A stretch of DNA of 46,364 bases from a virus (Duplodnaviria > Caudoviricetes). The stretch lies in the IMG/VR virus record IMGVR_UViG_3300020045_005878, positions 1 through 46,364 of that record; one strand, written 5' to 3'. Under the pieces are notes generated by a model. The model ran no database searches, was not told the origin of the DNA, and worked only from the letters and a program-made list of their open reading frames with translations. This document shows positions 1 through 46,364 of the stretch, in pieces. Positions within the stretch are counted from its first letter, which is position 1. Every line of letters begins with the position of its first letter. A program made the position numbers and the translations under genes.

Positions 1-121
1 AAGATGGTTGGCAGACTTGAATATCAAATGCTCCTTATATACCAAAATGAAGTGCAGAGGGTGATATATTATGAATGTAATAATAACTAATAAATAACTT
101 ATGGCTCAAGTAAGCTCAATG
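1..121 (+). repeat. 121-bp terminal overlap (copy 1), assembly circularity signal
   Basis: Identical to 46244-46364; the gene at 101 starts within it. Confidence 0.95.
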
Positions 122-3100
122 AAAGGTCGTGTGAATACTCCAACTCCAAAAGCTAAAGAATTCAATCCAAATACAATAAATGAGTCTGTTAATCCTTGGG
201 CTTGAGGAATTAAAGCTCAAACTACTTCGTATAGTTGAAAGTCATCACAAGGTGATAAACTCCCAGTTATTGAGGAAACTCCACTTAAAGACCCATTCGG
301 TAATTATAATCCACTTACTCCACAACAATCAATACCAAATACTCCTATCACTTGAGCTGGGTCTACTTCGGTAGATAGTTGAACAAATAACGTGAATAAA
401 CAATCTATAGCTATTCCAAAGGTTAAAATAACTAAGGATATTGTTGATTGAGCTAACGCGCGAAGGTCTCAAATCGGTCTTACTCCTGTGAAGGCTAAAG
501 ACCTACCTATCCCACAAGATTGAAGTACAGTTGCTAAAATAAACTCTTCTATTGATAGATGAGAATATAATACGGCATTTGCGTTATCCGCTTCAAACGC
601 AGTTAATGAGGTGGTTTGAGGTTGAGTTAAAAACATCTTACATTGAGCTTGAGTTGCATTCTGATTTGTAGGTAAAAACTATGCAGAATATGGTGTTGCT
701 AATCCAGCACTCGCTATCCAATGAACATATCTAATTGCTAAAAATAATCTAGAGAAGTTTATAGATGATACAAAGGACGCACCATATAAGATTATTGATA
801 ATCTAAAGAAACAGAGTCTAGGACAAATAGTTTGAAGTGAAGGTAAATCTTTACTTAAATGAACTTATGATAGTAGTTATGGAATAGGTAATAATCTAGA
901 TTGATTTGAAGATGCAAAGAATAGAGTAGACTATCTATTTTGAGTTAAGAGTTGAAGTCAAGAAGATTTATGGCAAACTCGTTCTGAAACTAGGGATGAG
1001 TTAAGGAATGCAAATCCTATGGATACTTCAAATAAAGCAACATACGATGAGTTGGATAAGTATACTATGTTGGTTGATGTTGCAATGGATTTAATATCTA
1101 CTGTTGGTATTACTTCTTGAGCATCGTCGGTTACTCGTCTTACATCTATTGCTAATGAGGGAAGTGTTATTGCTCCTCTATTCGCTCCAGTTGCTATAAC
1201 AATTGAATCACTAGTAAATCCTTCTCTATCTTGAATGATGAGAGTTGGGTGAGCTGTGGCAGTTTGAGATACTTTGTCTTATTCTCTTACTTGAAAAAGA
1301 CTATGAGCTTGAGACAAAGCAAGCGAAGAAGCAGTAAATGCACTAGAATTTGGTTGAGCTATATGAGCTACTTTTAAATGAGTTGGTTATGTAGCTCCAA
1401 AGGTTGCAAAACTTGTTACAGATAATATGCCTAGTTTTGATTCTATGGTTAAGAGTAGTGCAATTAAGGAGCTTATTAATACTAGTGAGAGTGTAAAGAA
1501 AGAGTTTATGAAGGGTTATGAATATGCTCAGAATCGTATTATGAGTAGTATGGAAGATGCGAGGGGTCAAAGAGGAAGTATTAAGATTTGAGATGAGAAA
1601 GATACAATTATAAATAATATTGATTTTATACCAAAGAAGAATATAAATCCAAAGAATCCTATTGAGTCTAAAAAGTATCTTGATATTAATGAGATTACAA
1701 GAGAAGCTAAGATTACAAATCCAGAGGCAACTGCAGAACAGTTAGACGAACTTGCAAAAGAAACACAAAGACAACGCTCGTCTCAACTTAAAGAAGAGCT
1801 AAAGAATCGTTCTTGATTTAGAGAGAAGCTAAAAGAAGAATGATACATAAAAGAAGGTGATGATAGTATCGGTTGATACGCAAAATGAATATTAGAGTAT
1901 GTTTCTACAAAATGAAACATAGCTAACAAAGATGCGTGAATCCAGAGAGTATCAAAGATGGCTTGAAAAGAAGTATTAGACACTCCAGATATTGATATGA
2001 GAGCTACAAACTTTCAAGCTAAAGATATGATGACAAAGTGGAGAGATATTATGAAGCCATTTGATTATGTTGATGAGGGTTGAGTTAAACGAACAGCGGA
2101 AAACTTCTGAGATTATGTTATAGCTCGCCGTCAATATGAGTTGGCATTAATAAATCCAAAACGAGTTGTTTGAGATATGAAGAGTGGTGATATTATAAAA
2201 AGATACAAAACGCTATACCAACAGTACGATACATTATTCTCTCCTCAATTAAAACAATTAAAGGAGCTAAATGACACAGCACTCGCTCATTTGAAAAACT
2301 CTTGAATAATATCTTCTGAATCAAAAGAGAAGATGGAGGGTATTGATGTGTATGTTATTAGTAAGTTTCTAGATGAATGAGACCATCTATTTGCAGGAAG
2401 AAGCGTAGGTACAAATTCACTTAAATCTATATGAGAAGGTAGTGAGAGAGAAATGAGTTATTATGTAATGAAGAATCAATCAGAATACTATGCTAGGGTT
2501 GTACTAAATTCAAATAGAAATAGAATGGCAGTTAGACTAGCTAATGATATTAGAGATTGATGAGTTCCTTGATTTAGTTTAAGTGATGAAATAACATCTC
2601 CAAACTATATATCTTTCTTTGATGATTGAGTTAAGAAATATATAAATGGTACAAAGGATGTGATTGATTATATGAAGAAAGAGATGAAACTAGTTCCAAC
2701 ATCCCAGCTCCATTCACTTGTAAGACCATTTGCAGAAGTAAGTAGAATTGCTAAAATGGGAATTACAGGAGTTATGGCTCCATTCAAACAACCTGCGCAA
2801 ATCATTGTAGAAATGGTAAATGCTTGATTAGATTCTATAGCTAAAAATAAGTGAGCATTTGCTCCAGAAGAAGTTTTCTATTGAGCTACTAGAATATTAA
2901 AAGAGGGTGCAAATAAGTTATGAGCAAATTTCAAGCTTACTGAGAATGAAGAGGCTAATAAATATCTTATGGCTCTTATGCGCCATACTTGAGTAGATTG
3001 AGTGCAATTATTTAAGAATGAGTTTAGTTCTAAGATATGACTAGACCTTTCTGACTTAATTGATTCTGAGTTATTGAAGAAAAAAGTCGATTGGCTTTCA

Positions 3101-4651
3101 CCAGAGGAAATAACAAAATCAATATTATCATTCCCAAAAAAATGAATAAGTTTATATATGAGATGACTTAATCATTTCTTCTGAGAAGCAGAGCTCCATA
3201 CTTCTCGTATATCTGTGTTTAGCTGATATATTCAAAATACAATATGAAAGGGTGAGATGGTAAAGATTGCTAAGACCTTTCTGAATGATGATTGAATATT
3301 GAATACAGAAAGATTCCGTCAAGCACTTCTAGAACAAGGTACAGATTCTTCAATAGCATCATCTCGCACAGTTGATACTTGGAATTTTACCAAGGCAGTA
3401 GATGAGGTTCAGAAACTAAATAAGGTTGTTATGTATCTTACATCTTCATTAACAGAAGGTACAAGAAAAACCGTTATGCCAATATCTAAGATATATTATT
3501 GAGCAGGTAAGGCGGCAATGTGAGATAAGTCTCGACTAACTCAATTATATGCTGCTTGATGAATAACAACTTGATTAATGAGTCTTGCGTATTATCTTAA
3601 TGAAGTAAATTCTACTCCAGAAAATATTGAAGCTCGAAAATATGATGGTAGTCCTTGAGAATTATGAATATATTATGGAACAACAAAAAAACCAGATGGT
3701 AGCATAGTTGCAAATAAGATTGCAATAAACGCGCTACCAGATAGTCTTGTTTGAATAACAAACGCTTGGCAAGCAATATTCGCATCTTGAGAGAATGTTC
3801 CTAATTGAAAAAGAATACTTTGACAAATGGTAGCAAATAAGCTTATGTTAGCTAAATTTAATTGAACTTGATTCTCTTGGAATCTTCAATCAGTACCTCT
3901 TCTTGATATAATTTCACAAATATCAATACCAGATGTATCTATTGGTAAGAAAAATTCTTCCGCCTGATTGTTAGTTGCAAATATGACTAATAATATGTTT
4001 ACTTGACCAGAGGTTGATAACATTATTAAAGATGTATTCCAGAGTAGGGCAAATGATGTAAAGAATTTAATTACTTGGTTTGCGGAAAAGAATTGAGTAG
4101 ATATTGAATGAGTTACAAAATGAAGCGTAGACCTTTATCAAGTGACCGATATGGATAAATATCTAGCAGAAGGTTGATTTACAAAGTTTATGTGAGATAT
4201 GATGAGAATTTCAAAGAAAGAACTATCATCTTACTCAGAAGAAGAAACTTCATTAATAAGTGATGTTAATAAGGCTAATCTAGATAAATCGCAAGAGTCT
4301 CAAAAAATAAATATGAGTGTTGATAAAAAGATAGCTTGATGGAAAGATAAGTCTATAGAAGAAAAGAGAAATATTATCTCAGAAGTTACTTCTCTTATGT
4401 GATGAAGTAGGGAGGAAGCATCTAAGAAGATAAAGAGTAGATTATGAGTCTCATCCAATACTTCTATGGAGAATAGAATTGAATCTCTATCATCTGAAAA
4501 CTACTTTGATTTAATCTTGAAGAAACTTCCAAAAGAAGAAAGACGGCAAAGACTAATGGATGATTATAAGAATTGATTAGTATCAGATACAAAAGCAAAA
4601 TCTATCGTTAAGATTTCTAAAGAATACGACAAATCTATAGATGCTAAATAG
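101..4651 (+). CDS. Large (~1516 aa) probable internal virion/DNA ejection protein; C-terminal half reminiscent of LPD38-type large polyvalent proteins
   Basis: ATG 101 and TAG 4649-4651 in one code-25 frame; track fragment 3299-3502 is in frame; last gene of a podovirus-like structural arm; motif DTWNFTK..LNKVVMYLTSSLTEG loosely resembles LPD38. Confidence 0.7.
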
Positions 4652-4752
4652 TATTTAAATAATCTTCGCTTATACTTTACTTCCAGAAGTTCAAACGCAT
4701 CATAGAGAGCGTTTAAATAAGGATTGCTTTATATAAGCCAACGATAAGACAC

Positions 4753-4796
4753 AAAAAAAGACCTAACTCGGCAATTACGCTTGGTTAGGTCTTTTA
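4753..4796. terminator. Bidirectional intrinsic terminator between the convergent arms
   Basis: Inverted repeat AAAAGACCTAAC (4756-4767) / GTTAGGTCTTTT (4784-4795) flanked by A and T runs. Confidence 0.75.
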
Positions 4797-4802
4797 TCAA
4801 TT

Positions 4803-5018
4803 CTACTTTGTTTTATTTTTAATATTAAATCCTATAACTCTTGGTGTATCGCTCATAATTTGCCATTCGTCTAGCCAATCGTAACTACTTCAATCCCAAC
4901 ACATATAATCAATTTGTCAATCGTATCATATTCCTATCTTTGCTACTAATACTTCTGAACCTCCTATTGTCTTTTTAACTTTCTCTCAAGGAAAGTATTT
5001 AGGTACTACATCATCCAT
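4803..5018 (-). CDS. Hypothetical protein (71 aa)
   Basis: Code-25 ORF MDDVVPKYFPGEKVKK...NKTK, overlapping the upstream gene end. Confidence 0.6.
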
Positions 5019-5355
5019 CAGCGCGTTCGTTAAGAATAATTTTTATATAGTCTTTATAATTACAATACGGAACTTTTAATAGTTCTTCTAAATGGGAAGT
5101 TTCTAAGTCAACTAATTTCTTATAAGTCAACGGCGATTTACCGTCTTTTCCTCGTGTTCCCCAAAGTAGATACTTATGGATTGGAAGATTACCAAACTCG
5201 CAAAGATATTTAATAGCTTCATCATCTTCTGTATTCCAAGCTATTCCACAATTCTCAATTAGTTGTCCTAGTCTCATATCTTCTTTATCTGGTTGTTTCC
5301 ATATAATTGCAAGTATTTCTAATACCACATCTATTCTTTCTATTGGACGACTCAT
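4999..5355 (-). CDS. Hypothetical protein (118 aa) with WGTRGKDGK motif
   Basis: Track ORF 5011-5355 extended through TGA to TAA at 4999. Confidence 0.75.
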
Positions 5356-5377
5356 AAATTATTTTATTAGTTATATA

Positions 5378-5462
5378 TGGTGCGAAACCTCGGACTCGAA
5401 CCGAGAAAGCGTAAGCAAAGGATTTACAGTCCTCCGTAGATTGCCATATCTACAAGTCGCGC
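5378..5462 (-). tRNA. tRNA-Tyr (GTA)
   Basis: Reverse complement folds as a cloverleaf: loop CTGTAAA, long variable arm, T-loop TTCGAGT, encoded CCA end. Confidence 0.88.
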
Positions 5463-5465
5463 ATA

Positions 5466-5540
5466 TGGAGCAGAATGCGTGGATTTGAACCCGCGAACCC
5501 AACGTTGAAGGTTGGTGTGTTACCACTACACTAATTCTGC
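5466..5540 (-). tRNA. tRNA-Gly (TCA), decodes the reassigned UGA codon
   Basis: GCAGAAT/ATTCTGC acceptor stem with G1-C72, C2-G71 and U73 (Gly identity elements); anticodon stem CCAAC/GTTGG with loop CT-TCA-AC; short variable loop; CCA end. Confidence 0.9.
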
Positions 5541-5746
5541 ATATAATCAAGTGGCTCTGTTGTATCAGAGTTGTTCCACTTGTGTATGCTGGTGGATTTT
5601 AGGAGATAAGTTTTCTATCTAAGACCATTTCAGGTATCCATTCGATATGTGAGTGTTTTTTATAAAGGCATACAAGCACCATTTACACATACCATAGCTT
5701 TCCACGAATACAATCGCTTCGTTTAGCAAATATCTTTTAATTTTAT

Positions 5747-5822
5747 TGGCAGGTAACTTGAGAGTCGAACTCAAACTTTATCGCTTTGGAGACGATTGCA
5801 CTACCAATTATGCTAATTACCT
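5747..5822 (-). tRNA. tRNA-Trp (CCA)
   Basis: AGGTAAT/GTTACCT acceptor, G73, loop CTCCAAA, T-loop TTCGACT, CCA end. Confidence 0.9.
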
Positions 5823-5823
5823 A

Positions 5824-5897
5824 TGGTTCTAGGTGATGGAGTTGCACCATCTACTACGGATTATGAGCCCGTTATGTTACTGTTACAATAACCTAGT
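5824..5897 (-). tRNA. tRNA-Met (CAT), probably initiator type
   Basis: Loop CTCATAA, anticodon stem ACGGG/TCCGT, 1:72 mismatch, atypical T-loop TGCAACT, CCA end. Confidence 0.75.
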
Positions 5898-5899
5898 AT

Positions 5900-6000
5900 A
5901 TATGGAAGCTACCCATCCTTTGAGTGAGCTTTACTCTGGAGTGTATGCCAGAAACCAATTATATGAAGGTTCGATTTCTCGGTGAACCTACAATCCATAT
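5900..6000 (-). ncRNA. Candidate cloverleaf-shaped (tRNA-like) structured RNA heading the tRNA operon
   Basis: Closing stem ATATGGA/TCCATAT enclosing three hairpins (AGGTTC/GAACCT, TCTGG/CCAGA, AAGCT/AGCTT); begins just after the promoter at 6008-6034. Confidence 0.35.
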
Positions 6001-6007
6001 AACTTCT

Positions 6008-6034
6008 ATTATATAGAAATATATTAAATGTCAA
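6008..6034 (-). promoter_or_regulatory. Promoter TTGACA-N15-TATAAT driving the tRNA cluster
   Basis: Perfect hexamers at 6034-6029 and 6013-6008. Confidence 0.75.
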
Positions 6035-6038
6035 ATTA

Positions 6039-6263
6039 TTATTTAACTTTCTTCATATTCTTTTTCTTTCCCGCTTTTGCAAGTTGCCCCATCTTCTTCT
6101 TACCATATTTCTTAATACCAATAGAAGCGGCAACTGCGGCTGGGTTAGATGCTCCACCTGCTTTCGCCATTTCCTCAACCGCCTTGAATCTGCTTCCTTC
6201 TCCAAGTGGTTTCTTCTTTGCCTTAGCGTAATCCGCTTTAGCCTTTTTCATTGTTACTGCCAT
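6039..6263 (-). CDS. Small highly basic Lys/Ala-rich protein (74 aa)
   Basis: Track ORF, contains no TGA; has its own promoter upstream. Confidence 0.75.
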   Translation of the reverse strand: MAVTMKKAKADYAKAKKKPLGEGSRFKAVEEMAKAGGASNPAAVAASIGIKKYGKKKMGQLAKAGKKKNMKKVK

Positions 6264-6298
6264 AAAATATAATTGTTAATAAATAAAGTAACAATTAT

Positions 6299-6325
6299 AT
6301 TATACTATTTTAAATTAAAAGTCAA
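6299..6325 (-). promoter_or_regulatory. Promoter TTGACT-N15-TATAAT
   Basis: Hexamers at 6325-6320 and 6304-6299, upstream of the basic protein. Confidence 0.65.
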
Positions 6326-6422
6326 TAGACTATTATATTATTTTTTAAATAAATAATAATATAATTTAGAATCTACTGGAATATCATAAATATTAACTTC
6401 CTCTCAAAATAGATTAAGTATT

Positions 6423-6752
6423 TTAAACGGTCTCTCAAGTTTTTTTACTTTTCACATATAAGCTCATAATTATAGCATAATTTGCAAGGTCTACTAGAGT
6501 ATCCTCAATAGCCTCATCCTTAACCTTTGCCTCATTATCAATAAGAGAAGTGATACGACTCAACTTATCGCACATACGAACTAGAAACCCTTGATTAACA
6601 GAAGTTACGCCAAGTTGTTCTACTAGCTCAAAGTTCTTAAATGGATTATCTTCTTTATCGCCTCCACAATAGTCGTGATTTTTGCGCTTCATTGTTGCCA
6701 ACATATAACCAAGTGTAGCTTCAAATTCTTTTGCAAACTCTTCTTTTTTCAT
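6423..6752 (-). CDS. DUF1599 / nucleotide-modification-associated domain 1 protein (109 aa)
   Basis: KNHDY...NF...RMCDKLSR...EDTLVDLANYAII motifs; extended through TGA to TAA 6423. Confidence 0.8.
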
Positions 6753-6767
6753 AAGTTTAATTAGTTA

Positions 6768-8186
6768 TTATTTAAGACGGCGGATTTGCACATCAACACT
6801 TCCCTCTTCATTTGGAGTAACAACTACAAACCCACTTTCACTATGAAGGTCAAGTCTTGTATCGTATTCTCACTTTCAAGCTAGCGCTGGCAATCCAACC
6901 ATAGTAGCTCATTTAGTCTCCTTCACAGTTGCATTATGCTTGTCTCAGAATAGAATAATGTTATGACGAGATGAGTCTCAATTCTTCCACAACACATCTT
7001 CTGGCTTACGTCAAGAGAAGTTATCGTCTCAATGGGCGATTATGAAGCGATTAGGTCAATAGTTATATGAGTATATTTTATCTCTAATTATATTCACATC
7101 AATCTCACTAGCCGATAGCCCTCTCTTAATGAACTCATATATAACAAGTGCTCAAGTCCTCTTCATATCTTCCGAGTGAGTCTTTCAGAGTCGGTCGTGA
7201 TTACCTCAGATTCAATTAAATGTAACCCGTTTCCCACTATTATAAATATCAATAAGAAAACTCTCAAACAACTCAGATATAAATAACATAAGGTCAATAC
7301 CAACTAATTCCATACTACTCTCTTGTCAAGGGTGCATACCCCCTTCAACTAGAGCTTCCGCCAAATCACCAAGACTTAATATTTGTACTTCTGAGTTTGG
7401 TTGTGATAGGATATAATTCTTAATCTTTCCAATACGCTCAACTATTTCACTTGTTCCTTTCTTACCAAAGTGGAAATCGCTCATAGCAATAGTAAGAGGA
7501 GGATAATTTTTATTCTCTTTATATTCTACAAACTCTATTTCTTTTGGTTTATAGTCGGTAAGATAACGGCGAATATTATCTAGGAAATACTCAACATTTG
7601 ATAGAGTTCTAATAGCTCGCGCACTCTCTGCTTTCCACAATACCTCGTGAGTCTTTACCATTCTACTTTTAATAGTATCCCTATGTCGGATGGAAGCTTC
7701 CTCAATTATCTCATCTAGCTTTTCCTCAGGAGTATTTTCTGCGGTATATGGGCTAATTACGTTTGAATCTTTATATAGTCGTAGTCGGTTCTTAACCATA
7801 TGCCATACTTGAGGCTTCAACTCATACTTTTGTAACATAGTCTCTCAACTCAAATTTCCACCGTGACGAGAGAAATCGTAGAACATACGGTCAACCTCTT
7901 CAACTGGAATAGTGTAGGACTTTCCATCTTGAATAAACACATAATTATCGTTAACAACCTCATAACTCTTATAATCACCCACAATCTCATTCAACTCTTG
8001 GATTGTATCATTTACTTTCTTTAGTCGAATAGCCACATCATATATGTCTTTAGAATCTACTACTACATTAAACCTATCTTTAACAGATTCAATAACAGTG
8101 CGGTTTCTCTCGATAGAGGAATTGCCTTCATAATCTGAGACAATCTCTCTTATGTAATCTTTTATTTCTGGAATGAGTTTTGCCAT
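6768..8186 (-). CDS. Calcineurin-like metallophosphoesterase with long N-terminal region (472 aa)
   Basis: Joins track ORFs 7845-8186 and 7326-7838; motifs SDFHFG, LGDLAE, GIGGNHD, AHGD, GDKH (several Gly are TGA). Confidence 0.85.
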
Positions 8187-8212
8187 TTGTTAAGCATTAA
8201 TATTTATATAAA

Positions 8213-8728
8213 CTAAAATTTCCAAATAAATCATCAGGCAGTTGGTCTTTCTCATCTTAAACAATTGCTTATATTTGGTCGTTGTATTAATAGCGCTTCT
8301 GCTGCACTTCTAAGTGATTCCCATTCTTTTATAAATATTCAATCCTTAGAAAATTGTGAAACTTTCTTTGTTATAATTACTTTCCTTCATTTTAAAATAC
8401 AATCTTGTGTATTGTCTTTACAAGTTCATAGAAAGAAATTATCTAATGTATTATTTAATGGATTATCATCTTTGTGACAAACAAATGTCCACCTATCTTT
8501 TAGGTCTAATCACATAAACGATGAAGCCATTAATCTAGATACAAGAAATTGTTTATTATTTCAATCTTTCCATAACTCAACAGATGGATATCAATTTCTT
8601 AGTGTAGATATTTTTAACTTACTTTTTCAAGTTCATCTATAATTGACAATAATAATATTTCAAATGTTACTTGATTTATATATTCACTCATATCAAGGAA
8701 TATCTTTATATATTTCTATCATAGTCAT
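8213..8728 (-). CDS. NUMOD4-HNH-NUMOD1 homing endonuclease (~170 aa)
   Basis: YKDIPGYEGIYKSSNIG (NUMOD4), VCHKDDNPLNNTLDN (HNH), C-terminal IKEWESLRSAA...TAGGFIWKF. Confidence 0.88.
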
Positions 8729-9192
8729 TATTCTTTACATATATATACATCGACATAACTACTTTCGAGATTCTGTCGTTCCTCTAAGCTTAAATTTATT
8801 GTCTTTAAACAAAACCATCACACATAAAATGCTGTATCATCTTGGATAATTCACTTAGGATTTTTCTTCTTATCATACTTTAATGAGTCCTCTATCATCT
8901 TTCCCATAGCACTACAATTAGAGCTGTCAAGTTGCCGTTGTCTACCTCAAGTCCCTCAAGTACAGAATGCAAACTCAAAGAAGAAATCTACTTTTTCATT
9001 TATTGGCTTTATTCGTTTACTTTCAAGATAAGTAGTGATATCCTCGTGCCAAAGGTCAGCAGATTTCTTCCTAACCCATTGGGTTCATGGTCAACCGCTC
9101 CAAACTTTATTCATACTCAACTTCATATCCTCATCAAAATCAAGACGGAATTTGAGTATTACTTTGTCTTCTGGGATAAATCTTTGTGTCAT
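8728..9192 (-). CDS. rusA: RusA-like Holliday junction resolvase (154 aa)
   Basis: SMN motif, RQLDSSNCSAMGKMIEDSL...GIIQDD catalytic Asp pattern. Confidence 0.7.
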
Positions 9193-9824
9193 AGGTAATA
9201 GTTATTAACAATATCGTCAATCTCTTTCTTCTTGAGTAATTTAAGTTTATGGAAATGGTATCCATCAACTGCGAGCTCTACAACTCAAATATTCTTTATT
9301 CACTTAGCTTCTGCATATAGAGATAATTGCACAGTAGCCTTCTTCAACTTTTGATACGGTTTCTTATATTTCCACTTGCTTCACTTAGTTCCTAATATCT
9401 CTTGTGCTATTCCCCAAGTCTTCCAATCTAATACCCATTGTTCTCAATCTATCCACGCAACTAAATCTATAGTTCATTGATAGCTGTTGGTTGCTATATA
9501 TTCCTCTGTTGATATAGGAGCAACTTTCTCTTTAATTAAAAAATCAATTCAATGGGAGATGTATTCTTTTGTATGAGGTTCATATTCAGAAAAAGATTCC
9601 TCTAATCAATTGATATAGTTATCTAATCATAAATGGATATGGGTTCAAGCATCACTTGCTACCTTCATATATTCATCTACTGGAATATCCTTACTCATTA
9701 GCCAATTATGGAAACGGAACTCTCAATCGGTTCATTCAAAAGGATAAAGAGCCTCGACTAATTGCGAGACTCTAGGTAACTCTTCCGAGTATTTATCTGG
9801 TAGATTATCCTTTTTCTTTACCAT
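9159..9824 (-). CDS. PD-(D/E)XK (Cas4-like) exonuclease (221 aa)
   Basis: GTHIH, YQGTIDLVA, LDWKT, QLSLYA motifs. Confidence 0.85.
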
Positions 9825-10182
9825 TTGATTTAATTGTTTTAGGTCAATAAGCTAACGTAAGTAGCGCCACCATCTTCACCCAATCTTTCTTATTAGTTGA
9901 TTTGAATTTAGAAGGCTTATTTTCTATAAGGTCTTTTACAAACTTATCATTATCTTCTTCTGATATAAGTTCTTTTACTCTTACTTTCTCTCCCCAAACT
10001 ATTGCCGCCTTCTTATTTATCTTATCTTTTTCTAGTGGTTCTAGTAGAGCGAACTCGGCTTGTTTAAGTAGTTGTATATATTCTTCTGGTGCGAATTTCT
10101 TTATAATAGAATTAACGATAAAGTCTCACGGGATGTGAGACCTATCGATTCTAACTTGAAGATAATCTTCTTCCATTGTCAT
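9805..10182 (-). CDS. Hypothetical protein (125 aa)
   Basis: Code-25 ORF filling the gap between the SSB-like and nuclease genes. Confidence 0.7.
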
Positions 10183-10200
10183 AAGCTAGATAATTATTTA

Positions 10201-10932
10201 TTAAAACGGAATGCCATCTTCAATACCAAACGGCTCATCGTCTACTTCTTTCTTAGTTTCTTTAACGAACTCTTTTCCTTCTTGGAACATATACTTCGTA
10301 TCCATTCCTTCTCCACTTACCTTCATCTTCACAAACTTTCCTTCTAGCACATTTTTCAAAGTATCTTCCCAGTCATACGCTTCCACCATAGCCTCATTTC
10401 CTGCCTTGTCTTTGCCTTCTACAAGTGGTATTAGTTCTCCTTTATCCTCGTCCATCACGCCCCTCAACATAGACTTAATTTTTCAAGCCTTCACTCAAGT
10501 TACATTTACCACATCTCCACTCTCAGTTACATCTACGTTATTCTTCTTATCATAGTAGCGAGTAACGTTAAGTTCTTTTTCAAACTCAATCTCTATATCA
10601 AATACCTTTCCCCAAGTCTTCCAGAAGTCCTTATCCAACTTATCTTTAACCTTCATATAGGTAGGAGTATTTCCGTCCCAGATAACCTCTCGAAGCTCTC
10701 TGCCGTTAGCAACCTCATACTCTTTTGTAAACTCTTTGATTCGGTCTGAGCCTCCTCGTAGAACTTGGTCTTCTGCCTTTCCGAACCACTTGAATGTGCG
10801 GAATAGATATTTGTCATTACCTAGGTCAATACATCCCGTTCTGTAATCGTTGTATACCTTGTTAATCTTGAACGTCTTGTTGTGAAATTGTCTTAGAAAT
10901 TTCTCAGATGTCTTAACTACTCCTATTGTCAT
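10201..10932 (-). CDS. Putative single-stranded DNA-binding protein (243 aa)
   Basis: Joins track ORFs 10495-10932 and 10201-10470; acidic C-terminal tail EDGIPF; recombination gene context. Confidence 0.6.
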
Positions 10933-10961
10933 AAATTATAATAATTATTTAATAAATATAT

Positions 10962-11216
10962 CTAATTCAAGAACATAAATTTTGAATATCACACGAGTAT
11001 TCAATCGTTATCCTCTACTACTCCAAAGTCTCAATTTCTTTTCTTTCTTAGGAACGTTTCCATTGACACATAAACCTTATCGTCTATCATATAAGCTATG
11101 TCTTTGTCTTCTGTGGTGAAGATTGCGGGTGATACTCAACCAAGTTCTGTTAGTTGTCGTTTCTTTTGGAAGAAAGAGTCTCTGCTCAATCAATCTAATG
11201 TGGCTGTCGTTGTCAT
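10962..11216 (-). CDS. Hypothetical protein (84 aa)
   Basis: Code-25 ORF directly downstream of promoter 11250-11276. Confidence 0.65.
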
Positions 11217-11249
11217 ATGAATTGTGTTATTAATTACTCTATATATTCT

Positions 11250-11276
11250 ATTATACACATAAAGATTAAATGTCAA
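11250..11276 (-). promoter_or_regulatory. Promoter TTGACA-N15-TATAAT
   Basis: Perfect hexamers at 11276-11271 and 11255-11250. Confidence 0.75.
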
Positions 11277-12030
11277 AAGATAATTTAATTTCCTCTATAA
11301 TAGATTCTTTAATTATCTTTCTCCCTTCCTCTATCATATCATACTTCACATCGAATATAGGTTCAACTAGATATTCATCTCGTATTTTCTTTGCGTATTC
11401 GATATTTAAATTTGCTATCTCGTCTATTCATAAGCTAGGAATATCACCAACCTTTAATCAAATAAGTTGTATTCTCTCATCTCAATTATGGAGGAAATTT
11501 CAAATATCTCATTTAACGAATCTATCCATAAGGATTCTTAGCCTTACGATATGATGAAGTTGCTTTGGGTCATATCAGAACTTTTCTATCTTATGGACTA
11601 TAGAAGGATACGGATGGCGCAAAGCCTCGTACTTCTCCAACATCATTCAATAGCAAGCCTTTAAATACAATTTCCCCATAGTCTCTTGTAGTGGAATGAA
11701 GAACTTTCTTAGTTTATCTGAGCCTATAAAATATGGAGTATTAAGAATCTCTATGAAGTTTATATTGCACTTAACCGCACTATCAATATATGCGCGAATA
11801 TCCTTAACATCTATTAACCCTCAACCAAACTCATAAGTAGAAGAAAATGGTTTTGAGTTCTCAATTATATCGTCTAACTTAGGAAGTATAATTGCCTTAT
11901 AATCAACATCCGATTCCGCCGTATCAAGATTATAGTTTTGGCTACCATATACTGCAACATAGAATATGTTATGTCATTTGTCTTCCAAAAACTTCTTAAC
12001 TCATTCAAGATTAAATTTATCTTCTTCCAT
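11266..12030 (-). CDS. Pol-beta superfamily nucleotidyltransferase (RlaP/YcgL-like, 254 aa)
   Basis: YVAVYGSQNYNLDTAESDVDYKAIILP signature; C-terminal GYDPKQLHHIVRL. Confidence 0.85.
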
Positions 12031-12048
12031 ATTAAAATAAATTATAAA

Positions 12049-12918
12049 TTAAAAATCTCAATAAGCAACTTGAAAGCAAGTAAGTCCCATCTCACGCCAA
12101 GCCTTAACAACTCGGTCTCTATCGTCAAATACCCCTCTCACATTACACTTAGGAAGAATATACTTCTCGGCGATTTCCCGTTTAACTATTGAGTCACAAC
12201 GCGAGTCGTCCGATTTCCTCATAAATAATTGGAAGTATTGAGTTACGTTATCCGATATCCATTCAATAGTCTCATCTCGACAATCGTCTTTTCTTCAACT
12301 AACAATAATAATCTCACGTCAAGTATTCTCAATAATTTTAAGCAAATCCCTCACATCCTTATCAACAATATCTGTTCATACCTTTGAATAATCGTAAGGA
12401 CTCCGTCCGCTCATATGAGCTAATGTTCAATCAATATCGAATATATAAGCTTCTGGAAGACTCTTGTCTTGTACTAGCTTGGGAGAGTTAATATTTTTAT
12501 TTACGCAATATTTATTGTATGTGTCAAGTATTACTTTAGCTCCAACTCGCGCGCTTCATTCTCGTTTTGAATCCCTCTCAATACATTCCCATAGTGGAGT
12601 ATCAAACTCTTTTACTTCCACTTCATATCAATATTGAGATGCTAGATTCTTATAAAAGGCGATGTGTGGATTATCTGTCCCTAGGTGGGTGTTGTCTACG
12701 ATGATATATGGGTACATCTCCATCATAAGACTCTCAACATTTCATCGTTCATATGCAACTACTTCTTTCTCATTGCTCTTTGAGTATACTCCTTTATGAA
12801 GTTCTTGACGAATTGTATCTTTATTTAATACTATAGACATACTATCTTTAGCCTCATTATTCGCCCACGAGCTTTTACCAGATGCTTGCAAACCTTTTAA
12901 TAGAACTAATTTTTTCAT
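12049..12918 (-). CDS. pseT: Polynucleotide 5'-kinase/3'-phosphatase (T4 PseT-like, 289 aa)
   Basis: P-loop GLQASGKS, HAD motif FDIDGTLA, VSGR, FDDRDRVV..WR..GL.CFQVAYGDF. Confidence 0.92.
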
Positions 12919-12930
12919 AAGTTTTTTGTA

Positions 12931-13158
12931 TTATTTAATATATATTCTTGGATATTTAATACTCTTTACATATCATTTATCCTTACATTTCTTCTCAATA
13001 CGGCGAAGGCAAGCAGTTAAAGCTAATCATTGTTCTACTACAACTTCTCAATCTATTTCTTTTTGAACCGAGAAATATATTTTATTTGTACTACTATCAT
13101 AATTACTTGATACAATTATAGGACAAAGAGTCTCGATAAGGTCTCGTCATTGGTTCAT
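12931..13158 (-). CDS. Hypothetical protein (75 aa)
   Basis: Code-25 ORF between the ligase and PNKP genes. Confidence 0.65.
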
Positions 13159-13164
13159 AAGTTT

Positions 13165-14052
13165 TTAGTTAAATGCTACTGATTCTGGATTTCAATCAAT
13201 TATATCTAATGCGATTCTTGCAATCTTTTGAGTAGATAGTTTAGATAGTCTATTGAAGTTTATAATCCCCATCTTAGAAATAGAACCAACTTCTTCTTGA
13301 AGAAAATCGTAATACGTCATTCATATAATCTTAGATATATCCTTACGTTCAATATCTTTATCCTCGTTCTGCTCTATCTTATTCATAACCTTGCGGATAC
13401 GCTCGATATTCACATACTTACTAACCAACTTCATCTCAGCATCATCACTTGCTGCATTACCGAATACGATTGCATTATCTTCCTTGAACTCATCTCAAAC
13501 TATTTTCCCATAGCATTCATTACCAAACTTATTTACGAATTTCTCGTTCTTTACTACTACTCATTCTCCAATAGGTCATAGAGTAGATTTACCAACAAAC
13601 TCCATAAGATTATCTATTGTTGGATTTGTAATAACGGCGAACGTATGAGGAGTGCGAATTTTATAGTCTTTTGCAACACTTCTAACATATTCTTGACTCA
13701 TTCTATTTCATTCCTCGTTCTCTATATCAAAAATATAGAAATGGGAATAATTTTCAGCGTTGTATGATGTAATCGTATGTGGGACAAGCCACTCTCCATA
13801 TAGTCTATGAAGTGGATATAGTCTTAGATATTCGCAAATTCCCTTATGCCCCTTACAGTATTCTACCGCACCTCGGAAACTTCCGAGAGTTACATCTTGT
13901 GTGCGACTTCAAACGTGGATTTCACTATCCTCCATCCAAATACTCAAATTCGCACCATCTACTTTCTCTTGAATAGTACAAACTCATTGTAGTAATCCTT
14001 CTGTCTCATCCTTTCCCATACGATAGATTTTACCGTATCACTTGAAGCCCAT
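13165..14052 (-). CDS. RNA ligase (Rnl2-like ATP-dependent nucleotidyltransferase, 295 aa)
   Basis: Motif I QEKVDGAN, GSR, LYGEW, FYIFDI, GEGVVVKN motifs. Confidence 0.88.
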
Positions 14053-14056
14053 AAGT

Positions 14057-14215
14057 TTAAATAAATAACGGAATAAAAATAATACTCAACAAAAGAATAA
14101 TAGATACAACGGCGAGAGTAATCGTGTTAATTGATGTACTACGATTACTTTTAACTATTTGTCAAGCTCTCAACTTCCGCTCATCTACTTTCCAAATATC
14201 TTTTTTAATTGTCAT
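14057..14215 (-). CDS. Small membrane protein (52 aa)
   Basis: Code-25 ORF with hydrophobic C-terminal helix. Confidence 0.55.
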
Positions 14216-14226
14216 AAATTAAGTGA

Positions 14227-14361
14227 TTAAATATTATCTAAAATTGTATTTGCAATACTATCCACCATTTCTTTATAATCATAAGCTCAATCTAGATTAC
14301 AATAGTTGTCTACTATTCCTAGTATTTCACTTGTTAGTGATTCTGCTTGTTCTTTTGTCAT
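14227..14361 (-). CDS. Hypothetical protein (44 aa)
   Basis: Code-25 ORF in tight operon packing. Confidence 0.55.
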
Positions 14362-14365
14362 AAAA

Positions 14366-14560
14366 CTAATGAGTTAAGAAGTAACCAATAAGATAACCAA
14401 ATGTAAAAAAGAATGTTACTTGTATTGTTCTTACTAAATAACCTGCATATTTAAGTTCTTTATAAACCTCTGCCCATTCATTATAATTACTTTTATTTAT
14501 TTCTCAACTGTCCACTTTCTTTAAAATCTCATCAACTGTGAGATTCTTTTTTATAGTCAT
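14366..14560 (-). CDS. Small membrane protein (64 aa)
   Basis: Code-25 ORF with C-terminal hydrophobic segment. Confidence 0.55.
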
Positions 14561-14596
14561 ATATTCTATTATTAATAATTAGAAATTCTTTTTATA

Positions 14597-15904
14597 CTAA
14601 AAGTTCCAAAGGCTTAATTCTTGTTCTGTGGCGGGAGTAAATAATCAACCCCTATTAAAGTCTATCTTAAATACTTGCTCTACTCTTGCGGTTCATATTC
14701 TATTCTTACTAATCAGCATAGTAACAACGGCGATATTCTTTATCTTATCGTCCATAAATAATCCGCTCTTCTTCCTCCATTCATAGAAAGGAGAGTAATA
14801 GAATAGATGAATGCCGACGTCTGTGTTGTTGCGCAAGAAGCTACTTCAATAGAACCCACCATACATCCTAATGCTTTCCTCATCCGCGCCTTTCTCTAGA
14901 TTAGATAGGTCAATAAGGCTAATTTTTGTCTTCTTAACAAAGTTCTGGATGCGGCGAGCGTATTGTGTATACATATCTTGCTCGGTAACTTTATGGATGT
15001 TGATTAGACCAATATAATCTATAAATACAACCTCTGGCTTTATCTCTAGTATTCTGGCGAATATCTTACTTAGCTCATACTCCTCATCAATAAGATAAAA
15101 ATCCTTCTTGTGCTTATCTAACCAACCAAAGTCTACACTATGAGACCCATCTTCTACCGAATGAGAGTTGACTCTCTCCTTATTAGCCATTATGTTTGTT
15201 ATAGTAAAGCTCTTCTCATTCTCTAGTGTGAAGAATGCTACCTTTACTCCTTGGTCTAGAAGATTCGTTATCATATTATAAGCTAATTGAGACTTACCTA
15301 AGTTACTAACTGCGCCAATTCGATACGTTCGTCATTTCTGGATTCATTTAGTGTAATGGTCTAGGAACTCAAGATTATCTCAGAAGCTATGACCAAATAA
15401 CTTCTTACCTTGACGACTCTCAATATATCCCATTGTATCTTCAATAATAGAATCTAGACTATACTCAGATGAGTCTAGGTTATTCATACTCAATAATCTA
15501 TCTGCATAATTTATAATCTCACCACTATCAATCTCTCAATCCTTTACGCTCTTCATTAAATTATCTGCTATCTTTGCTACTTCTGAGCGGCGACTTGCCT
15601 TCTTCATCTTATTAGCATAATAGCCAATATTTTGAGGAGAATAACCACCTTCAACAATATCTATAATAGCGGAATTTCCTCATACAATTTCCAATTTACC
15701 CATATCATCTAATTTATCCCTAACAGTGACAATGTCAATAGGAGAGTCAGAAGCTACGAGTAATGAGATTGCATTAAATATATTTTTATTTGATTCTAGA
15801 AAGAAGTTTTCTTCTGTAATTCAATGGAGCTCGGTTGTTTCTCAATGGAGGAGACTTCCTAAGTAAGCCTTTTCCATATCTTCTTTTATAATTTCTGCAC
15901 TCAT
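14597..15904 (-). CDS. dnaB: Replicative DnaB-like helicase (435 aa)
   Basis: N-terminal DnaB domain (PIDIVTV), Walker A GAVSNLGKS, FFTLE, VVFIDYIGLI, ISKNR; includes track ORF 14846-15274. Confidence 0.92.
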
Positions 15905-15913
15905 AAGTTTTAA

Positions 15914-16018
15914 TTATTGGTTCTCCATATAAGTATCTTCGTCTATTTCTTTAAGTGTCCAGCGAGATGGTTCATATTCTTCGTCCCACTCATCTTCATT
16001 CCAAAGACCGCATTCCAT
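15914..16018 (-). CDS. Small acidic hypothetical protein (34 aa)
   Basis: Short ORF MECGLWNEDEWDEE... Confidence 0.4.
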   Translation of the reverse strand: MECGLWNEDEWDEEYEPSRWTLKEIDEDTYMENQ

Positions 16019-16032
16019 AGTTATGAAGCTTA

Positions 16033-16146
16033 TTAAGAAATAATAGAAATGATTACATTTTCAACATCATCTTGATAGTCGTGAAACTCTATTCCGAACT
16101 CTTCCATTTTCTTAAAGAAGTATTCAACTTTTTCTGGCTTATTCAT
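16033..16146 (-). CDS. Small hypothetical protein (37 aa)
   Basis: First ORF after promoter 16177-16203. Confidence 0.45.
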   Translation of the reverse strand: MNKPEKVEYFFKKMEEFGIEFHDYQDDVENVIISIIS

Positions 16147-16176
16147 AATAAGAATGTTAAAGAACTAATAAACTCA

Positions 16177-16203
16177 ATTATATAAAATAATAGTAAATGT
16201 CAA
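16177..16203 (-). promoter_or_regulatory. Promoter TTGACA-N15-TATAAT
   Basis: Perfect hexamers at 16203-16198 and 16182-16177. Confidence 0.75.
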
Positions 16204-16233
16204 AACTTTTTTTAATTTTCATCAAAAGATAAT

Positions 16234-17058
16234 TTATAATTGTTTAAAGAACTCTAATGCGGCGAGTTTTCGCTCTTCGTCCTCTTTCGCATTTGTTCGC
16301 TTAAAGAGACCCTTTGTTTTCATTTGATTAGAAAGTATAGGGAACTTGTAATAAAAGCTCATAGCGGACGTAATTTTGCCTACCCAGAACGCATCCTCAT
16401 TCGCATATTCCATAATATTACTAACCAGTAGCACTCAATCTCACCCGCTCTCTTCAACTAGCTTCTTCCATTCGTTATTTCTCAATAGGTTACTAGCCCA
16501 CATTCTTTCCTTTATACTTGAATAAGAGTAATCGGACTTATATAGAGATTCTTTAATAGTAGATAGAACAACATCGACCGATTTACTAGAAATCTTTGGT
16601 CTCTTTTTTATTGTTTCTATTTTTACTACTAATGTATTTTCTTTTTCTTCTATTGTATTTATCTTTTCTTCTATTGTATTTGTTTCCCGTTTACCAGTTG
16701 CTGGTTCAACCCACTCTCTGGGTAATGGGGGTTCTGGATAGGATTGCTCTACAAAGCCAATGTCAAATTTAACTCGAATGAAGTGCGAGAGGATAGTTCA
16801 ATATTCCGCGCGTCTTATGATTGGCTCTATAAACCCAGTATCAATAAGAACTTTCTTAGCGTTTGCGAATCTATCTTTACCCCAACCCATAGCCTTTATC
16901 ATAAAACTATCCGTTGAATATGTATTCGCCGTTGTTTGTATACGACTTTGAATAAGATAACGGAAGTATAGCAACATACAATCTCCGCCGTTCTTGTAAG
17001 ATATAAACTTATAGATAGTAAAGGATGTTGTTGACAAAATCTCATTAACATCTACCAT
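16234..17058 (-). CDS. Replication initiator (lambda O-like organisation, 274 aa)
   Basis: Joins track ORFs 16798-17058 and 16234-16434; N-terminal winged-HTH-like segment (MGWGKDRFANAKKVLIDTGFI), central iteron repeats, upstream of dnaB. Confidence 0.75.
16621..16681 (-). repeat. Iteron-like direct repeats, candidate replication origin
   Basis: TTTTCTTCTATTGTATTT at 16643-16660 and 16664-16681 plus a degenerate copy at 16621-16639. Confidence 0.6.
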
Positions 17059-17061
17059 ATA

Positions 17062-17247
17062 TTACTTTTTAGTTATACAAATAGAACTACATCCATCACA
17101 CTTCGCATATCCAAATGCTTCGAGGCTTTCTTTAACTTTGGAGCATACTCAAGACCGTACTTCTTCTACAGGTAATGAATATGGTTTCTTGTGGTGCTTA
17201 ATAATTTCTGTTCCTTCGTGGTGTTCTTTTAGGGTAATGTGTGACAT
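17062..17247 (-). CDS. Hypothetical Cys-containing protein (61 aa)
   Basis: Code-25 ORF with C...CDGCSSIC. Confidence 0.55.
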
Positions 17248-17258
17248 AATAGGGTTAA

Positions 17259-17396
17259 TTAGAAAAGTAGATTAAGTTTTTTACAAATATATTCTGGTAG
17301 TCGTATCTGAATAGTATTATCCCAAGGTGCTTTTGTTCCGATTGATAGATAATGCTTACCATCATATTCAATCCAGTGTAGAAGTTTAGTGTTCAT
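17259..17396 (-). CDS. Hypothetical protein (45 aa)
   Basis: Start moved to 17396 because the upstream gene occupies 17401-17450. Confidence 0.55.
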   Translation of the reverse strand: MNTKLLHWIEYDGKHYLSIGTKAPWDNTIQIRLPEYICKKLNLLF

Positions 17397-17400
17397 ATTT

Positions 17401-17802
17401 TTAAATAAGATTACGGATATAAGATTTACATTCTTCACTTTGTTCTTCATATGTTGGTTTTGATAATTCCCAATATTTTCTTATGTTTGTTTCTTCATAG
17501 TCTATTGCATTGGAATATCATTCCTCTGATGAGTCATATAAATGTCTTATATAAAATAATACATCACTTAATATTATTTTATGACCTATTGCATCAATAT
17601 CCCATCAATGAATTTCATAGTCAGCTTCTGATATTTTAATTATAGAATTGTCTGATACTCTCAAATGTTTATCTGTTTCCAAAAACATATATATCTCTTT
17701 ATAGTCATCAGAATTTGGATGGAAAAGAAGTCAAAATGATTTGTCTTTTCTTGCTATTTTCTGATATACGAGCGTATCTTCCGATACTTCTAGTGGGTTC
17801 AT
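17401..17802 (-). CDS. Hypothetical protein, SFG/IGH/SK paralog 1 (133 aa)
   Basis: KDKSFG...AIGHKIIL...WELSKPTYEEQ. Confidence 0.7.
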
Positions 17803-17804
17803 AA

Positions 17805-18242
17805 TTACTTTTGATTAACGCTTCCAGATAAAGATTTCATAAGATTGTATAGTGGTTCTAGGTCTTGGTCTCGGAGTGGTTTTGATAGGTCAAGTTTTGC
17901 TTCCACATCAGTAGCACTACGGGTACCAATAACTCAATCTGCTCATATAAAATACATTTGTTTTTCTTTATCAAACCACCTCATCACTTCCCGTAGGTCA
18001 TAAGGGTGACCGAGGATAACTTCCTTCGGAACTTCTACTCAACTTCAAAGAGAAACATCATATCTGCTTCAATCTATATCAATAGAATAGTATGAGTCTA
18101 TTCACCAAGGACAATTTATTCAAATAAACTTTCATACTCATCTGTAGTTCTTCACCTCACATCAAAAACTCACTTCCTTATTTATCAACCCGGCAGGTTC
18201 AAGGAATTCGTCACGAATGCGGGTGTAAAATGTATTTTCCAT
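17805..18242 (-). CDS. Hypothetical protein, SFG/IGH/SK paralog 2 (145 aa)
   Basis: KEVSFGC...ILGHPYDL...DLSKPLRDQ. Confidence 0.7.
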
Positions 18243-18246
18243 AGGA

Positions 18247-18423
18247 TTATTTATTATTAGAAATAAGCTCAATTATTTGCTTCAAAACTCCATCTTCTAC
18301 TAATGAATCAATGCTAAATGCGACTCACACTGAATCTTGGAGATATACTGTTCATTGTGGCATTTCAAGTATATCTCATTTTTTTAAATCTCTAAAATCT
18401 CTTATACATTCGTACTGTTTCAT
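18247..18423 (-). CDS. Hypothetical protein (58 aa)
   Basis: Code-25 ORF MKQYECIRDFRDLKKGDIL. Confidence 0.6.
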
Positions 18424-18794
18424 TGTTCTCTTATTAAAGAAATAATTTGCTTCAATGTAGATTCTTCTTGGTCGAGTAGTTCTTTCGAGGAATCATATGG
18501 GATTCATTCATCATACATAGATAATGGATAAAATTGTATTTTATCTTCCCATTGACCCCATACAATTCATTTCTCATTCAAAAATCTATGAAAATTTATG
18601 AGAGTTGGAGGATGACCGATAATAATATCTGGTTTTTGGATATTATGTACTTGTAAATCATCAGCCAATATTTTATATCATCATTCAATTTTATGTATTA
18701 TAGTGGCATATCTGCACCATTTCTCTATCTTGCATCAAAACGATAATTCCTTCTTACCCAATAGCTTCGTTAATTCGAGTTGTAAATTTTCCAT
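18402..18794 (-). CDS. Hypothetical protein, SFG/IGH/SK paralog 3 (130 aa)
   Basis: KELSFGC...IIGHPPTL...YDSSKELLDQ. Confidence 0.7.
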
Positions 18795-18827
18795 AGTCTT
18801 ATTAGAAAAAGGATAAAAGTAGATTTC

Positions 18828-18932
18828 TTAATCTTCTTGTGGCAATGGTTCTGATTCTCTTTGATATGCATCGAATCCTGATTGAGCGTCAAGACTGTCT
18901 TCCGCATCTCGTATGTATGAAAGTGTACACAT
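18828..18932 (-). CDS. Small hypothetical protein (34 aa)
   Basis: Short ORF in operon gap. Confidence 0.35.
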   Translation of the reverse strand: MCTLSYIRDAEDSLDAQSGFDAYQRESEPLPQED

Positions 18933-18936
18933 AGTC

Positions 18937-19284
18937 CTATTTGTTAGTAGATAATGGTGGTTCTTGGAGGGGTTGCCAATATTGGAACATTGATACTGTT
19001 CTATCTTTGGAAATCCATTGACTGTGTATTTTGTCCCATCGAACTATTTGTTGGACATTTCCTTGTAAATTCCATATTGCAAGAAATTCTTTGGAATTTT
19101 GAGGAGGATATTTTTCATTTACACTTATCCATCCTGTTTGTTCTTGTGGTAGAGATTCTAGGCGAGTGATGAGGTCTTCTAGTGCTTCGATATATCCAAT
19201 ATCATATTTGGAGTTTATATCAATAGTATCTACTGCGTGGTCTCGCATCTTCTTTGCTTCTTCTATAGCTTGTTTGTTACTCAT
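18937..19284 (-). CDS. DUF551-domain protein (115 aa)
   Basis: GWISVNEKYP...YWQPLQEPP signature. Confidence 0.8.
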   Translation of the reverse strand: MSNKQAIEEAKKMRDHAVDTIDINSKYDIGYIEALEDLITRLESLPQEQTGWISVNEKYPPQNSKEFLAIWNLQGNVQQIVRWDKIHSQWISKDRTVSMFQYWQPLQEPPLSTNK

Positions 19285-19579
19285 TGGTAGTAAGGTTATC
19301 GCAAATAGTATTTCCTTCTTGGCTCTTCTTTTGGAAGCGTTCTATTACCATTCGTATAATTCAGGCTGCATCATAAAATTTACTTGGGTAATATCAGTGT
19401 AGCATATCCTCCAATACCTCCACTACCATAGCCTCTGCATTTGCTTTGGCTTGTGAGAGTTGTTGGATTTCGAAAGTTCGGACTTGTGGGAGAATTTCAT
19501 CATAGAAAGAAGATTTTTCTCAAAAGTAATTGCTTTCTTCCAACATCTTTGTAATAGGAAGATTTTGTTCTGTTTTCAT
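19277..19579 (-). CDS. Hypothetical protein (100 aa)
   Basis: Code-25 ORF overlapping the DUF551 start. Confidence 0.65.
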
Positions 19580-19590
19580 ATAATGGATTT

Positions 19591-19785
19591 TTAAATATTA
19601 TTTTTTTCTTCTTCTTTTTCTTCTTCAATAGGAATAATAATTGCAAAAATTATAATATGGAAAAGAATTAAAGCCAATAGTCACCACACCTCTCAATTAG
19701 ATATCCAATAGAAGAATTTAACGATTCAAAATAAGTATGAAACTAAAAGTGTTAAAGATATTCATCCTCATATTCTATCTCTCAT
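19591..19785 (-). CDS. Small two-helix membrane protein (64 aa)
   Basis: Two hydrophobic segments and a charged C-tail; directly downstream of the glucosaminidase-like gene. Confidence 0.55.
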
Positions 19786-19789
19786 ATAT

Positions 19790-20305
19790 TTAATAAGTTA
19801 AGAAATTATAAGCATAAGTTGCGTGGCGCAATCAGTTTGGACAACCCTTTGAGCTTCCAGAACTTTCCTCGCTAGTACAATATCAAGTCTTACTTGTTTT
19901 TCATTTTGGTGGATAATAATGAGATGGAAGTGGACTATTGTACCAATAAATATTATAACTCTTAATCCATCGGTCGAAATTAGCATATACACTTGCATAT
20001 TTCTTTCCTTCATTAATTCCCCATACATTATTTCCTTTTGCATTCTGCCCCATTTGACTCTCAGATTTAGCAATCATACAAGCGGTAACTACACAACGAC
20101 TAGGATTAATAGCCGTTTCTTTGCAACGATTAATAACATAAGAAGCAAGGTTCTTTTCCATACCTAGTTTCTGAACTTTGTTGTATAATTCATAAGTCGA
20201 TTTAGTCCAATTCGTATCTGCAAATACTTTCATATTCGCACATTCTGCCCAAACTCCTACCAGTACCGCAATAGTTACCAATACGTTCACCATAAATTTA
20301 CCCAT
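19790..20305 (-). CDS. Lysozyme-fold glucosaminidase-like cell-wall hydrolase with N-terminal signal/TM segment (171 aa)
   Basis: MIAKSESQMG...NNVWGI motif and downstream YC; track ORF 19901-20305 extended through TGA. Confidence 0.65.
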
Positions 20306-20328
20306 ATATAGATATTAATATTAAAGTA

Positions 20329-20345
20329 GGCGGAATCTCACCGCC
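20329..20345 (-). terminator. Small GC hairpin, possible terminator or processing site
   Basis: GGCGG/CCGCC stem in an AT-rich intergenic gap. Confidence 0.4.
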
Positions 20346-20353
20346 ATATATTA

Positions 20354-21130
20354 TTATTTCAAAAGAAGAACCTTAGTCTCTTCTTCCTTAATTTTCTCTA
20401 CGGTTAATTGTAGAGTTTCAAGATTCTTTCTAATTCATTCAAGATAAATAATAGGTTGTGTTCTAGTAGAAGAAGCAATAAGCGCAGTTGAATTTGTCGA
20501 TTGTGTAAGTTTATCTGAGATTCGAGAGATTGTACCGCTTATCGCACCTATAACTTTAATAGAACTATCTACGGCGCGTTGACCAGAAACCTCCAACATA
20601 GCAGAACTCAATAAAGTTTGGAATATAGGACGATTAGTCGCCATAGTCTTGATAAGCTTTCGAGTAGAAGATAGTCGTAAATCAATACGCGATTTTGTCA
20701 ATATAAGATTCTCCTTCATTACCTGAATAGTCCTATAGTCAATCTCGTCATCTTCGCCATCTATCTTGTCTACGTTAGACTCTAGATAAGTATCTATCTT
20801 TGCAATCTCAGATTCTAGTCCTTCGTTATAACTACTAAACATAGCCTCACTACTTACTAGCCCGTCATAAGTCCCATCATATCGTGAGAATATTGCACCA
20901 ATCTTTCCTTCAAAGCTTTTATATTCAAAACCTTCATCCTTTCCTACTATCTTTTTAATAAAAGACAATATGGCAGAATCTTTATTACCTCCTATCCCGC
21001 TATATATATCCTCAAAGTCTTTGTTAATGCCCATCACATCCTCCTCAACAAATTGAGAGGAGTCGTTATGGATAATGTCGCCCGTCTCATTAATAAGATT
21101 ATTAAGAGAATCTAGATTTAATTTTTCCAT
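20354..21130 (-). CDS. TelA-like (toxic anion resistance family) coiled-coil protein (258 aa)
   Basis: Helical pattern YKSFEGKIGAIF...KLIKTMATNRPIFQTLL...QPIIYLEGL resembling TelA; extended through TGA. Confidence 0.55.
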
Positions 21131-21336
21131 ATGTTAGAGATTTTAGAGAATAGATTTTCTTTTGGAGCTCGTGTTATTAGTCAGTTCTTAACTAGGAAGT
21201 TCTCGGCATCGTCCTTAAAGTAGTATCCAATTCCTCCAATAATAACCGTTGGAACTACACCTAGAACAATAGAAGATAGGATAGTTCCTCCTACTACTAC
21301 CTTCTCGGTTGTTGACAAATTTAGTTTTGCTTTCAT
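21118..21336 (-). CDS. Small membrane protein (72 aa)
   Basis: Gly-rich hydrophobic hairpin; overlaps the TelA-like start. Confidence 0.6.
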
Positions 21337-21338
21337 AA

Positions 21339-21905
21339 TTATTTAGTAAGTTTATGTAATAGATTGCGAATTTGTGATTTAATCTTTGGTGATTTAAATT
21401 CTTTTACTATCAACTCAAAGTTTTCCGAGTATATTTTAGCAACCTCACTTAGAAATAAATCTCTTGATTCTTCTAGCTCACCTAGATTATCGAAAGTCCT
21501 TTCTATGGTAGATTTTTGCGAACCTAGAAAATTTTTGAATGATTTTATTTTATCTTCTATAAGTTTATTCTTCCTATCAATTTCTTTTTTTGCAAAGTAA
21601 GCATTAATAGAAACCTTATTTGTTTTTATGAAACTTTCAGAATCGTCAGAAGTAAATCAGTATTTATATCATAATTTTTGAATATAATGAATATCTCAAT
21701 TACTTTCAATATCATATCAAAGAATCATTTTTTTATTTAATGAAAATCCTGACAACTGTGTTTTAATAGCAATGTCATTATCAGATTGAAATATTTTTGC
21801 CTCTCATTTATAAATCTCACATTTCCATACTCCGTGAGCGCTCATATTATAGCGTTCTCAATTTTTATAAATCGAATAATTCCCTTTTGTTTCTGGAAGT
21901 TTCAT
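21339..21905 (-). CDS. Hypothetical protein (188 aa)
   Basis: Continuous code-25 ORF. Confidence 0.7.
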
Positions 21906-21906
21906 A

Positions 21907-22410
21907 TTATTTTACATTAGTAGATAAAATTTTCTTGTTTACTATATTATTAATAACGTCCCTAATCTCCTCCATCTTATTTTCTGTGGACGAAATTTTC
22001 CCATTAAGTATGCCAACCTCTCTATTAAGAGTTGTAACTTGATTAGTCTTTAATGCAACTCCACTCGCAAATGAAACCCTATTTGCTTCCAGTGAACGGA
22101 GTGTGTCGGTTGCTTGAATAAGTTGTTGGTCTAACTTTGGTACTGGAGTACGGAATGATAGTCCAATAATAAATACAAGAACAACTACAGCGACAATTCC
22201 CGCAATCTTTGCAATCTTTTGAAAGTTAAAATTAAACTCATAAGAACTTTCTTCCATCTCTTCTTCAACTTCCATATCGCTTGGAACTTCATTCCGCATC
22301 TTCTGCTTAATAGAGTTATTAAATAGTCGTCCTACATTATCGGCAAGCTCTTGTGAGCGGTCGTCCATAGGAATTTGTCTTACTAGAATATCTTTCTTTG
22401 TTGTACTCAT
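21907..22410 (-). CDS. Single-pass membrane protein with C-terminal coiled coil (167 aa)
   Basis: Track ORF; TM IAGIVAVVVLVFIIGL followed by heptads. Confidence 0.75.
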   Translation of the reverse strand: MSTTKKDILVRQIPMDDRSQELADNVGRLFNNSIKQKMRNEVPSDMEVEEEMEESSYEFNFNFQKIAKIAGIVAVVVLVFIIGLSFRTPVPKLDQQLIQATDTLRSLEANRVSFASGVALKTNQVTTLNREVGILNGKISSTENKMEEIRDVINNIVNKKILSTNVK

Positions 22411-22511
22411 AAACTTTAATTAGTTATTATTAAATAGATTTAGATATAACTATACAAATTATTACAAGTATAGATATATAAATAATTACAAACTTCATAA
22501 ACTCAATTAGA

Positions 22512-22808
22512 TTAATTATTATAGAATGCAGAATTATAATCCTCCTGAATAAGGTTTCCCCTCAGATAATTAAGATATAGAATCTCTTTATAGGACTTTC
22601 CTCGTGCTTTCGATAATTTCTCAATCTCCTCCTCTCTCTTTTCGATATCTTTTATATATTTTTTTGGTGGCGAATTTGTATATCTTCCACAAAAATAACT
22701 TACTTCACTTGTTTTTATTCATAGTCTATATGCAATGTTTTCAATACTTTCGCCCATAGAATATAACTCTCTAATCTCGTGAGCATTTCAGCTTGTCATT
22801 CCAGTCAT
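22512..22808 (-). CDS. Putative HTH DNA-binding protein (98 aa)
   Basis: IRELYSMGESIENIAYRLGIKTSEVSY helix-turn-helix pattern. Confidence 0.65.
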
Positions 22809-22815
22809 TATATTT

Positions 22816-23715
22816 TTACGTTACAAAATAAGAGTTCCAACACTCGGTACAAACCTTACTACCATATCAATCGCTTTTCAATTCAGTTACCGTGCAGTGG
22901 CAGTAGTCACAAGTCCTATTGTTTAATAGAGCATCTCGTCTAGCGTTCTGAGACTCAAATGGTTTATTCTTTCCAAATTCAAGGTCATCCAATGCTTTTT
23001 TATATTCCTTATCATACAAACTCTCTTCCCTATCTATCTTTGTTTGTAATTCCTCATAATACGCATCTTGTGAGTATTGTTGGATAGAAGGTGGTAGAGA
23101 TAGTGGTCGGTAATTATTGAAACTCTTGTATCAGGAATTAGAATACCAAATTCCCGTCTTCTCTTTAATTCCACAATGGCGATTTATGAATGTGAATTTT
23201 GCCGTACCATCTAGTATTGCAATCTTACTTCAATATATAAAGTTCTCTAGAAGTTCTTGGACTGCATCGTCTTCCATATTCTCTCGTATAGCTTTTGACG
23301 CAAGAATATCTCTAACAAATACCATTGTGTCTGAGAAGTCGGTATGAAGGTCAGCTCATACATTAGATATGATTCCGTTATGACCAACCACACTTCTAGC
23401 CTTACCTTCTGTCTTTAGAATATCGTGAGGAGAGGAAGATAGTACAAATGGGTGGACGTTCTGTAGTTTGACGCTTCCGTGAGTAGCCCAACGGAAATGA
23501 TACATCATTGCATAATCCTTTTCCTTTCCAGTAAACTCCGCCGTCTTACAGAACTTCTTAAAGTCGCTATACTCTAGAAACTTTTTGAATGATACAAACC
23601 CATCTCCCTTTGTCCACGCAACACCAACTCCATCGCTATTTGCATTCCACCCGTTCATTAGATGGTCGGATGGAACTTTATGTATTCCTTTTTCTTTTAC
23701 TATAAGTAGACACAT
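22816..23715 (-). CDS. Class II (Ntn) glutamine amidotransferase with C-terminal CxxC-CxxC zinc finger (299 aa)
   Basis: N-terminal MC, NSDGVG, HFRWATHG, NVHPF, HNGII, SDT, WYSN; CDYC...CTEC at the C-terminus. Confidence 0.9.
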
Positions 23716-23730
23716 AGATATATTTAGTTA

Positions 23731-24912
23731 TTAGTTATTAATATTTTGTTCAATCTCTTTACAATCTATCTCTACTCAACCAACAATACTATTCGATACA
23801 AGTAGTTTGAATAGGTTTGGATACTCATTTTCACGAGCAACGGCGAACTCAACGAACTTGTCAAATGAAACTCAATTCCAATATCGTCCTTCTGTTAGAC
23901 GAAGATAGTTTAGTAAGCACATTGTAAATTCAATTCTCCCCAATATTTTCCATACAATGGAAGACGATTTGAATATACGAATCTCAATCGTATGTTCATT
24001 TTCTAGATTCAAACTCACATACCTATCTCCATTCTCTTTCTTACAATCTTTGAAATTTTTCTTCATACAATTATCTTTTGGTTGCGCCCATCTTTCTGAA
24101 TCTCGACCCGCTATTTTCTTAATCTCTTTTCGCCATTCTGGATTATTAAGAAAGAAATAGAGTTTACAAATTAGCTCTTCTTTTAGAGAAGCACGAGATA
24201 TATGGATATGGAGTCAAGTTCAGCTACTTACCGTATCATAAGAGTTTACTTCTGACGGAATCATACGAATAAAGTCTGCTATTTTCTTCTTACCTCTTGC
24301 GTGGTAATATAGTTCTGAGAAAGGTTGCGAGATTGTTTCAATCCCATCATCCAAACTTCCATCTCGTTCATAATGAAAGAAGTCTTGATTTCTCCTCATC
24401 CATTCTTTAATATCCTCATCGTCATTAATACTATTATGCTCAATCTCAATACCAAAGAAGTCTGTGCGTTTTAGTGGTTCTTTTTCTCGTCGATGGAATA
24501 TGAGTGGAACTTTTGTATGATATCATTTTACAATATCTCCATCATCACTTTCTGATATTTGTTTCTTACCTTCTTTTGAAACCTCAACAAACCCATCTAT
24601 TACCTCTTCTAGTCTTATTACTTTGTATCTTCAAGTAAATATAGTAATATTTTCATAGTAGTATTTACTTGCAAAACACCAACCATGCTTAAATCCATCA
24701 GTAGTTTCTGGTTTATTTCTTAGTTCTCAACCGTTTAGGGTAGAATTATTATGATAGAGGTATATTCGCATAACTCAATCAAATGATTCTCAGGCAACCA
24801 AAATTCCTTTGCAAACTTCATTACCTCATTTAATTATGAAGTTTACTTTCTTATTGTTTATTTCTTCAAACTTACTTGAATCTAGCAAGTCAATATTATT
24901 TATTGTATTCAT
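23731..24912 (-). CDS. Putative amidoligase (COOH-NH2 ligase type 2, 393 aa)
   Basis: FFGIEIE, ERDGSL..GIETIS.P, TGLHIHISR, RYVSLN, TIEIRIF motifs. Confidence 0.88.
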
Positions 24913-24921
24913 AGAATTATT

Positions 24922-25137
24922 TTATAAATTAAAAGTAGTATAGGAATATTTGTCGCGTAAAACAACCCAAAATTGGGCTCATTCAAAAGTATCGTGGAAA
25001 TTCAAATTGTTTATCATATAATATACAGTGGGATATCTATTATTGATAGAGATATATTGTCTTTTAAATTCTTTTATGTATGATTGTTTATCTTCTTCTG
25101 ATAGAAGAGATAATAATTGCTCTATTGAAAATTCCAT
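24922..25137 (-). CDS. Hypothetical early protein (71 aa)
   Basis: Code-25 ORF with TFEGAQFW motif. Confidence 0.6.
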
Positions 25138-25141
25138 AAAA

Positions 25142-25390
25142 TTAAAATTTACTATATAAAAATTTTAACATTTCTCTATGAGAATATGAGTCTTCATTAC
25201 AGAAAAGTTTTTCTATTAAGGCTTTAGGTCAACTGTATCCATTATTTATTCCGATAATTTCTATGTTATCAAAATAAATATTCTTAAACTCATTTCTATG
25301 ACTAGTAGACCTTTTGTCTTTCATAATAATCAAGTACAAATAGTCAGCAGATTTTATTTTTGGCTCTCTTATTATTTCGGTTGTACTCAT
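25142..25390 (-). CDS. Hypothetical early protein (82 aa)
   Basis: Code-25 ORF overlapping track ORF 25229-25417. Confidence 0.6.
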
Positions 25391-25417
25391 AAAAATAAAA
25401 TAAATAAATAAACTCAA

Positions 25418-25558
25418 TTATACTCTTGCAACTAAACTTATAATATCTTTACTCAATATCTTTTTTGCCTCAACAAGGGCAGATATAGAGTCGAACGCCG
25501 AGATTGTAGCTTGATTATTGAAACTATCTCGTGCTATGAAGAATTTTAATCAATTCAT
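25418..25558 (-). CDS. Hypothetical early protein (46 aa)
   Basis: Code-25 ORF. Confidence 0.5.
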
Positions 25559-25606
25559 AATCTTTAATTTAACGATAAAATAATCTAAACTAAAATTTAA
25601 TTATTA

Positions 25607-25864
25607 CTAATACATAGACAAATGATTTTTGAATCTATTGTTGTCTTCTTTTATTTGTTCAGCTGTTTCAAATAATCTATCTTGATTTCTCCATATCCTC
25701 TCATCATCTTCCTGTCATACTTCACAAGTTAGATAGAGCTTTTCTACTTTATTAAAAACGTTGATAAATTCTTTTATTTTCAATACTTTTAACATAGTAG
25801 GAGTATCTCTCTTCTCAAATATTATTTGTCATAAGACAAAATTCTCTTTTCTATAGTGACCCAT
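25607..25864 (-). CDS. Hypothetical early protein (85 aa)
   Basis: Code-25 ORF. Confidence 0.6.
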
Positions 25865-25883
25865 AAGTATAAAAAATTAATAA

Positions 25884-26105
25884 TTAAAATTTAGTTCCAA
25901 ACTCATCTTCATAAGCTTTTTTGTATTTGTCAAGTGGAACTTTAACTTTACGACCATTATAAAATATAAAGTAATAATCCAGATAACTTAGCTTGTCAAT
26001 ATTCTTTGTAGTCCATTCCTTTCGTTGTTCTTTCGTCATAGGCAAAGATAGGACTTTTCCCCATCAGTCAACCACTTGCTCTAGTCTTTGAGATTTATTT
26101 GACAT
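25884..26105 (-). CDS. Hypothetical early protein (73 aa)
   Basis: Code-25 ORF. Confidence 0.6.
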
Positions 26106-26128
26106 AAAATGAAATAATAAATATAAAA

Positions 26129-26335
26129 TTAACCTCACATAATAACCATCAATATAGCCGAACAAGCTACAATAATAAAACCACATATTATAATTATTAC
26201 AAATGGTTTTATAAGTTCATTGTAAATTTCTTTATCAATCTTATTTCTTATTTCATCTAATTGTTCTTTTGTCAATCCTAGTCCTCAACTACAAATTTGT
26301 CTACTCTTAAATATAGGAATAAATATCGGGAACAT
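26129..26335 (-). CDS. Small early membrane protein (68 aa)
   Basis: Code-25 ORF with C-terminal TM helix. Confidence 0.55.
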
Positions 26336-26365
26336 AATAGTAATATTAATAAAAATAAAATAGTA

Positions 26366-26500
26366 TTATCATATACAATAGCTAATTTCTTTATATTCTG
26401 GGTATAAGTTTAGATAATTATTGTACTCTTCATACGATAAAATCACAATTTGTCAAGCTATATTGTAGGCATATCGAATTGTTTTTGTATTTGTTGTCAT
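26366..26500 (-). CDS. Hypothetical early protein (44 aa)
   Basis: Code-25 ORF. Confidence 0.5.
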
Positions 26501-26526
26501 ATAGACAATGAGTTATAAAATAAAAA

Positions 26527-26694
26527 TTATATATTTGTATTAATAGTCGGTTTTAGTTTTCTTAAAAAAACACTAGAATCTAGTATATATCTTTCGATAA
26601 TTATTTGTCAAGATTCTTTACTTTTTGTACAAATAAAACCTTTATTATCAATATATAACGGTAATAATCAATCTCTTCTTTTTGTATTTTTCAT
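26527..26694 (-). CDS. Hypothetical early protein (55 aa)
   Basis: Code-25 ORF. Confidence 0.5.
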
Positions 26695-26961
26695 ATAGAA
26701 AATTATTATAAAATAAATAATCCTATTATCAAATATATTCAATAGGAAAGAGCAAGATAAATATTATCGTTCCAATCCATAATTAACTGGAATCACAAAT
26801 ATTTATCCTACTCTATCCCATAGAGATAGATACGACTCTATGCCGTAAATTCTAGTTACTCGCTCACTTGGTCTTTCACTAGGTTGGAAACTTACTTAAG
26901 AAGTAATACAAATAATTAATTATATTGCTTTCTACTTTACAAAGTAAAGTCTTTTCTATCC

Positions 26962-27279
26962 TTAGATAGAAATCCATCCACCGTCCCATCCAACTCAATT
27001 CAAATATACTTGACCCTTGCGAGTTTGTATATGTACTCAAGGAATTGCATTCAATCTATCTTTAGTCGTCACCGTATTCCATCCAGCGAGAGATACCTTA
27101 ACCAGTCCTTGTGATTCAACTTTTATACAATTATTGAATGAATACTTTTTTGCAATCAAATTTCAATACAAGTATAGTCAAGTAAAATCCTCGTGTACTA
27201 TTATTTCTGTATTTACTCTCTTGAATTTCTTATGCGATAGAAGAGATTTTACCGCGTCCTCTGATATAATTTTGCTCAT
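26962..27279 (-). CDS. Conserved-looking phage early protein (105 aa), first gene of the leftward arm
   Basis: LYGNLIA...AGWNTVTTKDRLNAIPGV...YLNGVGWDGGWI. Confidence 0.75.
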
Positions 27280-27503
27280 ATAATAGAAAGATAAATAATA
27301 AATGGAAGAGAATTTGTATCCTTTAGGGATTGTATTCTCTATATATTGCCTATAATAGAGGAAAGAATCGCAAGATTTTAATATACGTTTATAGTATACA
27401 AGGTATCGGCTATATCTTTCTTGTTATATTGCGGGATGTAAATGAGCAGGAACTTTTGGAATTATCCAAAATGAGTTTTGCTTTGTGCTTAACTCGTAAA
27501 TCT

Positions 27504-27531
27504 ATTGTATCTATTACTTGTCGAAAGTCAA
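27504..27531 (-). promoter_or_regulatory. Leftward early promoter TTGACT-N16-TACAAT
   Basis: Hexamers at 27531-27526 and 27509-27504. Confidence 0.5.
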
Positions 27532-27901
27532 AACTTTTTTATACTTTCTTTTTACTTATAATCGCTTTACTTTCTAAAGTAACTTTACTTTGTATACTAA
27601 CTTGTCTTGTTGTCCTATAATATAAAGGTAATTCTTGGTAGTTTCCCTTAGTCATATACTATATATTTTCAACCCGATACTTCCGATTGCTCGTTTTCTC
27701 TTGTCGACTCGTTAATATTATTTATTTCTCTCTGAATGTCAAAAGATTTTTACAAAGAAAGCATAAGAAGGCTCTATTAGAGCCAATACTTACGATACTA
27801 TTGTATAAATTATATATACAAGATGTATGATTATGAGATAATCGGCGAAATACTCATATACATATACTCTCTATCTTGCGTATTACTTTATATAGTACAC
27901 T

Positions 27902-27944
27902 AACTTTCTTTTGTAAAGCGATTTATAAAGAGAGGAGTTTTTTT
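27902..27944 (+). terminator. Possible intrinsic terminator in the control region
   Basis: Imperfect stem TTTTGTAAA-GCGA-TTTATAAAG followed by a T7 run. Confidence 0.4.
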
Positions 27945-28255
27945 GTGGGAAGGAAATAGGGAATAATTGAGATGGGCGAGCGTGCGGATATTGTGACGGG
28001 GGGGTATGGGTATGTGCGTGCGTAGATGAACGGGCGGACGTATGATAAATTGCCTAGCATTAGCACATTAGCATTCGCATATTCGCAAATTCACATTGGG
28101 CTTACCATTCCAAATTAGTATATTATTAGATTTCTTCACATAATCTTCACATAACTTTATGTTATTCACATAAGAAGGTGTATACTTTGCGGCTCCACTG
28201 CGTTCCGCCGTAACATAATAAACAAGTATTGTCAAGACTAAATTCGCACACCCTA

Positions 28256-28282
28256 TTGACATTTAATATTTATCTATATAAT
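28256..28282 (+). promoter_or_regulatory. Promoter TTGACA-N15-TATAAT
   Basis: Perfect hexamers at 28256-28261 and 28277-28282. Confidence 0.75.
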
Positions 28283-28694
28283 AAGAATTATACAACAAGA
28301 CATTCTCGTTAAATGCAAAGCAATCGAAGGTAGTAGACGTAAGTCTCCCTAACGATACGTACTCTGGAGAGAGTATGGAGTGGTAATGGCTAATACTTGA
28401 TTTAGAATTATTATTCTTTTTCTTTGGGGGGTTTCTTTTTCTACTAGTTAAATAAACTACCAAATAAATATAATTAAAGTAAAAAAATATTATCTCTAGA
28501 CTTCGAGAGAATCGAGAATGTCTAGCTAGACTCAATTCGAGTGAAGACGAGAATTAGGCTAGTAAGATTGCCGCCTTGCAACGAAGTTGCTAATGAGTAT
28601 GTATTTCTATTACTATTAACATCTAACTCATACTTCGTTATCTATTAATAGTAATAGGTAAATCTAACGATTTACTTGTATAATTTACTACCTA

Positions 28695-28721
28695 TTGACT
28701 TTTATTATATTTATGTATACT
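28695..28721 (+). promoter_or_regulatory. Promoter TTGACT-N15-TATACT upstream of terL
   Basis: Hexamers at 28695-28700 and 28716-28721. Confidence 0.65.
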
Positions 28722-28752
28722 TATATGTATATATTGCTTTATTTGCCTATTT

Positions 28753-30438
28753 ATGAAAGAAGAGGAAGAAGAGATAAACGAAAGTTGAGTAGAGCCGATA
28801 GGCGTTAGACGAGTTAGTAGTCCGCGCGGGGCTACGCGTAGGTTGACTATTGATTGAGTTCCAAGTAAGAGAAAAGGTAAGACTCCTTGACGAAAGAAGG
28901 TAAGTGAGAAGACTAGGCTTAGTAGGAGTATTGTTAAGAAGCCTAAAGTAGTAGAAGAACTACCAAAAGAGTTTCAAGAGATTGAGCTTCTATCTAATGA
29001 GGAACGTAGGCAAGAGTTAGTTGCTCTCGCCGATTTACTTGAGAAGAGGAAGAAGTATTATGGTATAGTTGATACGGTACTAGGTATAACAAAGCAACAA
29101 GAGGTTATAGAGTTGCTAAAGAGAGTTGAGGATAGATATAAATGGTATTTGTATTATGGTTGAAATGGTAGCGGTAAAACCTTTCTATGAGCCTATGTGA
29201 CCGTTTGTCTTGCATTAGGTAGAGATACTCGCCATTACAATTTGCCGTATCTTGGTGAGAAGAAGAATATATGGGTAGTTACTAAGAGCTGAAGTAATAT
29301 CCAATCAACCATAGACCCTTATTTGCTTTGAGAGTTTAGTAAGACTAGAATACCTCCTGAGATGATAGATGGGAATCCTCATCGAGATAATAAGATATTG
29401 AAATGAGTTAAGTTAAAGAACGGATGCCAAATAAAGATAATGACGTATGACCAAGAAGGCGAGGGACTCCAATGAGGTAACCCAGACTTCGTTTGGCTAG
29501 ATGAGGAGCCGAGAAAGCACGATGTGTGGATGGAGTTATTTGCTCGTACTCGTGTGAAGGGGAGTGAGATGTTGATTACGATGACTCCACTTGCTTGAAA
29601 GACTCCTGTGTATGAGTTTTTCTTTAATGAAGAGGCTAGTGAGATTGATACTGCGAAAGTTGTGATAAAGGTTAGCGCTAAGGAGAATCCATATACCGAC
29701 CATCGGCTATTCTCTTGATATTCAAATGAAGAGTATCTTCGCCGTGTTGAAGGTAGCTTTGCTCCTCCAAGCTGATTGGTATACTCGGAATTCAATCCTT
29801 CTGTCCACGTAATTCGTCATCTAGACCCAACTAACAATAACTTCCCAGATACTGAGTTCAAGTATTATCGTTCTATAGACTTTGGTACTTCCCATCCAAT
29901 GGCTGCGATATTCGCCGCTGTTGATTGAGATGATAATATATATATATTTGATGAAATATATATGAAGAATACACTATTATCTGATTTTGCTGAAATATTC
30001 CACGAAAAAAGTAAATGATATGATTTTGAATATACAACTAGGGATACGGCTGGTGCTCGTGAATGATTAGAACTTCAAGCACTTTGAATTAGAACTATAA
30101 GAGCTAATAAACATTCAAGAGGTCTAGATGGTAATGATATGAGTAATCGCCGAGCCTGAATAATGAAGGTTAATAACCTTTTATTTAAAAGAAAGATATT
30201 TGTATCTGATAGATGCAAGAATATAATATCTGAGTTCTCCAATCATTTCTATAAGGAAGGTGGGAAGAGGGATGGTGAAGTTGAGAAGGTTAATGATGAT
30301 GCACTTGATGCGCTTCGTTATCTTATATTCTCTTATTCCTCTCCTAAGTCTAAAACATATAAAGAATCAAAGTATATTAAAAAATACAAAGAATCCCATA
30401 GAAAAGAAATAATAGAAGCTTATAAATCTAACCTATAA
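28753..30438 (+). CDS. terL: Terminase large subunit (561 aa)
   Basis: Walker A YGGNGSGKT, Walker B FVWLDEE, ITMTP, nuclease SIDFGTSHP and NDDALDALRY. Confidence 0.95.
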
Positions 30439-30441
30439 CTT

Positions 30442-32298
30442 ATGGCAAAAGCATCAGATAATAAATTAAAGGAAGAAGAGTTTGACCTAGATACGCTCCC
30501 TTGACAAATTCATCAAAGATTGTGGTATATGATGAGCCTAAAACAGCATAGATATTGGAAGTATCTTCAAATTCGTAATGAGTACAAACAACTAAAGTCA
30601 GCTAGTCGTGATAATGATGATAGTAATTATGGTATGAATACTTGATTTGCTTTAGTTAATACAAAGGCTTCTGAGATTCTTGAGAACTTTCCAGAATGGA
30701 GCTTTTTGCCGCTAGACGATGATGCACGTGCTAATATTAAAGCTAAGAAACTTCTTTGGTCTCATCTATGGCTTACAAGTCGTACTGATGATGCAGTTGC
30801 AAAGATTGTATTCGATGCTATGAAGTACGGGACAGGTTGGGGTATGGAGTATATTCGTACCGAGTGAAGGGAAATAAATATTCCTTCTATGGTAGATGGA
30901 AAGATAACTTACAAGAAAGAACTTGTAAAGGATTATGATGATGTATACCTTGAACATATACCTTGGGAGAATGTATATGTGAATAATACAACACTTGAAC
31001 TATCCACAGAAGCTATTATAATTCGCCATTGGGAACGAGACGAGTTTATAGCTAAATTCTCTGTTAACCCTCTATTTAGTTGAGTTAGTGAGAAGAATAT
31101 CCCACTTGGTAAACGATATTATAATCTTGCACAATCTGACCTTGTTGATGAGAAGAATTATACTATAGTATTTAATCCTTCTAGTGTTCCTCGTGAGCTT
31201 AGTAAGATAGTTTCTGTTATATCGTATTATAATAAATCAAGAGACCAATATATAGTTATAGCAAATGGAATATGGATAAACCCACTTCCAAATGATGAGA
31301 AAATGCCAATTCCATTTACTCATAAACAAATACCTCTAGTTAATTTTACTGACCATTATATAGAAGATGATGTTTATGGTATGGGTGAGTTCGACATCAC
31401 AGAATGAAGTCGAGCATTAAAGAACTCAGTTCGTTCTCTTGGCATTGAGGTTATTAAGGCTCAATTCTGATTTACTACTATATCTCCTACTGCGGATTTT
31501 GATGAAGCTAGTCTACAAATTGGACTTAGAAGTTTCGCGCGTGTGGATAAAGAAGATATTGGTTTTTATGCACCAAATATAAATGGGGCAAGTCTGAAAG
31601 ATATGGAGCAGAAGATTGATGAGGATATTATTATAGAGACTTGAGTAGACTTCAAGTCACAACTTGTTTCACATAAAACAACTGCAACTCAAGCTTGAGA
31701 GAAGACAAAGAGCGCACAACGCCGTATTAACCTTTGTTTGAAGATTAATGCTTATAATTTCTTTGAGCGTCTTGGTCGTCTTCGTATGAGTAATATAGAG
31801 TTCTATTATGATGGTAAGCCTCTTGAGATTTCTGTTAAGGGTATGAATATTAGTCCAGAAGGTAATGTAGAAGCTATTAATGGAGGTTATGGAACATTCC
31901 TACTAAAACCAGAATTTCAAAAGGGTAAGACTATGATTATACCTATGGTTGAAAGTTTGATTAATGATAGTAGTGAAAGAGATAAGGCTAATTATATTGA
32001 CTTTGTTCAATTTGTTGCTAATATGAAGGATGCTCAAGGTGCTCCTGTGGTAGACCCACGAGCTCTTATAGAAGCTTGAAGAGGTATTATGGATAAGTCA
32101 GTTGATATTGATAAGTTGTTAGAAAATAAACCAACAGCGAAATCGCCAGATAAAGTACTTCAAGAAGCTTGATTAAATGATAATGCTTCTGTTCAACCTT
32201 GAGAGAATCCACAAGAACAATTAGGAGGATTCGTACCACCAGAACAACGAAGTGGAGCTCCTGTGATAATGCCGTCTAGACCTAACTCAATTCAATAA
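30442..32298 (+). CDS. Portal protein (618 aa, P22/podovirus-like)
   Basis: Follows terL; DAMKYGTGW, DDVYGMG, KTTAT motifs; includes track ORFs 30889-31083 and 31738-32079. Confidence 0.85.
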
Positions 32299-32552
32299 TG
32301 GAAACAATTAAACTATTAAGATTCGTATACGCATATACCCGTTCTTTTATCTTCTTATCTCTTTCGAGGGATGAGAAGTTGAGGATTGGTAACTATGATG
32401 AGGTACTTGAAAAGAAGATATTTGATATTCTTATGCAAGAAGTTGCAAATGATATAATTGATTGAAAGATAACAAGAGAATTTGCTAATTGATTTAAAAC
32501 TTGATTAGCTACGCGTATATGATTAACTCGTCAATATAAGAATATGAAATAG
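32298..32552 (+). CDS. Hypothetical protein after portal (84 aa)
   Basis: TAATG-coupled code-25 ORF. Confidence 0.65.
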
Positions 32553-32559
32553 GGGGGTA

Positions 32560-32587
32560 TTGACATTTAATATTTTTCATATATACT
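32560..32587 (+). promoter_or_regulatory. Promoter TTGACA-N16-TATACT for the scaffold-capsid operon
   Basis: Hexamers at 32560-32565 and 32582-32587. Confidence 0.65.
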
Positions 32588-32620
32588 CACTGTACTTATA
32601 TTAATTAACTATTACTAGTT

Positions 32621-33289
32621 ATGACAAATTCGAATAGCTCCGTTGAGGAAGTTCGGCAAGACAATGAGAATACTTCGGTACAAACTCAACAAGAAGAAGT
32701 GATTAAGAAAGAAGACTACGTAAATCTTCAATCTGATTACACAAAGAAATCTCAAGCATTAATTGAGATTACACTAGAAAGAGGACGGGAAAATCCTAAA
32801 TCTATTTTGGATATCAAAGATACCAAACTACAGAACAAGGTGATTTCTGAAATCTACGGTCTTAACTCTGTAAGCGAGCTAAAAGCTATATACGGCGATG
32901 AATTCTATAAACAAAAGGATGAAGGCGATATGGACGATTTAGAACGGATGAAGAGGGAAATAGCCATTCTAAAAAATACATCAGAAAGTTCTAAGCTTGA
33001 AAATTCAATTAAGGAATTAAAATCTACTAATAAAGAGTTGTTTGCTTCTGCAGATGCAGAGGATAAACTACGAGAAGCACTCACGCTACTATCTACAACG
33101 ATTAATACAGATGAACGTGTTAGGCTTGCTTCTAAGCTTGTATTTGGTAATATTGCTAATCCTTCTAATGTAGGATATCAAGCACTTCAAAACGCAAACG
33201 TAAGCGGATGAAATGGAACTGGAAGCGCGGGTAAAATAGCCGCAGAAGACAAAAATAAAGAACTTAGACAAATTCTAGGTCTTAAATAA
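32621..33289 (+). CDS. Capsid scaffolding protein (222 aa)
   Basis: LQSDYTKKSQAL motif, helical/acidic composition, position before capsid genes. Confidence 0.8.
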
Positions 33290-33315
33290 TTTAATTCTAA
33301 TAATAATAAATAATT

Positions 33316-33777
33316 ATGGCAAAAGTTTATAGAGATAATAGTGAAGTGAGTCGCTCACGTTCAAATATTGTTTCAAACTCACTCGCTCTAGTTTCTGGTG
33401 ATTTTGTATCTCTTTCTGGATGATTTCTAGTAAAGGCTACAACTTCTTCTCGAATTGAGGGTATGAGCAATGGAACACTTACTGCTGCTTCTGATAATCA
33501 GACAGTTGCTAAGAAAACTATGAGTTATACTAAAGCATCTCCATTTGTTGAATTTGAATGTGCAATTTCTGGTGGGACTGTGACAATAGCTGACGAAGGA
33601 GTTTCTTTTTACAATCTCACAACTGGGAATGTAATTGATGGAACAACTGAATCTGCATCTGGTTCATATATTGATACTACTTCGGCTGCTGCTGTTGATG
33701 CTGTTGTATATATGCAATTTAAACTTGTTAAATTTCTTACTGCAACAAACGGTATCTTCGTAGCTAATGTAGTGTAA
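33316..33777 (+). CDS. Capsid decoration/cement protein (153 aa)
   Basis: SGDFVSLSGGFLVKAT pattern; lies between scaffold and capsid. Confidence 0.65.
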
Positions 33778-33809
33778 TAATATCTTAATTTAATAATTTA
33801 AAAACAAAT

Positions 33810-34880
33810 ATGACTGTTAACTTTAATACTGGAAGCGCGAATTACGCAGAAGGTAAATCGCTGCTTTCCCCACTCATTCAGGAAATCGTTGACCAAACTA
33901 TCGAACAGGTAGGACTTGACGAGGAACTTGAAAAATATGGGTTCGTACGAGAAACTCCTCTTACTCCAGATGGTATTATTACCTCTATGGTAGGTCCTGA
34001 ACTTCTTGCGCAGATTGATGAAGATGAGGAAGCTCCTGTTATCACAATCCTTCAAGGGTTTGAAAAAGGATACACACTCAAAACATTTGCAGGACAACAC
34101 AAAATCACTAAGGTATTTAAGAAATGGATTGAACAGGGAGCACAAATCTCTGGAGCTGATTCTTCTGTTAAAGCAGAACTTAATAAGCTTAAAGATGCCG
34201 TAGTTCGTCTTACTCAAGGACGTATCCTTACTATCAATGCACTCGTTGCAAAGACTTATGGTAATGGGTTCTCTGTAAGTACTGCATACGGACCAGGAAG
34301 TGCATCTCCAGATGGAGCGGCTCTCTTCTCTGCATCTCACATCATCAAGAAAACAGGAGGAACGTATTCAAACCTTGCGTCTGGTGCTCTCACTGCAATT
34401 ACTCTTGAGGCTGCAATCGTTTCACACAAACTTACACTCCGTTCAGGTAATGGATTCCGAATCAAGACTCCTGAGGTATTCGACCTTCTCGTTCCACGAG
34501 CTCTCGAAATTACTGCTCGAAAGATTCTCAACTCTACTTCTGACCAAGCTGGTCTATATGCAGGTACAGGTAGCAATGCTAACCTCCTTAATACATTTAT
34601 GTTCCAAGGGTCAAAGGTTAAGCTCGTTGTTCTTGATATGCTAGGACAGCCAGATAAAGATGGAAGTGTAATTGGTGGAGCTAATGCAGATACAATGTGG
34701 TTTCTTCTTAACCGAGAACTCGCACTTATGGTTAAAGCATTCCGTCTATTCACACTTTGGGATAACGAAGTTACAATGTACGAAAACGAGGCAACCTCCT
34801 CGACATTTGTTAAACTTGATTCCCACTTTATGACAGAACATTTTAATCCAGAATGTATTGTTGGTTATGCAGGTGCGTAG
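33810..34880 (+). CDS. Major capsid protein (HK97 fold, Mu gpT-like, 356 aa)
   Basis: DGAALFSASH, LLVPRALE..ARKILNS, WFL motifs; intact in both codes; followed by a terminator. Confidence 0.92.
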   Translation: MTVNFNTGSANYAEGKSLLSPLIQEIVDQTIEQVGLDEELEKYGFVRETPLTPDGIITSMVGPELLAQIDEDEEAPVITILQGFEKGYTLKTFAGQHKITKVFKKWIEQGAQISGADSSVKAELNKLKDAVVRLTQGRILTINALVAKTYGNGFSVSTAYGPGSASPDGAALFSASHIIKKTGGTYSNLASGALTAITLEAAIVSHKLTLRSGNGFRIKTPEVFDLLVPRALEITARKILNSTSDQAGLYAGTGSNANLLNTFMFQGSKVKLVVLDMLGQPDKDGSVIGGANADTMWFLLNRELALMVKAFRLFTLWDNEVTMYENEATSSTFVKLDSHFMTEHFNPECIVGYAGA

Positions 34881-34901
34881 TTATCTACTACAAAATAATA
34901 T

Positions 34902-34929
34902 CCCCTTTCTTAATTGAGAGGGGTTTTTA
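34902..34929 (+). terminator. Intrinsic terminator after the major capsid gene
   Basis: CCCCTTTC/GAGAGGGG stem followed by TTTTT. Confidence 0.85.
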
Positions 34930-34938
34930 TTTGCCCCC

Positions 34939-34965
34939 TTGACATTTACAGAATTTATATATACT
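34939..34965 (+). promoter_or_regulatory. Promoter TTGACA-N15-TATACT
   Basis: Hexamers at 34939-34944 and 34960-34965, immediately after the terminator. Confidence 0.7.
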
Positions 34966-34992
34966 TATAGTATATATACCTAATTTAATAAT

Positions 34993-35433
34993 ATGGCTTG
35001 ACAATATGTTACGGTTGGGAAACGGGCGCTTATGGATAAAATCCTATTATCTATGTATCCTGTTATGACTCCAGAAGGTAAACTAAAGAAGAATATGGAT
35101 TTGAAAGAGTCTTGTAAATTGAATGGAATTACATCACAAACTCTATATAATTGGATGAGGGCAGACAACTCATTAAAGCTAGCGTGGGATTCTGCACAAG
35201 AAACACAGAAAGAGGTTATGACAATTAAGGCAAAAGAAAACGTATTCAAGGCTATTGATTGAGAAATGGGGTTAAGGAAGAGAGAAATAGTAGATGTAAG
35301 TTTTAGATTTCTTGAGAAGACTAATAAGGAGTTTCAACCAACATCAAATATTGAGTTAAAGTCTACTAATATGAATTTTGATATTAGTTTGGAAGAATTG
35401 AATGCGAAGATTAAATCATTACAAGATAACTAA
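34993..35433 (+). CDS. Terminase small subunit-like HTH protein (146 aa)
   Basis: ESCKLNGITSQTLYNW HTH, AKENVFKAIDG, RFLEKT..EF, C-terminal SLEELNAKI. Confidence 0.6.
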
Positions 35434-35439
35434 AAATAT

Positions 35440-35724
35440 ATGAGTTCAATGCAACTATCGAATCAACGAGCAATGTGAAATCTAATGAGTATTAAGAAAA
35501 GAAAAGAAGCACTTGAAATAGTACAAGAACTAGAAGTAGTACGAGAGAGTAATCTTAGAGAAGTTAGATGACTTTGAGATGCTACTATTAAAGTTCTATT
35601 TGATAATAAAATAGAAACAAAAGAAGAGTTGGTAAAATGTGAGATTGAGTTTATTAAAACTATTATTAAGAATCCACTCGCATTTAAGAATGTGGAAACT
35701 TTTATTAAAGAAAATACTAACTAA
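35440..35724 (+). CDS. Helix-hairpin-helix domain protein (94 aa)
   Basis: LREVRGLGDATIKVLFDNKIETKEEL (both Gly are TGA). Confidence 0.65.
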
Positions 35725-35732
35725 TATAACTT

Positions 35733-37421
35733 ATGGCAAATAGTCCTATAGATACTTGATTCGCAACCGTTGATAAATCGCGTTTAAAGCGTGAATTTTG
35801 ACGTGTTGGTGCACTTGATGCAGATAGTATAGCTTATGATTGAACAGACTCTATTAAAGAGAAAATAGATAGTATTGTTATTTCTTGAGCTTGAACAGTT
35901 ACTAGTGTAACATCAGCAAACTCAGATATTTCTATTACTAATACAACAACTACTCCAACTATTACACTAAATAGTTGAACTAGTGCAAATCAAATAGTTA
36001 AACTAGATTCATCAGCTAAACTTCCAGCAGTTGATGGTAGTCAACTTACAAATCTTCCAATTTCATCTGGTGATGTAGTAGGTCCTGCTTCTTCCACAGA
36101 TAACGCTATAGCTCGTTATGACTCAACAACTGGAAAATTATTGCAAAACTCTTCTATTCTACTTGGAGATGATGGAACTCTTGGAAATGTAAATAGTGTT
36201 AAGTTTGATACAACCTATACAGGAACTTCAGTGGAAGGTGAACTCTATTGGGACTCTGATGAACATACTCTCAACCTAAAAACAGGACTTGATAGTGCTA
36301 CTCTTAATATAGGACGAGAAATGAATGTCCTTGTTATGAACTCTACAGGCTCAACCATCTCTAACGGGAAAGTAGTATATATCAATGGTAGTAGTGGAAC
36401 AAAACCAACAGTTGCCCTTGCACAAGCAAACGACTATGCAAAGAGTATAAAGACCATAGGTATAGCTACTATGGATATTCCTAATGGATGACAGTGACTT
36501 ATAACCACTATAGGTTATGTCCATGAACTAAACACTTCTGGGTTCGTTGTATGAGATATCCTCTACCTTGACTCTTCTGTAACAGGAGGTATCACAAAGA
36601 CAAACCCAACAGGGCTTAACTATACACTAGAACTTGGTATGTGTATCTACTCTCATGCTACTCTTGGTATAATAGATGTAAAGCCAAAGATGCTTAGAGC
36701 GATAGAGAGTGATGAGTTTAAGGTTGTTGATAGTATAGATAAGACAAAACAAGCTGCATTCAATGTAAGCGGTATCACTCCTTGAACTAGACGTGTATAC
36801 ACCCTTCCTAATCAAGATGTAGACCTTATATGAGCAATAAGTTCACAGACACTTACTAATAAGAGCATTGCTCTAGGAACTAACACTATCACAGGAACAA
36901 AATCACAATTTAATACAGCTATTACAGACGGAGATGTGATATATGTAAATGATAGCCCAACACTAGGAACTATTACAACTACTGGAGCAATAGAACTCGG
37001 TCATGCTTCTGATACTACTCTATCAAGAATAAGCGCAGGGGTAATGGCAGTTGAGGGTATAGTAATACCTACAATAAGTTCTATAAATACTCTCACAAAT
37101 AAACGTATAACTAAACGAGTTGTTACAACAACACAATCTGCAACACCTACAATAAACACAGACAACGGAGACATATTCCAAATAACAGGACTTGCACAAG
37201 CAATCACATCTATGAGTACAAATCTATCAGGAACACCGAGTGAAGGGGAAATGGTTATGTGGCAGATAACTGATAATGGAACAGCTAGAGCAATAGCTTG
37301 GTGAGCTAGCTTTGTATCAGGAACAAATGCAACACTTCCTACAACTACGGTGATAAGTGCTATGAAAACAGTTCTTTTCCAAAGAGTTGGGAGCACTTGG
37401 AAATGTTTGGCAGTTGATTAG
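35733..37421 (+). CDS. Mosaic tail fibre / virion appendage protein (562 aa)
   Basis: Joins track ORFs 36141-36491 and 36936-37304; GDVVGPASSTDNAIARYD, QTLTNK repeats, Thr/Ser/Gly-rich. Confidence 0.8.
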
Positions 37422-37440
37422 TTATTAATTTATATAAAAT

Positions 37441-38325
37441 ATGGCAAATGTAAAAGCATTAGTTATAGCGTGATGAGGTTGAGGTTGATATCACCAATGA
37501 TGATGAGGTGGGGCAGGTTGATATCAATATATATCTTCATTATCCATATTACCACAAGCATACTCAGTAACAATCGGTAATTGATGAGCTTGAGATGCAA
37601 CAGAAGATTGAACGTGAACTAGTTGACAAAATTCTGTTTTTGCATCTATAACATCTATTTGATGATGAGGATGATGAAGTAGAAAACCTTCTCCTAATTA
37701 TCATACAGTTGGAGCTAATTGATGATGTGGCTGAGGTAATAGTGCCTGAGAAGATTCTCCTTGAACTACAGTATGAATAGGAAGTCAATGATATAATTGA
37801 TGAACTTGAAGTGGTATTTGAACTGGTACGTATCATCATTGATGATGATGATGAGGATGAGCTTGAGCATTATGACAAAGTTGTACTTGAAGCTGAGCAT
37901 CTTGAGATAATTGAGGAAATTGATGAGATGGATTATCAAATAGTATTTCTTGAAGTTCTGTATATTATGCAGGTGGTTGATGAGGAGCTACATATTTCAC
38001 GCCAACAAATACAGTATGAGCATGATGACTATGAGGATGATGAGCTTGAGGCTCTCTAGCATCTGCACCAATAAATGGTACTGCTAATACTTGAGGCGGT
38101 TGAGGAGGTTCTTCTTATAATTGAAGTGCTTGAGGAAATTGAGGAAGCGGAATAATTATTATTTCTTATGCTTCAAATTGAAGTGACGGTATTTCTACTT
38201 TATCTACTGGTGGTACAATAACTACTTCTTGAACACAAACAATACATACATTTACAACTAGTTGAACATTTACGGCAGTTGCAAGCACGGTTACAAACAA
38301 TTCAAATTTCTTTTTATTTTTCTAA
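37441..38325 (+). CDS. Glycine-rich virion protein (294 aa)
   Basis: ALVIAGGGGGG...GGGGAGG...GGSGIIIISY; most Gly encoded by TGA. Confidence 0.85.
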
Positions 38326-38337
38326 ACATATAAATAT

Positions 38338-38571
38338 ATGAGCCTACTATCTACAGCAGAAAGACTTAATACTGCTAATCAACTTAATTCTTGGAAGATT
38401 TCTTGTGAGAATGCAATGAACCAAGCTAAGCAATCTTTTACTTCTATATCTACCCAAAGAGTTTCTATGGAAACAAACACAGATTTTACTCCAGATGATT
38501 TAGCAGAAGTAGATGCTATGCTTGACAAACTTAATTCTATTGCTAAAACTCTTATAGCTCCAACAATATAA
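38338..38571 (+). CDS. Hypothetical helical protein (77 aa)
   Basis: Track ORF in the late operon. Confidence 0.7.
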   Translation: MSLLSTAERLNTANQLNSWKISCENAMNQAKQSFTSISTQRVSMETNTDFTPDDLAEVDAMLDKLNSIAKTLIAPTI

Positions 38572-38574
38572 TAT

Positions 38575-38850
38575 ATGAAAGTAAATAAATGGGCGTTATG
38601 ACCCAGTAGTTGGGGGGCAATAAATGTATTGTTCCCTTTTCATGAGAGATTTCAGGAAGCAGCAGAAGCTCATGATTTAGCTTACTCATTATGATGAAAT
38701 GAAAATGATAGGAAGCTCGCCAATTATGTTTTCTTTGTTGATTGCTTAGATGAAAGTAAAAATAACATTCTCGCAATACTTTTTTCAGTAGTTTATTTTA
38801 TATTAGTAAGCCTATTCGGCAATTTATTCTTCAATTATGAAACTATTTAA
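38575..38850 (+). CDS. DUF1353/phospholipase-A2-like small protein (91 aa)
   Basis: FQEAAEAHDLAYSLGGNENDRKLAN..F motif. Confidence 0.6.
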
Positions 38851-38854
38851 TCTA

Positions 38855-39001
38855 ATGGTTGATGATATGGTAAGTAAAAATGATAAACAATGATTAGAAA
38901 ATAGTCTTGATTGGCTTGAGATAAATCCTCATCAATTAAAAGATACAGAAAATAGAATAGAAATAATTAAAGAAGCAATTAGTTACATCTTAAATAAATA
39001 A
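38855..39001 (+). CDS. Hypothetical protein (48 aa)
   Basis: Code-25 ORF. Confidence 0.45.
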
Positions 39002-39023
39002 TTCTTTAAACAAAAATAAATAT

Positions 39024-39245
39024 ATGGATACATCTTTCGTTTCACAAATATTAGAAAAATGAAGCACATTCGCAATATTAGCATTCATATTGTATTACTT
39101 TCTAGTTATTTATATACCAAAGAAAGACGAAGCCTACGAACGGCGTATAGATACTATGATGACTAGTTTTAAAGATTCAATGGAAAATTTAGCAAAGACA
39201 CTAGATACGAGGCTTATTGAAATAGAGAATAAAATTAATAAATAA
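39024..39245 (+). CDS. BhlA/UviB-like holin (73 aa)
   Basis: N-terminal TM (GSTFAILAFILYYFLVIYI) followed by an amphipathic coiled coil. Confidence 0.6.
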
Positions 39246-39257
39246 AACAAATTTTAT

Positions 39258-39407
39258 ATGAAAACTATAATTTGATGGATATTGTTTCTATTATGCTTTG
39301 CAATTTTTATATTGCAAGCTTATTTCTCAATTCTTGTAAATAATAAAATAATATCACTTATTGATAATAATCAATTAAACAAAGTTGAATTACAATATAA
39401 TAAATAA
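39258..39407 (+). CDS. Small membrane protein (49 aa)
   Basis: N-terminal hydrophobic helix; next to the holin. Confidence 0.45.
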
Positions 39408-39528
39408 AATATATGTGAAATAAGTTAATACTAAAATTTACACCATTAAAACCAGCTACAAAAAGGGAACAGAAAAGAACCGTAGCAGTTCCAAGCAAGA
39501 AGAGAAATAAAGCATAACTATCAATTAT

Positions 39529-39699
39529 ATGTACCATGAAATTGCAGATGCAACTTTTGAATATAATCAGACTATGGAAGAACTTAATAAAAATCCTTAT
39601 GACCATGAATATGGAAATAAAGCTTTTATTGCTAAAGATAAATTTAAAAAGAAAGTTGCGAAGATTATTTATATAGATAAACAAAATGAAAATGTATAA
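39529..39699 (+). CDS. Hypothetical protein (56 aa)
   Basis: ORF in operon packing. Confidence 0.45.
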   Translation: MYHEIADATFEYNQTMEELNKNPYDHEYGNKAFIAKDKFKKKVAKIIYIDKQNENV

Positions 39700-39859
39700 G
39701 GTAACAGATTCATATAGAGTTTTCCTATCAAATTGTACGGAGAAAGAAATAGATTATGAATACGCACATCTATGTAGAGTTTTCTATGATTCTGATTCAG
39801 AAGTATTAAAACTTGAAGTAATCGAGAGGGTTAACTTTATATTTTCACTTAAACAATAA
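39686..39859 (+). CDS. Hypothetical protein (57 aa)
   Basis: ORF TAATG-coupled to the peptidase. Confidence 0.5.
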   Translation: MKMYKVTDSYRVFLSNCTEKEIDYEYAHLCRVFYDSDSEVLKLEVIERVNFIFSLKQ

Positions 39860-40530
39860 TGGAAGATTGTCCACAATTTACAGAACTAGAACTAGATATT
39901 CCGAGAGAATGAGAACACATATATGATGACTTATTTGGCTCTACCTCATCTAGTAGTGAGGTTTATAATGTGTTTTATCCACATACAATTTTAAATCAAG
40001 GGGCACAGGCGGATACAAGAATGGCTTGTTCTCGTTATTGAATTATCCACGCAATTAACGCACAAAATCTTGCCGTTGCTAAGATAGATTGAATGCGTAC
40101 ATATGAGTACAATCCAGAGGTAATGTGGGGAAATTATTTGAAAGTGAATCCATCTGCAAAAGTAGAATGAGCAACACTACAATCCTCAATATCTCAGATG
40201 GAAGATTTGAATCTAATTACTTGAAGTTCTAAACTTCTATCTATTGATTCAATGAAGGATAGTTTGATTAATTTTAAGCCTATATTTACTTGAAGCAAGC
40301 AATGCGATTGGAGTTCTGTGAGAGATTTTAAGAGATATAAACTTTGAAGCGGTTACGCCCATATATTCTGTATAGTAGGTTTTGATGGTAGCGGGTGGAT
40401 TGCAATTAACTCATATTGACCTTCTAATGGAGTATTCCATATTGCATATGAACTCACCTCATCTCTATTCTCTTGCTATTCATTATCTGATAGTAGAGAC
40501 CAAGAAGTATTCAATAAACTTAAAAAATAA
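39859..40530 (+). CDS. Papain-like (C1 family) cysteine peptidase (223 aa)
   Basis: Oxyanion ILNQG, catalytic ACS, HIFCIVGFD and INSYG motifs. Confidence 0.82.
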
Positions 40531-40531
40531 T

Positions 40532-40699
40532 ATGAAAGAGATTTGGATAGGGAATGATTGAAAAGAATACATACGGCAGAAGGTTGAATGCTTTACTAGA
40601 GTTATGGGTTACTGCCGACCAGTTAGTCAATTCAACAATTGAAAGAAGAGTGAATTTTATAGTAGAAAATATTTTAAAGAATATTTAATAATAAAATAA
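40532..40699 (+). CDS. Stand-alone NrdD C-terminal glycyl-radical peptide (55 aa)
   Basis: VECFTRVMGYCRPVSQFNNGKKSEFYSRKYF matches the class III ribonucleotide reductase glycyl-radical loop. Confidence 0.85.
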
Positions 40700-40701
40700 T
40701 T

Positions 40702-41733
40702 ATGACAGCAGAAACGAATTACAGATATGGCGAAATACCATCTTGAGTTGTTGATTGAGTAAACAAAATATTTACTCTTCTTAATCAAATAGACAAGATA
40801 GAAGAGATTTATATCTGAGGTGCTAGTTATCGCTCATTTTCATATACTTGAAATACAATAACTCTTACAGATGCGCCAACTACTGAGACTTGAGCTCCAG
40901 AAGTTGATTATTGGATTGTAACTACTACTTCTACTACTTGAAGCGTTACATTTGGTAATGTAATAGATGATGTATATTTGAGACTATCTCAATATCGTAC
41001 ATCTCGTCAATATCCACTGGACTTAGTTAAATCCTATGTTAAAGAAGGTGTGAGGGTTTTGAATAACTATCGTCAGAATAACTCAGATAAGACGTGAAGT
41101 TACTCATTTAATAAAGCTCCAGACTTTACGGTTAGTACTTATTCTACAACTCAATTTCTATCTTGAGCTATTAATAAATTTGTTCCTAATAATGGGAAGG
41201 TTATTGTTAAGTACGGCGATATTGTAAATTACATTTGAAGAACTATTTGAGTAAGTCTAAATAATATATCTTGATTAGATATTGAGTATTTTGCTTGAGA
41301 TAAAGTTCTTATTGGTTATCCAATATCCTGAGTAGTTAAAAAAATAAATGAGGTTGTTATTAATTACAATCCACTTACATTTGTTTCTCGTGATGAGTTC
41401 GTAATAGGTAGAACAAAATATTGCTATACTATTATTGATTGATATTTGTTTTTGCCTTATTCTGCAAATGATAATGAAAAGGTAATGGTTACTTATACAA
41501 GATTTAATAATGAACCAAGTGTTGAATCTGATGTTATTGATATTAACCAAGACTACTTCCATATTATATCTTTATACGCTCTCTACAATGTTTTAATGGA
41601 TAGGGAGGATGATAGGTACTTAGTTCAACAAAAGAAGTTCCAAGAGCAGTTTAAATGGTATCGTAGCTATATGAGCCGACAGGTAAATGGTATAAATAAT
41701 AAAATACCATCTCGCCACTTAAAAGCATTTTAA
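40702..41733 (+). CDS. Head-tail adaptor-like virion protein (343 aa)
   Basis: Includes track ORF 41446-41733; C-terminal IDINQDYFHIISLYALY typical of podovirus adaptors; small N-terminal beta module. Confidence 0.65.
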
Positions 41734-41752
41734 GTAATCTAATTATAAATTT

Positions 41753-43318
41753 ATGGCAAAAATAAACAATGCTACAAAACGTATACAAGACCTAAGCGGT
41801 TGAATAAACCGACTTAAATCAGATACTAATATTGATGATAATCAATGTGTCGTAAGTAATAACTGGTGAATGGAGGGTAATAAGTTTGCATCCATCAAAT
41901 GATTCGCATCTGTTCATAAGTTTGGTACAACAAACTCACGCATTCAATGACTATCTAGTTATGGTGATTATGTAATATCTATACAAGATACTAAATTATA
42001 TGTCCATAATATTGTTAATGGATTGTGAGCTAATATTACAATATCTTGAATATCAAATCTTGATGATTTCAATATAACAATAGGTAAGTTTGTAGATATT
42101 TATATTATTGTTACAAATGTTGATTGAAGCGATACTCCAAGAAGTTTTAAGCTGGTAGAAAGTACAATGGTAATTACTAATGATAGTAGTAGTTTTGTTG
42201 GATTTACTTGAACGCCAACTTGTTCCATATTCTATCAGGGGCAATTATTGTTTAGTGGAATCCCATCGTCTCCTTCTGTGTTGTATTACTCTAAACCATT
42301 CATATCCACAGATACAACTCCTTCTTGGTATAAGTTTGATGCTTATCCAGCTTGAGCTCAAACAATATGAGATTGAAGTCCTATAGTTTGATTTCTTACT
42401 TGACAAGATAAATTATATATTTGAAAGAAGAACTCGATATGGAAGGTTGATTGAGTAAGTGATACTGGAGCTTGAGCAGATGCTAAATTCTCTTATACGG
42501 TTACTAAACAAACATCTACTTGACCTATTAATCAAGAGAGTTTTATTAATGTGATGCAAGATATCTTCTTCTATGATGGTCATTCCATTCGTAGATTAAG
42601 TTATGAGGCTAACACACTTGCACTTAAAGACTCATCTATCTCAGACAACATACAACCATATCTAGCTAGTTTTCCGCAAGACCAGAAGAGCGCAACATCT
42701 TGGTTTTCTTATCCATACTATAAATTAGCTATTCGTCAAGAATTATCTAGTGATAATGATTTTGTATTTGCGTATAATGTGATTAATAAATCCTTTATTA
42801 CTCAAACTTGACTCATAACTCGCCATTCTACAAACTCGTATTTTGATAAGAGTATTGCGTACTTTGGTAGTTCTTATGATTGAACTGTGTATAGGGATAA
42901 CTTTACATATACTTATGATTGACAAGCAATAGATAGAAGTTATATAGGTAAGGCTCTTGATTATGGAGATTCAATAGATTATAAACGACTTACAGAAGTT
43001 GAAATAAGTTGATTAATAAGCCCTTGACATTTAGTATATATCGATATAATTAAAGATAGTCAGATAATTGATACTCGTGAGATATTCTTCGCATCTTCTT
43101 TATGAGCAACAACTTGAGCTTCTGTTATAGGTGCATCTACGTCTTGAGCATTTTGAGCAAATTCAGAACCACTTATTCCGTATGCTATTCGATTTGAGTG
43201 TTATGATGATGGAAGAACTTTCCAATTATGAGTAAGAAATAATAGTACTTGATATTTTGAAATACAATACTTTAATACTATGTATAAATTCTTGAAGGCA
43301 TTTGAACTTCATTACTAA
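41753..43318 (+). CDS. Tail nozzle / DNA stabilisation protein (P22 gp10-like beta-propeller, 521 aa)
   Basis: DLSGGIN start, GPINQESF..V..DIFFYD, ISDNIQPY, DYGDSIDYKR motifs. Confidence 0.75.
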
Positions 43319-43333
43319 ATTATTAAATAAATT

Positions 43334-44365
43334 ATGGCTACATATAATATAGAATCTTTCTATAGAACTACTCTACAATGAACAATACTTGCATCTGATA
43401 CAGTTGCATCTATTACGGCGAATTGAGGATTAAAGGTATTTAATGTGCCAACTGGAACATATTCGGTTGGTAATCCTTGATTTGTTACGGTATCTCCTAA
43501 CACAGATAATGAAGAAATATTTGAATTTACAGCGGTAAACTCAACAACAAAGGTTCTTACTATATCTAAGAGAGGTATAAATAAAGCATCTACCTCATTA
43601 ACAACTGATGGTTCATATACCGCAACTTGAGATTACAACAACACAATATATACTCGTTCTCATACAATTAATGATGCGGTTCGCTCTGATATAAACCATA
43701 TCCATATAAACCAGAACTTTTCTGCTATTGAGTTGAAATCTACTGCGAATGGAAAAGGTGCAAGTCAAGTATGAATAGAAGATGCGGGTGGTTATTTTAC
43801 TTCTACTAATATGGAAGGTGCGCTTCAAGAAGCATTGAGTGTGCTTGCTCCAAATGTTAAAGCTACTGCAAGTGTTTATTGAGTTAGTAAAATGAGTGTT
43901 GCTCCTGTGAGTGCGTCAGACCCTATTGCGGTTAGTGATAATGATACTAGAGTTAATCTAAAATATTGTATCGCATATAATAGTGCAACACAATCAATTA
44001 CAGATAATACTTGAGTAACATATAATATTAATACTTATGAGACAAATGATAGTAGTATGAGTGCTACTACTTGAAGAATTATTATACCAACAACTTGACA
44101 ATATATAATTTCTTGATGTATTCAATTTGCATCTAATGCTACTTGAATAAGAGAGGCTATTGTTACAAAGAATTGAATAGCTACAACTCTTTCTGATATA
44201 ACACGCTCTGCTTTTGCTGGTTGACCAAATTCAATAAATTTCTCATTTATAGTTTCACTAGATAGTAGTGATTATATTCTATTGAGATGTTTTCAAAATT
44301 CTACCTGAGCATTAAATATAACATCTTGAGCTTCTAACTCATATCTAAGTGTAGCTAAATTATAA
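43334..44365 (+). CDS. Tail fibre/spike with C-terminal C1q/TNF-like domain (343 aa)
   Basis: STNMEGALQE, ATASVYGVSK, TGRIIIPTTGQYIISG...VSLDSSDYI motifs. Confidence 0.7.
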
Positions 44366-44379
44366 CATAAATAAATTAT

Positions 44380-46323
44380 ATGGCAATAGACTTTAAAACT
44401 TGAATAGAGCAAGTTAATCAAAACGGAACAAATGTTGTAAAACAAGAACCATATGTTGATGCTACTCCTACAATAAAGATTAATACGGATGTAATGAAGG
44501 AGTACAATCCATCATATAATCCTACTGAGGCAAGTGGTGTCAGTGGGATTTTAGGTACTACTCCATCTACAACACAAACAACTACAACATCTGATACAAC
44601 AACTCAACAATCAACCGCTCCAGTTAGTAATGTGAGTGCTACTCTTGATAATGTAACAACTGCTCAACAAACTGCACAAAAAACCGCAGATGAGCAACTT
44701 GCTTTGGCTCAAAAAACTAGTGAAGAAAATAAGTCTCTTGCGTTACAACAAGAACAAGATAGAATAGCTCGTGAAACAGAATATGCAAAGCAGAAAGCAG
44801 AAAATGAGAAAGCTAATCTTGCTCAACAACAAGCATATGAAACAGAATATCAAAATCAATTAGCACAACGAGCACAACAACAAACAGATACAATAAAACC
44901 TCTACTTGATTCAGAGGCTAGTGCAGATAAAGCGGCGGCAGTTGAGATGAAGTTGAAGCAAGATAACGCAGAGAAGCAAGCACAAATATCTATGGATGTG
45001 GAGAAGCAACGCGCGGCTTTGAATATTAATCGTATGGGTCTTGCATTCTCTACTTCTGGAATAAATACGATTCTTTCTATTCACGACCAATGAACGACAA
45101 AACTTGCTGAACTTTCTTCTACTAATGCAACATCTCAAGCTAATCTTGCAGTTGCTATTGAGAAGAATAAAGTAGACCACGCGAATACTATGAATAAGAT
45201 TATTAATGATAGCGTTGATGGAATACTTGCTAGTAAAAAGAAAGTAAGTGAACTTATTACAACTACTAATAATAATATACTTCTTACTGAAAAGCAGAAG
45301 AACGACAACATCGACAAAGCAGTTAGTGACTATAGGAAAGAGAAACAAGCACAAGAAGATTCTATGTATCAAAAAGTACAAGAAGCATCTAATGCCACAA
45401 TTACTCGTGCTAATGCTATTGCTACTACCGTTCAGAAACAACAAGATAACTCAAGAAATGATTTGAGCGTTATGCTTCAAACTTGAGTATTATCCAAGAT
45501 GAGTCCTGCACAAATACTTCAACTTGAACAGAAGAGTTGATTACCTGTGGGGACTGCTAATTATATGATGAAGGATAGTGTTGTTAAGTCTATTGCGGCA
45601 AACCTAAGTTCTCTTATTTGATTTGGTATTGCACAAATTCCATCTGATACTCTTGGTCTTATGACCTCAGAGATTATGAATATGACGAAGATGGGTATCC
45701 CAACTTCTCAAGCAACAACCCAAGTTATGGATAAGTATCTTAAAAACAATCCAGACTATCAAGAAGCAGTAAAGAATATGAGCGCAGGTAGTAAACAAGC
45801 TACGGCTATTGCTAATGCTCAATACAAACAAGCTCAAACTGCACTTGCAGAGGCTAAAACTACAACAGAAGAAGAAAAGGCTCTAACACAAGTACAAACT
45901 ACCGCATTAACTAAAGCTAAGGCAGAAAATCAGTCGGCTATTATGCAAGCTCAAATAGCTAAATATAAGAAGGCTTGAACATCTAAATGAAGTGGAAGTA
46001 GCTGAGTATATCCTTGAATAGTTATGTGAGCAGATTGACTTCCATATAAACAAAGTGCTAAATGAACACTTACATCTGTAACAGGTGCAGCGTTTATTTG
46101 AGAAAGAAATTCACCATCTTGAACAATATATCTAAGAGCAGATGGAAGTGAGGTAAACAAAGCCTGACAGGTAGTAAAAGCTCCAATTAAAACATCAGAT
46201 GCTAGTATAAGTTGAGATACAAAAACTACTATTACTTGAACTAAAGATGGTTGGCAGACTTGAATATCAAATGCTCCTTATATACCAAAATGAAGTGCAG
46301 AGGGTGATATATTATGAATGTAA
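44380..46323 (+). CDS. Gln/Ala/Thr-rich coiled-coil protein, probable DNA ejection/pilot protein (647 aa)
   Basis: Joins track ORFs 44494-45093, 45190-45486 and 45661-45978; RMGLAFSTSG motif; TAA at 46321. Confidence 0.7.
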
Positions 46324-46364
46324 TAATAACTAATAAATAACTTATGGCTCAAGTAAGCTCAATG
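46244..46364 (+). repeat. 121-bp terminal overlap (copy 2)
   Basis: Identical to 1-121. Confidence 0.95.

Follow-up and report, generated by a model that had tools for sequence, protein, structure and literature searches.

The window analysed here is the whole of IMG/VR record IMGVR_UViG_3300020045_005878, a stretch of 46,364 nt with a GC content of 33%. It is a complete phage genome with 46,243 bp of unique sequence. An exact 121-bp terminal direct repeat (1..121 and 46244-46364) supports its completeness, which the IMG/VR record gives as 100%. The genes are organized in two divergent arms: the minus arm, running from 27279 down to 4803, contains the early and replication genes and the tRNAs, and the plus arm (28753-46323, continued at 101-4651) contains the virion genes. 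The 63 genes that we selected by hand account for 88.4% of the genome. The main features are listed in Table 1.

Table 1. Genes, tRNAs and promoter-like sites of the phage genome.
Feature	Position	Strand	Remarks
1516-aa protein	101..4651	+	no known family; 84 TGA
tRNA-Tyr(GUA)	5378..5462	-	one acceptor-stem mismatch
tRNA, anticodon UCA, glycine-type	5466..5540	-	Rfam tRNA 47.8 bits; ARAGORN
tRNA-Trp(CCA)	5747..5822	-	G73; Rfam 57.3 bits
tRNA, anticodon CAU	5824..5897	-	1-72 unpaired; 44.6 bits; found at lowered threshold
Promoter-like TTGACA-N15-TATAAT	6008..6034	-	directly upstream of tRNA cluster
Basic 74-aa gene	6039-6263	-	TGA-free
Second copy of tRNA-cluster promoter-like site	6299-6325	-	upstream of 6039-6263 gene
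Metallophosphoesterase/nuclease	6768-8186	-	
HNH endonuclease	8213-8728	-	all 14 Gly codons TGA
RusA-like	8728-9192	-	
Exonuclease	9159-9824	-	
RlaP-like nucleotidyltransferase	11266-12030	-	
T4-like polynucleotide kinase-phosphatase (Pnk)	12049-12918	-	
RNA ligase	13165-14052	-	
DnaB-like helicase	14597..15904	-	10 TGA
Class II glutamine amidotransferase-like	22816-23715	-	
Amidoligase-like	23731-24912	-	paired with amidotransferase-like gene
Promoter-like TTGACT-N15-TATACT	28695..28721	+	before terL
Other promoter-like starts	28256, 34939, 43024	+	15-nt spacer
Other promoter-like starts	11276, 16203	-	15-nt spacer
Promoter-like	32560 (+), 27531 (-)		16-nt spacer
Terminase large subunit (terL)	28753..30438	+	17 TGA; Walker A TGA at 29161
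Portal	30442..32298	+	11 TGA; position and weak P22_portal match (E 0.0098, below cut-off)
Major capsid protein (MCP)	33810..34880	+	0 TGA among 32 Gly codons
Glycine-rich virion protein (PF21722)	37441..38325	+	62 TGA, 32 GGN; five TGA in a row
Tail/adaptor	40702-41733	+	weak PHROG tail matches
Tail-appendage/nozzle-like	41753-43318	+	weak PHROG tail matches
Virion protein	43334-44365	+	
647-aa protein	44380-46323	+	no known family

TerL and an HK97-type capsid protein, both above the Pfam cut-off, together with the weaker portal match, mark the phage as a member of the Caudoviricetes. Look-alikes of the capsid protein are viral, and its only label in the ESM Atlas is 'Viruses'. The weak tail matches suggest a short-tailed virion, and the size and position of the 1516-aa protein make it a likely internal or ejection protein. 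Searching PDB sequences with the portal, nozzle and capsid proteins returned nothing meaningful. On the minus arm, the ligase, Pnk and nucleotidyltransferase genes form an RNA-repair-type group spanning 11266..14052. Pfam and PHROG scans of 53 proteins and an NCBIfam scan of 44 proteins revealed no synthetase, release factor or integrase, a result that for synthetases and release factors is limited by the more than half of the phage genes that match no family.

According to the initial annotation, the genome is written in genetic code 25 (TGA = Gly), and reading through TGA yields dense genes on both arms. Our comparison of codes agrees with this. Open reading frames of at least 100 aa covered 21.9% of the genome in code 11 and 80.3% when TGA was read, compared to 31.7% when TAG and 49.9% when TAA was read. 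In-frame TGA occurred in 56 of the 63 genes (19 of 22 on the plus arm, 37 of 41 on the minus arm). It made up 3.4% of all codons and 463 of the 1008 glycine codons (~45%), and only 22.7% of the codons preceded the first TGA of their gene. The motifs named in the annotation were all recovered in place, with in-frame TGA in the terL Walker A motif (GGNGSGKT), in GIGGNHD (7214 and 7208, minus strand), YQGTID (9476), QVAYGDF (12060) and RGLG (35569 and 35575). Its view of the recoding as genome-wide rather than restricted to late genes is likewise supported by the many TGA-containing genes on the early arm and by the TGA-free capsid gene.

Since the gene set was built so that every gene ends in TAA (52) or TAG (11), TGA as a stop was tested separately. 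Within the final ten codons of the genes we counted 13 TGA where 18.7 were expected. Directly behind the stop, eight of the 63 genes have TAA or TAG and one has TGA. There was no sign that TGA is used as a stop in this genome. A possible relic stop at the ATGA overlap of the exonuclease and RusA-like genes was rejected, as the exonucleases of relatives end at approximately the read-through length.

The residue encoded by TGA was determined by alignment. Codon-by-codon comparison with the DNA of relatives covered 223 TGA positions, which faced GGN in 72 cases, TGA in 77 and TGG in none, and therefore points to glycine instead of tryptophan. Conversely, none of 106 TGG codons faced TGA. With PHROG profiles, glycine scored better than tryptophan at TGA in 16 of 17 proteins; in the RusA-like protein tryptophan was 0.3 bit better. 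Six TGA columns in terL are glycine in 44-46 of 46 distant homologues, and three in the DnaB-like helicase are glycine in 21-22 of 22. Four computational tests showed in this way that TGA is to be read as glycine, not tryptophan, throughout the genome and in early and late genes alike.

The tRNA with anticodon UCA is predicted to read TGA as glycine. It folds into a canonical cloverleaf with G1-C72, C2-G71 and U73, and has G10, U16, C50-G64, C35, loop bases C32 and C38, and an encoded CCA. Its oddities are one bulged T-stem base and A3-U70 in place of G3-C70. The latter pair, a criterion for tRNA-Gly(UCA) in PMC8629427, is present in the glycine-type tRNA(UCA) of three relatives (G001, G002 and G008) and absent from the GlyRS determinants listed for E. 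coli and T. thermophilus (PMC9976931). A selenocysteine tRNA was rejected: the gene is 75 nt long with a short variable loop, it matches Rfam RF00005, and ARAGORN derives its label 'SeC' from the anticodon alone. The CAU tRNA appears to be initiator-like.

Glycine-type tRNA(UCA) thus recurs in four family members, including the window, and was also found in one unrelated recoded record. In G005, which is recoded and 80% complete, tRNAs were found but none with UCA, so tRNA(UCA) is not needed across the family. Glycine-type tRNA(UCA) also occurred in three phage loci without TGA-specific gain, and 15 long-arm forms lie on metagenome contigs, several of which gain little from reading TGA. C38 was present in 50 of 50 cellular tRNA-Gly(UCA), in four of five recoded-phage tRNAs and in none of the three from phage loci without TGA-specific gain. 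The phage tRNA(UCA) matched Gracilibacteria tRNAs at 45-47 of about 80 positions, no closer than it matched others. With its A3-U70 and C38, it offers a natural variant to probe how a GlyRS accepts an A36 anticodon. The idea that tRNA-Trp(CCA) is a constant partner of tRNA(UCA), shielding UGG, was dropped. The two occur together in only three of five cases (the window, G001 and G002), and not in the stretches read of G008 and G009.

Phage CGA usage came to 61 and to 67 per 10,000 codons in two separate counts. At 85 CGA positions aligned with relatives, 38 faced arginine and none tryptophan. Capsid CGA codons lie at the conserved arginines 217, 230 and 237, in columns that are arginine in 62-80 of 81 homologues. 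Reading CGR as tryptophan lowered the profile scores of 10 of 13 phage proteins, and also of seven of seven proteins from cellular contigs carrying tRNA-Gly(UCA). CGG had only six aligned positions, of which two were arginine and none tryptophan. In a comparison with T4 Pnk, one CGG faced arginine. By alignment, CGA is shown to be read as arginine in the phage genome. The long ORFs of G004, G005, G008 and G009 that were read, with contexts judged by eye, yielded no phage with CGA = Trp as a positive control.

Promoter-like sites gave 14 matches, of which eight have a 15-nt spacer; the shuffle mean is ~0.3 per spacer length. On the cellular tRNA-Gly(UCA) contigs, tRNA promoters have a 16-nt spacer in 33 of 38 matches, so that the phage spacer is one nucleotide below the Gracilibacteria mode. 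In 50 standard-code phage loci the mode is 17, with the caveat that a peak at 16 nt is also seen in one group of standard-code phages. The openly accessible literature yielded no Gracilibacteria promoter consensus and no 15- or 16-nt spacer. Shine-Dalgarno (SD) motifs were found in none of 29 phage leaders and in nine of 203 leaders on the cellular contigs; the phage leaders are nearly G-free (SD shuffle mean 0.39), so SD absence alone is not significant. The Bacteroidota-type promoter motif TAnnTTTG occurred once in the phage genome, against 7.2 in shuffles.

Five of the cellular contigs with a 79-nt tRNA-Gly(UCA) are tied to the name Ca. Gracilibacteria. TGA accounts for 50% of glycine codons on the cellular contigs versus 45% in the phage, and CGA for 53 versus 67 per 10,000 codons. 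Code and expression signals are thus compatible with a Gracilibacteria host, though not exclusive to it. We consider it likely that the phage is lytic and infects a member of the Gracilibacteria (BD1-5), tiny parasitic bacteria with few well-described viruses, and that this host already reads UGA as glycine; we infer this host from code and expression signals, not from a spacer or prophage link. The annotation had proposed Absconditabacteria or Gracilibacteria with recoding matched to the host. Host matching stays the best reading, and CGA = Arg moves the host towards the Gracilibacteria side, since Absconditabacteria are reported or predicted to read CGA and CGG as tryptophan beside UGA as glycine (PMC8629427).

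RF2 is reported to be absent in BD1-5 (PMC6851277). In such a host, UGA would be decoded from the very start of infection; this may explain the presence of TGA in DnaB and even in the earliest genes. The TTGAC[AT]-N15/16 promoters would be read by the host RNA polymerase and the SD-free leaders translated by host ribosomes. The phage tRNA(UCA) would be charged by the dimeric GlyRS of the host and top up the host supply, relieving TGA-dense tail genes (one has 62 TGA in 294 codons). A further possible role of this tRNA, shared with Pnk, RNA ligase and nucleotidyltransferase, is protection against host tRNA cleavage.

When GTDB was scanned with the capsid alignment, no BD1-5 genome was matched. 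The sole match was a capsid contig of 1,525 bp assigned to an Actinomycetes MAG. As terL matches nothing in that MAG, we treated the contig as stray and rejected Actinomycetes as host. Homologues of terL, MCP and DnaB included no named Gracilibacteria protein, and neither these searches nor a look-up of clusters supplied host names for the close relatives.

Three other readings were weighed against a Gracilibacteria host. That TGA encodes tryptophan (code 4) or another residue, or that the genome is decayed or misassembled, might be read from the RusA-like score and from public protein records, in which W stands at TGA positions in 63 of 65 close terminases. However, W in these records also stands opposite GGN codons of the window (26%), and the public record of the window itself agrees with the code-25 reading at 97% identity, as fits 17 TGA in 561 codons. 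Both points make table-4 gene calling the most likely source of W. Moreover, six related records gain equally from reading TGA, and TGA and TGG never faced each other in DNA. This reading is already refuted by computation, and its probability is negligible. A standard-code host, on which the phage imposes UGA = Gly by its own early tRNA(UCA), expressed from the promoters at 6325 and 6034, would amount to a glycine code switch, whereas the switches published so far for standard-code hosts lead to Gln or Trp. The phage-borne tRNA leaves some room for this, as do its recurrence in three relatives, the two promoter-like sites and TGA-free gene just upstream of the tRNA cluster, and the tRNA(UCA) forms in loci with little or no TGA gain. 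Yet most early-arm genes, including the first ones and DnaB, already need TGA to be read, G005 is recoded although no UCA tRNA was detected in it, and our scans detected no synthetase or release factor. Furthermore, the phage tRNA(UCA) lacks C36, which ordinary bacterial GlyRS uses (PMC9976931), and the Bacteroidota-type motif is depleted. The missing late-gene bias and the TGA-free capsid gene run opposite to what code-switching phages show (bioRxiv 2021.08.26.457843). A standard-code host is therefore very improbable.

A code-matched life in Absconditabacteria (SR1) or in other table-25 Patescibacteria (e.g. order GCA-2401425) is the less remote alternative, but still rather unlikely. These lineages also read UGA as glycine (PMC8629427, PMC13695967), and most published code-25 phages were assigned to Absconditabacteria (PMC10746230). 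Against Absconditabacteria, the phage uses CGA as arginine at 61 per 10,000 codons, whereas the predicted CGA = Trp lineage stays below 37 per 10,000, with 6.5 per 10,000 in Strigamonas (PMC13059738). A CGA = Trp host would place tryptophan at the three conserved capsid arginines. This argument leaves other table-25 lineages with CGA = Arg untouched. The published phage RSA-ATP1, for which an Absconditicoccaceae host was proposed without spacer evidence (Bouderka et al., PMC13059738), combines tRNA-Gly(UCA) and the same terL-to-MCP gene count (terL ORF09, portal ORF10, MCP ORF14) with frequent CGA: 0.91% of codons versus 0.065% in its assigned host (PMC13059738 Table S6). Frequent CGA may thus not exclude Absconditabacteria. 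CGA as Arg or Trp would provide a simple rule to split code-25 phages between two host orders, and the rule calls the published host of RSA-ATP1 into question.

The phage is part of a large family recoded at TGA: of 65 close terminases, 63 look recoded, giving at least 63 clusters at 90% identity. Scans with the tRNA-adjoining gene, a closer capsid alignment and DnaB found no further close relative. The family is probably new. On balance, we favour the broader view that the window is a complete representative of a large and so far undescribed family of lytic phages infecting Gracilibacteria, which would reveal the 16-nt (here 15-nt) spacers of Gracilibacteria promoters. The genome anchors a family whose proteins appear mistranslated (TGA as W) in public collections. 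The nearest GenBank phages by terL tblastn, PaP3-like Pseudomonas phages and Photobacterium phage PhCF1.2, are of similar size (44-50 kb), but a terL identity of only about 25% does not support a family-level relationship.

Code-25 phages have been published before (Liu et al. 2023, PMC10746230), and clearly recoded Gracilibacteria phages are scarce among them: four of 38 putative Gracilibacteria phages >20 kb. Like the code-25 phages and prophages of that study, the present genome has dense TGA in all gene classes, almost no code-11 genes and an inferred code-25 host. Their hosts came from spacers, in contrast to the code and expression signals used here, and the tRNA passages of that paper do not report any phage tRNA-Gly(UCA), which the present genome has. 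Code-25 gut phages similarly carry TGA in about 90% of genes (bioRxiv 10.1101/2021.08.26.457843), whereas the code-switching TAG/TGA phages of the same work recode to Gln or Trp with a late bias, neither of which applies here. The phage shares UGA = Gly and a tRNA(UCA) with G1-C72, C2-G71 and U73 with table 25 and Absconditabacteria (PMC8629427), but in the phage CGA remains Arg, and its tRNA, with A3-U70, does not belong to the conserved 79-nt cellular type.

A phage tRNA-Gly(UCA) has been reported once, for RSA-ATP1, and termed unprecedented (bioRxiv 2024.03.08.584096); we found no other in the openly accessible literature. RSA-ATP1 (bioRxiv 10.1101/2024.03.08.584096) is likewise a complete code-25 tailed phage without integrase, with four tRNAs including tRNA-Gly(TCA) and with terL, portal and three genes before the MCP. 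It differs in size and TGA use (39 kb, TGA in 60% of ORFs and 1.3% of codons, versus 46 kb, 89% and 3.4% here; PMC13059738). Its description lists lambda-like NinB, NinG, Exo and Bet and does not list the Pnk and RNA ligase found here, and its other tRNAs are Met, Arg and Leu, compared to Met, Trp and Tyr in the present genome.

The window is complete, with an exact terminal repeat of 121 bp and a 100% completeness rating of its IMG/VR record. Its GC content is 33%, and the skew shows two divergent arms. ORFs of at least 100 aa covered 21.9% of the window in code 11 and 80.3% when TGA was read, which bears out the dense gene packing described in the initial annotation; reading TAG or TAA instead gave 31.7% and 49.9%, respectively. 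The 63 code-25 genes that we picked by hand cover 88.4% of the window; one of their starts lies one codon too early. In-frame TGA occurred in 56 of them, i.e. in 19 of 22 genes on the plus arm and 37 of 41 on the minus arm. Recoding is therefore found on both arms and not in late genes alone, as had been proposed. In total, 463 of the 1008 Gly codons were TGA. The final ten codons of the genes contained 13 TGA codons (18.7 expected), and the codon following the stop was TGA once and TAA or TAG eight times (n = 63). Hence, TGA shows no stop-like behaviour in the window genes. Only 22.7% of codons precede the first TGA of their gene. With putative protein labels, some of them assigned by position, TGA is avoided in genes for abundant proteins, such as capsid (0 of 32 Gly codons), scaffold (1 of 12) and SSB-like protein (2 of 22), and accumulates in tail genes. 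It is likewise avoided in one Gracilibacteria EF-G gene, with TGA at 1 of 58 Gly codons.

Homology searches returned 65 close homologues of terL (38-57% identity), 106 of the MCP (30-89%) and 54 close homologues of DnaB (31-81%), several of them on contigs of 40-49 kb. The closest GenBank phages were about 25% identical in terL. Six IMG/VR records that matched the capsid over most of its length (G001-G005 and L010) all gained strongly from the TGA reading, whereas 11 loci with short capsid matches did not. Of the 63 genes, G001 shared 19 and G002 shared 17. Code-25 phages have been published before (PMC10746230; bioRxiv 2021.08.26.457843), and members of this family may already be present in the tables of PMC10746230. 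As far as we searched, there is no earlier print record of the family, the recurrence of its tRNA(UCA), a host call based on CGA, or the short promoter spacing.

Several features of the window are listed in the table below. The gene layout points to a likely short tail. The second of the two proteins encoded at 39024-40530 has a presumably papain-like Cys/His/Asn motif, and this protein and the preceding membrane protein are a possible lysis pair. The NrdD-like gene is kept in G005 (61% over 36 aa). The terminase-small-subunit-like and HhH genes stand before the scaffold in G001-G004 and L010, unlike in the window.

Positions of features in the window
Feature	Position	Strand	Remark
tRNA(UCA)	5466-5540	-	75-nt cloverleaf
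Sigma-70-like promoters, 15-nt spacer	6034, 6325, 11276, 16203	-	motif match
Sigma-70-like promoters, 15-nt spacer	28256, 28695, 34939, 43024	+	motif match
Secreted protein	19790-20305	-	early arm; lysozyme-like motif (by eye)
Amidoligase and glutamine amidotransferase	22816-24912	-	pair absent or only partly shared in relatives
Inter-arm region, 1.5 kb	27280-28752		no convincing gene; promoters in both directions; likely control region or origin
Inverted repeat	27560-27600/27883-27923		within inter-arm region; GC-skew minimum nearby
Terminase-small-subunit-like (by eye) and HhH genes	34993-35724	+	after capsid gene
Small membrane protein, then Cys/His/Asn protein	39024-40530	+	latter without family match
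NrdD C-terminus match	40532-40699	+	free-standing 55-aa gene within virion operon

All motifs named in the initial annotation contain TGA at the claimed positions, and four tests agree with its assignment of TGA to Gly. Of 17 proteins, 16 reached a higher PHROG score with Gly than with Trp at TGA, such as 195.9 versus 55.3 bits for a glycine-rich protein and 112 versus 59 for HNH; one of these margins was only 0.4 bit. Six TGA columns of terL held Gly in 44-46 of 46 distant terminases, and three of DnaB in 21-22 of 22 sequences. Codon by codon against seven related records, 223 window TGA codons faced GGN 72 times, TGA 77 times and TGG never, while 106 window TGG codons faced TGG 53 times and neither TGA nor GGN. 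Finally, Gly of T4 Pnk faces window TGA in the DIDG, SGR and C-terminal GDF motifs. RusA scored 0.3 bit better with Trp, which would favour another residue or an artefact; given the other 16 PHROG results and the absence of TGG opposite TGA, we regard that reading as extremely improbable. Among the 65 close terminases, 63 have W at the terL TGA columns, compared with none of the 46 distant ones. This W most likely reflects table-4 gene calling in those records, which would imply that these relatives are recoded too.

The minus-strand tRNA cluster carries the anticodons CAU, CCA (Trp), UCA and GUA (Tyr). Trp tRNA identity involves G73, which the tRNA(UCA) lacks. It has G1-C72, C2-G71, U73, G10, U16 and C50-G64 (numbering assigned by hand), all of which PMC9976931 names as determinants of glycine identity for the bacterial or Thermus enzyme (GlyRS). 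Its T-stem is bulged, and its A3-U70 pair fails the G3-C70 rule of PMC8629427. A tRNA(UCA) with the full glycine set is present in G001 and G002; none of the four tRNAs of G005 has a UCA anticodon, and no tRNA(UCA) was found in the fragments G003, G004 and L010. Of 43 loci retrieved from IMG/VR by a pattern scan, seven carry a tRNA(UCA). These are G001 and G002, the distantly related G008, G009, which is recoded but unrelated, and three without TGA-specific gain. Because G008 and G009 were retrieved via the tRNA, they are uninformative on its frequency. G009 is a 25-kb TGA-recoded phage fragment without tblastn match to the window, yet its tRNA(UCA) is much like that of G002, which suggests exchange of the tRNA among unrelated code-25 phages. 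In the three loci without TGA-specific coding gain (G010, G011 and G012), the glycine-type tRNA(UCA) sits in a large phage tRNA array and lacks C38. A code-25 phage with tRNA-Gly(TCA), RSA-ATP1, has been reported once (bioRxiv 2024.03.08.584096; PMC13059738); the window likewise combines TGA = Gly with a glycine-type tRNA(UCA).

Most likely, the host reads UGA as Gly from the outset and without RF2, whose absence has been reported for BD1-5 (PMC6851277), so that early genes would need no switch. The phage tRNA(UCA) would then supplement UGA decoding. Neighbouring genes for Pnk, RNA ligase and nucleotidyltransferase suggest tRNA repair, which would fit the idea that phage tRNAs counteract host anticodon nucleases (PMC10264068). 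Pfam and PHROG scans of 53 window proteins and an NCBIfam scan of 44 found no synthetase, release factor or integrase; lacking the last, the phage is probably lytic.

According to PMC13695967, table 25 applies to GTDB class JAEDAM01 and probably to a small number of further lineages. CGA and CGG are predicted as Trp in Absconditabacteria, whereas Gracilibacteria vary at CGG only (PMC8629427). CGA occurred 61 times per 10,000 codons in the 63 genes. Opposite 85 window CGA codons, related records had Arg 38 times (32 by other Arg codons) and Trp never; three capsid CGA columns held Arg in 62-80 of 81 sequences, and a CGR = W reading lowered the scores of 10 of 13 proteins. Judged from these alignments, CGA is Arg in the window; CGG is too rare there for assignment. 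The proposed code-25 host is thereby supported and narrowed: code and expression signals make Gracilibacteria the probable host. A GTDB scan with the capsid alignment, and homologue and cluster look-ups including DnaB, gave no direct host link. One contig of 1,525 bp (L036), on which the capsid gene is 60% identical, lies in an Actinomycetes MAG with no terL match; we rejected this contig as a host link, since it is probably misbinned.

Absconditabacteria or another table-25 lineage would be a rather unlikely host; for Absconditabacteria, CGA = Arg stands against the predicted Trp. This reading gains some weight from RSA-ATP1, which was assigned without a spacer to Absconditicoccaceae but has a CGA usage 14-fold that of its assigned host (0.91% versus 0.065%; PMC13059738). 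Either RSA-ATP1 has a different host, or the CGA rule has exceptions. TGA usage is 1.3% in RSA-ATP1 and 4.8% in its proposed host (PMC13059738, Table S6); instead of Strigamonas, RSA-ATP1 may infect a Gracilibacterium. A phage-driven switch to UGA = Gly in a standard-code host is very unlikely for the window, since 37 of the 41 minus-arm genes carry TGA and neither synthetase nor release factor was found, although 15 glycine-type tRNA(UCA) genes with a long arm turned up in a metagenome scan, and the contigs of several gain little from the TGA reading. These genes, of 87-93 nt with a glycine acceptor stem, include those of loci L100, L101, L105, L107, L110, L119, L133, L135, L136, L142 and L148. 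In G004 and G005 (GC 28%), CGA is nearly absent (3 per 10,000), as in low-GC Gracilibacteria contigs and in Absconditabacteria, so that CGA usage does not separate the host orders for these two.

From 22 of 64 parts, the metagenome scan for tRNA-Gly(UCA) retrieved 119 loci, of which 69 had a UCA tRNA and 50 were of one conserved 79-nt type. Seven of ten proteins from six 79-nt-type loci were present in the cluster collection, and all seven clusters, covering five loci, were named Ca. Gracilibacteria; the remaining 79-nt-type loci were assigned by the shared tRNA alone. On these Gracilibacteria-type contigs, CGA was Arg in 7 of 7 proteins (CGR test), and GlyRS was of the dimeric type. In 18 such loci (272 kb), TGA made up 50% of Gly codons and CGA 53 per 10,000 codons; the same script gave 45% and 67 for the window. 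Leaders had SD-like motifs in 9 of 203 cases, compared with 0 of 29 in the window and 40 of 80 in standard-code capsid relatives, and T at -1 in 108 of 203 (window, 24 of 29). Loci L092 and L096 (GC 32-35%) came nearest to the window in code and leader figures. We found nothing on SD use in Gracilibacteria in PMC9297842. On one Gracilibacteria contig, genes of phage type (by eye, exonuclease-, RecT- and replication-like) adjoin the tRNA-Gly(UCA) (L103:657-7993), a possible prophage.

We found 14 matches to TTGAC[AT]-Nx-(-10 box) in the window, eight with a 15-nt and two with a 16-nt spacer, against about 0.3 per spacer length in a shuffled control. Most lie directly upstream of genes, and two precede tRNAs. 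The spacer peak was 16 in G002, G003, G004 and L010 and 16-17 in G001; G005 had no matches to the motif. Upstream of the Gracilibacteria-type tRNA-Gly(UCA), 33 of 38 matches had a 16-nt spacer (47 distinct regions, nine without match), on which we found no literature. In 50 standard-code phage loci the peak was 17 (10 of 20), but it lies at 16 in one standard-code phage group as well, so this signal is compatible with a Gracilibacteria host and not diagnostic. All eight 15-nt spacers begin with TTT (TTTA in seven or eight), and the relatives G001 and G002 each show a spacer sequence of their own. Such spacer sequences may be sites at which a phage regulator acts.

Follow-up and report, generated by a model that had tools for sequence, protein, structure and literature searches.

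Why does a phage that reads TGA as glycine carry a tRNA of its own for this codon? The question is raised by a tRNA gene with anticodon UCA in a tailed phage whose genome was analysed as one stretch of 46,364 nucleotides, here called the window, and the matching virus record of 46,364 bp is complete, bounded by direct terminal repeats.

The tRNA gene, its bulge and its neighbourhood

ARAGORN predicts a tRNA with anticodon tca on the minus strand, which ends exactly at 5466 and 5540, and labels it "SeC", a label that derives from the anticodon alone. The best Rfam match is RF00005, with 47.8 bits (gathering score 29) and an E value of 2.8e-7, and in its alignment the T-stem carries a single inserted A on the 3' strand. 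In the numbered anatomy all 21 of the 21 stem pairs are Watson-Crick, namely the acceptor stem (G1-C72, C2-G71, A3-U70, G4-C69, A5-U68, A6-U67 and U7-A66), the D-stem (4/4), the anticodon stem (5/5) and the T-stem (5/5). The conserved tertiary contacts are all kept (U8-A14, G15-C48, G18-U55, G19-C56 and U54-A58), the anticodon loop reads C32 U33 U34 C35 A36 A37 C38, the variable loop has 4 nt, as in a type I cloverleaf, and the 3' end consists of U73 followed by an encoded CCA. The fold has a z-score of −2.4, with equally good folds in 6 of 200 shuffles. The sequence-only reading had described a complete tRNA with anticodon TCA, a short variable loop, G1-C72, C2-G71 and U73, and a bulged A in the T-stem, and this description is confirmed; it leaves out that pair 3-70 is A-U. 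The locus is a real tRNA(UCA) gene and, judged by its sequence, likely a functional tRNA-Gly.

The bulged A sets the window copy apart, as it is present in only 1 of 11 aligned tRNA(UCA) genes from TGA-recoded contigs. The idea that it is a family trait was rejected, since the other 10 aligned genes lack it, and it is likely a private insertion that is tolerated. The distance from T54 to position 72 that results from the bulge, 19, is found in 9 of the 773 tRNAs from fetched loci; the value for the unbulged tRNA of phage G004 (see below) is 18, a reading of 19 there being a register offset from the missing CCA. L276, a standard-code phage whose ligase and PNKP genes are related, has a tRNA-Gly(UCC) with an extra A in the T-stem 3' strand, one step beyond the position of the bulge in the window.

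The gene is the third of a cluster of four, in the order Met(CAU)-Trp(CCA)-Gly(UCA)-Tyr(GUA), and all four end in an encoded CCA (Table 1). By our reading the CAU tRNA is initiator-like, from its A1-A72 mismatch, and the Trp(CCA) tRNA would compete with the UCA tRNA at UGG. The sigma-70-like motif upstream of the cluster has nine matches genome-wide, compared with 0 in 100 shuffles, and its spacers are 15 nt long except for one of 16 nt; a standard promoter scan misses the copy at 6008-6034 because it allows only spacers of 16-18 nt. The spacer between the Trp and Gly tRNAs (5541-5746, 206 nt) and the leader before the Met tRNA (5900-6007) both form hairpins, and the leader ends in CCA directly before the first tRNA. 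These folds are only modest (z −2.3 for the spacer and −1.9 for 5900-6010), and Rfam at a relaxed threshold gave no further RNA family above its gathering score within 5300-6450. In addition, the RNA ligase, the polynucleotide kinase-phosphatase (PNKP) and the RlaP-like nucleotidyltransferase encoded upstream of the cluster (11266-14109) likely form an RNA repair module.

Table 1 Features of the window around and beyond the tRNA(UCA) gene
Feature	Position	Strand	Evidence or remark
tRNA-Gly(UCA), 75 nt, encoded CCA; anticodon 5508-5506	5466..5540	-	ARAGORN, Rfam, numbered anatomy
Extra bulged A, T-stem 3' strand, between 62 and 63	5480..5480	-	Rfam alignment, numbered anatomy
tRNA-Tyr(GUA), encoded CCA	5378..5462	-	3 nt downstream of the UCA tRNA; relatives G406 and G407 also have one
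tRNA-Trp(CCA), encoded CCA	5747..5822	-	present too in G406 and G407
CAU-anticodon tRNA, unpaired A1-A72, encoded CCA	5824..5897	-	
Promoter-like TTGACA, 15-nt spacer, TATAAT	6008..6034	-	motif scan; 110 nt upstream of the tRNA cluster
Promoter-like motif copies	6008-6034, 6299-6325, 11250-11276, 16177-16203	-	
Promoter-like motif copies	28256-28282, 28695-28721, 32560-32587, 34939-34965, 43024-43050	+	
Nucleotidyltransferase, weak RlaP-like	11266..12030	-	PF10127 below cut-off; phrog_388
PNKP	12049..12918	-	TGA at conserved Gly columns
RNA ligase (PF09414)	13165..14109	-	
Major capsid protein	33810..34880	+	TGA at 0/32 Gly codons
Glycine-rich tail-region protein	37441..38325	+	TGA at 62/94 Gly codons

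The meaning of TGA and the amino acid carried by the tRNA

Under translation table 11 the genome falls apart, while under table 25 long ORFs fill it. We compared the Pfam scores obtained with code 25, with TGA read as X and with code 4. They are, in this order, 164.3, 146.7 and 140.8 bits for PNKP, 62.6, 51.5 and 47.5 for the RNA ligase, 66.4, 58.3 and 54.5 for DnaB_C, and 46, 31 and 29.5 for the terminase N-domain, and a Gly-rich domain reaches 78.1 bits with code 25 and has no match with either of the others. Three weak matches show no advantage of Gly over X (Terminase_3C 20.7 vs 22.9, Terminase_6C 20.4 vs 21.2 and RlaP 17.2 vs 17.8). At conserved TGA sites compared with the fetched loci the majority residue is Gly in 12 of 14 and Trp in none, and TGG sites correspond to Trp in 4 of 4. 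Among 119 PNKP homologues, Gly stands opposite three TGA sites in 108, 96 and 101 sequences. The Trp residues seen in PNKP homologues, also at GGN columns, presumably represent TGA mis-translated by code 4 in recoded relatives. The protein collection stores this phage family with Trp at TGA, that is under code 4, in P0001-P0008 and in 36 of P0121-P0227. TGA is the commonest Gly codon of the phage (470, followed by GGT 245, GGA 211, GGG 65 and GGC 37 in 66 hand-picked ORFs), and makes up 467 of 1015 Gly codons (46%) in the cleaned set of 62 genes. The assignment of CGA and CGG to Trp, as in Absconditabacteria, was rejected, as both codons align to Arg. The reassignment of TGA to Gly that had been proposed for this DNA is therefore borne out by the Pfam scores, the conserved sites and the PNKP columns, and on this sequence evidence TGA means glycine throughout the genome.

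The acceptor end of the tRNA speaks less clearly. Among the 773 tRNAs from fetched loci, G1-C72, C2-G71 and U73 occur together in 31/43 Gly, 29/40 Thr, 5/11 Cys and 0/19 Trp tRNAs. These bases had been taken as GlyRS identity elements that confirm the code independently; they are present and typical of Gly, but their sharing with Thr and Cys tRNAs means that they are no independent proof of the code. The third acceptor pair of the window copy is A3-U70, as in 8 of the 43 ordinary Gly tRNAs, and not G3-C70, which both syntenic relatives (G406 and G407) have and which is described as the working criterion for tRNA-Gly(UCA) in PMC8629427. By its letter the window copy misses that criterion, although the ordinary Gly tRNAs and the relatives show that the pair does not strictly define the type. 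Each of 15 genomes examined in or close to the Patescibacteria sample, all of them standard-code, has a match to the dimeric GlyRS. Dimeric GlyRS enzymes probably tolerate A3-U70. Isotype profiles with the anticodon masked give Gly 32.9, Cys 26.6, Ala 26.3 and Trp 23.2 bits; these profiles are right for 412 of 616 tRNAs overall and for 22 of 29 Gly calls in cross-validation, and called just 2 of 6 tRNA(UCA) genes Gly, the window copy and that of the bacterial contig L400. The T-stem sequence GCGGG at 49-53, present in the window copy, is found in 15/43 Gly and 52/657 other tRNAs.

Several identities were tried and rejected: tRNA-Sec, given the 4-nt variable loop, the 7+5 pairs and the lack of a long variable arm or an extended acceptor-T helix; the tRNA-Trp(UCA) of code 4, given U73 in place of G73 and no TGA site with a Trp majority; and Arg, with which U20 and U73 are at odds. 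That the tRNA is charged with some other amino acid, be it Cys (whose tRNAs have U73, C35 and A36 in common with it), Thr (acceptor end in common) or Trp or Sec, is highly improbable. The distribution of the acceptor end among Thr and Cys tRNAs, the second rank of Cys among the isotype profiles, the missing G3-C70 and an A in place of C36 would speak for it. Against it, the TGA positions are Gly in homologues, so nearly every gene would otherwise be mistranslated; the acceptor end is absent from all 19 Trp tRNAs, the long variable arm and acceptor stem of the Sec type are missing, Arg fits badly, and the relatives have the full Gly set. The window tRNA is thus likely a glycine acceptor, an assignment in which the codon evidence weighs more than the acceptor bases.

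Recurrence of the tRNA in recoded phages

To its capsid protein the phage has 107 homologues, 36 of them with Trp at Gly columns, and a single weak match among named phages (Bacillus phage PK1, 30%). The capsid alignment comprises 25 viral loci, of which 4 are close and TGA-recoded and 21 are distant and standard-code. Two of the close loci, G406 (46.3 kb) and G407 (35.4 kb), were thus found independently of any tRNA pattern, and both carry a tRNA(UCA) at the syntenic site, with G1-C72, C2-G71, G3-C70, U73 and CCA and no bulge. It is accompanied in both by Tyr(GUA) and Trp(CCA), and neither genome has a GGN-reading tRNA; G406 has three tRNAs in all (UCA, Tyr and Trp) and G407 ten. Of the other two close loci only fragments are available, 7.6 and 18.5 kb long, and neither stretch gave a tRNA match.

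A further seven recoded phage-like contigs with a tRNA(UCA) came from pattern scans (G414, G415, G416, G004, G001:C4, L403 and L410); as these scans force the tRNA 3' end, they are no test of identity. Among 67 pattern matches there were 6 tRNA(UCA) loci, 5 of them on recoded contigs, two being G406 and G407. Including the window, the tRNA is found in 10 recoded phage-like contigs. TGA aligns mainly to Gly in G407, G004, G416, G001:C4, L410, G415 and L403, weakly so in G406, and not measurably in G414. In the complete phage G416 the tRNA(UCA) is the only tRNA found. Within the family the bodies of these tRNAs are highly diverged, with 41/81 and 43/78 columns identical to the window copy, and the variants have A3-U70 or G3-C70, C38 or A38, and are bulged or unbulged. 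A bacterial code-25 contig that is not shown to be the host (L400, with genes that we take to be sigma-factor-, APRT- and ABC-F-like) has a tRNA(UCA) with the anticodon loop of the window copy, G3-C70 and no bulge. Only 50 of 75 columns are identical between the two, so the phage gene is not a recent capture from that bacterium.

Other searches brought little. The exact 28-nt anticodon-arm gave 0 matches in viral contigs; a first degenerate tRNA pattern returned 18 irrelevant loci, made up of Glu-type tRNAs with C33 and a single Sec-type one; the terminase as a single query gave 26 candidate stretches and no relative; and the PNKP alignment contained no TGA-recoded locus among 80 of 302 loci. 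A pattern scan of 27 of the 64 parts of the genome collection yielded 120 loci, none on a named Gracilibacteria or Absconditabacteria genome and one on a recoded phage-like contig, G001:C4. This contig (L249-L251) is a 57-kb TGA=Gly phage-like sequence whose tRNA(UCA) has A3-U70 and a Trp-like body by profile; it is probably mis-binned, as the rpoB of its genome bin has no in-frame stop. Two bacterial genomes, one of them labelled Patescibacteria (L120 in G002 and L244 in G003), have a chromosomal tRNA(UCA) with G1-C72, C2-G71, U3-A70 and U73, and GlyRS genes without in-frame TGA.

One of the recoded contigs is built differently from the window. G004:C1 (L252, L253) is a 49-kb fragment, to which a second record (L541) is 99.98% identical over 14.2 kb. 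Its 10300-27300 block of 16 ORFs has 8 TGA and 161 GGN codons, compared with 562 and 99 in the other 27 ORFs (TGA 85%, GroEL motifs included). Four small genes of the block end in a TGA that overlaps the next ATG, the tRNA-Gly(UCA) gene falls within it, and of the 6 promoter-like spacers 4 have a length of 17 nt. Taken together, the near-TGA-free early block, its TGA stops, the tRNA inside it and the 17-nt spacers amount to the code-switch layout described in 10.1101/2022.06.29.495998, but with glycine, and G004 looks, from its sequence, to be a phage that switches a standard-code host to TGA=Gly. In the part of the survey in 10.1101/2021.08.26.457843 that is used here, phages with a code unlike that of their host have TAG=Gln and TGA=Trp only. 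G415:C1 16824, a 21-kb fragment, has its tRNA-Gly(UCA) (L495:6001-6074) between TGA-free upstream genes and a TGA-using terminase and portal. It is possibly a second code switcher, with a contrast similar to that of G004 but shorter.

The code of the host and the function of the tRNA

The window phage does not fit the layout of G004. In-frame TGA is present in 56 of its 62 genes, including all 10 of the first genes of the leftward unit, and in 37 of 40 ORFs of at least 100 aa; no early block free of the recoded codon was found, the longest low-TGA run being three head genes. In the early gene 26965-27279, 3 of 4 TGA sites are Gly in a code-11 homologue. TGA accounts for 34% of the Gly codons in the first genes and for 58% in the tail block, but for 26% in the head block. 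It is wholly avoided by the capsid gene (0/32, p 3e-9), as nearly does the scaffold-like gene (1/12), the neighbours are also low, and the capsid genes of the relatives are near-free of it (3/31 Gly codons in G406 and 2/36 in G407). TGA-avoiding genes (capsid, scaffold-like, decoration-like, acidic-tailed DNA-binding-like and small basic) lie at 32621-34880, 10201-10932, 20354-21130 and 6039-6263, and in a NUMOD4-HNH gene (8213-8728) TGA encodes 14 of 14 glycines. No case of TGA used as a stop was found in the window phage; a supposed relic stop at an ATGA overlap near 9190 was rejected, as the frame reads through to the length of the homologues. Profiles for release factors (PF00472) and for the dimeric GlyRS (TIGR00389) had no match in the phage, and a Pfam scan of 38 of its proteins gave no release factor or synthetase gene.

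This distribution suggests that the host probably reads UGA as glycine already before infection. Around 90% of genes with an in-frame recoded codon are reported for code-25 phages, a pattern described for phages that share the code of their host (10.1101/2021.08.26.457843, PMC10746230). With TGA in 56 of 62 genes, the early ones included, the window phage resembles such phages, so the tRNA would not be needed to open the code. Promoter spacing lends weak, independent support to a recoded host: spacers are 15-16 nt at 9 of 10 window sites and 3 of 3 sites on code-25 contigs, and 17 nt at 19 of 21 sites of code-11 relatives; the recoded relatives, too, have mostly 15-16 nt. The 15-16-nt spacing may reflect the sigma factor of code-25 hosts. 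CGA and CGG are predicted to be Trp in Absconditabacteria, and CGG to be Trp or Arg in Gracilibacteria (PMC8629427). Since both codons align to Arg in the phage, a host of the Gracilibacteria (BD1-5) type fits better than Absconditabacteria, and we infer such a host from the codons. Patescibacteria were sampled with a pattern (401), with rplB (161 and 80), with an L400 protein (301) and in small follow-ups, and these samples contained no clearly code-25 genome.

We lean towards the view that the tRNA(UCA), likely glycylated by the host, likely tops up the sole UGA decoder of a host that probably already has UGA=Gly. Transcription from the short-spacer promoter (6008-6034) would yield a Met-Trp-Gly-Tyr precursor, a dimeric host GlyRS would charge the tRNA, and the extra decoder would pay late in infection, during production of the TGA-dense tail proteins. 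Only one tRNA decodes UGA; because of this, and because TGA reaches 58% in the tail block but is absent from the capsid gene, UGA decoding can be read as a slow step, which would be eased in two ways, with abundant proteins avoiding the codon and the phage adding a decoder. The lack of GGN-reading tRNAs in G406 and G407, and the UCA tRNA that stands alone in the complete G416, support such a bottleneck. Of the earlier proposal that the phage brings its own decoder, what stands is that the tRNA is there and is kept in relatives; it would be a supplement only, as the early genes already need TGA=Gly and the phage has no release factor or synthetase gene.

Some observations do not favour a supplementary decoder. 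In L400, a contig without a demonstrated link to the phage as its host, 50 of 99 Gly codons are TGA, on a par with the phage, so there would be no codon-bias mismatch to compensate; mycobacteriophages are described as giving no compensation signal (PMC10264068); and two code-25 prophages are described as having no tRNAs (10.1101/2024.03.08.584096), which makes the gene dispensable for the code. It is possible, though rather unlikely, that the tRNA serves in counter-defence instead: the host would cut its own tRNAs, and the phage would supply nuclease-resistant Gly(UCA), Trp and Tyr tRNAs along with an RNA repair kit. The single UGA decoder, needed by 56 of 62 phage genes, would be a natural target, and the genes for RNA ligase, PNKP and the RlaP-like nucleotidyltransferase belong to the transcription unit of the tRNA cluster, G407 having PNKP and nucleotidyltransferase homologues as well. 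All 3 family genomes with tRNAs keep both Tyr and Trp, and the UCA tRNA bodies are very diverged in the family, as expected if escape drives change; a general model of escape from host tRNases is given in PMC10264068. However, the anticodon loop is that of L400 (not shown to be the host), with no escape change visible, and code-11 phages commonly have relatives of PNKP, whether or not they carry tRNAs. Supplementing the decoder and counter-defence are not separable by sequence alone.

In a standard-code host, the tRNA, made at once from its own promoter, would itself have to turn UGA into glycine, which is very unlikely here. A tRNA needs no translation and this one has a promoter-like site, the TGA share climbs from the first genes to the tail block, and G004 shows such a design with the same kind of tRNA. 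But the window has no TGA-free early block, with low-TGA runs of three head genes at most, whereas 11 of 38 ORFs are TGA-free in G004; there is no release factor gene, no TGA stop was found, and the promoter spacing is unlike that of code-11 phages and of G004. Genes with 10-84 TGA codons would hardly be completed in the presence of RF2. We give as little credence to a mobile code switch, in which the tRNA, together with a small protein free of TGA (for example the basic one of 74 aa encoded just upstream), would make UGA Gly in a standard-code host; if true, this would be a host-independent TGA=Gly recoding, missed by surveys of recoded phages. It is also improbable that the gene does little, either as a decaying copy, in which the bulge impairs EF-Tu binding or processing, or by an assembly error. 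The rarity of the bulge among tRNA(UCA) genes and of the distance of 19 among tRNAs would fit a weakened copy, but the 21 stem pairs and the tertiary contacts are intact, and a similar extra A is found in the tRNA-Gly(UCC) of the code-11 phage L276. EF-Tu contacts the T-stem pairs 49-65, 50-64 and 51-63, and these are kept. A supplementary decoder, charged by the host, hence remains the reading that we prefer.

A phage-borne tRNA-Gly(UCA) is already published. RSA-ATP1, a code-25 phage of Absconditicoccaceae, is described as carrying a tRNA-Gly(TCA) among four tRNAs (10.1101/2024.03.08.584096, PMC13059738); in the portion of that work drawn on here, its authors state that no other patescibacterial phage with this tRNA had been reported, and that two related prophages have no tRNAs (10.1101/2024.03.08.584096). 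Like the window phage, RSA-ATP1 is described as a code-25 tailed phage with a small, complete genome (39 kb) that encodes four tRNAs, and its tRNA-Gly(UCA) is proposed to aid translation in a host of the same code, as we propose here. The companion tRNAs are Met, Arg and Leu in RSA-ATP1 and Met, Trp and Tyr in the window, and the host is an Absconditicoccaceae member in the former and more likely of the Gracilibacteria type in the latter, where CGA and CGG are Arg. ORFs containing UGA amount to 60% in RSA-ATP1 and to 56/62 in the window, a comparison made by description and not by sequence. What is new is likely the conservation in a family, the repeated occurrence in 10 contigs and a host that likely belongs to another order.

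The chromosomal code-25 tRNA-Gly(UCA) of Absconditabacteria (SR1) and Gracilibacteria is described as having the same anticodon, type I structure, G1-C72, C2-G71 and U73 (PMC8629427, PMC13695967), whereas the window copy is phage-borne, with A3-U70 in place of G3-C70 and a bulge in the T-stem. The suppressor tRNAs of crAss-like, Lak, Agate and Jade phages are likewise reported as phage tRNAs for a reassigned stop, mostly charged by a host synthetase, but they serve TAG=Gln or TGA=Trp in standard-code hosts, with early genes in the standard code (10.1101/2021.08.26.457843, 10.1101/2022.06.29.495998). The window phage, unlike these, is recoded throughout, and it is the capsid gene, not the early genes, that avoids TGA.

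These findings turn a single published case into a recurring trait, with several kinds of code-25 phage keeping a UGA-reading tRNA-Gly despite having almost no other tRNA. The recurrence singles out UGA decoding as a weak point when code-25 hosts are infected. The diverged natural variants of the family provide material on how GlyRS accepts A36 and on how UGA is discriminated from UGG, and the phages that seem to switch a standard-code host to TGA=Gly bear on how code 25 could spread.
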